64,000 nt of DNA. Origin: a virus. Positions 1 to 64,000 of the stretch are shown here, piece after piece. The stretch lies in the IMG/VR virus record IMGVR_UViG_3300008267_000011, positions 30,416 through 94,415 of that record; one strand, written 5' to 3'. Under the pieces are notes generated by a model. It worked only from the letters and a program-made list of their open reading frames with translations. It was not told the origin of the DNA and made no database searches. Position 1 is the stretch's first letter, and the number at the start of each line of letters is the position of its first letter. The position numbers were made by a program, and so were the translations under genes.

Positions 1-1
1 A

Positions 2-178
2 ACTACAAATCAATATGAGCTTACTGATTTTGCAACAGGATCTGCGTTTAGACCTTACATATCACAAATAGGCTTGTATAATGACAAGGGTAGCTTGGTT
101 GTAGCAGGAAAGCTATCGCAACCAATACGGTTACCAAATAACGTAGATACTACAATAATAGTAAAATTTGACAGATAA
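2..178 (+). CDS. 3' end (partial) of a virion structural gene, baseplate/tail-collar type
   Basis: Not in the ORF track. The frame from position 2 reads TTNQYELTDFATGSAFRPYISQIGLYNDKGSLVVAGKLSQPIRLPNNVDTTIIVKFDR*. The PY-x-x-x-IGLYND...KLSxPI...VKFD ending resembles phage baseplate/collar proteins. Its stop overlaps the next ATG (TAATG, 176-180). Confidence 0.65.
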   Translation, partial: TTNQYELTDFATGSAFRPYISQIGLYNDKGSLVVAGKLSQPIRLPNNVDTTIIVKFDR

Positions 179-582
179 TGGCAAGAAAGGTTACAAAAAA
201 ACAAGCAGCAAAAGCAAAAGGATATCGTAGCGGTCTAGAGGTGGATTTACAAGAATCCCTGGACCGATTAGGCATTAATGGTGAGTACGAAAAACACAAA
301 ATCAAATACACCAAACCAGCAACAGATCACACCTACACCCCAGACTTTAAGTTACCTAATGGTATTTTTATAGAAACTAAAGGTAGGTTTGTTACAGAAG
401 ATAGAAAGAAACATGTGCTAATAAAAAAGCAGTATCCAGAGCTAGACATTCGTTTCATATTTCAAAATTCAAAAAACAAGATTCGTAAAGGATCACCAAC
501 AACCTATGCTGATTGGTGCAATAAACACGGCTTTCTATATGCAGATAAAACAATCCCACAAGAGTGGTTGGATTGTAAATAA
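178..582 (+). CDS. Endonuclease I, T7 gp3-like Holliday junction resolvase
   Basis: Motifs GYRSGLE, YTPDF, IETKGRF, DRKKH, ELDIRF and TTYADWC match the T7 endonuclease I PD-(D/E)xK family. Confidence 0.9.
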   Translation: MARKVTKKQAAKAKGYRSGLEVDLQESLDRLGINGEYEKHKIKYTKPATDHTYTPDFKLPNGIFIETKGRFVTEDRKKHVLIKKQYPELDIRFIFQNSKNKIRKGSPTTYADWCNKHGFLYADKTIPQEWLDCK

Positions 583-598
583 TCTGGCGTATAGTTAG
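568..598 (+). promoter_or_regulatory. Candidate host-sigma (Bacteroidota-type -33/-7) promoter for primase
   Basis: TTG (568-570), 19 nt spacer, then TATAGTTAG (590-598). Same layout as the sites before polA, SSB and helicase. Confidence 0.45.
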
Positions 599-602
599 TT
601 CT

Positions 603-1526
603 ATGGACATAAACCAAGCTCAACTTAAACAGATAGTAGATGGACACTTAGGCGCAGGAACTCCTGGCAATAAGGGAGAAACTGCATACTACTGTCCATT
701 TTGCAGTCATCACAAGAAGAAGCTGCAAGTGAACTTTGTGTTGGAGAAGTTTCACTGTTGGGTATGTAATACTAAGGGAAGCTCTATAGCTAACCTGCTC
801 AAGAAGAGTAATGCAGCCAAGCACCTGATACAGAAGGCAATTGAGCTTGGAACTAGGAGATTTAGTATTCCATTAACAGAAGTTAGATCAACACAATTAA
901 CACTACCAGAAGAGTACATTCCTATGTGGAAAGCGAGTCCAAACAGCCCACACTTTAAGAATGCGCTACACTACCTACTAAACGTAAGAGGCTTGACTAA
1001 GCATGATATTCTCAAGTATCAGATAGGCTACTGCGAGACTGGTGAGTATGGAGGAATGGTTATCATTCCAAGCTACGATGAGCATGGAGTTGTTAACTTC
1101 TTCACAGGAAGAAGCTTCTACCAAGAAGCAGGTCGTAGACACAACAACCCAGACGTATCCAAGGATATCATCGGATTTGAGAACCTAATAGACTGGTCTC
1201 AGCCAATCACCTTAGTAGAAGGTGCATTTGATGCAATATCAACAAAAAGAAATGCAATTCCGTTGTTTGGTAAGATGATTCTTAGTAAACTGCAAATAAA
1301 AATAATTGAACAAAGCGTTAAGCGAATCAACATAGCACTCGATCCAGATGCACTACCAAAGGCTGTAGAGGCTATTGAGTCGTTTATCAATAATGGTGTC
1401 GATGTTCGATTAGTTAAACTAGATGAGGATCCTAATGACACAGGATTTGTGGATATGAGACCAAAGGTCGATGAGGCAACTGCAATCGATTTGTTTGATT
1501 TGATATCGTTAAAAATGGCTATATGA
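603..1526 (+). CDS. DNA primase (DnaG/gp61-like)
   Basis: N-terminal zinc finger CPFC...HCWVC; TOPRIM motifs LVEGAFDA and LDPDA. Confidence 0.9.
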   Translation: MDINQAQLKQIVDGHLGAGTPGNKGETAYYCPFCSHHKKKLQVNFVLEKFHCWVCNTKGSSIANLLKKSNAAKHLIQKAIELGTRRFSIPLTEVRSTQLTLPEEYIPMWKASPNSPHFKNALHYLLNVRGLTKHDILKYQIGYCETGEYGGMVIIPSYDEHGVVNFFTGRSFYQEAGRRHNNPDVSKDIIGFENLIDWSQPITLVEGAFDAISTKRNAIPLFGKMILSKLQIKIIEQSVKRINIALDPDALPKAVEAIESFINNGVDVRLVKLDEDPNDTGFVDMRPKVDEATAIDLFDLISLKMAI

Positions 1527-4500
1527 TTAATAAAGTTAAGACAAGCTTAAAGAAGGTTGACAAAATCCTTCACATTGCGGATGTTCACATTCGTAACTGG
1601 AAGCGCCATAAAGAATACAAGTTGGTATTCGATAAATTATTCGAAGCAGCAAAGCAACTGCCAGAGGATTCCATCATTACTATTGGTGGAGATATTGTAC
1701 ATGCTAAGACCGATATGAGCCCAGAGTTGATTCACATGGTATCTTACCTATTCAACAACTTAGCAGACATCAGACCGACGATAGTAATTTGTGGTAACCA
1801 CGATACCAATCTGAACAATAACAATAGATTAGATGCTTTAACACCTATTATTGAAGCACATGGGCATCCTAACTTGTTTTATTTAAGAGACAGTGGTGCT
1901 CATAAGATTGGTGACGTAATGATCAACATAATGTCGTTACTCGACGATCCAAAGGAGTATAAGTTAGCCGATGCGTTAATAGGAAAAGCTGATACTTTAA
2001 TTGCTATGTACCACGGAACTATTGCAAATAGTAAGGTGGATAGTGGATTAAACATTGCACATGGATTAGACTGGGACACCTTTGCTGGACATGATATAGT
2101 TCTACTTGGAGACATTCACAAAAGACAAATCCTTAGCGACGCTAATCCACTAATATTCTATCCTGGAAGTACTGTTCAGCAGAACTTTGGAGAATCTTAC
2201 GAAGGGCATGGGTATGCCATCGTCGATGTGGCGAGTAGAACGGTTGAGCACTTCGACATTCCAAACGACTACGGATACTTTACATTTGAAATTAAAGACG
2301 GAATTGTACCTGACAACTTACCAATCACATCCAAAACGAGCGTAAGAGCAAAGGTTTACAACACATCACCAGCACAACTGAAAAAGGCACTAGCCGAGGT
2401 AAGAAAGAAGTATAAGAATGGAGAGGTGCTTGTTACCAACATGGACAAAAGTCAGATACAAAATGGTCTTAAAATAGACGATACATTGCATGGTTTAGAT
2501 GTTAGAAATGTAGACTACCAAACGACGCTACTAAAGGAGTACTTGGATCAATTCCACTTAGAGGAGGAGTTGGTTGATAAGATTATTAGCACCAACAAAG
2601 GATTCAACTCAGCTGTAATATCAGGCGAATTAGTGCGTAATGTTGTATGGACTCCAAAGAAGTTTGAGTTTGATAATATGTTCTCATATGGTGAGGGCAA
2701 CGTGATTGGATTTGACAACCTCAATGGCATATGTGGATTGTTTGCACCAAACCATGCAGGTAAGTCAGCTACATTAGATGCATTATGCTTTTGCTTATTT
2801 GACCACTCCTATAGAGCAAGCAAAGCTGAGCAGGTGCTTAATAGAAAGAAAGATGGCTTCTGGTGTCGTTTTAACTTTGAATTAAACGGATTAGACTACT
2901 ATATCGAAAAGAGAGCTGCAAGGTACCAAAAGGGACCTTTGGCTGGAAAATTGCGTGTGGATATTGATTTCTGGTATGTTGACCATGAAGGGCAGAAGCA
3001 TTTACTAAATGGTGAGCAGAGAAAGGACACTAACCGAATCATACAATCGTATGTTGGATCCTTTGACGACTTTATTCTAACAGCATTATCGCTTCAAGGT
3101 AACAACAGTAGCTTCATTGAGAAAACTCAAGGGGAGCGAAAGGATTTGCTAGCAAACTTTTTGGACCTAAAGATTTTTGACAACCTATACGAGTTAGCAA
3201 ACAAGGAAATCAGAACAACAACAGTGCTGTTAGAAGAGTACGAAAAGCAGGACTTTGAGCAATCGTTAGGAGATGCTCAACGATCACTAGAAACTAACGA
3301 GGAGTTGTATAAGGATAAGTTTGCCGAGTATGAAAAGGTACAAGAAGCAATTCAAGACCTAAACGATCAAATCATCAAATTATCCGAGCAAATCAAGCCA
3401 ACTGAAGCAGATGGATTGGATTTACCAAACCTACAAACTCAACAGACCTCTTTGGAGAAAGAAGTTGAGTCCAAGATCAATGACCAACAAACAATACAAG
3501 ACAAGATCAATGCAGTCAATGCAGAAATTGGTAGACTTGACCAGGAATTTAACAAAACCGATGTAGGTGAGGTACAATCAAATTACGCAGACTTCTGCAT
3601 GATGCTGTCACGTAAAACTGAGTTGGATACAAAACTACAGCACTATAAAGTGACAATCTCAACTAAGCTAGATAAGCTTAAGAGATTAGAAGAACACGAG
3701 TACGATCCTAACTGCAAGTACTGCGTCGAGAATGTATTTGTTAAGGATGCAATCAAGACCAAGCAAGAGCTTGATGAGGATAAGAAGCACGTAGCAGAGT
3801 TCCTTAGTGAAAGAAAGCAAGTAGAGGAATATGTCGAAAAGTATAAGGATATCGAAGAGCAGTACAAGTACTTTGAAGGAATAGCGACTGAGAAGCAAAG
3901 GTTGACAAATGGATTGAGTGTTTTAGATTCCAAACTAGAGTCAATTGATAGCCAAATACAGACGTATAGGGCTAAATTAGAGCGGGTAGAATCGAGTATC
4001 AAGACGTACAATGACAACTTAGCTACAATTGAGACAAACAGCTCTTTAAACAAGTCTATTAAGGTTTTACGAGAGCAAGCAACTAAGACCAAACAACAAG
4101 CTGAAACGCTAAATAAGGAGGCTCAAAACTATCACGGAAAGGTAAAAGTTAGTGAGAAGGTAATTAGTGAGTGTGAAAAGAGCATTAGGCATATGCAAGA
4201 GCTATCAGAAAAGCAAATAGCTTACGACTATTACCTAAAAGCAATGGGTCGTGATGGGATACCATATTCTCTAATCAGCAAAGCAATACCATACATCCAA
4301 TCCTACGTCAACAACATCCTAGCTCAGGTAACCGATTTCACAATCGAGATTGAGACTGACGGTAAAAACATCAATGTACATATCTGCTATGACGATAATA
4401 AGTGGCCATTGGAATTAGCTTCTGGAATGGAGAGATTTGTTAGTTCGCTTGCTATTCGTGTAGCTTTGATTAAGATCACCAACCTACCAAAGCCTAACTT

Positions 4501-4690
4501 TATAGCAATTGATGAAGGACTAGGTGTATTGGATAGCAATAATCTCAACTCAATGCATATGTTCTTCAACTACCTAAAGGATACGTTCAAGTTTGGACTA
4601 ATCATTAGTCACATTGACGTGGTGCGCGACATGGTGGATACCATCATTACTATCGATAGAAAGGAGGATTTCAGCTATATTAGATGTTGA
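1523..4690 (+). CDS. Fused Mre11/SbcD nuclease - Rad50/SbcC ATPase (gp47-gp46 fusion)
   Basis: Metallophosphoesterase motifs ADVH, GGDIVH, GNHD and LGDIH. These are followed by Walker A APNHAGKS, a coiled coil with zinc hook CKYC, signature ASGME, Walker B IAIDEG and ISH, all in one 1055-aa ORF. Confidence 0.93.
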   Translation: MINKVKTSLKKVDKILHIADVHIRNWKRHKEYKLVFDKLFEAAKQLPEDSIITIGGDIVHAKTDMSPELIHMVSYLFNNLADIRPTIVICGNHDTNLNNNNRLDALTPIIEAHGHPNLFYLRDSGAHKIGDVMINIMSLLDDPKEYKLADALIGKADTLIAMYHGTIANSKVDSGLNIAHGLDWDTFAGHDIVLLGDIHKRQILSDANPLIFYPGSTVQQNFGESYEGHGYAIVDVASRTVEHFDIPNDYGYFTFEIKDGIVPDNLPITSKTSVRAKVYNTSPAQLKKALAEVRKKYKNGEVLVTNMDKSQIQNGLKIDDTLHGLDVRNVDYQTTLLKEYLDQFHLEEELVDKIISTNKGFNSAVISGELVRNVVWTPKKFEFDNMFSYGEGNVIGFDNLNGICGLFAPNHAGKSATLDALCFCLFDHSYRASKAEQVLNRKKDGFWCRFNFELNGLDYYIEKRAARYQKGPLAGKLRVDIDFWYVDHEGQKHLLNGEQRKDTNRIIQSYVGSFDDFILTALSLQGNNSSFIEKTQGERKDLLANFLDLKIFDNLYELANKEIRTTTVLLEEYEKQDFEQSLGDAQRSLETNEELYKDKFAEYEKVQEAIQDLNDQIIKLSEQIKPTEADGLDLPNLQTQQTSLEKEVESKINDQQTIQDKINAVNAEIGRLDQEFNKTDVGEVQSNYADFCMMLSRKTELDTKLQHYKVTISTKLDKLKRLEEHEYDPNCKYCVENVFVKDAIKTKQELDEDKKHVAEFLSERKQVEEYVEKYKDIEEQYKYFEGIATEKQRLTNGLSVLDSKLESIDSQIQTYRAKLERVESSIKTYNDNLATIETNSSLNKSIKVLREQATKTKQQAETLNKEAQNYHGKVKVSEKVISECEKSIRHMQELSEKQIAYDYYLKAMGRDGIPYSLISKAIPYIQSYVNNILAQVTDFTIEIETDGKNINVHICYDDNKWPLELASGMERFVSSLAIRVALIKITNLPKPNFIAIDEGLGVLDSNNLNSMHMFFNYLKDTFKFGLIISHIDVVRDMVDTIITIDRKEDFSYIRC

Positions 4691-4718
4691 CAACTATTTA
4701 TTAGAAAAACAGTTGTAA

Positions 4719-7700
4719 ATGGCAATCGTACAACGTCCCTTTCTAAGGAGAAACTTTACACAATACCAATACGCTGTCGTTGATTCGAGTGAAACTTCGC
4801 CTGATTTCTTCGACATTTCCTTCTTTCCTACTAAGATTGGAGGTGGAAAGAGTGTTATCAAATTCAAAGGAAATCCTAACAACCTAGCGCTGCTAAAGGA
4901 GGTTGAGATTGAGGTAGTAGACGCAGCAGGCAATCCAGTAAAATCTGAGGTTGTTGAGTTAGTTGATAGATTCAACAACTACTTTGCTTCTATTAACGTA
5001 CACGACGACACTGCTGCTGGAACAGGATACGTTTACTTGGTAGGAGTTGCAAATAAGAATTCTACTGGCCAGCCGTTAGATAGATCGAGCTATAACGAGT
5101 TAGGGTATAACTTAATTTGGGGTAGGCCAATAGACATCCAACCATTTGAACGAAACGACTCAGAGCTAATCTTCAACGAAGCTCCAGCAATCCAAGTAGC
5201 ACAGATAATTGCACCAGCCCGTATTAGCTCTAATTTAGTGGCAGAAAGCTTATTCACAGCAACGACTTCATCAAACGCAACAATAACAACTTCAAAGTTC
5301 AGGGGGTTTGATAAGAAGCAATCGACAAGCGTACAAGTTGTCGATAAAAAGCTCAACAGCATAAAGATACAGCCTGATACGCAAGCAACCACTACAAACA
5401 TTGTAGACACTACAATAAGAACAGCAAACCCCGACGTTATAGGAGGCTACCAGGCAAACGACTTAGAGAGATTCAACACAGTAGCAACAACCGCTGTTTC
5501 CTTTTTTAGTAGTAGCCATGTCGGTGGCTACATGCAATTTTTTACACAAAGCTATACGCTACAACCCTCATTACCATCCACATCGCTACTAGCAACAACA
5601 AACCCATACAATAGCTTTGAGGTTAATGGGCTGACGCAATCGATAGACGATCAATTAGGATACTGGAAATCTACAGTAGTTCGTGTACTAAACGACAAGA
5701 CTGCCTATCTCGAAACTCCGGTGCAAGTTAACACTAGAGTTCCTGGAAGATTAGGCTATGTGCAAAACACCCACACGTACAGCAACGTATCCCAGTTCAC
5801 AGCTAGTTTGATATACGTAGACAATTCGAGTCTGTATATAACAAGTAGCCTAATGTCTCAAAGCTATATCCAAGTCACTTGCTACGATTTAAAACCAATT
5901 GCTGGAGAGGTTACTAGAATAAAGACCTATTTCAAAAGGTCATCTGCAACACAAGACTGGACGCTGTTGGGTGACCAGGAAGTCTATCCTCCTGAGTACC
6001 TAACAGACGCTGAAAAGCCTAATCAAGCATCGTACGCACGCACGCTAAGCGACTTCTTGCTAATAGGACACTTTACAGACAACGCAGTACTGCAAGACAA
6101 TTGGAGTTTTATCAATGAGACGCCAACTGGATTTGATAATGCAACGGGATCAATCGTAAACAATCCACTGCAGGATAGTGTACGTTTGCAAACAAGTGGA
6201 TCGACGAATAAGATACTAACGACAAAATACAACCAAAGCTACTTAGAGAGTCAAGTATACACTATAGCATTTGATTGTGTGCTGGATCCGTATACTGATC
6301 TAGAGGTTTACATGAATAGTGATGTGCTAAGCACAACGTTAATATCGCAGGACTTTTTGCCTAAAGCGTATACTAAGTCCAAAAACAAAGAACTGACGCG
6401 TTACCCGGATGGGTACTCGAGGTTTGGTAGATCGATTGGACGTATTGCAAATGCAACCGATCAACAAAAACAATATGGCCGTGTGCTGTTTGATTTCCTT
6501 ACAGATGGAGATGGATTAGGTAAGCCTCTACTTAGATGTGTACCAAATGGAGATGTGACTGGATCAAGCTATATCTCAAAAGTTAATCTAACACCAAGAA
6601 AACTAAACGGATACACACCAGAACTAATACAATTTGCACTACCAGCACCACCAGACTTTAGCTACAACCTTTCAGAGAGCATTGATTACAAATTCGAATA
6701 CTACGACTACTCAGGTAAGCAGTCTGAGTTTATTAGCTACATAAAGGACGAAAACCTAGAACTTGTTTCAGAGATCCAAACAAATAAGTGCCAAGCTGAG
6801 CGTAAAAGCTTCAGCTTTACATCAGACTACTGGATTTCGTCAAGTTACACAATTCCTAACTACATAGTAAGTGGTCGTACCTTGGAGCAAATTACTTCCG
6901 AGAGCTATAGTGCGGATACGAGACTATATCCTATGTTTGTTAACGGTGCTGTAGGCAGTATACTCGGATCGTACGCAGGTGCAGCTGCTAGTAACACACC
7001 AGTAGACGGATGGAATTGCGCAATACCCTACAATTATATGTTCTCTAACTCAGTAACATATTCAAGCTTCCGGTATATATCGGCATCAATATCGACTACA
7101 AACATGACGGTGTATCAAAACGCAGCTGGTCGTGTTACAAGTTCGTGGAGGTGGTTTGATACCTTCACCGACCTATACAACACAGGACCGGGGATTGGGA
7201 CAGCATTGCAAGCTTACGCGTACACTACAGCCTCTATTTCAGCAATCGACAACGCGCGATTCACAACTCACAGCTGTGTTGGAATCAGACGCGACGATGT
7301 ATCACAATCATATGCAGACTACACTAACGCAGCAAGTAATACAGCGCGAACTGTAGCGTTAAAGAAGAGAAGATTGGTTTGGCCAACTGGCGGATCTGTC
7401 ACATCAAGCTACTTTACTGAAAATGGAGGTATATACAACGTTAAGTTCAAACTAAAAAAAGACACAGACTACCTACCCGATACAGGATCGTACTTGATGG
7501 TCTACCTATTCAATGCATACACAGACTATACAACAAGTAGCATAGGAACAGCTGGTTGGTATCCACCATCAAGAAACATAGTAAAGATAGGACATGGATA
7601 CACATCAGGCAGTATCACAACGCCAACTATAACCTGGTACGACAGTGCAACGGGATACTACTACGATGAATACGACATAAACCTAATACAATACGGATCC

Positions 7701-7895
7701 TCAGCGCAATTGGTATTTGAGCCATCTGGTGATGGGGGAAAGTATTTTGGTACGTTGGTTGATGATATAGAATTTTGCAAAGTTGGCGTTACAACAGATC
7801 CGTTGTTCATCAAACCACAATCAGCAGCTAACCTGTCACGTTTTGGTAACATAGCATTTATCCCAAGTCCTGATACTCCAAGCGGTCAAAAATGA
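4719..7895 (+). CDS. Large virion structural protein (baseplate/tail-associated, putative)
   Basis: 1058 aa, Ser/Thr/Tyr-rich beta-type composition, about 20 [ST]-x-S motifs, preceded by the late motif TATTTATT (4695-4702). Confidence 0.55.
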   Translation: MAIVQRPFLRRNFTQYQYAVVDSSETSPDFFDISFFPTKIGGGKSVIKFKGNPNNLALLKEVEIEVVDAAGNPVKSEVVELVDRFNNYFASINVHDDTAAGTGYVYLVGVANKNSTGQPLDRSSYNELGYNLIWGRPIDIQPFERNDSELIFNEAPAIQVAQIIAPARISSNLVAESLFTATTSSNATITTSKFRGFDKKQSTSVQVVDKKLNSIKIQPDTQATTTNIVDTTIRTANPDVIGGYQANDLERFNTVATTAVSFFSSSHVGGYMQFFTQSYTLQPSLPSTSLLATTNPYNSFEVNGLTQSIDDQLGYWKSTVVRVLNDKTAYLETPVQVNTRVPGRLGYVQNTHTYSNVSQFTASLIYVDNSSLYITSSLMSQSYIQVTCYDLKPIAGEVTRIKTYFKRSSATQDWTLLGDQEVYPPEYLTDAEKPNQASYARTLSDFLLIGHFTDNAVLQDNWSFINETPTGFDNATGSIVNNPLQDSVRLQTSGSTNKILTTKYNQSYLESQVYTIAFDCVLDPYTDLEVYMNSDVLSTTLISQDFLPKAYTKSKNKELTRYPDGYSRFGRSIGRIANATDQQKQYGRVLFDFLTDGDGLGKPLLRCVPNGDVTGSSYISKVNLTPRKLNGYTPELIQFALPAPPDFSYNLSESIDYKFEYYDYSGKQSEFISYIKDENLELVSEIQTNKCQAERKSFSFTSDYWISSSYTIPNYIVSGRTLEQITSESYSADTRLYPMFVNGAVGSILGSYAGAAASNTPVDGWNCAIPYNYMFSNSVTYSSFRYISASISTTNMTVYQNAAGRVTSSWRWFDTFTDLYNTGPGIGTALQAYAYTTASISAIDNARFTTHSCVGIRRDDVSQSYADYTNAASNTARTVALKKRRLVWPTGGSVTSSYFTENGGIYNVKFKLKKDTDYLPDTGSYLMVYLFNAYTDYTTSSIGTAGWYPPSRNIVKIGHGYTSGSITTPTITWYDSATGYYYDEYDINLIQYGSSAQLVFEPSGDGGKYFGTLVDDIEFCKVGVTTDPLFIKPQSAANLSRFGNIAFIPSPDTPSGQK

Positions 7896-8410
7896 TACCA
7901 AGTAGAAACATAAGAAATACTCGTGTAACGATGCCAATTCTCAATATGTTGGTAGATGCACCTTTTTTGGAAAAGACGACGTTAAAAGCCTTGTACCCAC
8001 AGTGGAAGGGAGAATCTATAGCGGAAATAAAAGAGAAGCATAGTGATAATCCGTATAGGGTAAGAATAGGAACGCCAAACACTGATAAAGCGATGCAAGC
8101 GGATCACGCCTTGTTTATACAAAGTTACCTATCGTATAATCCAATCACAAAACAGCTCGAAAAGCGAGAGCTATTACCATATCGTAACGTTGAGAAAGTT
8201 TATATAGGGGAGCAGAGAATAGATGAGCATAATTACGGTAACTACACTCTATTCATAAACGGATCTATTGTAGCGGAGGACCTAATTCTGTTGAATAATA
8301 AGCAATCTTTATTGGAGATAATAAAGAAGTTGACGGAAGAGGTAGCAGAGTTACGGGTAGAAGTTCACAAATTACACACTCAAACCAAACAACAACCTAT
8401 TTATAGATAA
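7892..8410 (+). CDS. Hypothetical protein with C-terminal coiled coil
   Basis: 172-aa ORF coupled to both neighbours (ATGA and TAATG overlaps); C-terminal LLEIIKKLTEEVAELRVEV. Confidence 0.6.
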   Translation: MIPSRNIRNTRVTMPILNMLVDAPFLEKTTLKALYPQWKGESIAEIKEKHSDNPYRVRIGTPNTDKAMQADHALFIQSYLSYNPITKQLEKRELLPYRNVEKVYIGEQRIDEHNYGNYTLFINGSIVAEDLILLNNKQSLLEIIKKLTEEVAELRVEVHKLHTQTKQQPIYR

Positions 8411-10623
8411 TGAGTTCGTTATCAAAATTTATAGTAGAGTCCCTTCTCAAGGAAGCGGGTGAGCAAACAACAGTTCTGTTCCCTGGAGGATTCAAGCCAC
8501 CTCATGGAGGACATCTGGAGTTAGCAACACGCTACGCCGAGCAGCCTAATGTTGGGCAAGTTATCATACTCATTGGCCCTGAGCCAAGAGAAGGTATTAC
8601 TAGAGACCAAAGCATTGCTATATGGAGAGAGTTAACTAAGAACAACAGCAAAATTCTTATCCAAAAAACCGAAGTAAACAGCCCGCTAGCAGCAGCATAT
8701 AAGTTTTTAGAGACAGCTAAACCGGGATCCTATGCACTTGCAGCAAGTTCAAAGGGAGACGACTACAAAAGAGTCCAGCAATTTGTTGCAGGACACCAAC
8801 CTGGAGCAAAGTACGCAAAAGAAGGTGTGGAAGTTGTAGAGCTTCCGTTGGATACTAAACCGTTAGTCTACAAAGATAGGTCACCAAAAGCAGAAAAGTA
8901 TGTACCAGGAAAGAGTGAGAATGGAAAGGGAGTTAGCGCTAGTATTTTGAGAGCTGACTTAAAGAATGGAGATCAAGAAGCTTTTGCAACAAACTATCCA
9001 AACGTAGCAGACAAAGGAACTCTTGATAGAGTGTTTGGTATTTTAAAAAAAAAGCTATCTGAAGAGATCCAACCTAGCGATTTGTTTTCCAAAATGAAAA
9101 TGAGATTTAAAGACTTCCTTCAAAAAGTCAATCAAGAAAAAGAGGAAACAAAGCAAGCATTCACCCTTATCGCACAGGCAGCCCAAGGGAAAAGAAAACT
9201 CACTCCAGAAGAGCAAAAGCAGGTTGGAGAGCAAATGAGAGATGTTCTTAAAACAATGGGAATTGGAGCAGCCACAATGCTACCAGGAGGAACGATATAC
9301 TTCTTAATAATCAAACTATTGAAATTGGAAAAATACACAATGCCATCGTCTTTCATAACCGAAAAGGTGCAATTAAATGAGGGTGGTGGAGCAGGTCACT
9401 TAGCTCATCCGTATGAGGACTTGGAGCTAACCTTCGCAGACATTAAGGAAATGATAAAGGCTGCCTTATCAGGCAAACTAGAATATGCACAAGAAAAGTT
9501 AGACGGTCAAAACCTATTAGTTACTTACAAGGATGGCAGAGTTAGAGCAGCAAGAAACAAAACTGAGCTCAAGAATTATGGCCAAGAAAGTAAGACAATT
9601 GAACAAGTAGCCGAGAAATTTGCAGGTAGAGGAGCTATACAGGCAGCCTTTGTTGAAACTATGCGTGACTTAGAGTCAGCAATTAACAAGCTAGACAAGA
9701 CACAAAAAGAAACTTTCTTCAAGAATGGACAGAGGTTCATGAACTTGGAGATCCTCTATCCCGACACACAAAACGTGATTCCTTATGGAGCAACTTTAAT
9801 TAGAATGCACCACTTTAAGGAGTATGATCAAAATGCAAAAGAGGTTGCAACAGATAACAAAGGCGTAGAGTTGCTTCAAAGAGCATTCGACAATGTACAG
9901 GCACAAGAGTCTGATCAAAAAACCTTTGAAATCGGAGTCACAAACCCAGCAACAATTAAGCAAGATGCAGACTACGCTAGCCAAGAAAAGCAATTCATTG
10001 CCATGGCTGATGACGTTAAGCGAAAATATAACCTTGGCGATGAGACTAAGGTGAGTGAGTATGTTAAAAAATACTGGACTGACTTTGTCAAAGATAACGC
10101 AGAGCGTTACAATTACGAAGTTCCTACAGATGTACTAGATATGGTTGTAAATCGTTGGGCATTTACTGACAAATCCATCTCTTTACCAAACGTAAAAGCT
10201 AAAATAGCTAATGAAGAGTTTGCAAGTTGGTTTATCAACTTTGACAAAGGATCAAACGTAGAAGAGGTTAAAAAAAGAATACTGAGACCTATTGAGCAGT
10301 TGTTCCTAAAATTAGGAGTTAGGGTGTTAAAGAACATTGAGAACCTAACAGCAGTTAACCCAAACGACTCTACAAAAAAGATTAAGCAAAGCGTATCTGC
10401 AGCAATCAGAGGAATCCAAGACGCAATCAACAACGAAACTATTGCAGACAACGATAAGGCAATTAAGTTTTTAAGACGTGAATTGGGAAGATTAAAAGAC
10501 ATTGGAGGCTTTGAAGCTATTGTTCCGACTGAGGGGGTAGTATTTAGATATAAGGGTAAGCTGTATAAGCTTACTGGAGCCTTCGCACCCGTTAACCAAT
10601 TATTAGGCTATTTAAGATTTTAA
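8410..10623 (+). CDS. Multidomain protein: HIGH-type cytidyltransferase-like domain, LETM1-like helical domain, and RNA/DNA-ligase-like (KxDG) domain
   Basis: FPGGFKPPHGGH and VSASILR are HIGH-superfamily motifs. The middle reads LTPEEQKQV...MLPGG...PSSF. The C-terminal part has EKLDG, EGVV and YKLT (ligase-type motifs I, IV, V). Confidence 0.65.
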   Translation: MSSLSKFIVESLLKEAGEQTTVLFPGGFKPPHGGHLELATRYAEQPNVGQVIILIGPEPREGITRDQSIAIWRELTKNNSKILIQKTEVNSPLAAAYKFLETAKPGSYALAASSKGDDYKRVQQFVAGHQPGAKYAKEGVEVVELPLDTKPLVYKDRSPKAEKYVPGKSENGKGVSASILRADLKNGDQEAFATNYPNVADKGTLDRVFGILKKKLSEEIQPSDLFSKMKMRFKDFLQKVNQEKEETKQAFTLIAQAAQGKRKLTPEEQKQVGEQMRDVLKTMGIGAATMLPGGTIYFLIIKLLKLEKYTMPSSFITEKVQLNEGGGAGHLAHPYEDLELTFADIKEMIKAALSGKLEYAQEKLDGQNLLVTYKDGRVRAARNKTELKNYGQESKTIEQVAEKFAGRGAIQAAFVETMRDLESAINKLDKTQKETFFKNGQRFMNLEILYPDTQNVIPYGATLIRMHHFKEYDQNAKEVATDNKGVELLQRAFDNVQAQESDQKTFEIGVTNPATIKQDADYASQEKQFIAMADDVKRKYNLGDETKVSEYVKKYWTDFVKDNAERYNYEVPTDVLDMVVNRWAFTDKSISLPNVKAKIANEEFASWFINFDKGSNVEEVKKRILRPIEQLFLKLGVRVLKNIENLTAVNPNDSTKKIKQSVSAAIRGIQDAINNETIADNDKAIKFLRRELGRLKDIGGFEAIVPTEGVVFRYKGKLYKLTGAFAPVNQLLGYLRF

Positions 10624-10624
10624 T

Positions 10625-10930
10625 ATGAAACTAAAAAAATTAATTCCTCTAGAGGAAAAGAAAGAGGCGATAGCCTCATCACCAGCAACTAACCTAACTC
10701 TTCACTTTGACAAAGGCTTTCAAGCTGTAGGTGAAGAAGGTACTCCTGAAGCAAACTTTACTATTAGCATCAGTAGTGTTGGTGGAAAGGAGTTCTTTCG
10801 TGGGGTAGGCGATAGTGCTGAAGCTGATAAAATTACAGAGGGTGTTAAGTTGGAATTACGCAGAGCAATGCGTAAGTTCGATAAACACGTTCAGCATATA
10901 CTAGATAAATACAAGTTTCATACAAGATGA
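10625..10930 (+). CDS. Hypothetical protein, putative head-internal
   Basis: Starts MKLKKLIPLEE, the shared N-terminal motif. Confidence 0.65.
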   Translation: MKLKKLIPLEEKKEAIASSPATNLTLHFDKGFQAVGEEGTPEANFTISISSVGGKEFFRGVGDSAEADKITEGVKLELRRAMRKFDKHVQHILDKYKFHTR

Positions 10931-11415
10931 GTTATTACGTTACGACCAACAAAAAATCCTTTACAGAGCATTCTGAAGGCGAAGTCTGGGAAGAGTCAGG
11001 CAAGACATGGACTATTCGAAATGGTGTCAAGCGCACCGTGTCTAAGATGGAATCTTTCCGCAAACAAATTATTACTCCAATCGCATGTCCACACTGTGGA
11101 ATGAAGATGGAAAGTCCAGTGCACAAGTGGGCTTGGAACACACATAAGATGTGTTTTAATTGCGTTGTAGACATGGAACATGAGATTATGAAGGTAGGTA
11201 GACTTGAGGAGTATCAAAACGCTCTATTTAAGGCAAACATGGAATCTTTCTATGGAGACCTAGAGCAGTTTGTTCAAGAGTTTGCAAAAGAAAAAACAAC
11301 CGTTTTCACCGAAGATGGTGTAAAAGAGAACTGGGTTGATAACAGTGGTAAAGTGATAGAGGAGATAGGTAAGAAAGAATTAGAAGCACTAAAATCAAAA
11401 ATTGAAGAGGTATGA
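10927..11415 (+). CDS. Hypothetical zinc-binding protein
   Basis: Cys pairs CPHC and CFNC; ATGA-coupled on both sides. Confidence 0.65.
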   Translation: MSYYVTTNKKSFTEHSEGEVWEESGKTWTIRNGVKRTVSKMESFRKQIITPIACPHCGMKMESPVHKWAWNTHKMCFNCVVDMEHEIMKVGRLEEYQNALFKANMESFYGDLEQFVQEFAKEKTTVFTEDGVKENWVDNSGKVIEEIGKKELEALKSKIEEV

Positions 11416-12023
11416 CGGATGCAATTTGGGTTGCAATAATCGGAGGGGTAATTGGGCCCGTAATTGTATTATCTATCAAGTGGTGGTTTGACCATAAGAT
11501 GGGTAAGAAAAAGACTGATATGGTCACTGAGGCGTTGTTAGTTGGAGACTTGATCACTAACAAATTAGACTCAGTTAAGGAAGAGTATGGAGCAGACCGT
11601 GTATGGATTAGTCAATTTCACAACGGTGGTCATTTTTATCCAACCGGAAAGAGCATAGCTAAGTTCAGTATCTTTTATGAGACTGTATCAGCAAACGCAC
11701 CATCTCTCCAACTCAACCTAAAAAACATTCCAGTAGCACTATTCTCAAGAAGCTTCAATCAACTACTATCTCACAACATAATTCACATTGAAGACTTCAA
11801 AGATGAGACTGTAGCAACTTATGGATTAAAGTACTTTGCAGAAGAGTATAAAACAAAGTCGCAATATTTATATGCGATAAAGAGCTTTGAAGGAAAGTTC
11901 ATAGCTATTTTAGGGATTGACTACACAACTAGAAAGCACAAGCTAACCCATGAAGATGATGATGAGCTAATGAGAATTGCAACATCGCTTGGTGGAGTAC
12001 TAGCAGGACATTTAAAGGTATGA
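11412..12023 (+). CDS. Membrane-anchored GAF-like protein (candidate T4 gp t-like holin)
   Basis: One N-terminal hydrophobic helix (IWVAIIGGVIGPVIVLSI), then ADRVWISQFHNGG...FIAILGIDY, a GAF-like pattern. Confidence 0.45.
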   Translation: MTDAIWVAIIGGVIGPVIVLSIKWWFDHKMGKKKTDMVTEALLVGDLITNKLDSVKEEYGADRVWISQFHNGGHFYPTGKSIAKFSIFYETVSANAPSLQLNLKNIPVALFSRSFNQLLSHNIIHIEDFKDETVATYGLKYFAEEYKTKSQYLYAIKSFEGKFIAILGIDYTTRKHKLTHEDDDELMRIATSLGGVLAGHLKV

Positions 12024-12544
12024 CAAACGAAGAATCAAAAGGGCTTTGGGCAAACATACGAGCTAAAAGAGCACGTGGTGAGAAGCCTGCCCGTAAAGGT
12101 TCAGATGCCTACAACAAAGCAGTAGCAGCTGCTAAAAAGATCAACGCTACAAACGAAGAGCGTGAGGAAGAAAAAGACAGACCAGCACAAACAATTACAA
12201 CTGGAACAAAGGCAGCAATGCCAGTAGGTTGGTACGAAACTACAATGTGCGAGACTTGTGCAATTGCTCTACTAGAAGACATTAAAGCTGGTAAGTTTCC
12301 ACTTACAGAAGCCGAGTACCAAGGACGTAAAGTTCCACTTGGCAAGCCTATGAGAGGCGATGTCAAGAAGTTCAAGGTATATGTCAAGAAGGGAGATAAA
12401 GTTGTTAAAGTTAACTTTGGAGACCCTAACATGAAAATAAAAAAGTCAAATCCAGAAAGACGTAAATCATTCAGAGCAAGACACCGTTGTGCCACTCCAG
12501 GTCCAAGATGGAAAGCTCGTTACTGGTCTTGTAGAAAATGGTAA
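12020..12544 (+). CDS. Basic modular protein with C-terminal DUF6321-like domain
   Basis: The C-terminus KKFKVYVK...VNFGDPNMKIKKSNPERRKSFRARHRC...ARYWSCRKW resembles a domain common in T4-like phages. Modules are separated by ALLE and LTE sites. Confidence 0.65.
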   Translation: MTNEESKGLWANIRAKRARGEKPARKGSDAYNKAVAAAKKINATNEEREEEKDRPAQTITTGTKAAMPVGWYETTMCETCAIALLEDIKAGKFPLTEAEYQGRKVPLGKPMRGDVKKFKVYVKKGDKVVKVNFGDPNMKIKKSNPERRKSFRARHRCATPGPRWKARYWSCRKW

Positions 12545-12550
12545 TCAAAC

Positions 12551-13132
12551 ATGATTAAGTTAGGAAAAATACTACAAGAGGCTTCTAAGACTGGAGCAAT
12601 GACTGGAACGCAGGAAAGAGAGCTTAGCACAGGCTTACGTAGCATACATTGGAAGCATGCGGATTTTGAGCGTTATGCAATAAACAGCTCCACACCTCAC
12701 AGTACTATTAACTTTGGTGGATGTGGTATATTTGCAAAGTTGCTTTATTACAATATGCGCAAATATTTAAACATAACACCAGAAATCATTTGCATTGACC
12801 TAGATGAGCATCAGATAAGTCCAGGGGAAATTAACGATTACAAGACCGTACAGGAGTATAATGAAGACGGCAATATGTGCATACACATAGTGTTAAAGTT
12901 AGGCGATAAGTACATAGACTCATCAGGAATACATGCTTTTTCTTGGTTTGAGCAACAAGTGTATCGTCATCCTCTTTGTCAACAAGAAGGAATGACAATA
13001 CAAACATTAACTAGATGGTGCGCATCAAGCAACAGCTGGAACCCTACATTCAATAGATACAACATCGGAGACATAAATGACGATATGGTCAAAGTGATGA
13101 AATTTGCAAAAAAAAGCGGAATAAAAAAATAA
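12551..13132 (+). CDS. Putative papain/transglutaminase-fold Cys-His-Asp enzyme with N-terminal MIKLGKILQE
   Basis: GGCGIFAK, then HIVLK, then YIDSSG: order and spacing fit a Cys-His-Asp triad. Confidence 0.5.
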   Translation: MIKLGKILQEASKTGAMTGTQERELSTGLRSIHWKHADFERYAINSSTPHSTINFGGCGIFAKLLYYNMRKYLNITPEIICIDLDEHQISPGEINDYKTVQEYNEDGNMCIHIVLKLGDKYIDSSGIHAFSWFEQQVYRHPLCQQEGMTIQTLTRWCASSNSWNPTFNRYNIGDINDDMVKVMKFAKKSGIKK

Positions 13133-13138
13133 CTAAAC

Positions 13139-14158
13139 GTGCCATATAAAGTTAAAAAGCAAGGAGACAAGTACGTGGTATACAAAAAAGATACTGGTAA
13201 ACGTGTAGGCGCTACTGCTGGAAACAAAGAAGCATTACGAAAGTATATGGCAGCCTTGCACATAAACACTAAAGAATCGACAATGAAATTAAAAAACCTT
13301 CTTCCCGAAGACGCAGCCACAGACGTCCAAGACCTTATTAAAAACGTATCTAACTACGAAGAGTTTGTTAATAAACTAGGTCAGTTAGCGCAAGACCCTA
13401 AAGTACAAGCTTTCTTGAAATCTGGAAAAGCAGACGGAGATCAGACAGATGATAAGTTTACAGCAACATCGAAAGCGATTCCTGTAAAAGAACTAAGACC
13501 AACTCAAAATGAGATTGACGTAGACGGATCGCTAAAATGGCCTCTAACCAAACCTGACTCACTCAAAAACTGCTTACAGAAAGGACCAATAACAATTAAA
13601 GCACCAGTTGTCACATACAATGGAGAGTTTATTATAGACGGTCACCACAGATGGAGCCAACTGTACGCCATGAACAAAGAAGGGCAGATCAATTGCGTAG
13701 ATTTAACAGGACCTAAGATGGACCCAATCCAAGTACTAAAAGTAGTTCAGCTTGCAATAGCAGCTGACCTAGGTAAGGTACCAGTAGCTACAGTCAAGGG
13801 AAATAACTTACTTAAACTCGATGGTAAGCAAGTAGCAGAGTACGTAAAGAAGACTATTACTGGAGATTGTGTAAAGGTATTTAATACAATGCGTAGTGCT
13901 GCATTAGGCAAACTCGATCCTAACAGCATAGCAGGTAAGGTGATTGTTCCAAACGTCATGGAGATGAAAAAAACATCACAACCAGCACCAGGAGCACCAA
14001 AGAGAGATGTAATGCCTCAGACAGACGATGCTACAAACGCTATGAGTATGATTGCAAAAGGTGCAGTAAACTACAACGATCCTTACGTAGCTGAACAAAA
14101 ATTACGTAGAGCAATTCGCAAAGCAATATTGCAAGAAGTCAAAAGACTAAAAAAATAA
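13139..14158 (+). CDS. ParB/sulfiredoxin-like domain protein with terminal extensions
   Basis: LRPTQ...PVV...IIDGHHRW is a ParB-N signature. GTG start, with an in-frame internal ATG at 13283 (MKLKNLLPE). Confidence 0.7.
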   Translation: MPYKVKKQGDKYVVYKKDTGKRVGATAGNKEALRKYMAALHINTKESTMKLKNLLPEDAATDVQDLIKNVSNYEEFVNKLGQLAQDPKVQAFLKSGKADGDQTDDKFTATSKAIPVKELRPTQNEIDVDGSLKWPLTKPDSLKNCLQKGPITIKAPVVTYNGEFIIDGHHRWSQLYAMNKEGQINCVDLTGPKMDPIQVLKVVQLAIAADLGKVPVATVKGNNLLKLDGKQVAEYVKKTITGDCVKVFNTMRSAALGKLDPNSIAGKVIVPNVMEMKKTSQPAPGAPKRDVMPQTDDATNAMSMIAKGAVNYNDPYVAEQKLRRAIRKAILQEVKRLKK

Positions 14159-14186
14159 GTTTAACCAAACCCCACGTAAATGGAAG

Positions 14187-14399
14187 GTGATAGTAGACAA
14201 CAAGAAAATATCGAAACAGACCTTAGCGACCTGGTGCATGATGCTGGCTCTATTCTTCAATCCTCTTGGATTCGACGTAGTCCAGTACTGGCTAATTGCC
14301 TTAACTGGGAGTCTATGGAGCGCCAATATTGCTTTGTATTGTGTGGCGGGACTATTCTTTGGGCTATCCATCTTGCTACGCTGTTTATCTAAACAATGA
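14187..14399 (+). CDS. Small membrane protein
   Basis: 70 aa with two hydrophobic segments (LALFFNPLGF...; IALYCVAGLFFGLSIL). Confidence 0.55.
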   Translation: MIVDNKKISKQTLATWCMMLALFFNPLGFDVVQYWLIALTGSLWSANIALYCVAGLFFGLSILLRCLSKQ

Positions 14400-14411
14400 C
14401 TATTTATTAAC

Positions 14412-14690
14412 ATGAACACGAACCCAAAAACATTAGTAGCCGTAAAGTGGGCCGACCTAAAGACATCGTCAGACTTAACAGATTTCATATTAGATCAAAT
14501 GCAAGACGGTGATCAAAACGCACAAAGCTATATAACAAGACAATGGTTAGCAGGCACACTCACAGCATTAAAGGATCTTGATTCTACAATTGAAGATGAG
14601 GAAGACTTTGATCCAAAGCTAACAAGAGAGCTTGCGGAAGTAGCAAAGGTCGTTACCGCAAAAGGAATACAAATAATTTTAGTAGAATGA
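14412..14690 (+). CDS. Hypothetical protein
   Basis: 92-aa ORF preceded by the late motif TATTTATT (14401-14408). Confidence 0.6.
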   Translation: MNTNPKTLVAVKWADLKTSSDLTDFILDQMQDGDQNAQSYITRQWLAGTLTALKDLDSTIEDEEDFDPKLTRELAEVAKVVTAKGIQIILVE

Positions 14691-15094
14691 AACTGATCAA
14701 CCTAATACCTCTAAGAGAGGCAGACGAGCCAACTTCACCAGAATTGATCGCTACTCCTTACTTCCGTGAATTTCAAACAGCTCATGGATACAAGCCATTG
14801 TTTAAGTACTTAGGTACAAAGAGCGAGGAGATGATCTTTGTTGCTGACTTAACAGAATTTGGCATGCTAGATTTGATCATCAGCGATGCAAAGCTTGTTG
14901 CTAAGATAACGGAGAAGACTGCAATCTTTGGAATCGTATACACTCTAACTGGATTAGAGCGTTTTGATGCAACTGTTTGTGCAATGAAACAAAAGGATGG
15001 TGTTATCGAGCGTATCACATTCGATAACAAAGACAAGAAAAATTTTGGAGCAGCACAAACAAACTTCTTAAAAGTAATTGAAGACCAAAAGTAA
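14687..15094 (+). CDS. Hypothetical protein, putative head-internal
   Basis: Starts MKLINLIPLRE; coupled to neighbours by ATGA and TAATG. Confidence 0.65.
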   Translation: MKLINLIPLREADEPTSPELIATPYFREFQTAHGYKPLFKYLGTKSEEMIFVADLTEFGMLDLIISDAKLVAKITEKTAIFGIVYTLTGLERFDATVCAMKQKDGVIERITFDNKDKKNFGAAQTNFLKVIEDQK

Positions 15095-15759
15095 TGTTTA
15101 AAGTACTAGACTATAAATTAGTACCACATCCATACATTAGCGAGCCACTACCAGACGAATCAGTATTTGAAAGGTTAGTGGCTCCTGAATTTTTTGATAG
15201 GTTTGGCTACGAGCTAACCTACATCGAAAGCCTCTATCATCAACACAACAACATACCAGGACACGTACTAGTGCCAGGAAGTCCTACAGATGCAGCAGCT
15301 TGCATACAGGACTGGATGATACAGGAACAACAACATCCAAACATTTTCTTAGATCATTGCCATCTTAATACGAGATATGCTTACAAAGGAGAAGCGTTAG
15401 AGCAGTTAAAAAGGCTTAGCAAAAAGTACCCACGGTTGGTAAAGATTCTAAACATTAAACCAAAATACATGGTTGATTTTTGTGTGGATTACATTACGGA
15501 CGGAAAGGTAGTTGAGTTGGTTCACATAGAGCACGACTTCCATGAATTTGAGCAGTACAAGAGCCATATTGCTTTTTGCGAAGTTCTTATAGCGGAGGCA
15601 AATTGGGGTAAGGTCTACAAAGATTTAAAGCCGTTTTTCGAGACAGAATACAACTACGATGAGTATGCACAAGCGCAGTACAAGGCAAAATACTTTGGAT
15701 TTGATAAGCTAGACTACTTACATGAGCCAAAAATGTTATCGTATAAGAAGGTTTACTGA
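15094..15759 (+). CDS. Conserved hypothetical phage protein
   Basis: 221-aa ORF with FDxxGYELT, GEALEQL and KPKY..DF..DY segments; function not recognised. Confidence 0.65.
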   Translation: MFKVLDYKLVPHPYISEPLPDESVFERLVAPEFFDRFGYELTYIESLYHQHNNIPGHVLVPGSPTDAAACIQDWMIQEQQHPNIFLDHCHLNTRYAYKGEALEQLKRLSKKYPRLVKILNIKPKYMVDFCVDYITDGKVVELVHIEHDFHEFEQYKSHIAFCEVLIAEANWGKVYKDLKPFFETEYNYDEYAQAQYKAKYFGFDKLDYLHEPKMLSYKKVY

Positions 15760-15782
15760 TATTTATTTAAAAACCACATAAA

Positions 15783-16100
15783 ATGCGTATAAAAGAATCA
15801 CAATTTAGAGCACTTGTTCGTAGAGAGATTAAAGCTCTTTTGGAAGCTAACGAAGAAGAGCCAGAAATGACTGGAGCTCCAGAAGCAGGCGCTGAAGAAC
15901 AACCAGAACCAGAACAAGAAGAGGTTAGCAAAGCTACAAGAATGGCACAAAAGCTTGTTGAGAAGATCAAACAAGATAGCGAACTTACATCAGCTGAGTC
16001 TATCCAGGATATGTTTGTTGTGTTTATTGAATCAATGGGATTCAGCAACGAAACAAAGCTTAGAATTTTACAAAGCGTTAAATCAGAAACGATCCGATGA
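15783..16100 (+). CDS. Hypothetical protein, putative head-internal
   Basis: Starts MRIKESQFRALVRREIKALLE; late motif at 15760-15767. Confidence 0.65.
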   Translation: MRIKESQFRALVRREIKALLEANEEEPEMTGAPEAGAEEQPEPEQEEVSKATRMAQKLVEKIKQDSELTSAESIQDMFVVFIESMGFSNETKLRILQSVKSETIR

Positions 16101-16468
16101 AAACTTCGCATATAATTAAGCGTCTGCAAGAAGATACAGCTTACCAAGAGTTCTTTAAAAAGGCTATGGATAAGTTTGGTATTAGTTCAATTGGTGATTT
16201 AGATGGAGAAAAGAAAAAGCAATTTTTCAACTACATCGACAAAAACTACACAGCTAAGGTTGAAGAAGGTTATATGCCAAATGATAGCAGTATCTCAAGA
16301 GAGGTACAGGCCGTTGGAAATCAGATCGACACTATACTAGGAGACCTTAGTGCAAGATTTAAAGTACCAAGCCAAGACTTGTCCAAGTTAGCAGATCTTA
16401 TTTGGGACTACGCTGATGTATATGCAGAATCTCGAATTGAAGCCTTAGAAGGCGATAGAAGTTTCTAA
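16097..16468 (+). CDS. Hypothetical protein, putative head-internal
   Basis: Starts MKTSHIIKRLQE; two small modules separated by KVEE. Confidence 0.6.
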   Translation: MKTSHIIKRLQEDTAYQEFFKKAMDKFGISSIGDLDGEKKKQFFNYIDKNYTAKVEEGYMPNDSSISREVQAVGNQIDTILGDLSARFKVPSQDLSKLADLIWDYADVYAESRIEALEGDRSF

Positions 16469-16485
16469 AACAATAACAGTTACGT

Positions 16486-18060
16486 ATGTCAGAAAAGACC
16501 TTAAAAGAGATCATTAAGGAGGAGTACGTTAAGTGCGCTACTAATCCTGGGTACTTTATTAACAAGTACTGCATGATCCAACATCCAACGAGAGGAAAGA
16601 TACCTTTCCACTTATACCCATATCAGGTAACTACGTTGGATGACTTTATGAAGTTCGATAGAACAATCGTACTAAAGTCTCGTCAGCTTGGCATCAGTAC
16701 GCTTATTGCAGCTTATAGTCTATGGTTGATTCTTTTCCATAGCGATAAGAACGTGCTCGTAGTAGCGATTGATCAAAACACATCCAAGAACCTTGTAACA
16801 AAGGTTCGAGTTATGTTTGACAACTTACCAAGTTGGTTAAAGATGAAATGTGTAGAGAGTAATAAACTCTCAATGCGATTATCAAACGGTTCTCAAATTA
16901 AAGCAGTAGCAAGTACAGGAACATCAGGACGTTCAGAGGCACTATCGTTGGTTATTATTGACGAGGCAGCTTTCGTAGATGGAGCTGAAGAGTTGTGGGC
17001 ATCCTTGCAACAAACGCTATCTACTGGAGGACAGGGTATCCTATTATCGACTCCAAATGGTACTGGTAACTTTTTCCATAAGATTTGGATTAAGGCAGAG
17101 GCTGGAGAAAATAAGTTTAAGACTATTCGCCTACCTTGGCAAGTGCATCCAGAAAGAGACCAAGAGTGGAGAGATAGGCAAGACGCTGAGTTGGGTCTCA
17201 GATTAGCAGCACAAGAGTGCGATTGCGACTTTAGTAGTTCGGGTAATACACTAGTGGATCCTGGATTAATACAATGGTACTTGGCAACATATGCACAAGA
17301 ACCAGTAGAGAGGAGAGGTGCAGACCAAAGCTATTGGTTATGGGAACAACCATCAATGAGCAAGAGCTATATTGTAACAGCAGACGTTGCTCGAGGTGAT
17401 GGATCCGATTACTCAGCATTTCATGTAATTGAACCAGAAAGCTTAACTCAAGTAGCGGAGTTTAAAGGCCAATTAACAACAAAGGATTTTGGAAACATGC
17501 TAGTAAACGTAGCTACGGAGTGGAATGATGCATTGCTGGTAATAGAAAATAACAACGTAGGTTGGGCAACCATTCAACAAGTTTTAGATAGAGGCTACAA
17601 AAACCTATACTACACATACAAGAGCGACGTATTAGACTCAGACGTCTTCTTAGCAAAAGGATACGACTTAGTCAGCAAGATTGATATGGTTGCTGGATTT
17701 ACAATGTCACATAAGGTCAGACCACTTGCAATTAGTAAGTTTGATTTGCTAACCCGCGAAAAAAGCATTATATTCAGAAGTAAGCGATTTATGGATGAGT
17801 TAGCTACTTTCATTTGGAAAGAGGGCAAAGCTCAAGCAGCAAATGGATATAATGACGACTTAGTAATGTGTATGTGTCAGGGTATTTGGGTTAGAGATAC
17901 GGCTTTAAGATTAAGACAAGCTGGTATTGATATTACAAAGGCATCTCTTAACGCATCAAAGAGTTCAGCAACGCTTTACTCTGGAACAACGTTCAGGTCA
18001 AGTAACCCATGGAAGCAGAATGTCCAAGGTCGCGATGAAGATTTAACGTGGTTATTGTAA
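16486..18060 (+). CDS. terL: Terminase large subunit (gp17-like)
   Basis: YPYQ adenine motif, Walker A KSRQLGIST, Walker B IIDEAAF, coupling motif STPNG, nuclease motifs DVARG, ENN and NDDLV. Confidence 0.95.
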   Translation: MSEKTLKEIIKEEYVKCATNPGYFINKYCMIQHPTRGKIPFHLYPYQVTTLDDFMKFDRTIVLKSRQLGISTLIAAYSLWLILFHSDKNVLVVAIDQNTSKNLVTKVRVMFDNLPSWLKMKCVESNKLSMRLSNGSQIKAVASTGTSGRSEALSLVIIDEAAFVDGAEELWASLQQTLSTGGQGILLSTPNGTGNFFHKIWIKAEAGENKFKTIRLPWQVHPERDQEWRDRQDAELGLRLAAQECDCDFSSSGNTLVDPGLIQWYLATYAQEPVERRGADQSYWLWEQPSMSKSYIVTADVARGDGSDYSAFHVIEPESLTQVAEFKGQLTTKDFGNMLVNVATEWNDALLVIENNNVGWATIQQVLDRGYKNLYYTYKSDVLDSDVFLAKGYDLVSKIDMVAGFTMSHKVRPLAISKFDLLTREKSIIFRSKRFMDELATFIWKEGKAQAANGYNDDLVMCMCQGIWVRDTALRLRQAGIDITKASLNASKSSATLYSGTTFRSSNPWKQNVQGRDEDLTWLL

Positions 18061-18093
18061 GTACCACATATTTATCTAAAAGCGCTTTAAAAT

Positions 18094-19902
18094 ATGGCAG
18101 AGAACAATCCTTCTCTATTTCAGAGGTTACAGAGATTGTTTTCCACCGATGTTATCATTCGTAACGTTGGAGGGAATCAATTAAAAGTTATAGACGTTGA
18201 CAAAGTACAGTCAAGTGGTAACATTGATCAGAATCGACGTGTAGATCGCTTCTCCCGTATGTATCAAAACATGCCGGGATTTTCCTATTATCATGGACAG
18301 CTTCACTTAGCTACTCGTCTAGAGTTGTTTAAGGACTACGAAGCAATGGACACAGATAGTATTATTTCATCCGCTTTGGATTTGTACGCTGATGAGTGTA
18401 CAACAAAAGATGAGATGGGTAATGTTTTAATTATCCGATCTCCAAATGAAAAAGTACAGAAGGTATTGCATAACTTATTTTACGACATTCTAAATGTTGA
18501 ATTTAACTTATGGCCTTGGACTAGAAACCTACTAAAGTACGGAGACTTCTTCTTAAAACTAAACATAGCAGATAAGTACGGTATCATTGGTGTAGAGCCA
18601 ATGGCAGCTTATGAGATCATTCGTGAAGAAAACTTTGATCCAGAGAACCCATCGAGAGTTAGATTCAAGAGAGATTTTTCTGCACTAGCTGCAAGATCTC
18701 ACGTCGTTAACACAGAGACTGAGGAGTTTGAGAACTACGAAGTTGCTCACTTCCGTCTATTAACGGACACAAACTTCTTGCCATACGGACGTTCTCTAAT
18801 TGAACCTGCAAGAAAGGTTTGGAAACAGATCACTCTAATGGAAGATGCGATGTTGATTCACCGTATTATGCGTGCTCCAGACAAGCGTGTATTTAAAATC
18901 GATATCGGAAACATTCCACCAAACGAAGTAGATGCTTACATGGAAGGAATGATCAACCGTATCAAGAAAGTTCCTTTTGTCGATCCTGAGACAGGACAAT
19001 ACAACTTGAAGTACAACATGATGAACCTACTTGAGGACTTCTACTTCCCAGTACGTGGAGGAGAGAGTGCAACAGCTGTAGAGTCTTTGGCGGGTGTACA
19101 ATATGACAGTATCCAAGACATTGAATACCTTAAAGCTCGTTTGTTGGGATCATTGAAGATTCCAAAAGCTTTCCTAGGATTTGAAGAAGACATCTCAGGT
19201 AAGGCAACACTAGCATCACAAGACTTTCGTTTTGCTAGAACAGTTGAGCGTATTCAACGCATTATTGCTAGTGAGCTTTACAAGATAGCAATCATTCACC
19301 TTTACTCACAAGGATTTAACGACCAAGACCTAGTTGATTTTGAACTAGAACTGACTGTAGGATCATCCGTATACGAAAAAGAAAAGGTTGAGATTTGGTC
19401 AAGCAAAGTTACCCTAGCTGGTGATATGGTTGACAAAAAGCTATTTAGTCGTCAATGGGTATATGAAAACCTATTTGGTATGTCCGATGATGAGTTCCTA
19501 AAAGAACAAGAGAGAATGGTTCAAGATTACAAATTACAATTTCGTCTTGAGCAGATTAAAACAGAAGGTAATGATCCAGTTAAGACAGGAATGTCCTTTG
19601 GTACTCCACACGACCTTGCATCACTATATAAAGGTAATGGAGGAGTTCCAGGTGGGTACGATGAGAAGATGCCTGAAGGAGGCTGGCCAGGTGCTGGACG
19701 TCCAGAGGAATCAGGTACATATGGTACACATAAGCACCCATTAGGTTGGGATCCTTTGGGAAACAAAGGAAGAAGGGTTAATGAAGAGTTTACAATGTTT
19801 ATTAGAAATTTGAAAGGGAGTGCATTGAAGCAGACAATTGGTAACACATCTGAAATTTCAGAGCCAGATTTGCTCTCAGAGTCTAACATTTTAAACGATT
19901 AA
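18094..19902 (+). CDS. Portal protein (gp20-like)
   Basis: EDAMLIHRIMRAPDKRVFKIDIGNIPP, LEDFYFPVRG and LKIPKAFL match T4-type portals; directly follows terL. Confidence 0.93.
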   Translation: MAENNPSLFQRLQRLFSTDVIIRNVGGNQLKVIDVDKVQSSGNIDQNRRVDRFSRMYQNMPGFSYYHGQLHLATRLELFKDYEAMDTDSIISSALDLYADECTTKDEMGNVLIIRSPNEKVQKVLHNLFYDILNVEFNLWPWTRNLLKYGDFFLKLNIADKYGIIGVEPMAAYEIIREENFDPENPSRVRFKRDFSALAARSHVVNTETEEFENYEVAHFRLLTDTNFLPYGRSLIEPARKVWKQITLMEDAMLIHRIMRAPDKRVFKIDIGNIPPNEVDAYMEGMINRIKKVPFVDPETGQYNLKYNMMNLLEDFYFPVRGGESATAVESLAGVQYDSIQDIEYLKARLLGSLKIPKAFLGFEEDISGKATLASQDFRFARTVERIQRIIASELYKIAIIHLYSQGFNDQDLVDFELELTVGSSVYEKEKVEIWSSKVTLAGDMVDKKLFSRQWVYENLFGMSDDEFLKEQERMVQDYKLQFRLEQIKTEGNDPVKTGMSFGTPHDLASLYKGNGGVPGGYDEKMPEGGWPGAGRPEESGTYGTHKHPLGWDPLGNKGRRVNEEFTMFIRNLKGSALKQTIGNTSEISEPDLLSESNILND

Positions 19903-19928
19903 CCGAACTAATACATATTTATTACTAG

Positions 19929-20798
19929 ATGAAAAAATCGAGCCACAACAAAATTAAGAATACAATAATCTTGTTTGAGTTGCTTACAAGACAAGTAGCA
20001 TCCGATACGCTGAAGGGTGTCGAAAAGTCGCCTGCATTAACCATCATTAAGAACCACTTCAAGTCCAACTCAGCACTAGGAAAGGAATTGGTAATGTATC
20101 AGACGTTGGTAAACGAAAGCTACAAAAGTAAGGCTAAGGCAACTTCGTTGATGAGTACTGTAGTTGGGTTAAGAAAGAAGCTAACTAACGAATCTCTAAA
20201 AAAAGAGAAGTATGAATTGATCCGCGAGATCAAAAAGCATTACGATCTAGCAGCCTTCTTTAATACTAAGATTCAAAGCTACAAACTATTTGCATCAATA
20301 TACAGAGTATTTGAAGGTGTATCAGTAGCACGTGCAGCTGAGTTAGTCGATAGTCGTTTTACGATTATTGAGCACTTGACTCGAACAAAGCAAAAGACTG
20401 CAGAGGACGGATCAGCTATCGTACTTAATGAGTATAAGAAGCAGGATCAGGATGTTCGTTTACTAGCGTATCAGTTAATGGTTGATAAGTTTAATGCAAA
20501 GTATGCAGACCTTTCACCAAGACAAAGAAACATCCTAAAGGAATACATCAACAACGTATCAAACACTGATAACCTAAGAGAGTTTATGCTTAAGGAAGCA
20601 TACGCTTTGAAGTTGGAATTACAGAAGCAAGCAAAAGCTGTTACTGATAAGGTTGTTAAGATTAAACTTAACGAAGCTGTTGGTTTGATGAAGAAGTACG
20701 AAAAGACAAAGAGTGTTAAAGAGCACAACGTGCTATCACTTTTATTATACCATGAACTACTAAAAGAGCTAAGACATGCGCAAAAAGGATCTAAGTGA
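19929..20798 (+). CDS. Conserved hypothetical head-region protein
   Basis: Basic helical 289-aa ORF (HNKIKNTIILFELL) between portal and protease; late motif at 19916-19923. Confidence 0.7.
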   Translation: MKKSSHNKIKNTIILFELLTRQVASDTLKGVEKSPALTIIKNHFKSNSALGKELVMYQTLVNESYKSKAKATSLMSTVVGLRKKLTNESLKKEKYELIREIKKHYDLAAFFNTKIQSYKLFASIYRVFEGVSVARAAELVDSRFTIIEHLTRTKQKTAEDGSAIVLNEYKKQDQDVRLLAYQLMVDKFNAKYADLSPRQRNILKEYINNVSNTDNLREFMLKEAYALKLELQKQAKAVTDKVVKIKLNEAVGLMKKYEKTKSVKEHNVLSLLLYHELLKELRHAQKGSK

Positions 20799-21525
20799 AG
20801 TACAGGCGTTTGTTAAAGAGCTGAACAAAAAGCTTAAAGAAGGTAGTACTACTGATGGAGCTGGTGGTTATCCAACTCCTAAAGCTTTTGTAGGTGATGA
20901 GGATGCTGAAGGAAGTAAGAAAGGCTTAGATGCCTCTACAGCATTTACTGTCAAGCCACCAAAGAAAAAAAAGTTCTTCATCGGATATAAGGACCAGGGA
21001 GTTCACTTATCCGATATCAAAGAAGCAAACTACAGACAATTCAAAGAGGATGCTTCTATTCCAAACCACAAGAAAATCAATCAAGCCATTCTTGAGATCA
21101 ATCGCAAGATTTCCGAAATTAATAAGCTATTTGAACACTCCATAAAGCTAAAAACAGAAACTCAAGTAGGAGATGAAAAATTGTGGAAGAAAACTAACGA
21201 AGCTTTGCTTAAGATTCATAGAAGATTAAACGAAGCAACTAAGCGTGTAAGAAACGTTGCAAATCTCAAAGAGATAGAAGTCAATACAGCTAAGGACAAG
21301 TTTCTAAAGATTTTTATGAGAGCTGGTATGACTATCGATGCACAAGACGTTGAGATAGTAAAGCAAGGCAACACCCACATTATCGATGTGATGATAAATG
21401 GGGAACCTTCTGGATTTGATCTAGAAAACGACATCCTAACTTATCAAGGCTTTGATAAAGAAGTTGAGCTGGGAAATATTAACAGAGAACAAGAGGTTGC
21501 CGACAAGCTTAAAACAATATTCTGA
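20776..21525 (+). CDS. Hypothetical head-region (prohead core-like) protein
   Basis: 249 aa with LKE and IKE sites separating modules; lies in the head cluster. Confidence 0.65.
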   Translation: MRKKDLSEVQAFVKELNKKLKEGSTTDGAGGYPTPKAFVGDEDAEGSKKGLDASTAFTVKPPKKKKFFIGYKDQGVHLSDIKEANYRQFKEDASIPNHKKINQAILEINRKISEINKLFEHSIKLKTETQVGDEKLWKKTNEALLKIHRRLNEATKRVRNVANLKEIEVNTAKDKFLKIFMRAGMTIDAQDVEIVKQGNTHIIDVMINGEPSGFDLENDILTYQGFDKEVELGNINREQEVADKLKTIF

Positions 21526-21536
21526 TATTTATTAAC

Positions 21537-22136
21537 ATGAAAACATTACTTATAGATTCAATCGGATGCCTCTCTGTAACCCCAGAGCAGATCAACGAGT
21601 CTATGCAACAAAACAACGGAAAGGTTATTCTATCCGGAGTTATGCAAAGAGCAGATGCCACTAACCAAAATGGCAGACAATACCCTGAGGATATCCTACG
21701 TCGTGAAGCTGACAAGTATAAGCAAGTATTTGTAACAGAGCGTAGAGCATTAGGAGAATTAGATCATCCAGACTCATCCGTAGTGAACCTACAAAACGTA
21801 TCGCATAACGTAGTTGATCTATGGTGGAATGGTGGTGATTTAATGGGTAAGATAGAAATCCTAAGCACCCCATCAGGAAACATTGCAAAAGAGTTGCTAA
21901 AGTCCGGTATCCGTTTAGGAATCAGCTCTCGTGGCATGGGTAGTGTTAAAAATATTGGAGAAGGAAAGGTAGAAGTTCAAGACGACTTTGAAATTGTTTG
22001 TTGGGACTTGGTATCTAATCCATCTACACACGGTGCATTTATGTCACCACTTAACGAATCGGTATCTCACGACAACAAGCAAAACAAGTACACAAAGGTA
22101 CACTCATTGATAAACGATATAATCTCAGTAATGTAA
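21537..22136 (+). CDS. Prohead core protease (gp21-like)
   Basis: NQNGRQY, ALGELDHP (catalytic His), GISSRGMGS (catalytic Ser) and DLVSNPS. Confidence 0.95.
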   Translation: MKTLLIDSIGCLSVTPEQINESMQQNNGKVILSGVMQRADATNQNGRQYPEDILRREADKYKQVFVTERRALGELDHPDSSVVNLQNVSHNVVDLWWNGGDLMGKIEILSTPSGNIAKELLKSGIRLGISSRGMGSVKNIGEGKVEVQDDFEIVCWDLVSNPSTHGAFMSPLNESVSHDNKQNKYTKVHSLINDIISVM

Positions 22137-22137
22137 T

Positions 22138-22503
22138 ATGAAACTCAAGAAATTATTAGAAGGACTAGAAGGAGATTCCCCTAAAAAGACCACAAACGAA
22201 AAGGCTGCGTTCATTCAGGAAGTGAAAAAGTTTAACGAATACGGATCGGTAATCTATCGTACTGAGGATCTACGTCGTGTTGCTGAGGAGATCAATGAGC
22301 TTGTGACTAAAGCAGAAGCAGTAACCCTACAAGAAACTCAAGACTGGTTTGACGAGATTACGGTAAAGCGTAATCTAAAGACTTTGCGTGAAGGCAATAA
22401 GCAGTTTGGACAAACTGTGAAGGAAATCTCTAAACTACAACAACGTTTAGAATCTTTGTACGAAGAAATGGGTCACAATCTATCAAGATACTATGAGCTT
22501 TAA
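22138..22503 (+). CDS. Hypothetical coiled-coil head protein
   Basis: Starts MKLKKLLE; helical; lies in the head cluster. Confidence 0.7.
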   Translation: MKLKKLLEGLEGDSPKKTTNEKAAFIQEVKKFNEYGSVIYRTEDLRRVAEEINELVTKAEAVTLQETQDWFDEITVKRNLKTLREGNKQFGQTVKEISKLQQRLESLYEEMGHNLSRYYEL

Positions 22504-22894
22504 AATACTCAAACTAAAAGACTTAATACCACTTCGTGAAGCTGAAGGTGACGAAGAGGAAGCTGGTGGTGGAAATCCATTTGCTGCTGCTGGAGGAGAC
22601 GAGGGTGGTGCTGAAGGTGGTGACGATGCTGCTGCTGCAGATGATGCAGGAGGTGATGAAGCCGGTGCTGAAGGTGGAGAAGAAGGAGGCGAAGAGGAAA
22701 CGGGAGATGCTAAGAAGCAGCCTGATTTAAAGTACCCTATTAAGTTCAATATTGGTAGAGTAAAAAAATACAACAATGCTGATTTTATTAGCAACCAAGG
22801 AGAATTAAAGAGCATCAACAGCAAGGGAATGACTGTAACAGTTCAACCAGACAATGTAGATGTGTTTGTGAATTTTAACGATATTATCGACTAA
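22493..22894 (+). CDS. Hypothetical head protein with Gly/Glu/Asp low-complexity tract
   Basis: N-terminus MSFKILKLKDLIPLRE, then an acidic Gly-rich linker and a small C-terminal domain. Confidence 0.65.
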   Translation: MSFKILKLKDLIPLREAEGDEEEAGGGNPFAAAGGDEGGAEGGDDAAAADDAGGDEAGAEGGEEGGEEETGDAKKQPDLKYPIKFNIGRVKKYNNADFISNQGELKSINSKGMTVTVQPDNVDVFVNFNDIID

Positions 22895-23550
22895 TGAAAC
22901 TGCAACCAATACTAGAAGGAATCCTTAGAGAGGAAGAAGATAAGAAGCAAATTGCAGCCATGGACCAAGCTATGCAATCAGCAGCTGCTGAACTTGCTAA
23001 GTTGTATAAGGATAATGAGGCTGAGATTAAACAAGATGTTGAGCAATCAGAAGAAGAGCTCAATGAGTCTTTAGGAGCAGTAGCTATTATTGGATTTATC
23101 CTAGCTCTACCTAAAGTAGTGGAGTTGCTAGTTAAGGGAATAGGTAAAATCGTAGCTGTTTGGAAAAAGCTAGTTAAACCAGGACAAGCTAAGGGTAACG
23201 AAGAGGAGTTTGCTCATAACATTATTGAGTTTACGCACAAATGGCACAAGACCTACATTAAAGGATTGAAATGGATTCTACAGATGTCAGGAGTATTTAA
23301 GAAAGCAAACATTACTGGAGATGCTGCACAGATGAAAGCAGCAGAAGCAATATACTATACAATTATTGCAGGACTAGCAATTTACTCCGGAGTGGGTGCA
23401 GTAGGCGCATTTAAAGCAGCAGCTCAAGGAGCAGCACATGGCGGTAGCTTTTCGCTAGGAGCATTTGAAGCAGCTATGGCTTCTGTTAAGACGGGAGAAG
23501 TTGGAGAGTTTCTTGGGAAACTTGGACTAAAGGCTGCAAAAGCTGCATAA
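22894..23550 (+). CDS. Hypothetical protein with hydrophobic helices, putative head-internal/ejection protein
   Basis: Starts MKLQPILEGILREE; an LNE site immediately precedes a hydrophobic segment. Confidence 0.65.
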   Translation: MKLQPILEGILREEEDKKQIAAMDQAMQSAAAELAKLYKDNEAEIKQDVEQSEEELNESLGAVAIIGFILALPKVVELLVKGIGKIVAVWKKLVKPGQAKGNEEEFAHNIIEFTHKWHKTYIKGLKWILQMSGVFKKANITGDAAQMKAAEAIYYTIIAGLAIYSGVGAVGAFKAAAQGAAHGGSFSLGAFEAAMASVKTGEVGEFLGKLGLKAAKAA

Positions 23551-23692
23551 TTTCTGGAAAATTTTATCGTTTGGTGGTTTTATAGACTACCTATAGAGGA
23601 ATACGTCATCATCTATATGGCGTTGCTTTAATATAATCGAATTGTGGCTCCCAATCTAATAGCCGCACAAAACCAAAAAACATTTATTAAAA

Positions 23693-24715
23693 ATGAACAA
23701 ATTGCTTAAAGACGCAATCGCAGACGCTAAAGCCGTACGCGAAACCGCCTTGGCTAACGCTAAACTAGCATTGGAAGAAGCATTTGCTCCAAAACTCCAA
23801 AACATGGTATCTGCAAAGATCCGTGAAGAAATGGACGAAGAAGAGCCAATGGGAACTGAAGATGAGATGATGGCTGGTCAAGACGAAGAAACCCGCATGA
23901 AAGAGCTTGCTGGAATTTCTGAAGAAGATGAAGACTACTCTGAAGAGGGTGGTGAAGAAGACTTCGGAGGAGAAGAAGGTGGAGAAGAAGATTTCGGCGG
24001 TGAAGAAGACTACTCCGACGAAGGAGAAGAGGACTTTTCAGATGAAGGTGGAGAAGAAGACTTCTCTGACGAAAGCGACGAGGACCTAGAAGAAATTCTA
24101 CGCGAACTAGACGCTGAAGGATCTTCAGAAGAAGAGGAAATGATGGAAGGTGAAGGCGAAGAAGAAGAAATGGATCTTGATGAAATCATCAACGCACTTC
24201 GTGAAGAAGAGGGCGAAGAAGAGGACAAAGAGGAAATGGACGAAGAAATCGACCTTAACGAACTACTAAACTCTTTGAACGAAGAGGAAGGTGAAGAAGA
24301 AGAGAAAGAAGAGATGGAAGAAGGCAAAATGAAGATGAAGAAGAAAATGAACAAAATGGAGGAAGAGCTTAACGAAGCTTACTCTGCTGTTAAATTCTTG
24401 CGCACTAAGCTTTCTGAAGTTAATCTTTTGAACGCTAAACTTCTTTATGTGAACAAATTGTTCCGTAACAACCTAACCGAAGCTCAAAAGGTTAAGATCA
24501 TTGAAACATTTGATCGTGCTAAGACTGTAAGAGAAGCTAAACTTGTTTTTGCAACTCTATCAGAATCAATCAAAGTAAATGTTTCTACAAAAACAAACAA
24601 CAAAAAGTCTGTTATGGAAGGATACGCTTCTAAGCCAACCAAGAAAACTAACACTGTGTTGACTGAAGGAAACGATATTGCAAACAGATTTAAAAAGTTA
24701 GCAGGTATTATTTAA
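23693..24715 (+). CDS. Prohead core scaffolding protein (gp22-like)
   Basis: Highly acidic centre with EEDFGGEE repeats, coiled-coil ends, located immediately before the major capsid gene, ending FKKLAGII. Confidence 0.85.
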   Translation: MNKLLKDAIADAKAVRETALANAKLALEEAFAPKLQNMVSAKIREEMDEEEPMGTEDEMMAGQDEETRMKELAGISEEDEDYSEEGGEEDFGGEEGGEEDFGGEEDYSDEGEEDFSDEGGEEDFSDESDEDLEEILRELDAEGSSEEEEMMEGEGEEEEMDLDEIINALREEEGEEEDKEEMDEEIDLNELLNSLNEEEGEEEEKEEMEEGKMKMKKKMNKMEEELNEAYSAVKFLRTKLSEVNLLNAKLLYVNKLFRNNLTEAQKVKIIETFDRAKTVREAKLVFATLSESIKVNVSTKTNNKKSVMEGYASKPTKKTNTVLTEGNDIANRFKKLAGII

Positions 24716-24742
24716 AAACAAAAACTCTAAAAACTCAAAAAA

Positions 24743-26359
24743 ATGAATTTATTCGAAAACATTCAAGAGCCAAACAGAGGACAAGAAAACCGCGCCTTAG
24801 TAGGTAAGTGGAAGAAGTCTGGTCTTTTGGAAGGCTTGAAAGGTACAGAACAAGCAACTGTTGCTGTCCTTTTGGAAAATCAAGCAAAGCAGTTGATTAA
24901 GGAAGGTAACGCTTCTTCTGCTGGTACAGCTGGTGCTGGATTTGAACAATGGCACGGTGTTGCTTTGCCTTTGATCCGTCGTGTATTTGCTGAGATCTCT
25001 GCAAAAGAGTTCGTCAGCGTACAACCAATGAACCTACCTTCTGGTCTAGTATTCTATTTGGATTTCAAATATGGTACTAACAAAGGACCACAAGGATTTG
25101 CACCTGGTGCTAAGAACCAAACTGGTACTTTGCAAGGTATCACTTCACAGTCTGGAGCTCCAACCGACGGTCTTTATGGCGCTGGTCGTTTTGGATATTC
25201 TGCAAACAACAAAGCTAACACAGGAGTGTTGACAACTACCGGTTCTACGAGCTTAGGTGATGTAAACTACGACGGAGCTTTCACAGCTTCAGTAAACACA
25301 GCAACTGGGTACAAGACAGTAGCGGTAACTTTGCCAACTGACGCAGATGCTTTGGCCGTTCGTTCATTCCGTTTGTTCTCTGGATCAACTGAATTGACTG
25401 CAGGAACTCAATACTTCCCAGCATTCACCAAGGTTGCAGGTGGCAATGTGCAATTCGTAATTACTGCATCTGCAGTAACTACTGGATCTTTCACAGCTGC
25501 AATTTCCTACTCTATCCAACCAACTAACGATGCTCGTACAGACTTTGAATACGCTGCAAATCGTGTAAGCGATTCTAGCTCATTGAGCCTAGACACTGAC
25601 CTTAACATCCCAGAAATCGAATTGCAAATGCGTTCAATTCCTGTGACTGCTAAGACTCGTAAGTTGAAAGCAAGCTGGACTCCAGAATTTGCTCAAGACC
25701 TTAACGCTTACCATTCAGTAGATGCTGAAGCAGAATTGACTGCTATGTTGTCTGAGTACGTTTCTATGGAAATTGACTTGGAAATCTTAGATATGTTGAT
25801 TTCTTCTGCTGCTACTACTGAGTACTGGTCAGCTGAGGTTGGTAAGAACTACAATGCTGCAACACAAGCGTTTGAAACTTCTGGATTCAGTGGTCAAGCT
25901 TATATTCAAGGTACTTGGTTTGCTACATTGGGAACAAAACTACAAAAAGTTTCTAACCAAATCCACGCTAAGACCCTTCGTGGTGGTGCTAACTTCCTAG
26001 TATGTTCTCCAGACGTATCTACTATCCTTGAGTCTATCCCAGGATATGCTGCAGATGGTGATGGTGAAAAAGTTAAGTATGCAATGGGTGTACAGAAAGT
26101 GGGTGCTTTGACTAGCCGCTACACAGTGTACAAGAACCCATACATGCAAGAGAACACTGTATTGATGGGATTCCGTGGATCTCAGTTCTTGGAAACAGGT
26201 GCTGTGTACGCTCCATACATTCCATTGATGTTGACTCCACTTGTATACGATCCTGCTAACTTCATCCCACGTCGTGGTGTGATGACACGTTACGCTAAGA
26301 TCGTCACTCGTCCAGAGTTCTACGGTAAGGTGTATGTAGCTGGTTTAGCTCAATACTAA
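24743..26359 (+). CDS. Major capsid protein (gp23-like)
   Basis: LLENQ, VSVQPMNLPSGLVFYL, VTAKTRKLKASWTPEFAQDLNAYH, YAPYIPL and GVMTRYA are T4-type capsid motifs. Confidence 0.97.
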   Translation: MNLFENIQEPNRGQENRALVGKWKKSGLLEGLKGTEQATVAVLLENQAKQLIKEGNASSAGTAGAGFEQWHGVALPLIRRVFAEISAKEFVSVQPMNLPSGLVFYLDFKYGTNKGPQGFAPGAKNQTGTLQGITSQSGAPTDGLYGAGRFGYSANNKANTGVLTTTGSTSLGDVNYDGAFTASVNTATGYKTVAVTLPTDADALAVRSFRLFSGSTELTAGTQYFPAFTKVAGGNVQFVITASAVTTGSFTAAISYSIQPTNDARTDFEYAANRVSDSSSLSLDTDLNIPEIELQMRSIPVTAKTRKLKASWTPEFAQDLNAYHSVDAEAELTAMLSEYVSMEIDLEILDMLISSAATTEYWSAEVGKNYNAATQAFETSGFSGQAYIQGTWFATLGTKLQKVSNQIHAKTLRGGANFLVCSPDVSTILESIPGYAADGDGEKVKYAMGVQKVGALTSRYTVYKNPYMQENTVLMGFRGSQFLETGAVYAPYIPLMLTPLVYDPANFIPRRGVMTRYAKIVTRPEFYGKVYVAGLAQY

Positions 26360-26380
26360 TCCGCAATAGCGAATAATTAA

Positions 26381-26410
26381 AAAGCCCCTCCATGTGAGGG
26401 GTTTTTTGTT
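26381..26410 (+). terminator. Rho-independent terminator after the major capsid gene
   Basis: Stem GCCCCTC / GAGGGGT with loop CATGT, followed by a T-run. Confidence 0.85.
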
Positions 26411-26440
26411 TTTGCAATCTATTTATAGGAAACAATATCT

Positions 26441-27109
26441 ATGGAAGAAGTTACGGGCAAGCGTAAGCCAAAGGGCCCAATCAAGTTTCAAGTCACTCTG
26501 ACTGATGAACAGAAGCAAGCAAAAGCAACCATCCTAGACAGCACAATCACAGTGCTAAAGGGATCGGCAGGAAGCGGAAAGTCTATGGTAGCTGCACAAG
26601 TGGCATTAGATTTATTATTCCGTAGAGAAATTCAAAAGATCGTACTAACAAGGCCAGCAGTCACCTCAGGTGAAGAAATTGGATTTTTGCCCGGTGATAA
26701 GGATGCAAAACTAGCTCCATACACTGCTGCAATATATGACAATATGTATCGTCTGTATAAAAAGGATCTTATCGATAAACACATTGCTGAAGGTAACATC
26801 GAAGTGATTCCATTAGCGTTTATGAGAGGTAGAAACTTATCAGACTGCTTAGTTGTAGTTGATGAAGCACAAAATATCACTCACAGACAAATGGAGCTTC
26901 TTTTAGGTCGCTTATGCACTGGAGCTAGAATGATCCTATGCGGAGACGTAGCACAGATTGACTTGAGAGATAAAAAGCAATCTGGATTTGACTTTGTAGT
27001 AAAAAGACTAACAGTCATCCCAGGATTCTCAGTAATTACGCTAAAGACAAACCACAGACACGAAATCGTAGAGCCTATCCTAAATGTTTACAATGAATAT
27101 CGCGATTAA
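26441..27109 (+). CDS. phoH: PhoH-family ATPase
   Basis: GSAGSGKS, LTRPAV, IGFLPG, PLAFMRGR, VDEAQN, GDVAQID and NHRH. Confidence 0.95.
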   Translation: MEEVTGKRKPKGPIKFQVTLTDEQKQAKATILDSTITVLKGSAGSGKSMVAAQVALDLLFRREIQKIVLTRPAVTSGEEIGFLPGDKDAKLAPYTAAIYDNMYRLYKKDLIDKHIAEGNIEVIPLAFMRGRNLSDCLVVVDEAQNITHRQMELLLGRLCTGARMILCGDVAQIDLRDKKQSGFDFVVKRLTVIPGFSVITLKTNHRHEIVEPILNVYNEYRD

Positions 27110-27136
27110 CGTGATATTTATATGAAAACTTAGTGA

Positions 27137-28321
27137 ATGGCAAATATACCTATCTGGCCTGGTTCAAGTTCCTTTGTACTGGCTTCAGCTTCATACTACA
27201 ATACTCCGTCTACTGGTTCTAGACCAACACCATTTGGCTATTACGATAACGATAGTACTTTTAAGACAGATGCAGATAGTGTTGCAACATTCTGCGCAGT
27301 TAAGTTAGGATATCCTATCCTTGAGGTAGAGATGCAAGATCGTAACTTCTGGGCTTGCTTAGAAGAGGCTGTGACAGAGTTTTCTACTCAAGTTAATATG
27401 TACAATGCTAAGGATTATATGCTATCCTTAGTTGGTGCATCAAATCAAACAAACTTGACAGGAAACGTAGTTACTCCAAACCTAGGACGTATAATCGACT
27501 TAGCGCACAACTACGGTAGTGAGGTTGGAAGTGGTGGAGATGTAGATTGGAAGAAGGGCTACATAGACATGGTACCAGGATCACAAAGCTACGATCTAGA
27601 TGTACTATGGGCAAATGTGAGTGAGAGTGGTAATAGAATTGAAGTGAAGCGTGTGTATCACGACTTCTCCCCAGCAATCTCAAGATACTTTGACCCGTAT
27701 GTAGGAACAGGAGCTGGAACTCAGCAATTACTGGATGGCTTTGGTTGGGGATCGTATTCACCTGCAGTAAACTTCTTAGTAATGCCTTTATACGCGGATT
27801 TGCTGCGTATACAAGCGATAGAAATGAACGACCAGATAAGGAAGTCATCTTACACTTTTGAACTGCGTAATAACAAGTTAAATCTGTTTCCAATCCCAAC
27901 TGTAGCAGTTCGAATGTGGTTTGAGTATGTGGTAGTTGAGGATAGAAATAACCCAGTAAAAGTGAGTGGATCAAATTATATCACAGACCTTAGCAATGTT
28001 CCTTACAATAGAATAGAGTACACTAACATTAACCACATTGGAAAGCAATGGATATACAAGTATGCTCAGGCGTGTGCTAAGGAGTTGCAAGGAGTTATCC
28101 GAAGCAAATACTCAACAGTTCCAATCCCAGGAGCCGAAGTAACGCTTAATGGAACTGATTTGATTGCACAAGGCAGAGAGGATAAGACAAACCTACTGAC
28201 AGAGCTTAAGGAATTGCTTCAAGGAATGACAAGACAAGGTCAGTTTGAGCAAGAGCAAGCAGTAGCAACTGCTATGAATTACCAATTAGGAAAAGTACCT
28301 TTACCAATATACATTAAGTAA
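27137..28321 (+). CDS. Neck protein (gp13-like head-tail adaptor)
   Basis: KLGYPILEVE, WIYKYAQA, RSKYSTVPIPG, VTLNG and a C-terminal PLPIY; follows the head genes. Confidence 0.8.
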   Translation: MANIPIWPGSSSFVLASASYYNTPSTGSRPTPFGYYDNDSTFKTDADSVATFCAVKLGYPILEVEMQDRNFWACLEEAVTEFSTQVNMYNAKDYMLSLVGASNQTNLTGNVVTPNLGRIIDLAHNYGSEVGSGGDVDWKKGYIDMVPGSQSYDLDVLWANVSESGNRIEVKRVYHDFSPAISRYFDPYVGTGAGTQQLLDGFGWGSYSPAVNFLVMPLYADLLRIQAIEMNDQIRKSSYTFELRNNKLNLFPIPTVAVRMWFEYVVVEDRNNPVKVSGSNYITDLSNVPYNRIEYTNINHIGKQWIYKYAQACAKELQGVIRSKYSTVPIPGAEVTLNGTDLIAQGREDKTNLLTELKELLQGMTRQGQFEQEQAVATAMNYQLGKVPLPIYIK

Positions 28322-28322
28322 C

Positions 28323-28817
28323 ATGGCATTATTTGGAAGTAGTAGGGATATTAGCTTTATCAAGAAGATAAATAGTGAGTTGATCGACAACGTAATTCAG
28401 CAAGAGGTAGATTACTACGTCTTGTCGCTAAAGGATACGACAAAGAATCTTTACGGAGAAGCATCAGCTGGAAAAACTTACTACGCACCAGTCCGAGTTA
28501 CCTGCTTACTAGAAAGAGGAGATCAGACCTATGTGGCAGATGACCAATTTGGTTCTGATGTAACGCAGCAAATGACCTTCAAATTCCTAAAACCAAAGTT
28601 GAGAGAGCTTAATCTGATACCAGAGGCAGGGGATATTGTTGAGGTTAGAGGAATTTACTACGAGATTGATCAAATCAATGAGAATCAATTTGTTGTAGGT
28701 AAAGATAACGACTATGGAAAGAGTGTAGGGTCTGAGTTTGGTGAAAGTTTGAGTATAGTCGCTATAGGACACCATGCACGAGTTACACGACTTCAAATAG
28801 AAAAAGCTAGACCATGA
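28323..28817 (+). CDS. Neck protein (gp14-like head closure)
   Basis: NLYGE, PEAGDIV and YYEI motifs; follows the gp13-like gene. Confidence 0.7.
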   Translation: MALFGSSRDISFIKKINSELIDNVIQQEVDYYVLSLKDTTKNLYGEASAGKTYYAPVRVTCLLERGDQTYVADDQFGSDVTQQMTFKFLKPKLRELNLIPEAGDIVEVRGIYYEIDQINENQFVVGKDNDYGKSVGSEFGESLSIVAIGHHARVTRLQIEKARP

Positions 28818-29989
28818 GCACTAAATCTAAATCCGCAAACCAAAAAGAAATACTTGCAGGTCAAGATGCGCCAACTTACAATCGAGCCAACGATGTTCGG
28901 ATGGATGATGGGTTGAAAGGTTTGACTATTGGCTTAAAGGATTTAGATTACACAATCAAGTACTACTTTGATGAGGTAATTCGACCAACAATAGATGACT
29001 TTGGGTCAAGACGAGCAGTACCGGTGATATACGGATCTCCTGAAAGATGGAAAAACATTCAAGAGGATGGTTATTTTCGTGATAGAGAGGGAAAGATTCT
29101 AGCACCAATAGTTGCTTACAAGAGAACCGGAGTAGCTAAAAACAGAATGTTGGGTAGTAAGGTTGATGGCAATCACCCACAAGTATACTACACCCAGCAG
29201 ATCAAGTACAATCAAGAAAATAGATACGATCAATTTAGCAGACTAACAAATAGATCACCACTCAAGCGTTATGTTAATACGGTGATGGCTGATTACGTTG
29301 ACATTACATACGAAGTAGTCATTTGGACAGACTTTGTTGATCAGATGAATGAGATAGTGGAAGCAGTATTGTACTCAGAGGGAAGCTTTTGGGGAGAGAA
29401 GGATCGTTTTAAGTTTAGAACTAAGATTGATAGCTTTACAAACACAACAGACGCTTTGCAAGATAATGAGCGTATTGTGAGAACTAACTTCACAATTACT
29501 TTATTTGGTTATATTGTACCTGACGTTACTGTGAAACATTTGAGCGAGAAGCTAGCAGATAATACACTTAGCATAGCGCAAATCAATACGGAAATTGAAA
29601 GTGACGCAATTCTCGAAACGACAACCACATCACAACAACCAGCACAAGCAATAGCAGCGACACCACCGCCAAATAGAGTAACTACAACAGTAGACAATTC
29701 AGTGGTAGTCTACATAGGAACCAACAGAGCATTAAGTGCAAATCCAACAAACACAAACACAGTGGTATTCAACCCAGCGACGTTCTTAGAAGCACCACAT
29801 CCACTATCGGCAACAGACAAGACATCGTTTACGTACTTTATTAATGGGCAACTAATAGAACCAGCTGCAGTGTCTGATTTCGTAGACAACGGAAACGATA
29901 CTTGTACGCTTACAATCGACATAGCGCAATTAGGATTCACACTAGCTACTAGCGATGAGGTAGTTGCAATCGGTAAATTTACAATATAA
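28814..29989 (+). CDS. Tail completion/sheath stabiliser (gp15-like) with C-terminal extension
   Basis: VPVIYGSPERW, DITYEVVIWT and QMNEIVE; an extra Ig-like C-terminal module (YFINGQ...DEVVAIGKF). Confidence 0.7.
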   Translation: MSTKSKSANQKEILAGQDAPTYNRANDVRMDDGLKGLTIGLKDLDYTIKYYFDEVIRPTIDDFGSRRAVPVIYGSPERWKNIQEDGYFRDREGKILAPIVAYKRTGVAKNRMLGSKVDGNHPQVYYTQQIKYNQENRYDQFSRLTNRSPLKRYVNTVMADYVDITYEVVIWTDFVDQMNEIVEAVLYSEGSFWGEKDRFKFRTKIDSFTNTTDALQDNERIVRTNFTITLFGYIVPDVTVKHLSEKLADNTLSIAQINTEIESDAILETTTTSQQPAQAIAATPPPNRVTTTVDNSVVVYIGTNRALSANPTNTNTVVFNPATFLEAPHPLSATDKTSFTYFINGQLIEPAAVSDFVDNGNDTCTLTIDIAQLGFTLATSDEVVAIGKFTI

Positions 29990-30813
29990 TGAGCTTAATA
30001 AGAGGAGTGCAATTAAGAGAGGCAACTGGTAGCTATGCAACTACTGGAAGTAATGTGTTTGTAGGTAATCAAATTGTTACTGGAAGTTTGTTTACAACTG
30101 GATCAAATACGCTAATAGGCTCCACTACACTAACTGGATCATTTAGCGTATCAGGCTCTACCTTACAAACGGGCAACAATACTCTAATTGGAAATACGGT
30201 ATTAAGTGGTAGTATAGAGGTAAGTGGGTCCTCAAACTTCCATAACAGCTCATTCACTGTTACTGGATCAAGTAACTTTTTAGGAAACATCAACTTTGAC
30301 GGCAATGTTAATGTAGTTTATTCATCTTCATTTTATCATTGGGGGAATAAGCTGTTTAACTACGGAGCATTCTCAGACACAACATCTCAATCAGGATCAG
30401 CTAATACGGCTTATCCAATGACATTTAACACTAACGATGTTGTTGGTTATGGTATTAACATAGTATCACAATCTAGAATTACGATTGATCACACAGGACT
30501 ATATAATCTACAATTCTCAGCACAATTAAATAGAGTAGCTAGCTCAGGACATGCTGATGTTTCTATATGGTTACGAGTTACTGGAAGTGATGTTGCAAAT
30601 AGCTGTACTGACGTATCATTAAATGGCAATGCTAGCCAAGCTGCTGTAGTAGCTGCATGGAACTTTGTATTCCCAATGTCCGCAAGTCAGTACTGTGAGT
30701 TGGTATGGAGCACTACAGATCCTAACATAAACATCTCATCTATATCCACACGCACTGACCCAGTACGTCCAGCAGTACCCTCTATAATTTTAACAGTTAC
30801 CCAAGTAGCATAA
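29989..30813 (+). CDS. Short fibre/spike-like structural protein
   Basis: N-terminal 6-residue (T/S)GS periodic repeats and a C-terminal C1q/BclA-like beta domain (TGLYNLQFSAQL). Confidence 0.65.
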   Translation: MSLIRGVQLREATGSYATTGSNVFVGNQIVTGSLFTTGSNTLIGSTTLTGSFSVSGSTLQTGNNTLIGNTVLSGSIEVSGSSNFHNSSFTVTGSSNFLGNINFDGNVNVVYSSSFYHWGNKLFNYGAFSDTTSQSGSANTAYPMTFNTNDVVGYGINIVSQSRITIDHTGLYNLQFSAQLNRVASSGHADVSIWLRVTGSDVANSCTDVSLNGNASQAAVVAAWNFVFPMSASQYCELVWSTTDPNINISSISTRTDPVRPAVPSIILTVTQVA

Positions 30814-31127
30814 TGGCAACAAGAATACCCTTTACCTGGAACAATGCCAACTTTGCTTGGAACAACAATCCTTACCTATGGGAAGATTGTGCTTTAGTAG
30901 AAGAGCTAGCAGCAGCATTAGGAGGGCATGGAACAGCTGGTGTATACAAAGAAGTACAAAAGGTTCTCAAGGATAAGGAAAAGAAAAAGCGGTTTATTAA
31001 ACTCCTATGTAAAGTAAAAGGTGTAGAACACGAAGAACAGAAGGAAATCAAGAACTTCAAGATAGTTATATCAGACGTGGAGTTGGTTGTTAATGAGGTA
31101 ATGAGTAGCGTAAAAATTCTGATATAA
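30813..31127 (+). CDS. Hypothetical virion-region protein
   Basis: 104 aa with Trp-periodic N-terminus (FTWNNANFAWNNNPYLW); TAATG-coupled. Confidence 0.6.
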   Translation: MATRIPFTWNNANFAWNNNPYLWEDCALVEELAAALGGHGTAGVYKEVQKVLKDKEKKKRFIKLLCKVKGVEHEEQKEIKNFKIVISDVELVVNEVMSSVKILI

Positions 31128-31729
31128 TGTACAAACTATTTACAGACAAAGTAGAACTTTTTGAATGCGATGTTAAGCTAGAAGGAGCTTCCTTAAAGAA
31201 TAGCGTAGCGAGAATTGTAATAGAGTCTGAGGATGTTAATCTTCTATTTAATGGAGAGATCACCTCGGAAGGAAAGTGTAAAATTCCTATTAAGAAACTA
31301 AGAGGCCTATTGGGTGAAAACACAAAAGGAACTCTCAAACTGGAAATTATAGCAGAAGACACGTACTTTGTTCCATGGACTTCTGAGTTTGCAGTGCAAG
31401 CAGCTAAGAAGGTAACAGTGGAGATCAAATCACAAGCAGCAACTAAGATAGTTGAAAGTGCAACTCCTGCAGTAAAAGTGACCTCTGTAAAGGGTCAAGT
31501 AAAAGAAAACAAACAACCAATCAAAAATAAACGCGTACCACTGTCGGTTCAAGAGCATATTGTGCGTATAGTGAAGTTATTAGTGCGAGAGGATATAAAG
31601 CTAAGCAATCTAAAGATTAAGAAAGATAGATTGAATAATATCATGGCTGTATATACTCGTAGATGCGCTATAAACGAAAATCAAACTTCACAAATAATTG
31701 AAGGTATATTGAAAAATCTACCAAAGTAA
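31127..31729 (+). CDS. Hypothetical virion-region protein
   Basis: 200-aa ORF with a beta-rich N-terminal half and a basic helical C-terminal half. Confidence 0.6.
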   Translation: MYKLFTDKVELFECDVKLEGASLKNSVARIVIESEDVNLLFNGEITSEGKCKIPIKKLRGLLGENTKGTLKLEIIAEDTYFVPWTSEFAVQAAKKVTVEIKSQAATKIVESATPAVKVTSVKGQVKENKQPIKNKRVPLSVQEHIVRIVKLLVREDIKLSNLKIKKDRLNNIMAVYTRRCAINENQTSQIIEGILKNLPK

Positions 31730-31737
31730 TTTAGGTT

Positions 31738-34700
31738 ATGGCAGGACCTCTAGATTTCACAGGTCAAAATATTGAAGACAGTTATCAACGGGTCTTACAG
31801 ACTGATGGTCTCATCATTACTGATGGAACTGGGTCTTTTGTAAATTTACAATTTACTGGATCATTTTCTGGGTCCCTTGAAGGAACAGCAACAACAGCAT
31901 CTTACGTACAACAAGCTGAATCAGCTAGCTATGTGACAATTAATCAAGGAGACGGTATTACTGTTTCCGGAATGACTATATCGGCTAACTTACGTAGCGT
32001 AAATGGAAACTTGCCTGATGGAAGTGGCAATGTATCTGTGTCCTTAGCAGCAGTGTTGACAGGAACTTCTGCATCACTTGCCTCGTATGCAACTGGTGGA
32101 TTGGCCGAAGGTACTGTTTGGATTGTGTCTGGAGACGCTGCTCCCGAAAAGAATGGAACCTCATACGTCTACGATTCCGGCTCTGTTGGAGTATGGTATC
32201 AAATAGCACCGCTAGATCAAACAGCAGCAGATGCTAGATATGCGAGGATAAACACAACGACAGTTCAAAACCTAACTAGCAGCTTTGCTACGACAGCATC
32301 CTATGCAGCTAATGGAGGTGTTACGCGGATACTAGCCGGTAGTGGAATATCCTTATCGCCAACAAATGGACTAGGAGCTGTAACCATTACAAGCACAGGA
32401 GGAGGCGGTGGAGGAACTTTTCCATTCTCTGGAAGTGCTGTAATTACCGGATCTTTAGTAGTTTCTAGCTCTACCCCAACTATTAACGGGCTTACAATAA
32501 GTCCAATAAAAAACACGACTACAAACATATCGATAGGCCTTGGTGCGCTTCTCACCGTAAGTAGTGGTGTGCGTAACATAGGGATTGGATCCGGATCACT
32601 TCAAGGAGGTAATCAGTCAGACAATGTGGCTATAGGAATATCTGCTATGGCCAACTCTGGAAACACCGGCTACAACGGAGTAGCTATAGGAAGTTACGCG
32701 CTACAAAATGGCACAGGTGCATCAAACACAGTAGTCGGATACTCAGCAATGAGGTATGCAACAAGCTGGGCAAGCTGCTTAGCTGTTGGATTTGAGGCTG
32801 GATTGTACTTAACTGGATCTAATAATACACTACTTGGTGTAGGAGCAGGAAGGACTTTTGTTGGCGATCGAAGTGTGCTTATAGGTGGTGCAGCGGGAGA
32901 ACGTGGAGCCGGATCTTCAACTGGCAACAGAGGTAATGTTGCAATAGGAGCTCTTGCTTTAGCGGGAGATAACGTGTTACCTCCCAGAAGCATAACTGGT
33001 CAGTATAACTTTGCTATGGGATATCGTGCTATGGGCCAAGGTCATAATGGAGCAGGTAACACCGCCATCGGTACAGAAGCCCTATTAGAACTAGCCACGG
33101 GATCATACAACGTCGCTCTAGGATATAGAGCATCACAGGCGCTTGTAAATGGTACCAGTAACTTTTATATGGGCTACGATGCCGGTACTACTAACAGATA
33201 TGGCAATGGTACTATTGCAATAGGAAATAGTGCTGCTAGAGCGTTATTTTACGACCCTGCCTTTCTAGGTGTGAACACTAGAACGATTGCAATCGGAGCT
33301 TCGGCTTTACGAGCAAGTAGTACACTTAACGTATCTGTAGACAATATTGCAATTGGAGAAAGCTCGATGACCCTACACGTATCAGGCTCAGGCAACATTT
33401 CAATTGGAGTAGAATCGCTAAACGCACATACCTCTGGAAGCGGTAACGTGGCAATTGGACACCAAGCCATGAAGAATAGTCCAGTTAGCTCGATAATAGA
33501 AAACAACGTAGCTATAGGACTTACAGCTGGTCAGTATCTCTCCGGAAGCAACAACACAATACTAGGAGCTAATGGTACAAACAATCCTTCCGGAGCATCT
33601 ATAAAGATACTCACAAACGTAGTTGCAGTTGGCGCAAATGCTGGTAGAAGTATTGCAACTCTTTCTCGTGGTAGTGTTGTAATAGGACCAGGAGCTGGAC
33701 CGTCATCAAACACTGTAATCACCGATCGTTTGTTTATAGCCTCTGGATCGGGTAATCCGTTGATAGGAGGAGACTTTGCAAATAAGACTGTAACCATTTC
33801 TGGATCAATCTACATTAGTGGATCAATTATACCAAACGCTGATGCGACGCTAACGTCTTCTTTTGAGCTAGGATCTCCCACAGCAGCATGGAATAGAATT
33901 TGGGTTCGTTCTTCGTCTATCCACTTTGTAGACGACTTAGGAAACGAACTAGCAAAGATATCAGCTAATCCAGCAGGTGCTATTGAGATGCCCAACATCT
34001 ACACCTCTGGAACATTCACAGCCCAGACCTTTGTTACGCAATCAACAACTACAATTATTGAGATTTACCACGCCACCGGCTCAAATATATTTGGATCAAG
34101 TAGTTTAGATACACACCAATTTACCGGTAGCGTTTATATATCAGGAGGATTGGAGCAAGTAGCTGGAACTTCTGCTCTCAGAAACGTGTCGATTAGCAAC
34201 GAACTTAGCACAGCAGGAGATGTCTATCTAACTAACCTCCAAGACTCTAATCAGAGTTATTTAGTATCGATAAACCCAGGAACTGGACAGCTTTACTATA
34301 CAGCCTCAAGTGCTTTCACCCCCATCAACCCAGACTTATCTAACTATGCACTGCTAAACGGAGGAAACACCTTTGCTGGAGGGCAGTTGGTGTACGACGA
34401 GTCGAGTGTAGTATCTATACAGTCAAACCAAACGACTAGACAGCTCTACGATAATAGCGGACTGGCAAGTGTAGATTGGGGAACACGTCGTTTAATTGAC
34501 GACGCAGGATTCGAAGCATTCGACTTTCAGGCTCGACAACTATTTGATCAGACGCAGGTGCCTGTACTTGAGTTAGTTGATAGTAACGCTGTATTTCCAC
34601 AAGGAGTTCGATTGACAGGAGTTGCGATAGACGACACAAACATTGCAAGCTCGGTAGTCATCTTAGACCCAGCAACTGGACAACTCTACACCACTTCATC

Positions 34701-36633
34701 AACAGCTTTTGTAACAAACATAGGAGACGTTACGACCTATCTAGGACCATTAAACGATTTCAGTGCTTCGGTATTAGCATTTACCTCATCCATTCAAACT
34801 CAAGTAAATAATTTAACTTCTGCAACTTCAAGCTACGTGCTAAATAGTGCTACTAGTTCAATGTCGGTATTAAGTAGCTCATATGCCTTAACTGCGTCGT
34901 ATGCTCTAAACGTTCCTACCGTAGACACATCAGCATTAGTAGGCACTGCATCATTCAACTCATTCACTAGCTCAATACAAAGTCAAGTAGATAATTTAAC
35001 ATCCGCTACTTCTAGCTATGTGTTGAATAGTGCTACTGGATCTATGTTAGCTCCATACGTATTGAGTAGTGCAACGGCGTCAATGCTTAGCCCCTACGTA
35101 CTAACTTCTAGTACAAGTTCAATGAGCGTACTAAGTAGTTCGTACTCGTTAACGTCATCCTACACAAGCGCTACTTTGCAGACTATAACAGATAACGATA
35201 CCACATCATCACATGATATAAGCGTCAATAGCATAGGCGTGTACGACGGAGCAAACTCAGGATACACGAAAATCGAAGGCACTGACGGAGGGGTAGTTAT
35301 CAGCACTGCAACTGCTCAACCGCTTCTTACTATACAGCAGGATAATATAACACTTTACGATGCGTCTGGTAACTATGCTTCTTTGCAAAATGCACTATTA
35401 ACTGGAAATCGTAGCTACAATCTACCTGATCAATCGGGAACTATTGCATTAGTGTCAGGCTCAATATACGGAACAGCTAGTTGGGCCATCAACGCTCAGA
35501 CAGCCAGCAACGTGACTCAGCTTAATCAAGATGTAACCATTGTTGGTAACTTGAATGTGATTGGAACAGCCTCATACAACTACATAACAGCATCTCAACT
35601 AGATGTAGGGACTAATTTTATATCAGTCAACATTGGTGAGCCTGCTGAGAGGTTTGGAGGGTTGAAGGTTTATGATTCAGGATCATTATCGCACCAAGCA
35701 ACTGCAAGTCTTGCCTGGGACTCTTTAAACAACCATTGGATTTACCAAAATGCATCAGGATCGATGTATTCCGGTGGTATGCTTCTTTCAGGTCCTCGCA
35801 ACACCGGTTCTTTAGGAGATGAGCCTAGCTTAACAAAGTGGTTTATTCCAAGATCAGATGGAGGAGATCATTTAGACAACTCGCGAATATACAGCAGCGC
35901 TTCTATCCATATAGCCACAGGAAGCTTTACAGCTACCTCATTTACTGGATCAATTCGCGGTCACGTTACTACAAGTAGCATAGACACCACGCAATACGTT
36001 CTAAAAAATAGCAGCGGAGTTAATGCAATCAACTGGGAAACTGGAACTATAGGACACCCCGACACAAGATCAATCGATTGGATAAATCGATATCTAATTG
36101 ACGGCAGCGACATCGCAGTTGTCGATTGGTTTAGTAAGCAGCTGTACGATGTGTGGGGTAGTATTGCTTTGGATTGGTCAGTAGACAGAGCTTTCAATGC
36201 CTCTTACAAGTACCATCAGCAGATTACCGATCTTGACAGACAAGAAGAGCTATCAGCAGCGCCGTTGCAATACTCTGGACACAATATCGCAGGAGGAGGC
36301 CCAATCACGACCGGCCAGCTATGTTATTTGGAGACTGATGGTAAATGGTACGACGTTGATCAAACGACAGACACCTCTACAAAAATGCTAGGAATTGCAG
36401 TAGCTGGTAAAGAGGTCGTACTAGAGGGAGACGTTGTTTTGGATAATATACAAGGAGCTAACTATGGATTGCCTGTCTATATTAGAGAGGGTACTAGTGC
36501 TGGAGACCTATCAACAACCATTCCAACATCGGGGTACGTAAGAGTGATAGGACATTGCTACTACGACAACGCAGGTACACCTGGTCAATGGATACTGAAA
36601 CTTAGACCTTCAAACGATTGGTATAGAATATGA
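31738..36633 (+). CDS. Long fibre protein with YadA-head-like N(V/T)AIG beta-roll repeats
   Basis: 1631 aa; many N-x-A-I-G repeats (about 32520-33700), Ser/Thr-rich repeats, DW-x-x-R-x-L repeats, and a distinct C-terminal domain (MLGIA...YVRVIGHC). Confidence 0.75.
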   Translation: MAGPLDFTGQNIEDSYQRVLQTDGLIITDGTGSFVNLQFTGSFSGSLEGTATTASYVQQAESASYVTINQGDGITVSGMTISANLRSVNGNLPDGSGNVSVSLAAVLTGTSASLASYATGGLAEGTVWIVSGDAAPEKNGTSYVYDSGSVGVWYQIAPLDQTAADARYARINTTTVQNLTSSFATTASYAANGGVTRILAGSGISLSPTNGLGAVTITSTGGGGGGTFPFSGSAVITGSLVVSSSTPTINGLTISPIKNTTTNISIGLGALLTVSSGVRNIGIGSGSLQGGNQSDNVAIGISAMANSGNTGYNGVAIGSYALQNGTGASNTVVGYSAMRYATSWASCLAVGFEAGLYLTGSNNTLLGVGAGRTFVGDRSVLIGGAAGERGAGSSTGNRGNVAIGALALAGDNVLPPRSITGQYNFAMGYRAMGQGHNGAGNTAIGTEALLELATGSYNVALGYRASQALVNGTSNFYMGYDAGTTNRYGNGTIAIGNSAARALFYDPAFLGVNTRTIAIGASALRASSTLNVSVDNIAIGESSMTLHVSGSGNISIGVESLNAHTSGSGNVAIGHQAMKNSPVSSIIENNVAIGLTAGQYLSGSNNTILGANGTNNPSGASIKILTNVVAVGANAGRSIATLSRGSVVIGPGAGPSSNTVITDRLFIASGSGNPLIGGDFANKTVTISGSIYISGSIIPNADATLTSSFELGSPTAAWNRIWVRSSSIHFVDDLGNELAKISANPAGAIEMPNIYTSGTFTAQTFVTQSTTTIIEIYHATGSNIFGSSSLDTHQFTGSVYISGGLEQVAGTSALRNVSISNELSTAGDVYLTNLQDSNQSYLVSINPGTGQLYYTASSAFTPINPDLSNYALLNGGNTFAGGQLVYDESSVVSIQSNQTTRQLYDNSGLASVDWGTRRLIDDAGFEAFDFQARQLFDQTQVPVLELVDSNAVFPQGVRLTGVAIDDTNIASSVVILDPATGQLYTTSSTAFVTNIGDVTTYLGPLNDFSASVLAFTSSIQTQVNNLTSATSSYVLNSATSSMSVLSSSYALTASYALNVPTVDTSALVGTASFNSFTSSIQSQVDNLTSATSSYVLNSATGSMLAPYVLSSATASMLSPYVLTSSTSSMSVLSSSYSLTSSYTSATLQTITDNDTTSSHDISVNSIGVYDGANSGYTKIEGTDGGVVISTATAQPLLTIQQDNITLYDASGNYASLQNALLTGNRSYNLPDQSGTIALVSGSIYGTASWAINAQTASNVTQLNQDVTIVGNLNVIGTASYNYITASQLDVGTNFISVNIGEPAERFGGLKVYDSGSLSHQATASLAWDSLNNHWIYQNASGSMYSGGMLLSGPRNTGSLGDEPSLTKWFIPRSDGGDHLDNSRIYSSASIHIATGSFTATSFTGSIRGHVTTSSIDTTQYVLKNSSGVNAINWETGTIGHPDTRSIDWINRYLIDGSDIAVVDWFSKQLYDVWGSIALDWSVDRAFNASYKYHQQITDLDRQEELSAAPLQYSGHNIAGGGPITTGQLCYLETDGKWYDVDQTTDTSTKMLGIAVAGKEVVLEGDVVLDNIQGANYGLPVYIREGTSAGDLSTTIPTSGYVRVIGHCYYDNAGTPGQWILKLRPSNDWYRI
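34780..35163 (+). repeat. Internal coding duplication in the fibre gene
   Basis: FTSSIQTQVNNLTSATSSYVLNSATSSMSVLSSSY (from 34780) recurs as FTSSIQSQVDNLTSATSSYVLNSATGSM... (from 34963), followed by shorter YVLxSxTxSM units. Confidence 0.8.
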
Positions 36634-37082
36634 GCAACATAACGCAAATAAATGGATTAGAGATAACAGCTGCAACTGCTAGCTACATTGATCCAACGTT
36701 CATCTCAGCATCAGCTGCTGCAAGTGGCTTTGGATCCGGAGGAGGATCAAGTACTGCAGCAACAGCGTCGTTAGCATTAACAGTATCGCAATCACAAGCT
36801 GGTAGTGGTAGCAGTGGCAATGGAACACATCGAGTAGCGCTACTAGACCCAGGATCAGGTGGATCTCAAGTAGACTCGCCAATATACTACGACCATAATG
36901 GAATAACATATAACACACTCACAAACACCTTAACGGTTGGTGGTCCTATAACAGCTAGCTCTGGTTTATATGGAACAGCTAGTTGGGCTGTAACAGCATC
37001 ATACGCTCTATCAAGTCCAGGAGGTGGAGGTGGAGGATTGACATTTCAACAAACGCAAATGATAGCATTTTTAGGTTCATAA
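36630..37082 (+). CDS. Small Ser/Gly-rich fibre-associated protein
   Basis: Shares the GTASWA and TASY motifs with the long fibre; 17 nt identical at 35470-35486 and 36972-36988. Confidence 0.6.
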   Translation: MSNITQINGLEITAATASYIDPTFISASAAASGFGSGGGSSTAATASLALTVSQSQAGSGSSGNGTHRVALLDPGSGGSQVDSPIYYDHNGITYNTLTNTLTVGGPITASSGLYGTASWAVTASYALSSPGGGGGGLTFQQTQMIAFLGS

Positions 37083-37086
37083 AGTT

Positions 37087-37920
37087 ATGATTATACTATC
37101 AACAACATCAGATCAAATACAAGTAGTTCTGGATTCTAGCGTTACCACAACGCAGCTGCAATGCTACGCTTGTTATCGTGATACAACCACAACAAGCATA
37201 ACGCCTGGGAGAAAAGCAATAGCTACAAACAACACTACGGCAGCCGAGTTGGTAGGAAGCCCAGCATCTTCAACACAGAGGGTTGTAGAGTATATAAGTG
37301 TGTATAATAAGGATACAGCAAACGCTACAGTAACTTTGAGTTTGTATATTTCAACAACGCTTTATACGCTTTTAAAAACAACTCTACAACCTGGAGATAG
37401 ATTAGAGTATCAACAAGGTAGTGGATTTAGAGTTTTGGCTTCTGATGGTGCCATAAGAGAGGTTCCAAATCAGACAGGAGCAAATATTACAAGCAATTTG
37501 CAATATGCTTACGTGTCAACAGACCAAACAATAAGCTCAACAAGCTACGTAGACATTACAGACTTGAATTTTGCCGTTAAAGCAAACAGAAGGTATTACT
37601 TTAACTTCATAATGCCATACTCATCACCACAAACCTTCCAAGGAGTAAAGTTTTCAATAAATGGTCCTAGTTCAAGTTATGTAGCTTATTACTCAATCTA
37701 TCCCTCATCAACTACAGCAGTAACGTACAACAATGGAATACCAGCATACGATTTACCATCTACCGTATTCGGTAATACTACGTTAGCTGGTATTGCTAAG
37801 CTTGAGGGCATAGTACACATAACAGCGGATGGTACGTTAACCGGTAGATGTGGTGGCGAGGTCGCTAACACTATAGTGGTCAAAAAAGGAGCGGTAGTAT
37901 TTTATAGTGAATTAAATTAA
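37087..37920 (+). CDS. Fibre-region paralogue 1 of 3
   Basis: N-terminal MIxLxxTxDxIQVxL...YRDTTT...GSPASSTQR shared with the genes at 38073 and 38934. Confidence 0.75.
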   Translation: MIILSTTSDQIQVVLDSSVTTTQLQCYACYRDTTTTSITPGRKAIATNNTTAAELVGSPASSTQRVVEYISVYNKDTANATVTLSLYISTTLYTLLKTTLQPGDRLEYQQGSGFRVLASDGAIREVPNQTGANITSNLQYAYVSTDQTISSTSYVDITDLNFAVKANRRYYFNFIMPYSSPQTFQGVKFSINGPSSSYVAYYSIYPSSTTAVTYNNGIPAYDLPSTVFGNTTLAGIAKLEGIVHITADGTLTGRCGGEVANTIVVKKGAVVFYSELN

Positions 37921-37927
37921 CACAATC

Positions 37928-38071
37928 ATGTATAACATAGGCGATAAGTTGCAAATAAATAACTCAGAATTTACGATATGGCTCATAGAAGATGGACTCT
38001 ATCATCTAATAAACGACCAGGGATTAGGAATATGTTGCGACGAGGAGTATTTAATAGCAAACTCTCAATAG
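37928..38071 (+). CDS. Small hypothetical protein (47 aa, not in ORF track)
   Basis: ATG 37928 to TAG 38071 encodes MYNIGDKLQINNSEFTIWLIEDGLYHLINDQGLGICCDEEYLIANSQ and fills the gap between paralogues 1 and 2. Confidence 0.55.
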   Translation: MYNIGDKLQINNSEFTIWLIEDGLYHLINDQGLGICCDEEYLIANSQ

Positions 38072-38072
38072 T

Positions 38073-38930
38073 ATGATAACGTTAAATAGTACTACAGATA
38101 AGATACAGGTTCTTTTAGACGGATCGGTTACGACAGCACAACTTATATGTGCCTCTATATATAGAGACACTACCACAACATCAATCGCACCAAGTAGAAA
38201 CGTAACATTAACAAACAATACTACAGCAGTTGATTTAGTAGGAAGCCCTGCTTCCTCAACACAACGACTAGTGGAATACCTGAGCGTACATAACTCAGAT
38301 ACCAACGGAGCGAGAGTAACAGTAAGGTTCTCGGACAATGGAACATATTACACACTGCATAGCTGTATTTTAGAAGTTGGTGATAAATTAGAGTATGTTG
38401 ACAAGGAAGGATTTAGAGTAATTACCAACGTTGGCAGTACAAGAGGTGTGTTTAACTACCAACCATCACAGCTAGCTGCTTCTGGATTTAGTACGTTAGC
38501 TCTTCCTGACGACATTACAATACAGAGCTACGCAACAATGCCTAAAAAAGCTTATGGGTTTGGATTTCCAACAAAAGCAGGAAAGTGCTACCACTTTAAG
38601 TATCTTTTGTTTTTTGACGTGGATGCTACTACAACAGGAACTAAGTGGAATGTCAATTTTCCCACTTGGTCAACGCTATTATGTGTCCAAATATGGCAAT
38701 CGCTAACTACTACCGGTTTTACGGTGACAAACGCAGTATCTCTACCAACAACACCAACAACAGCTAACGCAACATCACCAGCAACGTCTGGAAATGAAGT
38801 TTTTATAGAGGGAGTCATTTTTGCAGAAGACAATGATTTCATCGACATCTCCTTTGCAGCAGAAGTAGCGTCCCCAGCATACGTCACACTAAAAGCAGGA
38901 TCTTTTTTAATCTATAATGAAGTTTACTAA
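38073..38930 (+). CDS. Fibre-region paralogue 2 of 3
   Basis: Same N-terminal domain as the other two; most divergent C-terminal beta domain. Confidence 0.75.
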   Translation: MITLNSTTDKIQVLLDGSVTTAQLICASIYRDTTTTSIAPSRNVTLTNNTTAVDLVGSPASSTQRLVEYLSVHNSDTNGARVTVRFSDNGTYYTLHSCILEVGDKLEYVDKEGFRVITNVGSTRGVFNYQPSQLAASGFSTLALPDDITIQSYATMPKKAYGFGFPTKAGKCYHFKYLLFFDVDATTTGTKWNVNFPTWSTLLCVQIWQSLTTTGFTVTNAVSLPTTPTTANATSPATSGNEVFIEGVIFAEDNDFIDISFAAEVASPAYVTLKAGSFLIYNEVY

Positions 38931-38933
38931 GTT

Positions 38934-39794
38934 ATGATAACACTAACACAGACGACAGATAAGATACAAGTTAAATTAAGCGGTACTGTTACTGCAAACC
39001 AACTTCAATGCTATGCATCGTATCGAGACACAACAACATCAAGTATAACACCTGGAAGGAGTGTTGTGTTGACGAATAATACCACAGCAGTTGATTTAGT
39101 AGGAAGCTCTGCTTCCTCAACACAACGACTTATAGAACGTATCAGCATTTACAACTCAGATACTGCAGCTGCTACCGTAACAATCCTATTCAACGACAAT
39201 GGTACCACGTATGAATTAGCTGTGGTTCCTTTAGCTTTTGGAGAGATTTTAGAATATCAAGAAGGTGCTGGCTTTAAAACGTCCGATAGGTTTGGATCGT
39301 TAAAAAAACAAGCATACTATCCGAGCTTAGACTTTAATTCAAGCTTTAGCACAACAATACTAGCCAATGACGTTGTAAATAACAACGCAGTAGCGAATAC
39401 AATAGCAGATATAACGGGATTAAGTTTTTCTGTTACATCTGGAAAAACATACTACTTTAGCTTTACAATAGCTTACACATCAGTTGCGACAACTACCGGA
39501 GCCAGATTCTCCATAAACGGACCTGCAGCAACTTACTTAAACTACTGGACTCGATTTCCTAACGCCACCAACTCAGTCAACACCTATTTAGGACTAACAT
39601 CCTATGACCTTCCAGCAGCAGCAAGCACCACATCCCCTGCAGCATCTGCAACAATTGGAGGAGTTGCCAATATAGAGGGATTTGTAACGCCATCAGCCAG
39701 TGGTACGTTAATTGGAAGGTTTGCATCTGAAGTAGCAAACTCAGCAATCACCGCAAAAAAAGGATCTGTAGTGTATTACAAGCAGCTGGATTAA
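38934..39794 (+). CDS. Fibre-region paralogue 3 of 3
   Basis: Same N-terminal domain. The C-terminal domain (DITGLSF, FSINGP, YDLP, GTLIGRFASEVANS, KKGS) resembles paralogue 1. Confidence 0.75.
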   Translation: MITLTQTTDKIQVKLSGTVTANQLQCYASYRDTTTSSITPGRSVVLTNNTTAVDLVGSSASSTQRLIERISIYNSDTAAATVTILFNDNGTTYELAVVPLAFGEILEYQEGAGFKTSDRFGSLKKQAYYPSLDFNSSFSTTILANDVVNNNAVANTIADITGLSFSVTSGKTYYFSFTIAYTSVATTTGARFSINGPAATYLNYWTRFPNATNSVNTYLGLTSYDLPAAASTTSPAASATIGGVANIEGFVTPSASGTLIGRFASEVANSAITAKKGSVVYYKQLD

Positions 39795-39831
39795 CCGCTT
39801 TAGTTTGTTGATGTTTAACTATTTATAGACA

Positions 39832-42800
39832 ATGGCAATATTCGTACCAAATAATCCGTTAGCAGGGTTTAACGTAAGCACAGGATCACTACAAGGTCCT
39901 TCCATCGTATTAGATGAATTAACCAAAACATCCATACCTAGTTTTTTAATAAACGGAGGAGCCGTTGGTAATGAATTTTTCATATCATCATCCAACTTCA
40001 ACGTAAAAGCAAACGGAGATATATCGGCAAGCAATGCGTTATTAGCAGGAACTATCACAGCAACAGCTGGTTTTATAGGAGGTTGGACAATTGGAAGTAC
40101 TACGCTAACTGGGGGTAATGTTGTATTAGACTCTACCGGTAAGATAAGAACAGCTACAAACTTTACTACTGGAAATGGCTTTTACTTTGACGATCAAGCT
40201 ACTAATAACTTCCGTGTAGGTTTAGCAGGAGGTTCTCGTCTGCAATTTACAGGAACTAATATAGAAATATACTCATCAAATAATAGGGTTGTAAGTCTAG
40301 GAACCACCAACGAGATTGCTGGATTCGGACTAACACCAGCCGCAATATCATCATCAAACAACCAGCTAGTACTTAGAAGTAATGGACAGATAACCGGATC
40401 GAGTGTTTTATTCGATGGCGGTAAAATTGGCGGATGGTCCATAGATGGTAACAAACTAAGCTCAGGAAACGTAACACTAAACGCTACCAATCAACAAATA
40501 TTCCTAGGCGATACAACATACGATGCTGCTGAAATTGCTTTTACTGGTTCTGGTATTGGTAAATTTGGTAGCATTAATATAAATGGAGTAGCAGGTGCTT
40601 TAAACGGCGGTATTGCATTTTTAGATACGTTTAACGGTACAGAGTTAGACTCTACGTTATGGTATAATAATAGCAGCGACGCTGGAGAGAAGGCTAGAAT
40701 AGTAAGTGGAGCTCTTCGTTTGGAAAATGGGAATGGAGCCTGGGATTATGCTATTGTAGGTAAAAAAGCATTTCAACGAGCCAACTCACCGGTGTTTGAG
40801 TTTCATACAAAAGTACTACAAACTGGCGGTACAGAAACACTACCTAGAATGATGCTAGGCGTTACCGAAGATGCAGGAACTACCAACTACGCCGGTAACG
40901 TGCACGCTTTTTATTTTTCAAATACGGGAATGTCTATATACGAAGGCGCAACAAGTCGTGGAGCAGTTTCCGGATTTGCGGCTGCAGTAGGTGATACGTT
41001 CAAGCTGGTAATGAAACCACAATCATCTGGTATACAGTACGAAGTTTACAAAAATGAAGACTACACGACTGCATACAAAACCGGTACCATCGGCTCCAGT
41101 AACTCAGCAAGCTTATACCCAGCTATATGGACATTGCCAACAGCATCGACAATGGAATTTTATTCTGTTGCTGCATACGATTCTACAACACCTGGAGCGT
41201 TTGATTTAAAAGGCGGAGGTAGTTTTGGTCTTATAGACAATTCTGGAAGTCGTTTAACTTTTACTCGTGGCGGATTTTCGTTATCAAGTCCAAATGTAGA
41301 TATATCTGGTAGATCAATTCGTATAGGTGATGCATTTAAGTTTGATGGATCTAATTTAACAGTATCAGGATCATCTGCTAGAATATTAACACCAAGCTTC
41401 TTTTTGGGAGGCACCAACCAATACATTTCCGGATCTGGTGGTCTATTAAGAATATCATCCAGTAACTTTCACTTAGATACGTCAGGTAATGTTACTATGG
41501 CTGGTACTATTACAGCACAAGCAGGTACTATAGGAGGTTGGTCAATTGGATCCACTTACCTATCCTCAAGTAATTTGATTATTGATAGTGCTGGTAATCT
41601 ACAAACAGCAAACTATGCATCGGACTTAACCGGATGGAAAATCTCATCAGCCGGAAATGGATTTGCTGAGTTTGAAAACGTAAAAGTAAGAGGAACACTA
41701 TCGACAGCTGTGTTTGAAAAGCAATCAGTTAATGCTGTAGGTGGGCAACTATACGTAGCAAATTCCACAATACTAACAGGATCAGGAGAGGCCGGTGCAA
41801 GTACCAATGGTCAATACACAGCTACTCAGACAACTATGTCGGTTGAAAACGTTACTGGATTTGAGAATGGGGAGATCATTACTGCAAAGAAGTTTTCTGG
41901 CACAGGGTTTGGTACTGAGTATATGAGAATCAACTCAGCATCGCGTGCTAATCCTAGTAGTGATACCGATTTTAGTGGTCGTATATATGTAACGAGAGGA
42001 TACGGTAGTGGTACAACAGGCAACTCTGGCTCGTTGGGAGAAACCCCAGGAGCCGGTCAGACCTACTCAGGATCTCAAGTAATTGTATCGACTGGTAAAT
42101 TAGGAACTGGGTTTATACGAATAAATGCTAGTCCAAGTGACCAAGCAACTCCATATATTGATATTGTTGAAAGAACGGGCAGTGGTATTTACGACGTAGC
42201 ACTAAAGGCTCGATTAGGAGACTTATCAGGCCTTGCAAATAGCAGCTACGTGTTTGGTAACAGTAATCCTGGGTTTGGATTGGCAACTGATAACGTGTTT
42301 TTGCAAGGAGGTATAGTTGCTAATACCGGTAGTATAGGTGGCATCAGTATGCAGTCTAGTAAACTATTTACCGGAACCGGCACTTTTAACAACAGTAATA
42401 CAGGATTTTACCTAGATAGTAGCGGACAATTCTCGCTTAAAAGTGCCTTATCGTGGGATGGTACTAACTTGTTGGTGTCTGGATCTACAACAAGAGTGCT
42501 TACTCCATCGTTTTTCCTTGGAGGCACCAACCAATACATTTCCGGATCAAACGGAACTATTAGAATATCATCTAGTAACTTCCATTTAGACACTGCGGGC
42601 AACGTTACCATGGCAGGTACAGTTTCTGCTACTGCGGGTACTATTGGAGGATTTGCAATAACTTCTACTGCAATATCATCATCAAACGATGATTTGATAC
42701 TAAGAAGCAATGGCCAAATTACAGGATCGAATATACTATTGGATGGGGGGAGGATAGGTGGATTTAACCTAGATAGTAATAGACTATACTCAACAACAAA

Positions 42801-43464
42801 CCTACCAGCCACAAGCATACCAGCAATCGATATCAACGGAACTACTGGCGCCATATCAGGTTCAAGTGTACTACTAAGGCGTAGGATAAGTGGCACCACC
42901 TACACTCTAATGGACACTGAAGAGGGCGTTGCTGATTTTAGAAACATTGGAAGGCAGGTTATTGCCGATGCCACAGAGTATGCGAGAACTAGTACCAGCG
43001 ACGAGACCACCAACTACACAGACTTAGCTGAATGGTCGTTTAACGTGCTGCCAGGAGAAACAAATCTACTTATAGGATGGAATTGGTTAACACATTCGGC
43101 AACTTATAGCGCAGTATCACGACTAAGGTGGCAATTAGCTTATCTATCAGCTGCGCAGTCAGGATCATCTACTACATCGGCTGCATACTACAACGCTTGG
43201 ACATCGGGTAGCACTAGTACGCACACAATTTCAATTTCTGCTAATAACAGCGGATCTGCGTGGGAAGTGCCAAATAGTACAATTGGTAGAGATGGAGCTA
43301 ACTTTACCATTAGCTCCTACGAAGGAAGTATTATTAGAATAAGACTACAGCTTGCAAACGACATTGCAAATGCAACAGGAAACATGACAACAAAGGTAAG
43401 AGACGTGTGTGCATACACAACTCGAACATACGGAGTAGCAGCTGCTGGAGGTGTAGTTAAATAG
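39832..43464 (+). CDS. Large tail fibre/spike protein with modular repeats
   Basis: 1210 aa; repeated G-x-I-G-G-(W/F) and ISSSN modules; late motif at 39820-39827. Confidence 0.7.
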   Translation: MAIFVPNNPLAGFNVSTGSLQGPSIVLDELTKTSIPSFLINGGAVGNEFFISSSNFNVKANGDISASNALLAGTITATAGFIGGWTIGSTTLTGGNVVLDSTGKIRTATNFTTGNGFYFDDQATNNFRVGLAGGSRLQFTGTNIEIYSSNNRVVSLGTTNEIAGFGLTPAAISSSNNQLVLRSNGQITGSSVLFDGGKIGGWSIDGNKLSSGNVTLNATNQQIFLGDTTYDAAEIAFTGSGIGKFGSININGVAGALNGGIAFLDTFNGTELDSTLWYNNSSDAGEKARIVSGALRLENGNGAWDYAIVGKKAFQRANSPVFEFHTKVLQTGGTETLPRMMLGVTEDAGTTNYAGNVHAFYFSNTGMSIYEGATSRGAVSGFAAAVGDTFKLVMKPQSSGIQYEVYKNEDYTTAYKTGTIGSSNSASLYPAIWTLPTASTMEFYSVAAYDSTTPGAFDLKGGGSFGLIDNSGSRLTFTRGGFSLSSPNVDISGRSIRIGDAFKFDGSNLTVSGSSARILTPSFFLGGTNQYISGSGGLLRISSSNFHLDTSGNVTMAGTITAQAGTIGGWSIGSTYLSSSNLIIDSAGNLQTANYASDLTGWKISSAGNGFAEFENVKVRGTLSTAVFEKQSVNAVGGQLYVANSTILTGSGEAGASTNGQYTATQTTMSVENVTGFENGEIITAKKFSGTGFGTEYMRINSASRANPSSDTDFSGRIYVTRGYGSGTTGNSGSLGETPGAGQTYSGSQVIVSTGKLGTGFIRINASPSDQATPYIDIVERTGSGIYDVALKARLGDLSGLANSSYVFGNSNPGFGLATDNVFLQGGIVANTGSIGGISMQSSKLFTGTGTFNNSNTGFYLDSSGQFSLKSALSWDGTNLLVSGSTTRVLTPSFFLGGTNQYISGSNGTIRISSSNFHLDTAGNVTMAGTVSATAGTIGGFAITSTAISSSNDDLILRSNGQITGSNILLDGGRIGGFNLDSNRLYSTTNLPATSIPAIDINGTTGAISGSSVLLRRRISGTTYTLMDTEEGVADFRNIGRQVIADATEYARTSTSDETTNYTDLAEWSFNVLPGETNLLIGWNWLTHSATYSAVSRLRWQLAYLSAAQSGSSTTSAAYYNAWTSGSTSTHTISISANNSGSAWEVPNSTIGRDGANFTISSYEGSIIRIRLQLANDIANATGNMTTKVRDVCAYTTRTYGVAAAGGVVK
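41407..42548 (+). repeat. Dispersed direct repeat within the fibre gene
   Basis: GGAGGCACCAACCAATACATTTCCGGATC (29 nt) is identical at 41407-41435 and 42520-42548, inside a duplicated protein module of about 70 aa. Confidence 0.85.
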
Positions 43465-43517
43465 AGCTTGTTTTTTTGCAAAAAAGCCGTATACTTATAT
43501 AAAACAAAGTTACTAAT

Positions 43518-43793
43518 ATGTCAGAACAAATTAAGTTTACAGAAGAGGAAATCCAAGAGATCCGTCAAACACAAGCAAACTATCAAACTATTGGATTAGA
43601 GTTGGTGCAAATCAAACTAGCATTAGCAAGTGCACAAAGCCAGCTAGAAGCTTTGCAAATGGAAGAAAAGCTACTAACTGAACGCATTAGCGATGTAAAT
43701 GGGAAAGAAAAAGAGCTTGCTAGAGCCTTAGAGACTAAGTACGGCAAAGGAGAGATTGACTTAGAAAGCGGAATGTTTACTCCACTATCTTAA
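43518..43793 (+). CDS. Small coiled-coil hypothetical protein
   Basis: 91-aa helical hairpin ending KYGKGEIDLESGMF; late motif at 43492-43499. Confidence 0.7.
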   Translation: MSEQIKFTEEEIQEIRQTQANYQTIGLELVQIKLALASAQSQLEALQMEEKLLTERISDVNGKEKELARALETKYGKGEIDLESGMFTPLS

Positions 43794-43860
43794 TCTAGAT
43801 TCTTAGGGTTTTCGGGTTACGTTGTACTATTTATATGTAAATTAAACAACTAATATAACG

Positions 43861-46254
43861 ATGGCCGAAAAAATAGTTAGCCCAGGAGTCTTTACCACAG
43901 AGAAAGACTTATCATTTTTACCAGCGGGAATTGCTGCCATTGGAGCAGCTATCGTTGGTCCTACAACAAAAGGTCCTGCCTTTGTACCAACAGTAGTAAC
44001 AAGCTTCGATGACTTTACTGCTAAGTTTGGCGGATTGAGCGAAGAGACTTATGTACCATACGCAGTTAAGAGTTACTTGAAGAACGCAAGTGCTGTTACT
44101 GTAGTTCGTATTCTACAAGAAGGCGGATATAATGTAAACGGAGCATTTGCTCTTATCCACTCTGCATCAGGAACTGGATTTAATGTAGTTGGTGTTGCAA
44201 TCCCAAGCCAAAAAGCAAATAGCGGTGCTGGTATCGATGGAGTTAACTTGACTGGATCAACCATCACATCATCAGCTGGTGTAGCTGGAAGCGGTAGTGC
44301 TAGCGGATCTATGAAGATGACTTTTGTAGGAGGTGGTGTAACTAGCTTCACAGTAAGTGCATCGGCAGTTCCAACAGCAGCAGATAGCTTAGACAAGGTA
44401 CTTGGAACCAGCATTAAGTCAAATAAAGAGGCTTACACTTACATTTGGTTCTCTGATTTCTTAACATCAAACTACAACGTTGCAGGAGCAACAATCTCAG
44501 CATCCGTAGCAACAAGCTTAAACTTGTCAGGATCAACTGATGGAGCTTATCGAGGTGCAACAACTCCATGGATTACTTCACAGAATCTTTCTGGTCAAAA
44601 CCCAGCAAACCTGTTCCGCTTTGTGACATTGGCACATGGAACTGACACAAATACTTCTTACAAAGTTAGCATTGTTAACCAAACATTACCAACTTCAACA
44701 GCGTACGGAACCTTCACAGTATTGGTTCGTGAGTATAATGACACAGACCAACGTCCAGTTGTTCTTGAGTCTTATAGCAATGTAAACTTAGATCCAAACT
44801 CACCTGACTTTATTGCTCGTCGAATTGGAGATAAGTACTATCAAGTTAACAGTGCTGGAGATGCAATAACAATTACCGGTGACTACAATAACGTAAGTAA
44901 GTATGTTCGTGTGGATGTTGATAGTGATGTTAAGGCTGGTGGAACACCAATCACATACTACCCAAAAGGATTTGCAGCAGTTAAGCAGCCATTCCAACAC
45001 GCTACCTACACTTTACCATCTGCAAGCTATATCACTCAAAACGTTGTAATCAACGGAGAGTATAGCAAGAGAGCTTATTATGGTTGGAACTTTGCTAGCA
45101 CAGATAACAACAACTACGCTAAACCACTCCCAAGTAGTGCAGGTGTAGGAGCAAACGTAGTGTTTAACCTAGACAACTGCTTTATACACCCAAGTGCATC
45201 CGGCACATTTACTGCAGGAGCGTCTATCTCAGGATCAACTTTAACAGGATTGGATATTTCTAATGTATTGAAGTTTAGCGTACCATTCCAAGATGGATTC
45301 GATGGTGATGATGCTGGTAAGAAGAAGTTAATGGGAAGCTCTATCGTATCAACCAACACCCAAGGTTTGGATTGTAGCACAGCTAGCGCAAAGGGATCTA
45401 GAGCTTATTCAAAAGCATTGACAATTCTATCAAACCAAGACGAGTATGATATGAACCTACTAGTAACACCTGGTGTAACTATAGCAAACCACTCAAGCGT
45501 TGTTAATAAAGCAATTGATACAGTTGAATCTAGAGGAGATGCTTTCTACATTGCAGACCCAGTAATCCAAGGAGGATCAGCAGCTAGCGCAATCGCAGCA
45601 GTAGCAAGCTCAGGAATTGATAGCTCATATGTTGGAACTTACTGGCCATGGGTTAAGATCATCGATACCGACAAGAACAAGCCAGTATGGGTACCACCAA
45701 GTGTTGTACTACCAAATATCTACGCTTACAATGATAACGTAGCGTTTGAATGGTTCGCACCTGCAGGTCTAAATCGTGGAGGAATCACTGAAGCTGTAGA
45801 CGTAGAGTTGAAACTAAGCTTTGCTAATCGTGACAGCTTGTATGAGAATAAGATCAACCCAATTGCAACATTCCCTGGACAAGGAATCTGTGTATGGGGT
45901 CAAAAGACTCTACAAGTTAAATCTTCAGCATTGGATCGTGTAAACGTACGTCGTCTATTGATTGCTTTGAAGAAGTTTATCGCAAGCTCTACTCGCTACT
46001 TGGTATTCGAAAACAATACTACTGAAACTCGTCAACGTTTCTTGAACATTGTTAACCCATACTTAGAGAGAGTAAAAGGACGTCAAGGATTATATGCCTT
46101 CCGTGTAGTGATGGACGAGACTAACAACACACCAGATGTAATCGACAGAAACATCATGTACGGTCAAATCTACCTACAACCAGCTAAGACTGCAGAATTT
46201 ATTGTGTTGGATTTCAACATCTTACCTACTGGAGCTTCTTTTGAAAACGCATAA
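43861..46254 (+). CDS. Tail sheath protein (gp18-like)
   Basis: VSPGVFTTE, GPTTKGP, WFAPAGLNRG, LYENKINPI, WGQKT, DRVNVRRL and DETNNTPDVID. Confidence 0.97.
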   Translation: MAEKIVSPGVFTTEKDLSFLPAGIAAIGAAIVGPTTKGPAFVPTVVTSFDDFTAKFGGLSEETYVPYAVKSYLKNASAVTVVRILQEGGYNVNGAFALIHSASGTGFNVVGVAIPSQKANSGAGIDGVNLTGSTITSSAGVAGSGSASGSMKMTFVGGGVTSFTVSASAVPTAADSLDKVLGTSIKSNKEAYTYIWFSDFLTSNYNVAGATISASVATSLNLSGSTDGAYRGATTPWITSQNLSGQNPANLFRFVTLAHGTDTNTSYKVSIVNQTLPTSTAYGTFTVLVREYNDTDQRPVVLESYSNVNLDPNSPDFIARRIGDKYYQVNSAGDAITITGDYNNVSKYVRVDVDSDVKAGGTPITYYPKGFAAVKQPFQHATYTLPSASYITQNVVINGEYSKRAYYGWNFASTDNNNYAKPLPSSAGVGANVVFNLDNCFIHPSASGTFTAGASISGSTLTGLDISNVLKFSVPFQDGFDGDDAGKKKLMGSSIVSTNTQGLDCSTASAKGSRAYSKALTILSNQDEYDMNLLVTPGVTIANHSSVVNKAIDTVESRGDAFYIADPVIQGGSAASAIAAVASSGIDSSYVGTYWPWVKIIDTDKNKPVWVPPSVVLPNIYAYNDNVAFEWFAPAGLNRGGITEAVDVELKLSFANRDSLYENKINPIATFPGQGICVWGQKTLQVKSSALDRVNVRRLLIALKKFIASSTRYLVFENNTTETRQRFLNIVNPYLERVKGRQGLYAFRVVMDETNNTPDVIDRNIMYGQIYLQPAKTAEFIVLDFNILPTGASFENA

Positions 46255-46282
46255 TAACGATACTTATAGTAAATAAAGCACA

Positions 46283-46771
46283 ATGGCAAACCTAATAGAA
46301 AACGACAAAATGTTCTACACACCTTACGAACCTAAGGTGCAGAACAGATTCATACTACAAGTTGATGGTATACCTTCTTTCATTATGAAGAAGGTATCCC
46401 GTCCACAAATTGAATGTGGAGAAGTAGTATTGGACCACATTAACATTATCCGTAAAGTAAAAGGAAAATGTAAGTGGGGAGATATCACAATGACACTTTA
46501 CGATCCAATCGTACCATCAGGTGCCCAAGCTGTAATGGAGTGGGTACGTACTCAACACGAATCAGTAACTGGTCGTGATGGATATGCAGACTTCTACAAG
46601 AAGGACTTTGATATCTTCGTATTGGGTCCTGTTGGAGATAAGATCGAGAACTGGAAAGTTAAAGGTGCCTACATCAAGACTGCTCAGTTTGGTGATTTAG
46701 ACTGGTCTACTGAGACTCAAGTTGAGATTCAATTGACCTTAGCGGTAGACTACTGCGTACTAGAGTACTAA
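46283..46771 (+). CDS. Tail tube protein (gp19-like)
   Basis: EPKVQNRF, KGKCKWGDITMTLYD, ENWKVKGAY and FGDLDW; follows the sheath gene. Confidence 0.9.
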   Translation: MANLIENDKMFYTPYEPKVQNRFILQVDGIPSFIMKKVSRPQIECGEVVLDHINIIRKVKGKCKWGDITMTLYDPIVPSGAQAVMEWVRTQHESVTGRDGYADFYKKDFDIFVLGPVGDKIENWKVKGAYIKTAQFGDLDWSTETQVEIQLTLAVDYCVLEY

Positions 46772-46790
46772 TAGTAGAAAATATTATCAT

Positions 46791-46825
46791 GTAAAGCCAG
46801 CAGAGATGTTGGCTTTACTTTTTTT
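46791..46825 (+). terminator. Rho-independent terminator after the tube gene
   Basis: Stem GTAAAGCCAGCA / TGTTGGCTTTAC with loop GAGA, followed by a T-run. Confidence 0.85.
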
Positions 46826-46858
46826 ATTGCGTATACTTATATATAAACAGTTATTAAC

Positions 46859-47722
46859 ATGAGCAACAAAGTTGTAAACGATGCTTACCCAAGCAGACCA
46901 GTAGTTACAGACGAGGACCTAAAGGCCCAATTCACTCAAGACTACGTTACCGAAATCAATACAAAATACGATGGTCCAACAGAGATCATTGATTTACCAT
47001 CCAGAGGATACTTTTATCCAGCAGGACATCCACTAGCAGAAGGAAAGATTGAGATCAAGTACATGACAGCTAAGGAAGAGGATATCCTTTCTTCTCAAAC
47101 TTTAATCAAACAAGGAGTCGTTATTGACAAGCTGTTGCAATCGTTGATTGTTACTAAGGTTAAGTACGATGATTTGCTTCTGGTAGACAAAAATGCAATT
47201 TTCATTGCAGCTCGTGTATTAGCATACGGAAATGATTATCCAGTAGACGTAACATGCCCTGCATGCGAGTCTAAGCAAAGCGATCACGTTGATTTATCTA
47301 GCTTTGAAGAGAAGCAAATTGACTGGAGTCAGTTTGAGAAGGGTAAGACTACCTTTGAATTTACCTTACCGGTAACTAAGAAGGTTTTAACCTTGAAGTT
47401 CTTGACTCACGGAGATGATAAGCAAATCACAGAAAACCTTAAAGCAGCTAAGAAAGTTTCTAAGATGACTGGAGTTGATCCAGAGTTAACAACACGTCTA
47501 CGTCAAATGATTGTTGCCATTGATGGAAATGAGGATAAAGCTGAGATTCACAAGTTCTCACAGAACATGCTCTCTCGTGATAGCCTAGCTCTTCGAGAGT
47601 ACATGAAGTCCATAACTCCAGACATCGACACCACATTCCACTATGAGTGCGGTAACTGCGGACATGAGGTACCAAAGATGGCTATGCCCATCACGGTGCA
47701 GTTTTTTTGGCCTGGGGTCTGA
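46859..47722 (+). CDS. Baseplate hub assembly / tail assembly chaperone (gp26-like)
   Basis: LPSRG, MTAKEEDIL, Cys pairs CPAC and CGNC, ending FFWP; lies between tube and tape measure. Confidence 0.75.
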   Translation: MSNKVVNDAYPSRPVVTDEDLKAQFTQDYVTEINTKYDGPTEIIDLPSRGYFYPAGHPLAEGKIEIKYMTAKEEDILSSQTLIKQGVVIDKLLQSLIVTKVKYDDLLLVDKNAIFIAARVLAYGNDYPVDVTCPACESKQSDHVDLSSFEEKQIDWSQFEKGKTTFEFTLPVTKKVLTLKFLTHGDDKQITENLKAAKKVSKMTGVDPELTTRLRQMIVAIDGNEDKAEIHKFSQNMLSRDSLALREYMKSITPDIDTTFHYECGNCGHEVPKMAMPITVQFFWPGV

Positions 47723-47912
47723 TTATCGGCCCCTAATCTACGACCAGATCTTTGATCTGATGTATTTTGGCAAAATGGGATTCACTTACACTGAGTTGTA
47801 CCATATGCCAGTGTTCCAGAGAAGGTACTATTACACTAAGTTAACAGACTATCTCAAAAAACAAAACGAAGCAGAGCAAGCAGCTGCTAACAAAGCTAAA
47901 AGAGGAAGATAA
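47703..47912 (+). CDS. Downstream chaperone segment, probably reached by frameshift from 46859
   Basis: The +1 frame from the T7 run reads FFGLGSDYRPLIYDQIFDLMYFGKMGFTYTELYHMPVFQRRYY..., resembling small tail-chaperone domains. Confidence 0.55.
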   Translation, partial: FFGLGSDYRPLIYDQIFDLMYFGKMGFTYTELYHMPVFQRRYYYTKLTDYLKKQNEAEQAAANKAKRGR

Positions 47913-47939
47913 GCCGGTATAGTACTGGCTTTTCTTTTT
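47911..47939 (+). terminator. Rho-independent terminator
   Basis: Stem AAGCCGGTA / TACTGGCTT followed by TTCTTTTT. Confidence 0.7.
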
Positions 47940-47968
47940 AATTGATATTTATAGTAAAGTCATTTTGC

Positions 47969-48280
47969 ATGAAAAAATCCGATTTGCATAGAATAATACG
48001 AGAAGAGATTCAAGACCATCTCATCGAAGAGGGAATTGTCAACTGGCTAATCGATAAGGCAGAGACTTTCGTAGTTAATGCGCTGAATCATAAAGCAGAC
48101 TATCAATACGCTCGCTTAATGAACAGCCCAGACTTCAGAGCTCTGCATAAAAAATTTGGAATGAGAGAGGATGAGTTTTTGCGTAAAGCTAAGGAGATGG
48201 TAAAAAGAGATCCAGACAAGTTTGCAAAACTCCTTGCGTTTGACGCATCTAAGAGTAAATGGGCTAAATTCATAAAGTAA
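47969..48280 (+). CDS. Hypothetical protein, putative head-internal
   Basis: ATG 47969 preferred over TTG 47942, which overlaps the promoter motif. Starts MKKSDLHRIIREEI...LIEE. Confidence 0.65.
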   Translation: MKKSDLHRIIREEIQDHLIEEGIVNWLIDKAETFVVNALNHKADYQYARLMNSPDFRALHKKFGMREDEFLRKAKEMVKRDPDKFAKLLAFDASKSKWAKFIK

Positions 48281-48284
48281 TTAG

Positions 48285-50939
48285 GTGAGCAAGAAAGCAA
48301 AAATAAACGCTGATCAAGTTGATTTTACAGACCTTGGTGCTGGTCTAGCTAAAGTAGTAGCTGACGCCTTTCAAAAAGGAGCAACTAAGGGAGCAAAAGC
48401 AATGTCGAGCGCTCTATCAGGAGAGGGCGACTTGCTAAAGTCTATTAACGACGAAATTGACAAAATTAACAAGAAAAAGCAAGATGAGCTAAAGACGGAG
48501 AAGATACTAGCTAAAGCCCTTCAAGATAAGATATCAGCAGAGCGTGCAGCACTGCAGTTGGCTATTGAAGAAGAAAAGCAGGCAAACCTAGCAGCAATAG
48601 CACAGACAAAAATGAATGCAGCTGTTGCTAAGCGTCTAATGCTAAATGCTGAGATAATGGGTAACATGAAAGCCTTTTATGGCTATCAAGAACGTATGTC
48701 TCAATTAGAAGCAGATATCACAGGACTTGAGGATCGTAACACCGCTTTAGAGCAGCAAGGAAAGTTGTTGGATGACCTCATGGACAAGGAGGAGAAGAGG
48801 GATGCGTTAGAAGAGAAGAGGGAAAAAGTCCTAGAGAAGATGAAGGAGGTAAAGCACCATCTAAAAGAACAAATAGGATATACACAAGAACTAGCGGACC
48901 TACTCAAGACTCCAGAGCTGGCCAAAGCTCTTTTTGCAGAGCAAATGGCTGAAAAGCTTCACGAAGCTTACGAGGGAATGGAGGAGTTTAAAAAAGAGGG
49001 ACTATCAGCAGGTCAAGCTATACAGGCACAATTTAAAGGATTGAGTCTGAAATCAATGATGGGCTTATCAGACACTAAGGGAGCTCTTAAGGGATTTGCA
49101 CAAGAATACGGCTCTATAGGTGGAATTTCAAAAGAAGTAGTCAACGAAGTCGGTATAATGGCTCACCACTTTGGTATTAGTGGTGAAGAAGCCGCTAAAC
49201 TCAATGCAAGCCTATCAAAAATACCAGGAGAAACTTCCGAATCCGCTGCACATGCAATGGAGATGACCGGTCACTTAGCTGAAATGCAAGGAATAGCTCC
49301 TGGTAAGATTATGAAGGATATGGCTGGTAATACAGCTGAGATGGCTCGCGCAGGAGGCAAGGGAGCGGAGGCATTTGGAAAGAGTGTTATCAATCTACAC
49401 AAGATGGGAGTTGAGATGTCAACCGCTAGTAAAATAGCAGATGGCTTGTTGGATTTTGAATCTAGGATAAATAACCAAATGGAGGCTTCAGTCTTACTAG
49501 GTAGAGAAATAAATCTAGATAAGGCTGCTGAGTTGGCGTTGCACAACGACTTAGAAGGGGCTACTGCGGAAGTTTTAAAAAACATAGGAGGGGCTGCTGA
49601 GTTTACAAAAATGAACCGTCTTGAACAAGATGCTCTAGCCAAAGCGGCAGGAATGACTGTTGAAGAGATGAATAAGGCGCTTGATGCGGCAGAAGAGCAG
49701 AACAAGTATTTTGGCGAGCAATCTAGCACACTCGACAACATAATAGGCCAGACTATGGAAATTGGAGGTGGAATTACTAAGTTTGCAAAAGAGAATGCTG
49801 TGTGGATGCTCTCCACTGTACAACTATTAGGCCAAATGAATTTAGGAAAGATTAAGCAATACGCCTTAGATATAGCACATTGGGCCAAAGAAAAGGCTCA
49901 GTGGGCCGCAGAGAAGGCGCATTGGCTTTGGAAAAGAGCCCAAGCTGCTATGGGTCTTGGTGGAGGAGGAGCAGCAGCCGCAGGAGGAGCAGCAGCCAAA
50001 GTGGCAGGAGGAGCAGCAGAGACAGCAGGCAAGCTAGGAGCTGCAGCAAAAACAGCACCATCACCAGCCGCAGGAGCAGGTGTAGCAGGATTTTTAACTG
50101 GATTAGCAACAGGCTTAAAGGCTTTTGATGGGAAAGCTCTCAAAGGAGCGGCGTTTATGGCAGGAGCTGCGGTGTTGTTTGGAGCTGGTATAGCGGCATT
50201 AGCTTACGGACTATCATTCATCCCATTACCAGACCTATTGGTAGCAGCAGTGGCGTTGCCAGTATTTGCAGGTGGATTCTTCTTACTGTCCAAGGTAATG
50301 GGTAAAATAAATGTTGGAGCTGTGGCACAAGGGTCATTGGCGTTAATCCTTCTAGGAGCAGCGCTAATTCCAGCAGCCTTTGCCTTTAGTTTATTAAAAG
50401 GTGTGGATGTTGGATCGATAATAGCCTTTAGCATAGCACTACCATTGCTAGCATTGGCAGCAGCTGGACTTGGATTCTTATTCCCATTCATAGCTGCCGG
50501 AGCAGCTTCGTTGGCACTATTAGGAATCGGAATGATTGCAGTAGGAGCTGGATTGTTGGTGTTGCAAAGTGCTCAAGGAGGTTTGGAGGTGTTTGGCAAA
50601 TTAACCGAGCTTGCATCAGGAGCAATGGGATTAGGTAGTGTAGCAATGGCGTTAATGGGAATTGGAGCAGGCTTAGGATCAATAGCAATTGCGGGATTTA
50701 CAGCAATGCCAATCTTAGGAATGTTAATTGGATTAGCAGCTGCAGCCCCAGCACTAACTGGATTAGCAAGTGCTTTAATGGGAGGTGGCGGTGAAGGTGA
50801 GAAGAGCGATAAGATGGATGAACTCATAGCTGAGGTAAAGTCTCTAAAAGCAGAGATGGCAAACATAACAGTGAACTTAGATGGTAAGAAAGTAGGAGAA
50901 GCGTTACGTGGATCAATGAACACAAGTAGAATTAGATAA
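48285..50939 (+). CDS. Tape measure protein
   Basis: 884 aa, Ala/Gly/Leu-rich and helical, with a hydrophobic C-terminal third ending VNLDGKKVG; sits between chaperone and baseplate genes. Confidence 0.8.
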   Translation: MSKKAKINADQVDFTDLGAGLAKVVADAFQKGATKGAKAMSSALSGEGDLLKSINDEIDKINKKKQDELKTEKILAKALQDKISAERAALQLAIEEEKQANLAAIAQTKMNAAVAKRLMLNAEIMGNMKAFYGYQERMSQLEADITGLEDRNTALEQQGKLLDDLMDKEEKRDALEEKREKVLEKMKEVKHHLKEQIGYTQELADLLKTPELAKALFAEQMAEKLHEAYEGMEEFKKEGLSAGQAIQAQFKGLSLKSMMGLSDTKGALKGFAQEYGSIGGISKEVVNEVGIMAHHFGISGEEAAKLNASLSKIPGETSESAAHAMEMTGHLAEMQGIAPGKIMKDMAGNTAEMARAGGKGAEAFGKSVINLHKMGVEMSTASKIADGLLDFESRINNQMEASVLLGREINLDKAAELALHNDLEGATAEVLKNIGGAAEFTKMNRLEQDALAKAAGMTVEEMNKALDAAEEQNKYFGEQSSTLDNIIGQTMEIGGGITKFAKENAVWMLSTVQLLGQMNLGKIKQYALDIAHWAKEKAQWAAEKAHWLWKRAQAAMGLGGGGAAAAGGAAAKVAGGAAETAGKLGAAAKTAPSPAAGAGVAGFLTGLATGLKAFDGKALKGAAFMAGAAVLFGAGIAALAYGLSFIPLPDLLVAAVALPVFAGGFFLLSKVMGKINVGAVAQGSLALILLGAALIPAAFAFSLLKGVDVGSIIAFSIALPLLALAAAGLGFLFPFIAAGAASLALLGIGMIAVGAGLLVLQSAQGGLEVFGKLTELASGAMGLGSVAMALMGIGAGLGSIAIAGFTAMPILGMLIGLAAAAPALTGLASALMGGGGEGEKSDKMDELIAEVKSLKAEMANITVNLDGKKVGEALRGSMNTSRIR

Positions 50940-52936
50940 TGGCAGCAAATAAACCATTCGCAAATTTAGACAGATTAAGTAAGCTTGTAACGCCTACCCC
51001 ACAGCCTTTTGACTATAAACCAGAACAGGGGTCTTCAAAAGTGAGACTAGATTTTGCTCAAAGCATTAGCCTTGAAGACCGTTTAAAGCAAACTAGCTTA
51101 AAAACAACCAATCACCTAGCACAATATGTTCTATCGGATCAAAACGTAGGATATATAAAAATTAAAGGCACTTCTGTTATCGAAGGAAAAAGCACAGTGC
51201 AGATAAACAGCAGTGTTGAATCAGTCGATCAAGGATCGATTATTTTACCACCACATAACGTCGATATAAACCAAGGTAGTGTTGATTTGAGGGTAAGAGT
51301 CATTGACTCTCTTTTAAGGCAAGGAGCCGTTGTTTCTGAAGGAATTTACGCAAGTTATACGACCGTTCAAAGTCCAAGTAGCTTATTGCAATCGACAACG
51401 AGACAAGGTACGTTCACAACTAACCAAACTACGTTTAGTTTAATGCAAGTTGAAGATCCTAAGCAGAATCTTAATCAAGGTTCTGTTGTTATTAACAAAA
51501 TACTTGCTACGCCTAATCAAGGATCGAGTACTGTTGGAAATGTGGTAACAATCGGTACCATAGAAAACAGACAAGGTATTCGTAGATTTAACCAGAAAGT
51601 TGTTTCTAGCATTGAGCCTACCATACCAACAAAGGATATTGAGATTGTGGTACCACAACCAATTTTGATTCCAAAAAAGGCAACACAATCTGAGCAACAG
51701 GTTCCAAACTCGATAACGATAGTGTCAGCTAAGCCAGCAGGTGCGTTTACCGATAACCAAAATGTACAGATACAGACGTTAGGTTATTTAGCAGATAAAG
51801 CGTCTAACGTACTGTTTCCAACGCTAAACCATGGAGGTGAGTTACCGCATAACAAGGGACTCGTCGCCGTAAACGGCACAACACCACACGCAATCGTCGA
51901 TTCGACTTCCGCACTTATTAACGATATCTTGCTAGGAGATGACGCCTTTCTTGATGTACTTAATCCTGGAAATGTTAGTAAAGTGGGACCTAACAACAAC
52001 AGCGAAACCACTACGCAGACTAAAAGCGCAATTAAGGTACTAAGTGGAGCATTGTCAGCCAATCAACTACAGGCAGCTATGCAAGGATTAGGAAAGGGAG
52101 ACTCTGCGGTAGTGGATTATAATGAGCTCCAAAATAGTCGTGATGGGGAATTAGAGGATGCACACTACTTTACTGTTCAAACTATACAAGGCGTAGATGG
52201 ACTTAGCAATAACCCAAACATTATTTACGGAAAGGCGTTGTCTACGGAAGATGGAGATGAGTTAGGAGGGTTTGTTAGTAACAACGTTGACATTAGCAAG
52301 CAAAAAGGATCGGTTTACAAAAAAGAGAGGAATAGTTGGAACAATAGCAACAATCGTCGAAAATATGCAGAGATCAACAGCTACTCACAACTACAGAATG
52401 TTGTTAGCGATAAGGCAAAAAATCCAACTCCAAACTCTGTAACAGAATACGTCGTTAGCTTGTCGAGCATCAACGGAAGTGTATCGTTTACTGCATTCTT
52501 AACATCGTTCAGCGATAGTTTTACAGCCAACTGGACAGACTACAATCACGTCGGTCAAATGGACACTTTTAAAGTATACAAAGGCGCTACTCGTCAATTA
52601 AGTGTAGCATTCAAGGTAGTAGCAGGATTAGGAGAATTCGAGAGCACGCCAGATTCAGCAGCAGGTGCAGTAGCTAAGCTAAATACGCTAGTAAACACAG
52701 CCATTGTTGGTAAGTACGAAGGAAACTATATACAAGGACCTGTAGTAGATCTTACGATTGCAGGACTCGTGAAGAATATAAAATGCGCTATAGGTAGCGT
52801 AAAAATCGATACTGATGTGGCAGAAACTGGTTGGAGTGACGGAAAACCTCACGTATATTCCGTATCATTGGATGCAGCAGTACTCGGACACAAGCAGGGT
52901 AACTTATTTGCTCCAACAACTACTTATTTAGGATAA
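50939..52936 (+). CDS. Baseplate/tube-initiator-like protein with long low-complexity N-terminus
   Basis: The C-terminal FTAFLTSFSDSFTANW...VG...YKGATRQLSVAFKV...PVVDLTI resembles gp48/gp54-type tube initiators. Confidence 0.6.
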   Translation: MAANKPFANLDRLSKLVTPTPQPFDYKPEQGSSKVRLDFAQSISLEDRLKQTSLKTTNHLAQYVLSDQNVGYIKIKGTSVIEGKSTVQINSSVESVDQGSIILPPHNVDINQGSVDLRVRVIDSLLRQGAVVSEGIYASYTTVQSPSSLLQSTTRQGTFTTNQTTFSLMQVEDPKQNLNQGSVVINKILATPNQGSSTVGNVVTIGTIENRQGIRRFNQKVVSSIEPTIPTKDIEIVVPQPILIPKKATQSEQQVPNSITIVSAKPAGAFTDNQNVQIQTLGYLADKASNVLFPTLNHGGELPHNKGLVAVNGTTPHAIVDSTSALINDILLGDDAFLDVLNPGNVSKVGPNNNSETTTQTKSAIKVLSGALSANQLQAAMQGLGKGDSAVVDYNELQNSRDGELEDAHYFTVQTIQGVDGLSNNPNIIYGKALSTEDGDELGGFVSNNVDISKQKGSVYKKERNSWNNSNNRRKYAEINSYSQLQNVVSDKAKNPTPNSVTEYVVSLSSINGSVSFTAFLTSFSDSFTANWTDYNHVGQMDTFKVYKGATRQLSVAFKVVAGLGEFESTPDSAAGAVAKLNTLVNTAIVGKYEGNYIQGPVVDLTIAGLVKNIKCAIGSVKIDTDVAETGWSDGKPHVYSVSLDAAVLGHKQGNLFAPTTTYLG

Positions 52937-53232
52937 TGAAAAGATACGAACGCATACCAATAGTCCGAGATGAAAACGGAAGGAGGCACTATAAAAGCAC
53001 TCTCATCCAACCAATCCCATACTCAGCAGACGATATTTGGGTGATGACAGGTCCTGGCGATAGACTAGATACGCTAGCTTATCAATTCTACGGAGAGGTT
53101 AAGTATTGGTGGGTAATAGCGGCTGCAAACAAGCTTGGACTTGGGTCTGTAGCAGTACCTCCAGCAACACAACTTAGAATACCATCCAATCCATTTCAAA
53201 AAGTTACAGATTACAATAACAACAATCAATGA
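52936..53232 (+). CDS. Baseplate wedge LysM-like protein (gp53/gpX-like)
   Basis: GDRLDTLAYQFYG...WWVIAAAN...LRIP. Confidence 0.85.
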   Translation: MKRYERIPIVRDENGRRHYKSTLIQPIPYSADDIWVMTGPGDRLDTLAYQFYGEVKYWWVIAAANKLGLGSVAVPPATQLRIPSNPFQKVTDYNNNNQ

Positions 53233-55142
53233 GTTTCGCTGAAGATATTTTCTCGACCAAGTCGGTACCTAGTAGAGTGAAGACCGAGTTAGATGCTCGA
53301 GCTAGTAGTGTGTTTCAGTACGGTATGTCTGGCCAAAAAACTTGGTGCCATATCATGTCAATGGCAGAGGGTAGTCCTTATCCCATAAGCACATACAAAA
53401 CATTCTCAGAAGCCTACCCAACAGCAAACAGACCAAATATTCTAGTACAGAGTTTGGATGTAAAATCTCATGGTGAATATGGTACCATGCGTAGAGCCGG
53501 CATAAAGCTAAAGGTGTTTACAGATGCTGGAATGGAAGAGCTAGCAAAGGCTTACTTCATACCAAACATGAGCGTACGAATCCAATTTGGATGGTCTATT
53601 GCTCTGAAGGCATCACCAATACAACCAGTAACAGATATATTGAGCGATGGAGACGCTAACAAGAAGATACGAGAGCAGTCTCAAAGCAATCCTACCTATG
53701 ATGGATTTCAAGGTAGAGTTGTATCGTGGGAGTTTAATTTAGCTGATGATCAATCTTGGGACGTCACTTTGGATATGATTGGCGCAGCTGCTGCAGTAGC
53801 GAACATACCAGTAAACGATGAAAGTACGTCTTGCTATTGTGAACAAAAGTCACCAGCACAACCAACTCCGGGAGGAGAAGCTCCTCCAGAAGACGAGGAG
53901 GAAGCCAAGACAAAAACGAGCGCACTACAATCAGCACTAATACGTCTAATAGACGAACCAGGACAGGCAGGAGCAGTTGCTACGGAATTAGGTATCACCC
54001 AAGGCCTTTATGTAGATAGGCTCAAGTTTAATGGATATGAGAGAGATCAGGCTGGTACTGAGGACACTTCATCCCCGTGGTATACTTTTGGATTTGGTGA
54101 TCCTTCTGTAGGAACCGAGGAGTCGTTTATCAACTTTGGATCGTTGTGTCGGTTAATTGAAAGAACTTGCGCACAACCTTGGGGTCCTGACGGTAAGCCT
54201 ACTGTATTGGAGATTGATTGTGATAACATGGATATCTCCAACTACGGTTTTACACTATGGAGTGCAGATCCTAGAGTATGCGCATTGCAAGGTAGCCCTT
54301 ACACTTTGGAAGGAGGAGGAATCAACTACGACGGCAAGTTGAGTAATATTTATGTAAACTGCATACATGCGTTAAGGGTTACAAAGAATTTGCGTGACAA
54401 AGACGATGGGGTTGTAACATTACTGACGGCAATACTACGAGACATAAACAACGTTTGCGGGAATGGTTGGGAGTTTGATTTTGTTGACGTGTCTGATAAA
54501 GGTACAACAGGTGTTCCTTCAGGAACCAGAATAACCATTGTTGATTTAAACCTCTATAAACCAGGCAATGAGGCGTATGAGTTTAAGTCTGGCGTTAATG
54601 GTAAAAGTAATGTACGATCTGTTGAGATGAGTTTGAAACCAACAGAAGCTATGAAAACCCTTGCTCTTTACAGCAACTCAAGCAAAGACACTGCACCAGC
54701 AAGCGTACAAGGTTGTTCCGATCGATTTATACGATATGCTGAAGCGGGTAGTATAGTAAACTTGGCAGATGCTAAGGGAAGTGGTGAGAAGCCAAAGCCT
54801 TGTGGAGGTGATAAGTGTTCAGAAGAGCCAGAGGCACAAGACGATCCATTGACAGCTTTGCAAAAAGAAGTGAACGATAAGACAGTGGCTAGCGCTAAGT
54901 CATATCAAGTTGAGCAGAGAAGAAAGCAGGACGATGATGTTTGCAATAAGGCAGTGATGCCATTCCAACTTGGTTTAACTATCACCGGTATAGGAGGATT
55001 TGCATTTGGACAGCTAGTTACCCTAGACAGACTACCTGGGACATTAAAGTCAAAAATAAACTACCAAGTAACAGCGGTAGAGCACTCAATAACACCAGAT
55101 GACTGGACAACCAAAATTAACACAGTAGGTAGATTAAAATAA
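53229..55142 (+). CDS. Baseplate hub-like protein
   Basis: PNMSVRIQFGWS, YDGFQGRV and C-terminal LTITGIGG...VTAVEHSI...WTT; follows the LysM wedge gene. Confidence 0.6.
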   Translation: MSFAEDIFSTKSVPSRVKTELDARASSVFQYGMSGQKTWCHIMSMAEGSPYPISTYKTFSEAYPTANRPNILVQSLDVKSHGEYGTMRRAGIKLKVFTDAGMEELAKAYFIPNMSVRIQFGWSIALKASPIQPVTDILSDGDANKKIREQSQSNPTYDGFQGRVVSWEFNLADDQSWDVTLDMIGAAAAVANIPVNDESTSCYCEQKSPAQPTPGGEAPPEDEEEAKTKTSALQSALIRLIDEPGQAGAVATELGITQGLYVDRLKFNGYERDQAGTEDTSSPWYTFGFGDPSVGTEESFINFGSLCRLIERTCAQPWGPDGKPTVLEIDCDNMDISNYGFTLWSADPRVCALQGSPYTLEGGGINYDGKLSNIYVNCIHALRVTKNLRDKDDGVVTLLTAILRDINNVCGNGWEFDFVDVSDKGTTGVPSGTRITIVDLNLYKPGNEAYEFKSGVNGKSNVRSVEMSLKPTEAMKTLALYSNSSKDTAPASVQGCSDRFIRYAEAGSIVNLADAKGSGEKPKPCGGDKCSEEPEAQDDPLTALQKEVNDKTVASAKSYQVEQRRKQDDDVCNKAVMPFQLGLTITGIGGFAFGQLVTLDRLPGTLKSKINYQVTAVEHSITPDDWTTKINTVGRLK

Positions 55143-55792
55143 TGGCTAAGCGTAGTGTATATTCAATATTGTATCCTGAGAATACCTTTTATACCAAAGG
55201 GTTTGAGTATAGCTTAGATGGGGAAAACTACATTGGAGAGTACCACGTGGTGGATGGTCAAGCCTACACAGGTCCTCCGAAGATTGGTGCTAATTACCGC
55301 AAGCCGTTAACTAAATACTACGACAACGCTAGCGTATATGCGTACGACAAGCTTAAAAACTTCAATAAAGTAGAGAGTACGTACAGAACGCCAATCTACA
55401 TAAGACCGGAACCAACTACAGCCGATTACAAAAGTGGATACACAACAAGATACTTACTACAATACACCTTGGATAGAAGCCAGGTTCCAATTGAAATAGG
55501 ATCAGCTGGAAATAGTTTGTATGGAAAAAAGAAAGGGTATGATGCAGGATTATACGATTTGATCATACTCAAGTGGCAGATATCAGGACCTTTGTACGAT
55601 TACAAAACAATGATGTCAGGTCAAAAGCAGATTGTGAATGGTGAAGAGGTCCTACTAAGACCTCGCGAGCATGTTATTCCTGGAATAATAGATGCAAACA
55701 AAAGAGCGGTTGGAGCCTATTCAGATAGATACCCATCCTTGCCATACGCTTTTAAAAATTACCAAGAATTTGCTCAACCAACAGTTTTGTAG
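55142..55792 (+). CDS. Hypothetical baseplate-region protein
   Basis: YTKGFEY, YIGEYH, PTTADY..G...RY and WQISG; TAATG-coupled. Confidence 0.6.
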   Translation: MAKRSVYSILYPENTFYTKGFEYSLDGENYIGEYHVVDGQAYTGPPKIGANYRKPLTKYYDNASVYAYDKLKNFNKVESTYRTPIYIRPEPTTADYKSGYTTRYLLQYTLDRSQVPIEIGSAGNSLYGKKKGYDAGLYDLIILKWQISGPLYDYKTMMSGQKQIVNGEEVLLRPREHVIPGIIDANKRAVGAYSDRYPSLPYAFKNYQEFAQPTVL

Positions 55793-55800
55793 TATATTGT
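55769..55800 (+). promoter_or_regulatory. Candidate Bacteroidota-type promoter for polA
   Basis: TTTG (55769-55772), 20 nt spacer, then TATATTGT (55793-55800). Confidence 0.55.
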
Positions 55801-55804
55801 CTAC

Positions 55805-57094
55805 ATGATCGTAGACTCCACAGCACAATATTCAGACTACAAAAAGCAAATTACAAACCAACACGTTGTATGCTGTGCTATTACTCTACACCCTCAAAAA
55901 CATTTAATTGATAACACTATTATTGGTTGGTACATTAAGATTATTCAAGGACCAGAGTTTACGATCTTCATAGAACACCCGGAGGCCTTGTTGAAGGATG
56001 ATGCTTTCAAAACTTTTGACAAGGCCGAAAGGTGTTACATTGTTGACTTCGATACGCTAGCATATGCTGGATACAAGCCGCTTCCTAATATGGAAGATGC
56101 CTTAATCAATAGCTATCTGTCATATGGAACAATACCAGAGCAAGAATACAACCCACAAATCAACTTCTATAGAAAGAGAGTGGGGTCAGCATGCTCTAAC
56201 TTCTTAGTTGATCCTATGAAGATTCAACAACACTATCGTGAGTTAGTTGACAAGCTACCAATTGACAAAGACAACACCAACAAATTCTACCAAGCTGTTA
56301 AACGAGTGTACCATACGATTGAAAAGAACGGAATAGCAATTAACGAGCTTTTATACAAAGAGGCGTTTGGCGATAGCGGTTATGTGAAGAATGGTAAGGC
56401 TTATACCAAGTATAATCTATACACATCAACAGGAAGACCAAGTAATCGTTTTGCTGGAGTAAACTACGCAGCTTTGAATAAGGAGGATGGCACACGTGAG
56501 TGCTTTGTATCTAGGTATCCTAATGGTAAGTTAGTTGAAATCGACTTCACCTCTTATCACCCAAGGATCCTAGCCAGCATAACCAAGTACGTTATATCAG
56601 ATGAGGAGAACATCTATGAGCATTTGGCTAAGGAGTACTTTGGTGACAATCCTACACAAGATCAAATATCTCAAGCAAAGGAGATGACGTTTAGGCAATT
56701 ATATGGGGGTATCAATAGACAGTACCTACATATAGAATACTTTGCAAGAATACAGATGATGACAGATATGTTGTGGAACCTATACAAGCAACAAGGGTAT
56801 GTAACCAGTATTATATCTAAGCGTAAGATTCATAATATAGAAGACGCATCACCAACCAAAGTACTTAACTACTTCATTCAGCTACACGAGACTGAGCAGA
56901 ACGTACAGCTACTAGCTCAACTATTTGCAGAGCTACCACAAGACGTACTGCCAGTGTTATATACTTATGATAGCATATTGTTCGATGTACCACAAGGAAA
57001 GGAGAGTCAACTACTAGATACTATACGTGCAATTATCCCTAGCAAATTTCCCTTTAAGGTCAAGACAGGAGATAATTATAGTCATATAGACTAG
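55805..57094 (+). CDS. polA: Compact family A DNA polymerase
   Basis: TSTGRPS, motif A EIDFTSYHPRIL, motif B AKEMTFRQLYGG, LNYFIQ and motif C YTYDSILFD. Confidence 0.8.
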   Translation: MIVDSTAQYSDYKKQITNQHVVCCAITLHPQKHLIDNTIIGWYIKIIQGPEFTIFIEHPEALLKDDAFKTFDKAERCYIVDFDTLAYAGYKPLPNMEDALINSYLSYGTIPEQEYNPQINFYRKRVGSACSNFLVDPMKIQQHYRELVDKLPIDKDNTNKFYQAVKRVYHTIEKNGIAINELLYKEAFGDSGYVKNGKAYTKYNLYTSTGRPSNRFAGVNYAALNKEDGTRECFVSRYPNGKLVEIDFTSYHPRILASITKYVISDEENIYEHLAKEYFGDNPTQDQISQAKEMTFRQLYGGINRQYLHIEYFARIQMMTDMLWNLYKQQGYVTSIISKRKIHNIEDASPTKVLNYFIQLHETEQNVQLLAQLFAELPQDVLPVLYTYDSILFDVPQGKESQLLDTIRAIIPSKFPFKVKTGDNYSHID

Positions 57095-57097
57095 TCC

Positions 57098-57307
57098 ATG
57101 AAAAATAAAGAAATTGATTACTCAGCCATTGATTACAAGGCATTTGGAAAAATGCTTAATGAGCTAGAGAGTGCTGTAGGCGCTGCAGATGAAGAGAAGG
57201 CAGCCAAGCTTCAGCAAGACAAAGCTAAGATAGATCAACAAATCGCACAACTACAACAAAAGAAAGCTGCCCTTCAGAAGCAGATAGATCAGATCGAGAA
57301 GAAGTAA
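57098..57307 (+). CDS. Small coiled-coil protein, putative late/head-internal
   Basis: MLNE site followed by a Gln/Lys coiled coil; TAATTATA at 57073-57080 upstream. Confidence 0.55.
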   Translation: MKNKEIDYSAIDYKAFGKMLNELESAVGAADEEKAAKLQQDKAKIDQQIAQLQQKKAALQKQIDQIEKK

Positions 57308-57308
57308 G

Positions 57309-57689
57309 ATGAGACCACAATTATTGTGCACATTCACAACCCTACAAGATTTACCTTATTGCATTGGCAATATTCATAAGTCTTATGACAATGATGTTGC
57401 TAATTTGAAATGTTATGCGTATGTTCACGATAACAATAGCATCGTATGCATCTACAATGTATACAACGCTACCAAGCGAATGAAGGATACCATTTCAATC
57501 AACAGAAAAAAAGAAACCAATACGCTATACAGTATCAATGCTCTTAATGCTTTGATCATGGCGTTAAACTATGGGGTGTTGGATAAGTCCTTTGTGATCA
57601 ACTGGAACGATTACAGAGATTGTATGCTTCTATCGCAAGGTCCAGATGGATATAAAACAATTCTAATAAAAGAGTTGTCTCATCCATAA
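57309..57689 (+). CDS. Conserved hypothetical protein
   Basis: QLLCTF...TISINRKKETNTLYSINALN; sits between polA and SSB. Confidence 0.65.
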   Translation: MRPQLLCTFTTLQDLPYCIGNIHKSYDNDVANLKCYAYVHDNNSIVCIYNVYNATKRMKDTISINRKKETNTLYSINALNALIMALNYGVLDKSFVINWNDYRDCMLLSQGPDGYKTILIKELSHP

Positions 57690-57705
57690 AAGTTTCGTAT
57701 ATTAG
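57675..57705 (+). promoter_or_regulatory. Candidate Bacteroidota-type promoter for the SSB-recA operon
   Basis: TTG (57675-57677), 20 nt spacer, then TATATTAG (57698-57705). Confidence 0.55.
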
Positions 57706-57731
57706 TATAAATAAATAAACAGTTACACAAT

Positions 57732-58511
57732 ATGGCAATCAATTTAGATGCAATTAAAAGCCGTTTGCAACAAATGCAAAAAAGCGCTAATTCAGGTGGT
57801 GGATCAGGTGTCGCAGAACACTTATGGAAACCACCAGTAGGAAAAAGTCAAGTTCGTATCGTTCCTTACGCCTTCGACAAAGACAACCCTTTCATTGAGA
57901 TGTACTTCCACTATGAGATTGGAAAGCGTACTATGGTATCGCCAACCTCATTTGGTCGTCCTGACCCAATTGTAGAGTTTGCTGAGAAGTTGAAGCGTTC
58001 TGGTAATAAAGAGGATTGGAAGTTAGGTAAGAAGATCGAGCCAAAGTTCCGTTGCTTTGTGCCAGTAATCGTTCGCGGAGAGGAAGAAAAGGGAGTTCGC
58101 TTCTGGAGCTTTGGTAAGCAAATTTACCAAGAGTTGTTGGGAGTTATTGCTGACCCTGACTACGGTGACATCACTGACTTGATGAATGGTCGTGATTTGA
58201 CAGTAGAGCACGTTGCTGCAGAGAAAGAAGGAGCTTTCCCAAGCTACACAGTTAGACCAAAACCTAACCAAACTCCAGCTACAACTGACAAGGAAGTTGC
58301 AAGTAAGATCGTTAATGATCAGAAGCAAATCACCGAGTTGTACTCAGAGTTGAGCTATGAGGAAATGACTTCAGCATTAGAGAAGTGGTTGAACCCAGAC
58401 ACTAATGCAGATGCACCAGCAGGAAAGTCTGAGTCGCAAATCAAAACAGCTACAACAGCTACTAAGGTTGACGATATCAACTCAGCATTTGACGAACTTT
58501 TTAACTCCTAA
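57732..58511 (+). CDS. Single-stranded DNA-binding protein (gp32-like)
   Basis: LWKP, VRIVP, FGKQIY, DITD...GRDL and an acidic/aromatic tail AFDELFNS. Confidence 0.85.
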   Translation: MAINLDAIKSRLQQMQKSANSGGGSGVAEHLWKPPVGKSQVRIVPYAFDKDNPFIEMYFHYEIGKRTMVSPTSFGRPDPIVEFAEKLKRSGNKEDWKLGKKIEPKFRCFVPVIVRGEEEKGVRFWSFGKQIYQELLGVIADPDYGDITDLMNGRDLTVEHVAAEKEGAFPSYTVRPKPNQTPATTDKEVASKIVNDQKQITELYSELSYEEMTSALEKWLNPDTNADAPAGKSESQIKTATTATKVDDINSAFDELFNS

Positions 58512-58516
58512 TCCTC

Positions 58517-59662
58517 ATGGCAAAGAAGTCAGTAACACCGGATGAGATTTCCGGAAGAGATGAGCTTGCATCATTGTTAGCAGATAGTCTCAACAAAAAG
58601 TTTAAAGACTTCAAAGCTGCCCATTTTCTTAATGGGCAAGAGGAAACTCCAACCGATTTAACAGAGTGGGTCTCAACCGGATCCACTTTGTTAGACTTGG
58701 CTATCTCAAACAGACCTAACGGAGGATTTCCAGTAGGTCGTATTGTAGAGTTGCAAGGGATGGAGGCTTCAGGAAAAAGCTTGATCATGGCACACGTATT
58801 GGCTAACACACAAAAGAAAGGTGGATTGGCTGTGTACATTGACACTGAGAATGCTTTAAGTGAAGAGTTCTTAAAGGCTATTGGAGTAGACGTAAACAAC
58901 ATGCTTTACATCCCATTGGAAACAATTGAGGATATCTTTGAAGCAGTTGAGAACATTATCGAAACAGTTCGTAAGAGTTCCAAAGACAGATTGGTTTCAA
59001 TCGTTATTGATTCTGTATCAGCAGCTACAACTAAAATTGAGCAAGATGCAGATTACGATAAGGATGGATGGGCAACAGCCAAAGCAATCGTAATGTCGAA
59101 AGCTATGCGTAAGATCACTAACGTGATTGGAAAGCAGAGAGTTTTACTACTATGCGCATCACAGCTTCGTGAGAAGATGGGTGTAATGTTTGGAGACAAG
59201 TACACTACCTCTGGTGGTAAGGCTTTAGGATTCCATGCAAGTTGTAGAGTAAGGCTTAAAGGAGTCGGTAAGTTGAAGAGCGGTTCGGGTAAGACTGAAC
59301 AGATCATTGGTGTGCAAACCGAAGCTCAAGTTATCAAAAACAGGATGGGACCTCCATTCAAGAAAGCCACATTCGATATCTATTTCAATTCAGGAATCGA
59401 TGATCAGAATAGCTGGTTAGCTTTGATGAAGGACTACGGAGTCGTTAGTACCTCAGGATCCTACTACACCTTAGTAAACGAAGAGACTGGAGAAGTTCAT
59501 CGCTTCATGTCTAAAGAGTGGAAGGAGCTATTGGCAACTAACCAAACTCTCTACGACTACTCGTATAGAAAGATATGCGATATCTTCATTATGAAGTACA
59601 AGGGAGACAATGACATTGATCCAGACAGTGTAACAGTTGATGACGATGAGCTCGCAGACTAA
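58517..59662 (+). CDS. recA: RecA/UvsX recombinase
   Basis: STGSTLLDLA, Walker A GMEASGKS, IDTE, Walker B VIDSV, SQLREK, GGKALGFHAS and KNRMGPP. Confidence 0.95.
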   Translation: MAKKSVTPDEISGRDELASLLADSLNKKFKDFKAAHFLNGQEETPTDLTEWVSTGSTLLDLAISNRPNGGFPVGRIVELQGMEASGKSLIMAHVLANTQKKGGLAVYIDTENALSEEFLKAIGVDVNNMLYIPLETIEDIFEAVENIIETVRKSSKDRLVSIVIDSVSAATTKIEQDADYDKDGWATAKAIVMSKAMRKITNVIGKQRVLLLCASQLREKMGVMFGDKYTTSGGKALGFHASCRVRLKGVGKLKSGSGKTEQIIGVQTEAQVIKNRMGPPFKKATFDIYFNSGIDDQNSWLALMKDYGVVSTSGSYYTLVNEETGEVHRFMSKEWKELLATNQTLYDYSYRKICDIFIMKYKGDNDIDPDSVTVDDDELAD

Positions 59663-60695
59663 TTATCTAGCTCTTCTAAACGAACTACGAACAAGAGGAC
59701 CCGAAGATAACCTGCACCTTAATTCAAGGGTGCTGGTTATTGACGGCCTTAATACTTTCATTCGTAGTTATGCAGCGAGTCCTGTGACCAATAGTGACGG
59801 AGAGCACGTTGGCGGAATCTCAGGAACACTACTAAGCATAGGCCATGCCATTAAGAATATCGCACCTACAAGGGTGATTATGGTATTTGATGGCAAGAAT
59901 GGCTCTGCTAAAAGACGACAAATCTACCCAGAGTACAAAGCAAACAGAAAATTCAAGATTAGATTGAATCGATCAGAAGTGGTTGATAAACAAGACAATC
60001 AACTTGAGCAACTTATACGAGTAATCCAATACTTGGAGAACCTACCAATTACGGTTATTACAGCAGAAGCAACAGAAGCAGATGATGTGATTGCGTATAT
60101 TGCAAATGACTACCTTGCACAGAAGCAGGATAGTCAGGTGTTCATCATGTCCTCAGATAAGGATTTCTACCAGTTAGTAAACGATAGAATCCACATTTGG
60201 AGTCCTACCAAGAAGAGATTCTACTACACAGAGGATGTTCATACTGAGTATGGAATATACCCACGTAATTTTGCTTTATATCGCGCTTTACTTGGTGATA
60301 AAAGCGATAACATAGGAGGAGTGGATGGAATTGGTGAGAAGACTGTACAAAGCAAATTTAACCTTCTAACAGAGGATAAACAGGTATCTTTACAGGAGCT
60401 AAAAGACTTCGCATCCGCGCAACCACCTAAGGTTAAAATCTACCAAAAGTTTCTTGAAGCCGAAGAGCTAATAGAACGCAACATTCAGTTAATGCAGCTT
60501 TCAGAGAGCAACATTAACACCACAGTCAAATTGAGAATCATTGACACACTAGAGCAAGAGATTCCAAGATGCAATAAAATAGCAATCCATAAGATGATCC
60601 TTGAAGACAAGATGTCTGGAGCAATTAAGAATCCAGATACTTGGCTAAGAGAGGTGTTTCAAAAATTAGATGGATTTGCTTTGCAATCACAATAG
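59646..60695 (+). CDS. 5'-3' exonuclease / flap endonuclease (RNase H gp-rnh-like)
   Basis: IDGLN, VFDG, YKANR, EADDVI, SDKDF and GDKSDNIGGVDGIG. ATG 59646 preferred as start. Confidence 0.92.
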   Translation: MSSQTNYLALLNELRTRGPEDNLHLNSRVLVIDGLNTFIRSYAASPVTNSDGEHVGGISGTLLSIGHAIKNIAPTRVIMVFDGKNGSAKRRQIYPEYKANRKFKIRLNRSEVVDKQDNQLEQLIRVIQYLENLPITVITAEATEADDVIAYIANDYLAQKQDSQVFIMSSDKDFYQLVNDRIHIWSPTKKRFYYTEDVHTEYGIYPRNFALYRALLGDKSDNIGGVDGIGEKTVQSKFNLLTEDKQVSLQELKDFASAQPPKVKIYQKFLEAEELIERNIQLMQLSESNINTTVKLRIIDTLEQEIPRCNKIAIHKMILEDKMSGAIKNPDTWLREVFQKLDGFALQSQ

Positions 60696-60711
60696 TTTTA
60701 GACTATATTAA
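60680..60711 (+). promoter_or_regulatory. Candidate Bacteroidota-type promoter for the helicase
   Basis: TTTG (60680-60683), 20 nt spacer, then TATATTAA (60704-60711). Confidence 0.55.
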
Positions 60712-60715
60712 AGTT

Positions 60716-62080
60716 ATGAGTTCAGACACAATACAAAGATACGGAACAAGCTTCCAAGCAAAGGTTTTGGCAGTCCTAATGAAGGATAAGCCATTCTTGC
60801 AGCAGATCAGCGATTTGCTTGATCCCGACTATATGAGCTCCGATGCTTCAAAGTGGATAGCAAGAACGATACTAGAGTACCATAAGCAATACAAAACGAC
60901 ACCTACATTAGATGCGTTGAAGGTCCATGTGGAGTCTATTGAAGTTGACGTATTGAAAGCAGCTGTAGTAATGCAGTTGAAAGACATTATGTCCTATCTA
61001 GATGCTGATGATGTGCAGTTTGTTAAGGACCAGTTCCTAAACTTCTGTAAGAATCAAAAGCTAAAGAATGCTATCTTAGAAAGTGTTGAGTTGTTGAAAG
61101 GTGGTAAGTACGATGAGATTAAGGCTAACATTGATAATGCAATGAAAGCTGGAAGTGATCGTAACATTGGCCACGAATACAACGAAGACGTTGATGCACG
61201 ATACGAAGCTAATGTACGACATCCAGTAGAAACTCCATGGGAAGTTGTTAACGAGATCATGGATGGTGGATTAGGAAAGGGTGAGTTGGGAGTGTTTGTA
61301 GCACCAGCTGGTATTGGTAAGTCTATGGCATTAGTCAGTATTGCTGCAGCAGCAGTTGAAAGAGGGCTTAATGTCGTATACTACACAATGGAGTTGGCAG
61401 AAGGGTATGTTGGATCTCGATTCGACTCCTACTACACAAACATTCCTTCACAAGACCTCAAGTTTCATATCGATGAAGTTAAGGATGCTGTTGGTAAGCT
61501 GAAAGGTAATCTAATCATCAAGTACTATCCTACTAAGACGGCTACAGTTGGTACACTAACTGCCCACTTAGAGAAGTGCTTGATGCAAGGATTCAAACCA
61601 GATATTGTGCTTGTTGACTACGCTGACTTGTTAAGAGAAACAAACGTAAGCTCTAACAAAAGACATGACCAGGCATTAGGAAGTATCTATGAAGACCTTA
61701 GAGGTTTATCAGGTACTTACGGATTCCCAGTATGGACAGCATCACAAGCAAACAGATCAGCTTTGGAAGATGACATCATTGGTGCAGAGAAGATTGCAGA
61801 ATCTTATTCTAAGGTAATGATTGCCGACTTTGTAGTGTCTCTGTCTCGTAAAACTACTGATAAGATTAGTGGTACAGGAAGATGGCACGTTATTAAGAAT
61901 CGTTTTGGTCCTGATGGACTTACGTTCCCAAGTAAGATGAACATGAGTGTGTGTAAGATTAACATATTTGCAGAGAACACAATTGAAGGAATCGACACAA
62001 AAAAGACAATGGCAAATCACGAAGAAGTATTAAAGAGTACATTAAGAAACAAGTTCCAAGAATTGCAAGGATTAGTATAA
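60716..62080 (+). CDS. Replicative DNA helicase (gp41/DnaB-like)
   Basis: Walker A APAGIGKS, YTMEL, Walker B LVDYADLL, WTASQANR and KNRFG. ATG 60716 preferred as start. Confidence 0.93.
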   Translation: MSSDTIQRYGTSFQAKVLAVLMKDKPFLQQISDLLDPDYMSSDASKWIARTILEYHKQYKTTPTLDALKVHVESIEVDVLKAAVVMQLKDIMSYLDADDVQFVKDQFLNFCKNQKLKNAILESVELLKGGKYDEIKANIDNAMKAGSDRNIGHEYNEDVDARYEANVRHPVETPWEVVNEIMDGGLGKGELGVFVAPAGIGKSMALVSIAAAAVERGLNVVYYTMELAEGYVGSRFDSYYTNIPSQDLKFHIDEVKDAVGKLKGNLIIKYYPTKTATVGTLTAHLEKCLMQGFKPDIVLVDYADLLRETNVSSNKRHDQALGSIYEDLRGLSGTYGFPVWTASQANRSALEDDIIGAEKIAESYSKVMIADFVVSLSRKTTDKISGTGRWHVIKNRFGPDGLTFPSKMNMSVCKINIFAENTIEGIDTKKTMANHEEVLKSTLRNKFQELQGLV

Positions 62081-62178
62081 AAAATTTAATATAGAACAGC
62101 ATTTCATCGAGAGCATGTGAGGTATTTATCCCTACAGCATCTATGAGAAAGTTCACAATATAAACCCCAATAACCATT

Positions 62179-63922
62179 ATGAAAGAAATAAGCAATGAGA
62201 TCCTCAGTGATATTACTGTCTTCATGAAGTACAGCAAGTATATCCCTGAGTTACAGAGAAGAGAAACGTGGGACGAGTTAGTAGCTCGTAACAAGGAAAT
62301 GCACGTTAAAAAGTTTCCACAATTGAAAGAAGAGATAGAGCATGCCTATGACTTTGTCTTGAACAAGAAGATCCTACCTTCAATGCGTAGTATGCAGTTT
62401 GCTGGTAAGCCTATTGAGATTAGTCCTAATCGTGTTTACAACTGCGCTTACATGCCTATTGACGATTGGAGAGCATTTGGTGAAGCTATGTTCCTATTGT
62501 TGGGAGGTACTGGAGTAGGATACTCAGTACAAAAGCACCACGTAGAAAAGTTACCAGAAATCCGTAAGCCTAACACTAAGCGTACAAAAAGATTCCTCAT
62601 TGCTGATAGTATTGAAGGTTGGGCAGATGCAGTAAAAGCATTGGTTAAGAGTTACTTCACTGGATCATCCAGATTAGATTTTGACTTCTCTGACATTAGA
62701 GCTAAGGGAGCTCGATTAGTTACATCCGGAGGAAAGGCACCAGGTCCTCAACCTCTAAAGGAATGTTTAATTAAAGTTCAAGGTATTTTAGATGCAAAAA
62801 ATGATGGCGACAGGTTATCGCCGATTGAAGTGCACGACATGGTTTGTCATATTGCTGACGCTGTACTTGCTGGCGGTATTCGTCGTGCAGCCCTTATATC
62901 GCTTTTTTCAGCGGATGATGATGAGATGATCGCTTGCAAATCAGGTAACTGGTGGGAAAACAATCCACAGAGAGGACGTGCAAACAACTCAGCAGCATTG
63001 CTACGTCATAAGATGACTAAGGAGTTCTTCTTGGACTTGTGGAAGCGTGTAGAATTAAGTGGTGCAGGTGAGCCTGGTATCTACTTGACAAACGATAAGG
63101 ATTGGGGAACTAATCCATGCTGTGAGATTGCTTTACGTCCATTCCAGTTCTGTAACCTATGCGAAGTAAACGTATCAGACGTTGAGTCGCAAGAGGATCT
63201 AAACGAGAGAGTTAAAGCAGCTGCATTCATTGGAACACTACAAGCAAGTTACACAGACTTCCACTACCTACGTGATGTATGGAAACGTACTACTGAAAAG
63301 GATGCGTTGATTGGAGTGTCTATGACTGGTATTGGTTCTGGTGTAGTTCTAGGATTGGATATGGCTGAGGCAGCTAATTATCCATGCTTGGCACAATGAC
63401 TACTATGTCAGACGTGTACGTGTAGGAAAGAACGAAGCAATCTATACTTACCTAGCAATCAATCACCCAGAACTAATTGAAGATGAGTATTTCCGTCCGC
63501 ATGATACAGCAGTAATCTCAATTCCACAAAAAGCACCAGCAGGAGCTATTTTGAGAAACGAAAGTCCAATTGACTTACTTGAGCGTATCAAGCGAGTACA
63601 CCAAGAGTGGATCAAGCCAGGACATAGATCAGGTCAAAACTCTCACAATGTGTCAGCTACTGTTTCTATTAAAGAGGAAGAGTGGGGAGCAGTTGGAGAG
63701 TGGATGTGGACTAATCGTAAGCACTACAACGGATTGTCTGTATTGAACTACGATGGTGGTACATACATTCAAGCACCTTTCGAGGATTGCACAGAAGAAA
63801 AGTATAACGAAATGATGGCACATCTAACCAATATAGATTTGAGTAAGGTTATTGAGTTAGAAGACGTTACCAACCTCAAAGGTGAAGCAGCATGTGCTGG
63901 AGGAGCTTGTGAGATTGTGTAA
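62179..63922 (+). pseudogene. nrdJ: Class II (B12-dependent) ribonucleotide reductase, interrupted by an internal deletion and frameshift near 63378
   Basis: RRETW, VYNCAY, GGIRRAA, TNPCCEI and FCNLCE up to DMAEAAN. The +1 frame resumes at 63380 with IHAWHNDYYVRR and ends ACAGGACEIV. The usual T-x-K-P-x-G-T segment is missing. Confidence 0.8.
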
Positions 63923-63957
63923 TGGATAGTAGAGATTGGATATTTCAACAATATGTT

Positions 63958-63989
63958 AAGGAGCTTGCGTCTAAAAAGCGCAAGCCCTT
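63958..63989 (+). terminator. Hairpin after nrdJ (possible terminator)
   Basis: Imperfect stem AAGGAGCTTGCG / CGCAAGCCCTT with a weak T-tail. Confidence 0.45.
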
Positions 63990-64000
63990 AACTTCTAAAC

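Follow-up and report, generated by a model that had tools for sequence, protein, structure and literature searches.

Short peptides that end in serine recur in the virion proteins encoded by one stretch of viral DNA (64,000 nucleotides, here the window), and the question raised by this locus is what they are for. The source is an uncultured T4-like phage whose contig is about 54% complete. An earlier note had described the peptides as [S/T]-x-S and read them as a phage-specific glycosylation sequon. Every peptide quoted there is present, and the recurrence is real and stronger in a sharper form, [ST]-[G>A]-S with hydrophobic flanks, which we call the word. The coordinates of the features concerned are given in Table 1.

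Table 1. Genes discussed in the text, with their positions in the window.
Feature	Position	Strand	Assignment or remark
ORF 4719, putative virion protein, 1058 aa, 20% Ser+Thr	4719..7895	+	
Terminase, portal, head protease and neighbours	16486..24715	+	Negative class, almost without the word; PHROG identities
Major capsid protein, T4 gp23 family	24743..26359	+	Pfam PF07068 5.9e-75; phrog_138
Neck/head-tail adaptor (Ad2-like) protein	27137..28321	+	phrog_211 3.6e-12
ORF 29989, short fibre, 274 aa	29989..30813	+	Hexad shaft N-terminal, C1q/TNF-like jelly-roll head C-terminal
ORF 31738, fibre/tail-spike-like protein, 1631 aa	31738..36633	+	phrog_4636 tail spike; phrog_6002 virion structural protein
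ORF 36630, 150 aa, 57% G/S/T/A	36630..37082	+	4-base overlap with end of ORF 31738
Three paralogues among the fibre genes, 277, 285 and 286 aa	37087..39794	+	Internal negative control
ORF 39832, fibre-like protein, 1210 aa	39832..43464	+	Cryptic duplicated modules
Tail sheath, 797 aa	43861..46254	+	phrog_23 1.6e-73; PF04984; PF17482

Enrichment of a specific tripeptide

Counts were compared with shuffles inside blocks of 10, 15 or 30 residues, which keep the local composition. In the eight named proteins pooled, the broad [ST]xS pattern occurs 224 times versus 162 expected (z 6.6), made up of TxS (112 versus 74) and SxS (112 versus 88). The Thr-ended forms show no excess (SxT 68 versus 74, TxT 67 versus 63), and the i+3 spacing is depleted (123 versus 161). 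An unbiased scan of 8000 tripeptides in eight outer proteins placed SGS, TGS and TAS at ranks 1 to 3 (z 9.6, 9.5 and 5.7). In the fibre-like ORFs, [ST][GA]S is found 88 times versus 25.4 expected (z 12.9), so that the enrichment survives the composition-preserving shuffles that had been proposed as a check. The note had also seen Ser favoured over Thr at the third position, and this was borne out: [ST][GA]T is not enriched in the same ORFs (28 versus 21.8), and the count of phi[ST][GA]S-phi is 18 versus 2.9 expected, compared with 0 versus 2.5 for phi[ST][GA]T-phi. NGS and TNS are absent (0 versus 5). The middle residue is Gly at 3.0 times and Ala at 2.0 times expectation, with Asp, Asn, Lys, Arg and Glu almost excluded. 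Ile, Val or Leu at position −1 (1.5–2.1 times expectation) and Tyr or Ile at +3 form a beta-like context, which counts for a structural word. The Ser at position 3 is encoded by all six Ser codons, indicating selection at the protein level. Recent domain duplication was ruled out as the cause of the excess, as was ORF 29989 as its sole source (96 versus 30 without that ORF).

Restriction to outer proteins

The word is concentrated, with 29% of residues holding 92% of all [ST][GA]S copies. Capsid, sheath and neck together carry 20 copies versus 6.5 expected. The 25 other morphogenesis ORFs, a class that extends to position 55792 and takes in ORFs for the tube, hub and baseplate, are depleted (3 versus 11.6, z −2.5; for [ST]GS, 0 versus 5.0), and 25 non-structural ORFs show no excess (6 versus 5.3). 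The scarcity noted before in portal, tube and enzymes therefore holds, and extends to the protease and the hub. The three paralogues among the fibre genes (24–26% Ser+Thr, mutual identity 39–44%) contain 0, 0 and 2 copies versus 0.8–1.7 expected. Depletion in other morphogenesis proteins, among them the beta-rich ones of tube and baseplate and these Ser/Thr-rich paralogues, looks like sequon avoidance and argues against a structural word. No sequence similarity was detected among the outer proteins that carry the word, in line with the view that it was selected in non-homologous proteins.

The capsid sites (TGS166, TAS181, SGS213, TAS241, TGS247 and SSS278; window 25238–25585) all fall within residues 166–280, the insertion region, and amount to 5 copies versus 1.6 expected (p 0.01), or 6 if SSS is counted. 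Their positions are poorly conserved relative to immuto, Mel-JY01 and RM378, which bear copies of their own; T4 gp23 has none. The neck protein has SSS10, SAS17, TGS26, SES162 and SGS277, with 3 [ST][GA]S copies, most of them close to its N-terminus, versus 0.7 expected (p about 0.03). In the sheath, 12 copies versus 4.1 expected (p 0.001) lie in the exposed middle domains (residues 101–509), including SAS101, TGS131, SGSASGS144-150, SAS166, SAS213, SGS223, SAS387 and SGS457. The excess in capsid and sheath is thus significant for the narrow word but not for broad [ST]xS (p 0.075 in the capsid alone, p 0.4 in the sheath alone). All 120 of 120 sheath homologues lie above expectation (mean 9.6 versus 3.4), and several sites are kept among them as a degenerate class, [ST][GAS]S, in which Ser and Thr exchange, the middle residue swaps among Gly, Ala and Ser, and position 3 stays Ser; this is a poor fit to a strict positive-phi Gly turn. 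In the sheath model, 6 of the 12 position-3 Ser residues fall on a strand boundary, versus 10 of 55 other Ser residues. The predicted contexts are mixed (ends and interiors of strands, loops and helix N-caps), which would speak against a structural word.

The fibre-like carriers

The highest density of the word is found in ORF 29989, whose shaft repeats six residues, x-phi-(T/S)-G-(S/N)-x, with spacings of 6, 12, 18, 24 and 30 residues, a strict period of 6. In an AF2 model, residues 16–60 form four-residue strands joined by two-residue G-[S/N] loops, at a pLDDT of 55–70 for the shaft and about 90 for the head. As modelled, the word appears to be the turn of the hexad repeat, with a clear structural role. 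Gly followed by Ser, Asn or Thr is a classic type II' hairpin turn. Position 3 of the word alternates among S, N, T and D, and the G-[S/N] loops resemble those of short-period beta-solenoid shafts (bactofilin- and DUF342-like); some homologues bear the source labels bactofilin or DUF342. The hexad family has 2703 members with 11–40 hexads apiece and the profile −2 I/V/L/F 68%; −1 T33 S26 I10; G; +1 S50 N23 T7 D5. Asn, which cannot be O-glycosylated, thus takes the place of Ser in 23% of hexads, and this counts for a structural word. Turn propensities alone do not predict how strongly Ser is preferred, that Gly and Ala swap in the sheath, or that the word is confined to certain phage groups and depleted in other virion proteins.

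Foldseek matched the head of ORF 29989 to BclA (E 6.5e-8), ExsF, 4-1BBL and phage RBP heads. The likeness to BclA and ExsF of the Bacillus exosporium and to the phage proteins, at a sequence identity of 12–19%, is that of a C1q/TNF jelly-roll head on a short-period repeat shaft. The BclA shaft is O-glycosylated; it folds as a collagen-like GXX triple helix, in contrast to the six-residue beta repeat of ORF 29989.

ORF 31738 has YadA-head-like NxAIGxxA repeats (about residues 280–680) and the recurrent words [ST]AS[YW]A and phi-[ST]GS-phi; it holds 39 [ST][GA]S copies ([ST]xS 77 versus 55.6, z 3.8), and a search for a PDB relative found none. ORF 36630, without a match in a family search, has 7 copies, GTASWAVTASYA among them. 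ORF 39832, for which neither a Pfam nor a PDB relative was found, has 22 copies ([ST]xS 46 versus 36) and contains modules present twice each (NGQITGS.., GGTNQYISGS..RISS and DG.NL.VSGS..LTPS). ORF 4719, cited earlier as a carrier, does have an [ST]xS excess (37 versus 24.5, z 3.2), but this consists mostly of S/T clumps (TSS, TTS) and, unlike the other carriers, it has just 8 [ST][GA]S copies. Searches gave it no known family, PDB relative or usable Atlas lead.

Relatives and their glycosyltransferases

Immuto and Mel-JY01 prefer Thr at position 3 ([ST]GT 42 versus 19 and 27 versus 9), and RM378, although enriched in [ST]xS, has lost the Gly preference; such drift counts for a structural word. 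T4 fibres (83 versus 84), S-SM2 and HTVC008M have no excess, which goes against a purely structural rule, expected to hold in other beta-rich fibres. The Ser-specific excess reappears in a clade of phages of about 30 kb that is unrelated to the T4-like clade (the G014 clade), in 26 of 26 loci (1293 versus 387) and, within G014, in seven different structural ORFs. Both clades share the hexad/C1q fibre family. IMG/VR loci with the same shaft are positive, and those with the same head only are mostly not.

A search of the contig for glycosyltransferases found none, which counts for a structural word. A syntenic triad of two GT1-like enzymes and one GT2 is present in every sufficiently complete large relative (immuto, G001, G002, G003, G033 and G037); the best-matching solved structure is that of chlorovirus B736L (3oy2, E 7.6e-8). 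Across a set of 50,697 phage records, only immuto, Mel-JY01, LR756508 and RM378 encode a homologue of the first triad enzyme; these are exactly the nearest capsid clade, with hosts in three phyla, so the substrate is probably supplied by the phage. Three complete members of the T4-like clade lack a ThyA/dCMP-hydroxymethylase family gene; this argues against hydroxymethyl-pyrimidine DNA, which is probably not the conserved target. A core triad in this clade argues against a structural word, and it makes modifying enzymes outside the window, as suggested before, plausible, although the contig encodes none. Of 14 records from the G014 clade, none has a GT1 and one has a GT2. Four members are at least 90% complete, and three of them, G014, G038 and G039 (97–100% complete), carry neither; G014 also lacks a GT9, and a Pfam scan showed no sugar enzyme in it. 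The strength of the word is therefore independent of phage glycosyltransferase genes. The same Ser-specific excess in small phages without sugar-adding enzymes makes a structural word more likely than a glycosylation signal.

Discussion

We favour, with a probability of roughly 0.55, the reading that this is an unmodified structural and surface word, one that marks strand exits and tight turns in exposed all-beta modules; it is more likely not in itself a modification signal. Its form would be [Ser/Thr]-[Gly>Ala>Ser]-Ser, in most cases flanked on both sides by a hydrophobic residue. The statistics, the periodicity, the positions in the two models, the conservation in homologues and the independence of phage glycosyltransferases are observations; the physical role of each residue may be as follows. 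The first hydroxyl residue would close a beta-strand and point outwards, the small middle residue would permit chain reversal or close packing, and the Ser at position 3 would open a loop, its bias perhaps arising from the loop preference of Ser versus the strand preference of Thr. In fibre shafts the word would supply the fixed corner of the hexad, a repeat expanded 11–40 times, and in capsid, sheath and neck it would be placed in added surface domains.

It is doubtful that the word serves instead as a structural sequon at which enzymes encoded by the phage O-glycosylate the outer virion proteins in the cytoplasm, with downstream sugar genes that differ among phages and would vary the glycan. 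The core triad of the clade, its relationship to B736L, the evidence against a DNA target, the confinement of the word to outer proteins and the BclA-like architecture of ORF 29989 favour it, but co-occurrence of triad and word inside one clade amounts to a single evolutionary event, and the word reaches the same strength in the G014 clade, most of whose members lack GT1 and GT2. A precedent is that of the autotransporter heptosyltransferases Aah and TibC, which modify Ser and not Thr at strand-loop-strand sites in a patterned solenoid array of AIDA-I and TibA, in the cytoplasm (PMC3835316, PMC4358343). The phage word has the same Ser bias and, in the models, appears in the same strand-turn-strand setting. 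However, a GT9 (BAHT-type) gene is missing from the contig and present in just 1 of 5 complete relatives, and the substrates would be phage virion proteins rather than autotransporters. According to PMC12619734, mycobacteriophages decorate capsid and tail proteins by means of phage-encoded glycosyltransferases (Freeman et al. 2023), with the glycans on the C-terminal ends of the capsid and tail-tube subunits; no other established example of self-glycosylation by a phage was found. The tripeptide in the window is dispersed and internal, the tube lacks it and the contig has no glycosyltransferase.

Mosaic inheritance alone, in which a fibre-module signature spread by horizontal exchange and repeat expansion without selection on the word, is already weakened and improbable. 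It would suit the variable repeat number of the hexad shaft family, the positive shaft-sharing loci and the duplicated modules of ORF 39832, but the vertically inherited capsid, sheath and neck proteins show the excess too, the sheath sites are kept as a class despite swaps in all 120 homologues, the outer proteins are mutually dissimilar and seven different G014 structural ORFs are enriched.

Still less probable is a target of a host enzyme (a glycosyltransferase, kinase or other Ser-modifying enzyme) common to the hosts of both groups. This would reconcile the small phages without glycosyltransferases with modification, and the shared fibre family suggests that hosts or habitats may be shared; the hosts of the T4-like clade, however, span three phyla, and we know of no candidate enzyme. 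Bacteroidota, the likely host phylum of some relatives, use a three-residue Ser/Thr sequon on many surface proteins, D-(S/T)-(A/I/L/V/M/T). Their general O-glycosylation acts after export, outside the cytoplasm. The note was right to hold the two motifs distinct: D[ST][AILVMT] is not enriched (19 versus 22.8), and Asp is almost excluded beside the word.

A composition or low-complexity artefact, or chance, deserves hardly any credence: the carriers have a high content of S, T, G and A, broad [ST]xS falls short of significance in capsid and sheath and ORF 4719 is clumped, but for [ST][GA]S this is refuted by the block shuffles at all three sizes, by order specificity, by the top ranks in the tripeptide scan and by replication in hundreds of homologues and loci.

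For the structural word, restriction to some phage groups may be a lineage dialect. Its likely causes would be repeat expansion and surface-module exchange in one gene pool, together with selection for uncharged, hydroxyl-rich surfaces.

The Ser-terminated word and the outer virion proteins

The window is the final 64 kb of a 94,415-base IMG/VR contig (CheckV completeness about 54%), and its genes lie on the + strand throughout. It carries a T4-like myovirus virion module with a gp23 capsid, gp18 sheath, gp19 tube, gp20 portal and gp21 protease (assigned through PF07068, PF04984/PF17482, phrog_4542, phrog_213 and phrog_207), in which a terminase and a baseplate hub were also recognised. The closest capsids are those of Flavobacterium phage immuto (54.5% identity), Microcystis phage Mel-JY01, the uncultured phage LR756508 and Rhodothermus phage RM378. 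In one 1055-aa ORF near the start of the window, an Mre11-like metallophosphoesterase domain is linked with an SMC/Rad50-like N-terminal segment plus a coiled coil, as if the functions of gp47 and gp46 had been fused.

Coordinates of the features discussed, in the window unless another record is named
Feature	Coordinates	Strand	Basis or content
Mre11-like/SMC-like ORF	1523-4690	+	1055 aa
Major capsid, gp23 family	24743-26359	+	PF07068 at 5.9e-75
Neck protein, Ad2-like	27137-28321	+	
ORF 29989	29989-30813	+	hexad repeats
ORF 31738	31738-36633	+	PHROG tail spike
Three tandem paralogues (37087, 38073, 38934)	37087-39794	+	277-286 aa each
ORF 39832	39832-43464	+	
Tail sheath, gp18-type	43861-46254	+	PF04984/PF17482
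Tail tube	46283-46771	+	
Triad, relative G002	L180:890-6495		
Triad, NC_055915	49172-53029		
Acb1-like ORF, G002	L180:3662-4210		E 1.9e-7

The earlier note had proposed [ST]xS as a glycosylation sequon of exposed virion regions. Motif counts in 58 translated ORFs were set against shuffles confined to blocks of 10, 15 or 30 residues, so that local composition was preserved. The proposed excess survived this comparison in the eight outer proteins (fibre-like ORFs 4719, 29989, 31738, 36630 and 39832, and the capsid, neck and sheath), which together hold 224 copies against 162 expected (z 6.6), but the motif proved narrower than described. TxS and SxS are in excess, SxT and TxT are at expectation, and i+3 spacing is depleted (123 vs 161). 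Gly and Ala occur in the middle position at 3.0 and 2.0 times expectation, Asp, Asn, Lys, Arg and Glu are nearly excluded from it, and the flanking residues are hydrophobic or Tyr; the real word is therefore phi-[ST]-[G>A]-S-phi, where phi is a hydrophobic residue.

Scored as [ST][GA]S, the word occurs 88 times in the five fibre-like ORFs against 25.4 expected (z 12.9) and 20 times in the capsid, sheath and neck against 6.5 (z 5.5). There is no excess elsewhere: 3 vs 11.6 in the 25 other morphogenesis-module ORFs (z -2.5), where [ST]GS is absent against 5.0 expected, and 6 vs 5.3 in the 25 non-structural or unknown ORFs (z 0.3). In total, 108 of 117 copies (92%) fall within 29% of the residues. 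The broad [ST]xS, with global or block shuffles, had indicated that the capsid and sheath were not enriched; the narrow word overturned this, with significant excesses in the sheath (12 vs 4.1, p 0.001), capsid (5 vs 1.6, p 0.01) and neck (3 vs 0.7, p 0.03) taken singly. The suspected preference for Ser over Thr at position 3 was also upheld, as [ST][GA]T is not enriched (28 vs 21.8) and the hydrophobic-flanked form has Thr 0 times against 2.5 expected and Ser 18 times against 2.9. When all 8000 tripeptides were scanned in the outer proteins, the top three were SGS (37 vs 8.9), TGS (32 vs 7.7) and TAS (22 vs 6.9); nothing comparable was found by the same scan in the remaining 50 proteins.

Composition and chance are thereby excluded as causes. 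A DNA-level motif was rejected because position 3 draws on all six Ser codons and the nonamers vary. Inflation by internal duplication was rejected by all-against-all BLAST, which found no similarity of the outer proteins to each other or within themselves, and by leaving out ORF 29989, after which 96 copies remain against 30 expected. Separately, NGS and TNS are absent from the eight outer proteins (5 expected each), as are TGI and GVS (4-5 expected each); for Asn-Gly-Ser, the reason may be that exposed surfaces avoid sites prone to deamidation.

Among the individual ORFs, 4719, a putative virion protein, is exceptional in that its excess consists mostly of Ser/Thr clumps. Searches of Pfam, PHROGs and the Atlas with 4719 returned nothing usable, and PDB sequence searches with 31738, 39832 and 4719 gave no match. 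Paralogues 37087, 38073 and 38934, at 24-26% Ser+Thr, are essentially without the word, and so are ORFs 28814, 50939 and 53229. The three paralogues stand in tandem amid the fibre genes, are 39-44% identical and lean to [ST]xT. ORF 39832 has a cryptic internal duplication overlooked by BLAST, in which 'GGTNQYISGS..RISSSNFHLDT.GNVTMAGT' and 'LRSNGQITGS..L.DGG' each appear twice (about residues 180-560 and 880-975), and its 'IGGW.I' motifs recur. ORF 31738 has YadA-head-like 'N.AIG..A' repeats at about residues 280-680, a near-duplicate segment 'F.SSIQ.QV.NLTSATSSYVLNSAT' at about residues 1015-1100, and recurrent '[ST]AS[YW]A' words that it shares with ORF 36630.

Structural setting of the word

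ORF 29989 has a strict six-residue periodicity, which none of the other large ORFs shows. Its family comprises 2703 homologues with 11-40 hexads each, a few of them labelled bactofilin or DUF342, and protein length follows hexad number (r 0.75). The hexad profile is x-phi-[T33 S26 I10]-G-[S50 N23 T7 D5]-x. In an AlphaFold2 model (mean pLDDT 78.8; 55-70 in the shaft and near 90 in the head), four-residue strands alternate with two-residue loops, each a G-[S/N] dipeptide; the last strand residue is the first Ser/Thr of the word, and its final Ser follows Gly as the second loop residue. The combination of periodicity, turn dipeptide and inward hydrophobic alternation that defines a short-period beta-repeat shaft was found in 29989 only. 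Foldseek matched the C-terminal 150 residues (125-274) to C1q/TNF-like jelly rolls, with probability 1.00 to BclA, BxpB, ExsFA and 4-1BBL (target-normalised TM 0.6-0.73), and the head also resembles phage receptor-binding heads. On this evidence 29989 is a short fibre whose shaft is a beta-repeat and whose tip is C1q-like. A head of this type without the shaft is also present in small phages of Limnohabitans and Acinetobacter.

In a model of the sheath, whose middle domains have pLDDT 70-95, 6 of the 12 position-3 serines fall on a strand boundary, compared with 10 of 55 other serines. Of the remaining six sites, one is inside a strand, one is a helix N-cap and the others are in loops. All 120 sheath homologues are above expectation (mean 9.6 vs 3.4), with an [ST][GA]T ratio of 0.79. 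Sites 148, 166, 213, 223, 445 and 457 are conserved as a class, with Ser and Thr exchanging at position 1, Gly, Ala and Ser at position 2, and Ser kept at position 3. Capsid sites shift between relatives, each of which has its own copies within the insertion region.

Distribution among phages

The idea that the word is generic to phage fibres was rejected: the T4 fibres, gp18 and gp23 are flat for [ST]xS (83 vs 84), and no excess is seen in sheath, capsid, neck or fibre proteins of S-SM2 and HTVC008M, both marine T4-like phages. The excess is common to close IMG/VR relatives and to the contig's own upstream fibre ORFs (z up to 19). Immuto and Mel-JY01 prefer [ST]GT (42 vs 19 and 27 vs 9), and in RM378 [ST]xS is in excess but Gly is not preferred. 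IMG/VR loci with the hexad shaft mostly have a strong excess over their structural ORFs (z 8-19, with two weaker cases near 4); those having only the 29989-type head mostly have none.

The word also occurs in a clade of approximately 30-kb phages unrelated to the T4-like clade. The genome of its representative G014 (30.6 kb, complete, with terminal repeats) has seven enriched structural ORFs, and its portal and non-structural half are not enriched. All 26 loci of this clade, recruited via the portal, were positive ([ST][GA]S 1293 vs 387; [ST][GA]T 348 vs 455). The only gene common to G014 and this contig is the fibre.

Glycosyltransferases and the word

The earlier note placed the modifying enzymes outside the window. 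The 94-kb contig, which is about 54% complete, yielded no GT2, GT1, GT8, GT1_4 or GT9 glycosyltransferase in six frames, and none of its ORFs of at least 200 aa is a glycosyltransferase. Immuto and five IMG/VR relatives (G001, G002, G003, G033 and G037) carry three glycosyltransferase genes in synteny (the triad): two GT1-like ORFs of about 430-515 aa and, after them, a GT2 of about 210 aa. The sugar genes downstream vary, with an amino-sugar pathway in immuto (whose sugar cluster spans 11 kb) and RmlD, an ATP-grasp enzyme and extra GT2s in G002. The G002 cluster also includes an Acb1-like/2H-phosphoesterase ORF of the anti-CBASS family and a NUMOD homing-endonuclease ORF. The best solved relative of the first triad enzyme is chlorovirus B736L. 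Homologues of this enzyme were found in 7 of 50,697 phage records, namely immuto (four records), Mel-JY01, LR756508 and RM378. This set coincides exactly with the nearest capsid clade, whose hosts belong to three phyla; the triad is a core gene set of that clade and is missing from every other phage record searched.

Covariation of word and enzyme did not hold up. Among word-positive complete genomes, immuto, G001, G002 and G003 have a glycosyltransferase; G014, G038 and G039 are word-positive without one, and G040 has one GT2. G014 has no GT1, GT2 or GT9, and Pfam recognised only a terminase, a protease and a weak methyltransferase among its larger non-structural ORFs. In the 14 records searched from its clade, GT1 was found in none and GT2 in one, and three of the four members at least 90% complete have neither. 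A glycosyltransferase is present in 4 of 9 word-negative complete small phages. The word is therefore independent of a recognisable phage glycosyltransferase. Most word-positive IMG/VR contigs are 18-48% fragments and uninformative here. T4, S-SM2 and HTVC008M have neither triad nor word; triad and word co-occur within the T4-like phages, but as a single clade.

Interpretation of the word

The best-supported account, to which we give a probability of about 0.55, reads the word as an element of strand exits and tight turns in exposed beta modules. Repeat shafts would have multiplied it and selection on surface domains would have preserved it, in a gene pool common to at least two unrelated groups of phages. 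Lineage restriction, the strictness of Ser at position 3 and the depletion in the rest of the virion proteins are not explained in this way.

Those three features would be accounted for, within the T4-like clade, if its core triad O-glycosylated the outer virion proteins (fibres, sheath, capsid insertion and neck) at a Ser-specific phi-[S/T]-[G/A]-S-phi sequon in hosts from at least three phyla, which we regard as unlikely. Virion-buried surfaces would then avoid the word, and the acceptor would be defined by structure, at strand exits. The autotransporter heptosyltransferases Aah/TibC provide the mechanistic precedent: they modify Ser, not Thr, where it opens the loop of a beta-solenoid strand-loop-strand. 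The word has such a bias for Ser over Thr. Its Ser in 29989 is second in the loop, 6 of 12 sheath sites are at strand boundaries and the others in mixed contexts, and PF01075 (GT9 heptosyltransferase) is absent from this contig and present in one of five complete relatives (G003). The sequon of general O-glycosylation in Bacteroidota, D-(S/T)-(A/I/L/V/M/T), is not enriched here (outer proteins 19 vs 22.8; rest 42 vs 40.8). ThyA/dCMP-hydroxymethylase family genes were not found in three complete triad-bearing genomes; this gene content makes glycosylation of hydroxymethyl-pyrimidine DNA an unlikely role for the conserved triad, a result that bears on that DNA only and not on other modifications, and virion proteins stay a candidate target of enzymes restricted to the capsid clade. 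Glycosylation by the triad must, however, treat the clade without glycosyltransferases as a separate case, in which the small phages would rely on a different enzyme or would have inherited the word for a structural reason. That module inheritance alone explains the word is improbable, and modification by a host-encoded enzyme very improbable.

Since the word separates outer from inner virion proteins, it offers a simple sequence marker for exposed virion modules, useful in uncultured aquatic phages, whose fibre genes mostly belong to no family. The relative immuto is in culture, so the question is directly testable. If the word is structural only, it defines a widespread fibre-shaft repeat together with a lineage-specific surface 'dialect' that still needs explanation. 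Should it be a sequon, it would be the first code for phage virion glycosylation that can be read from sequence; it would also give the clade-core triad a role and bear on host recognition, stability and evasion of immunity or defence.
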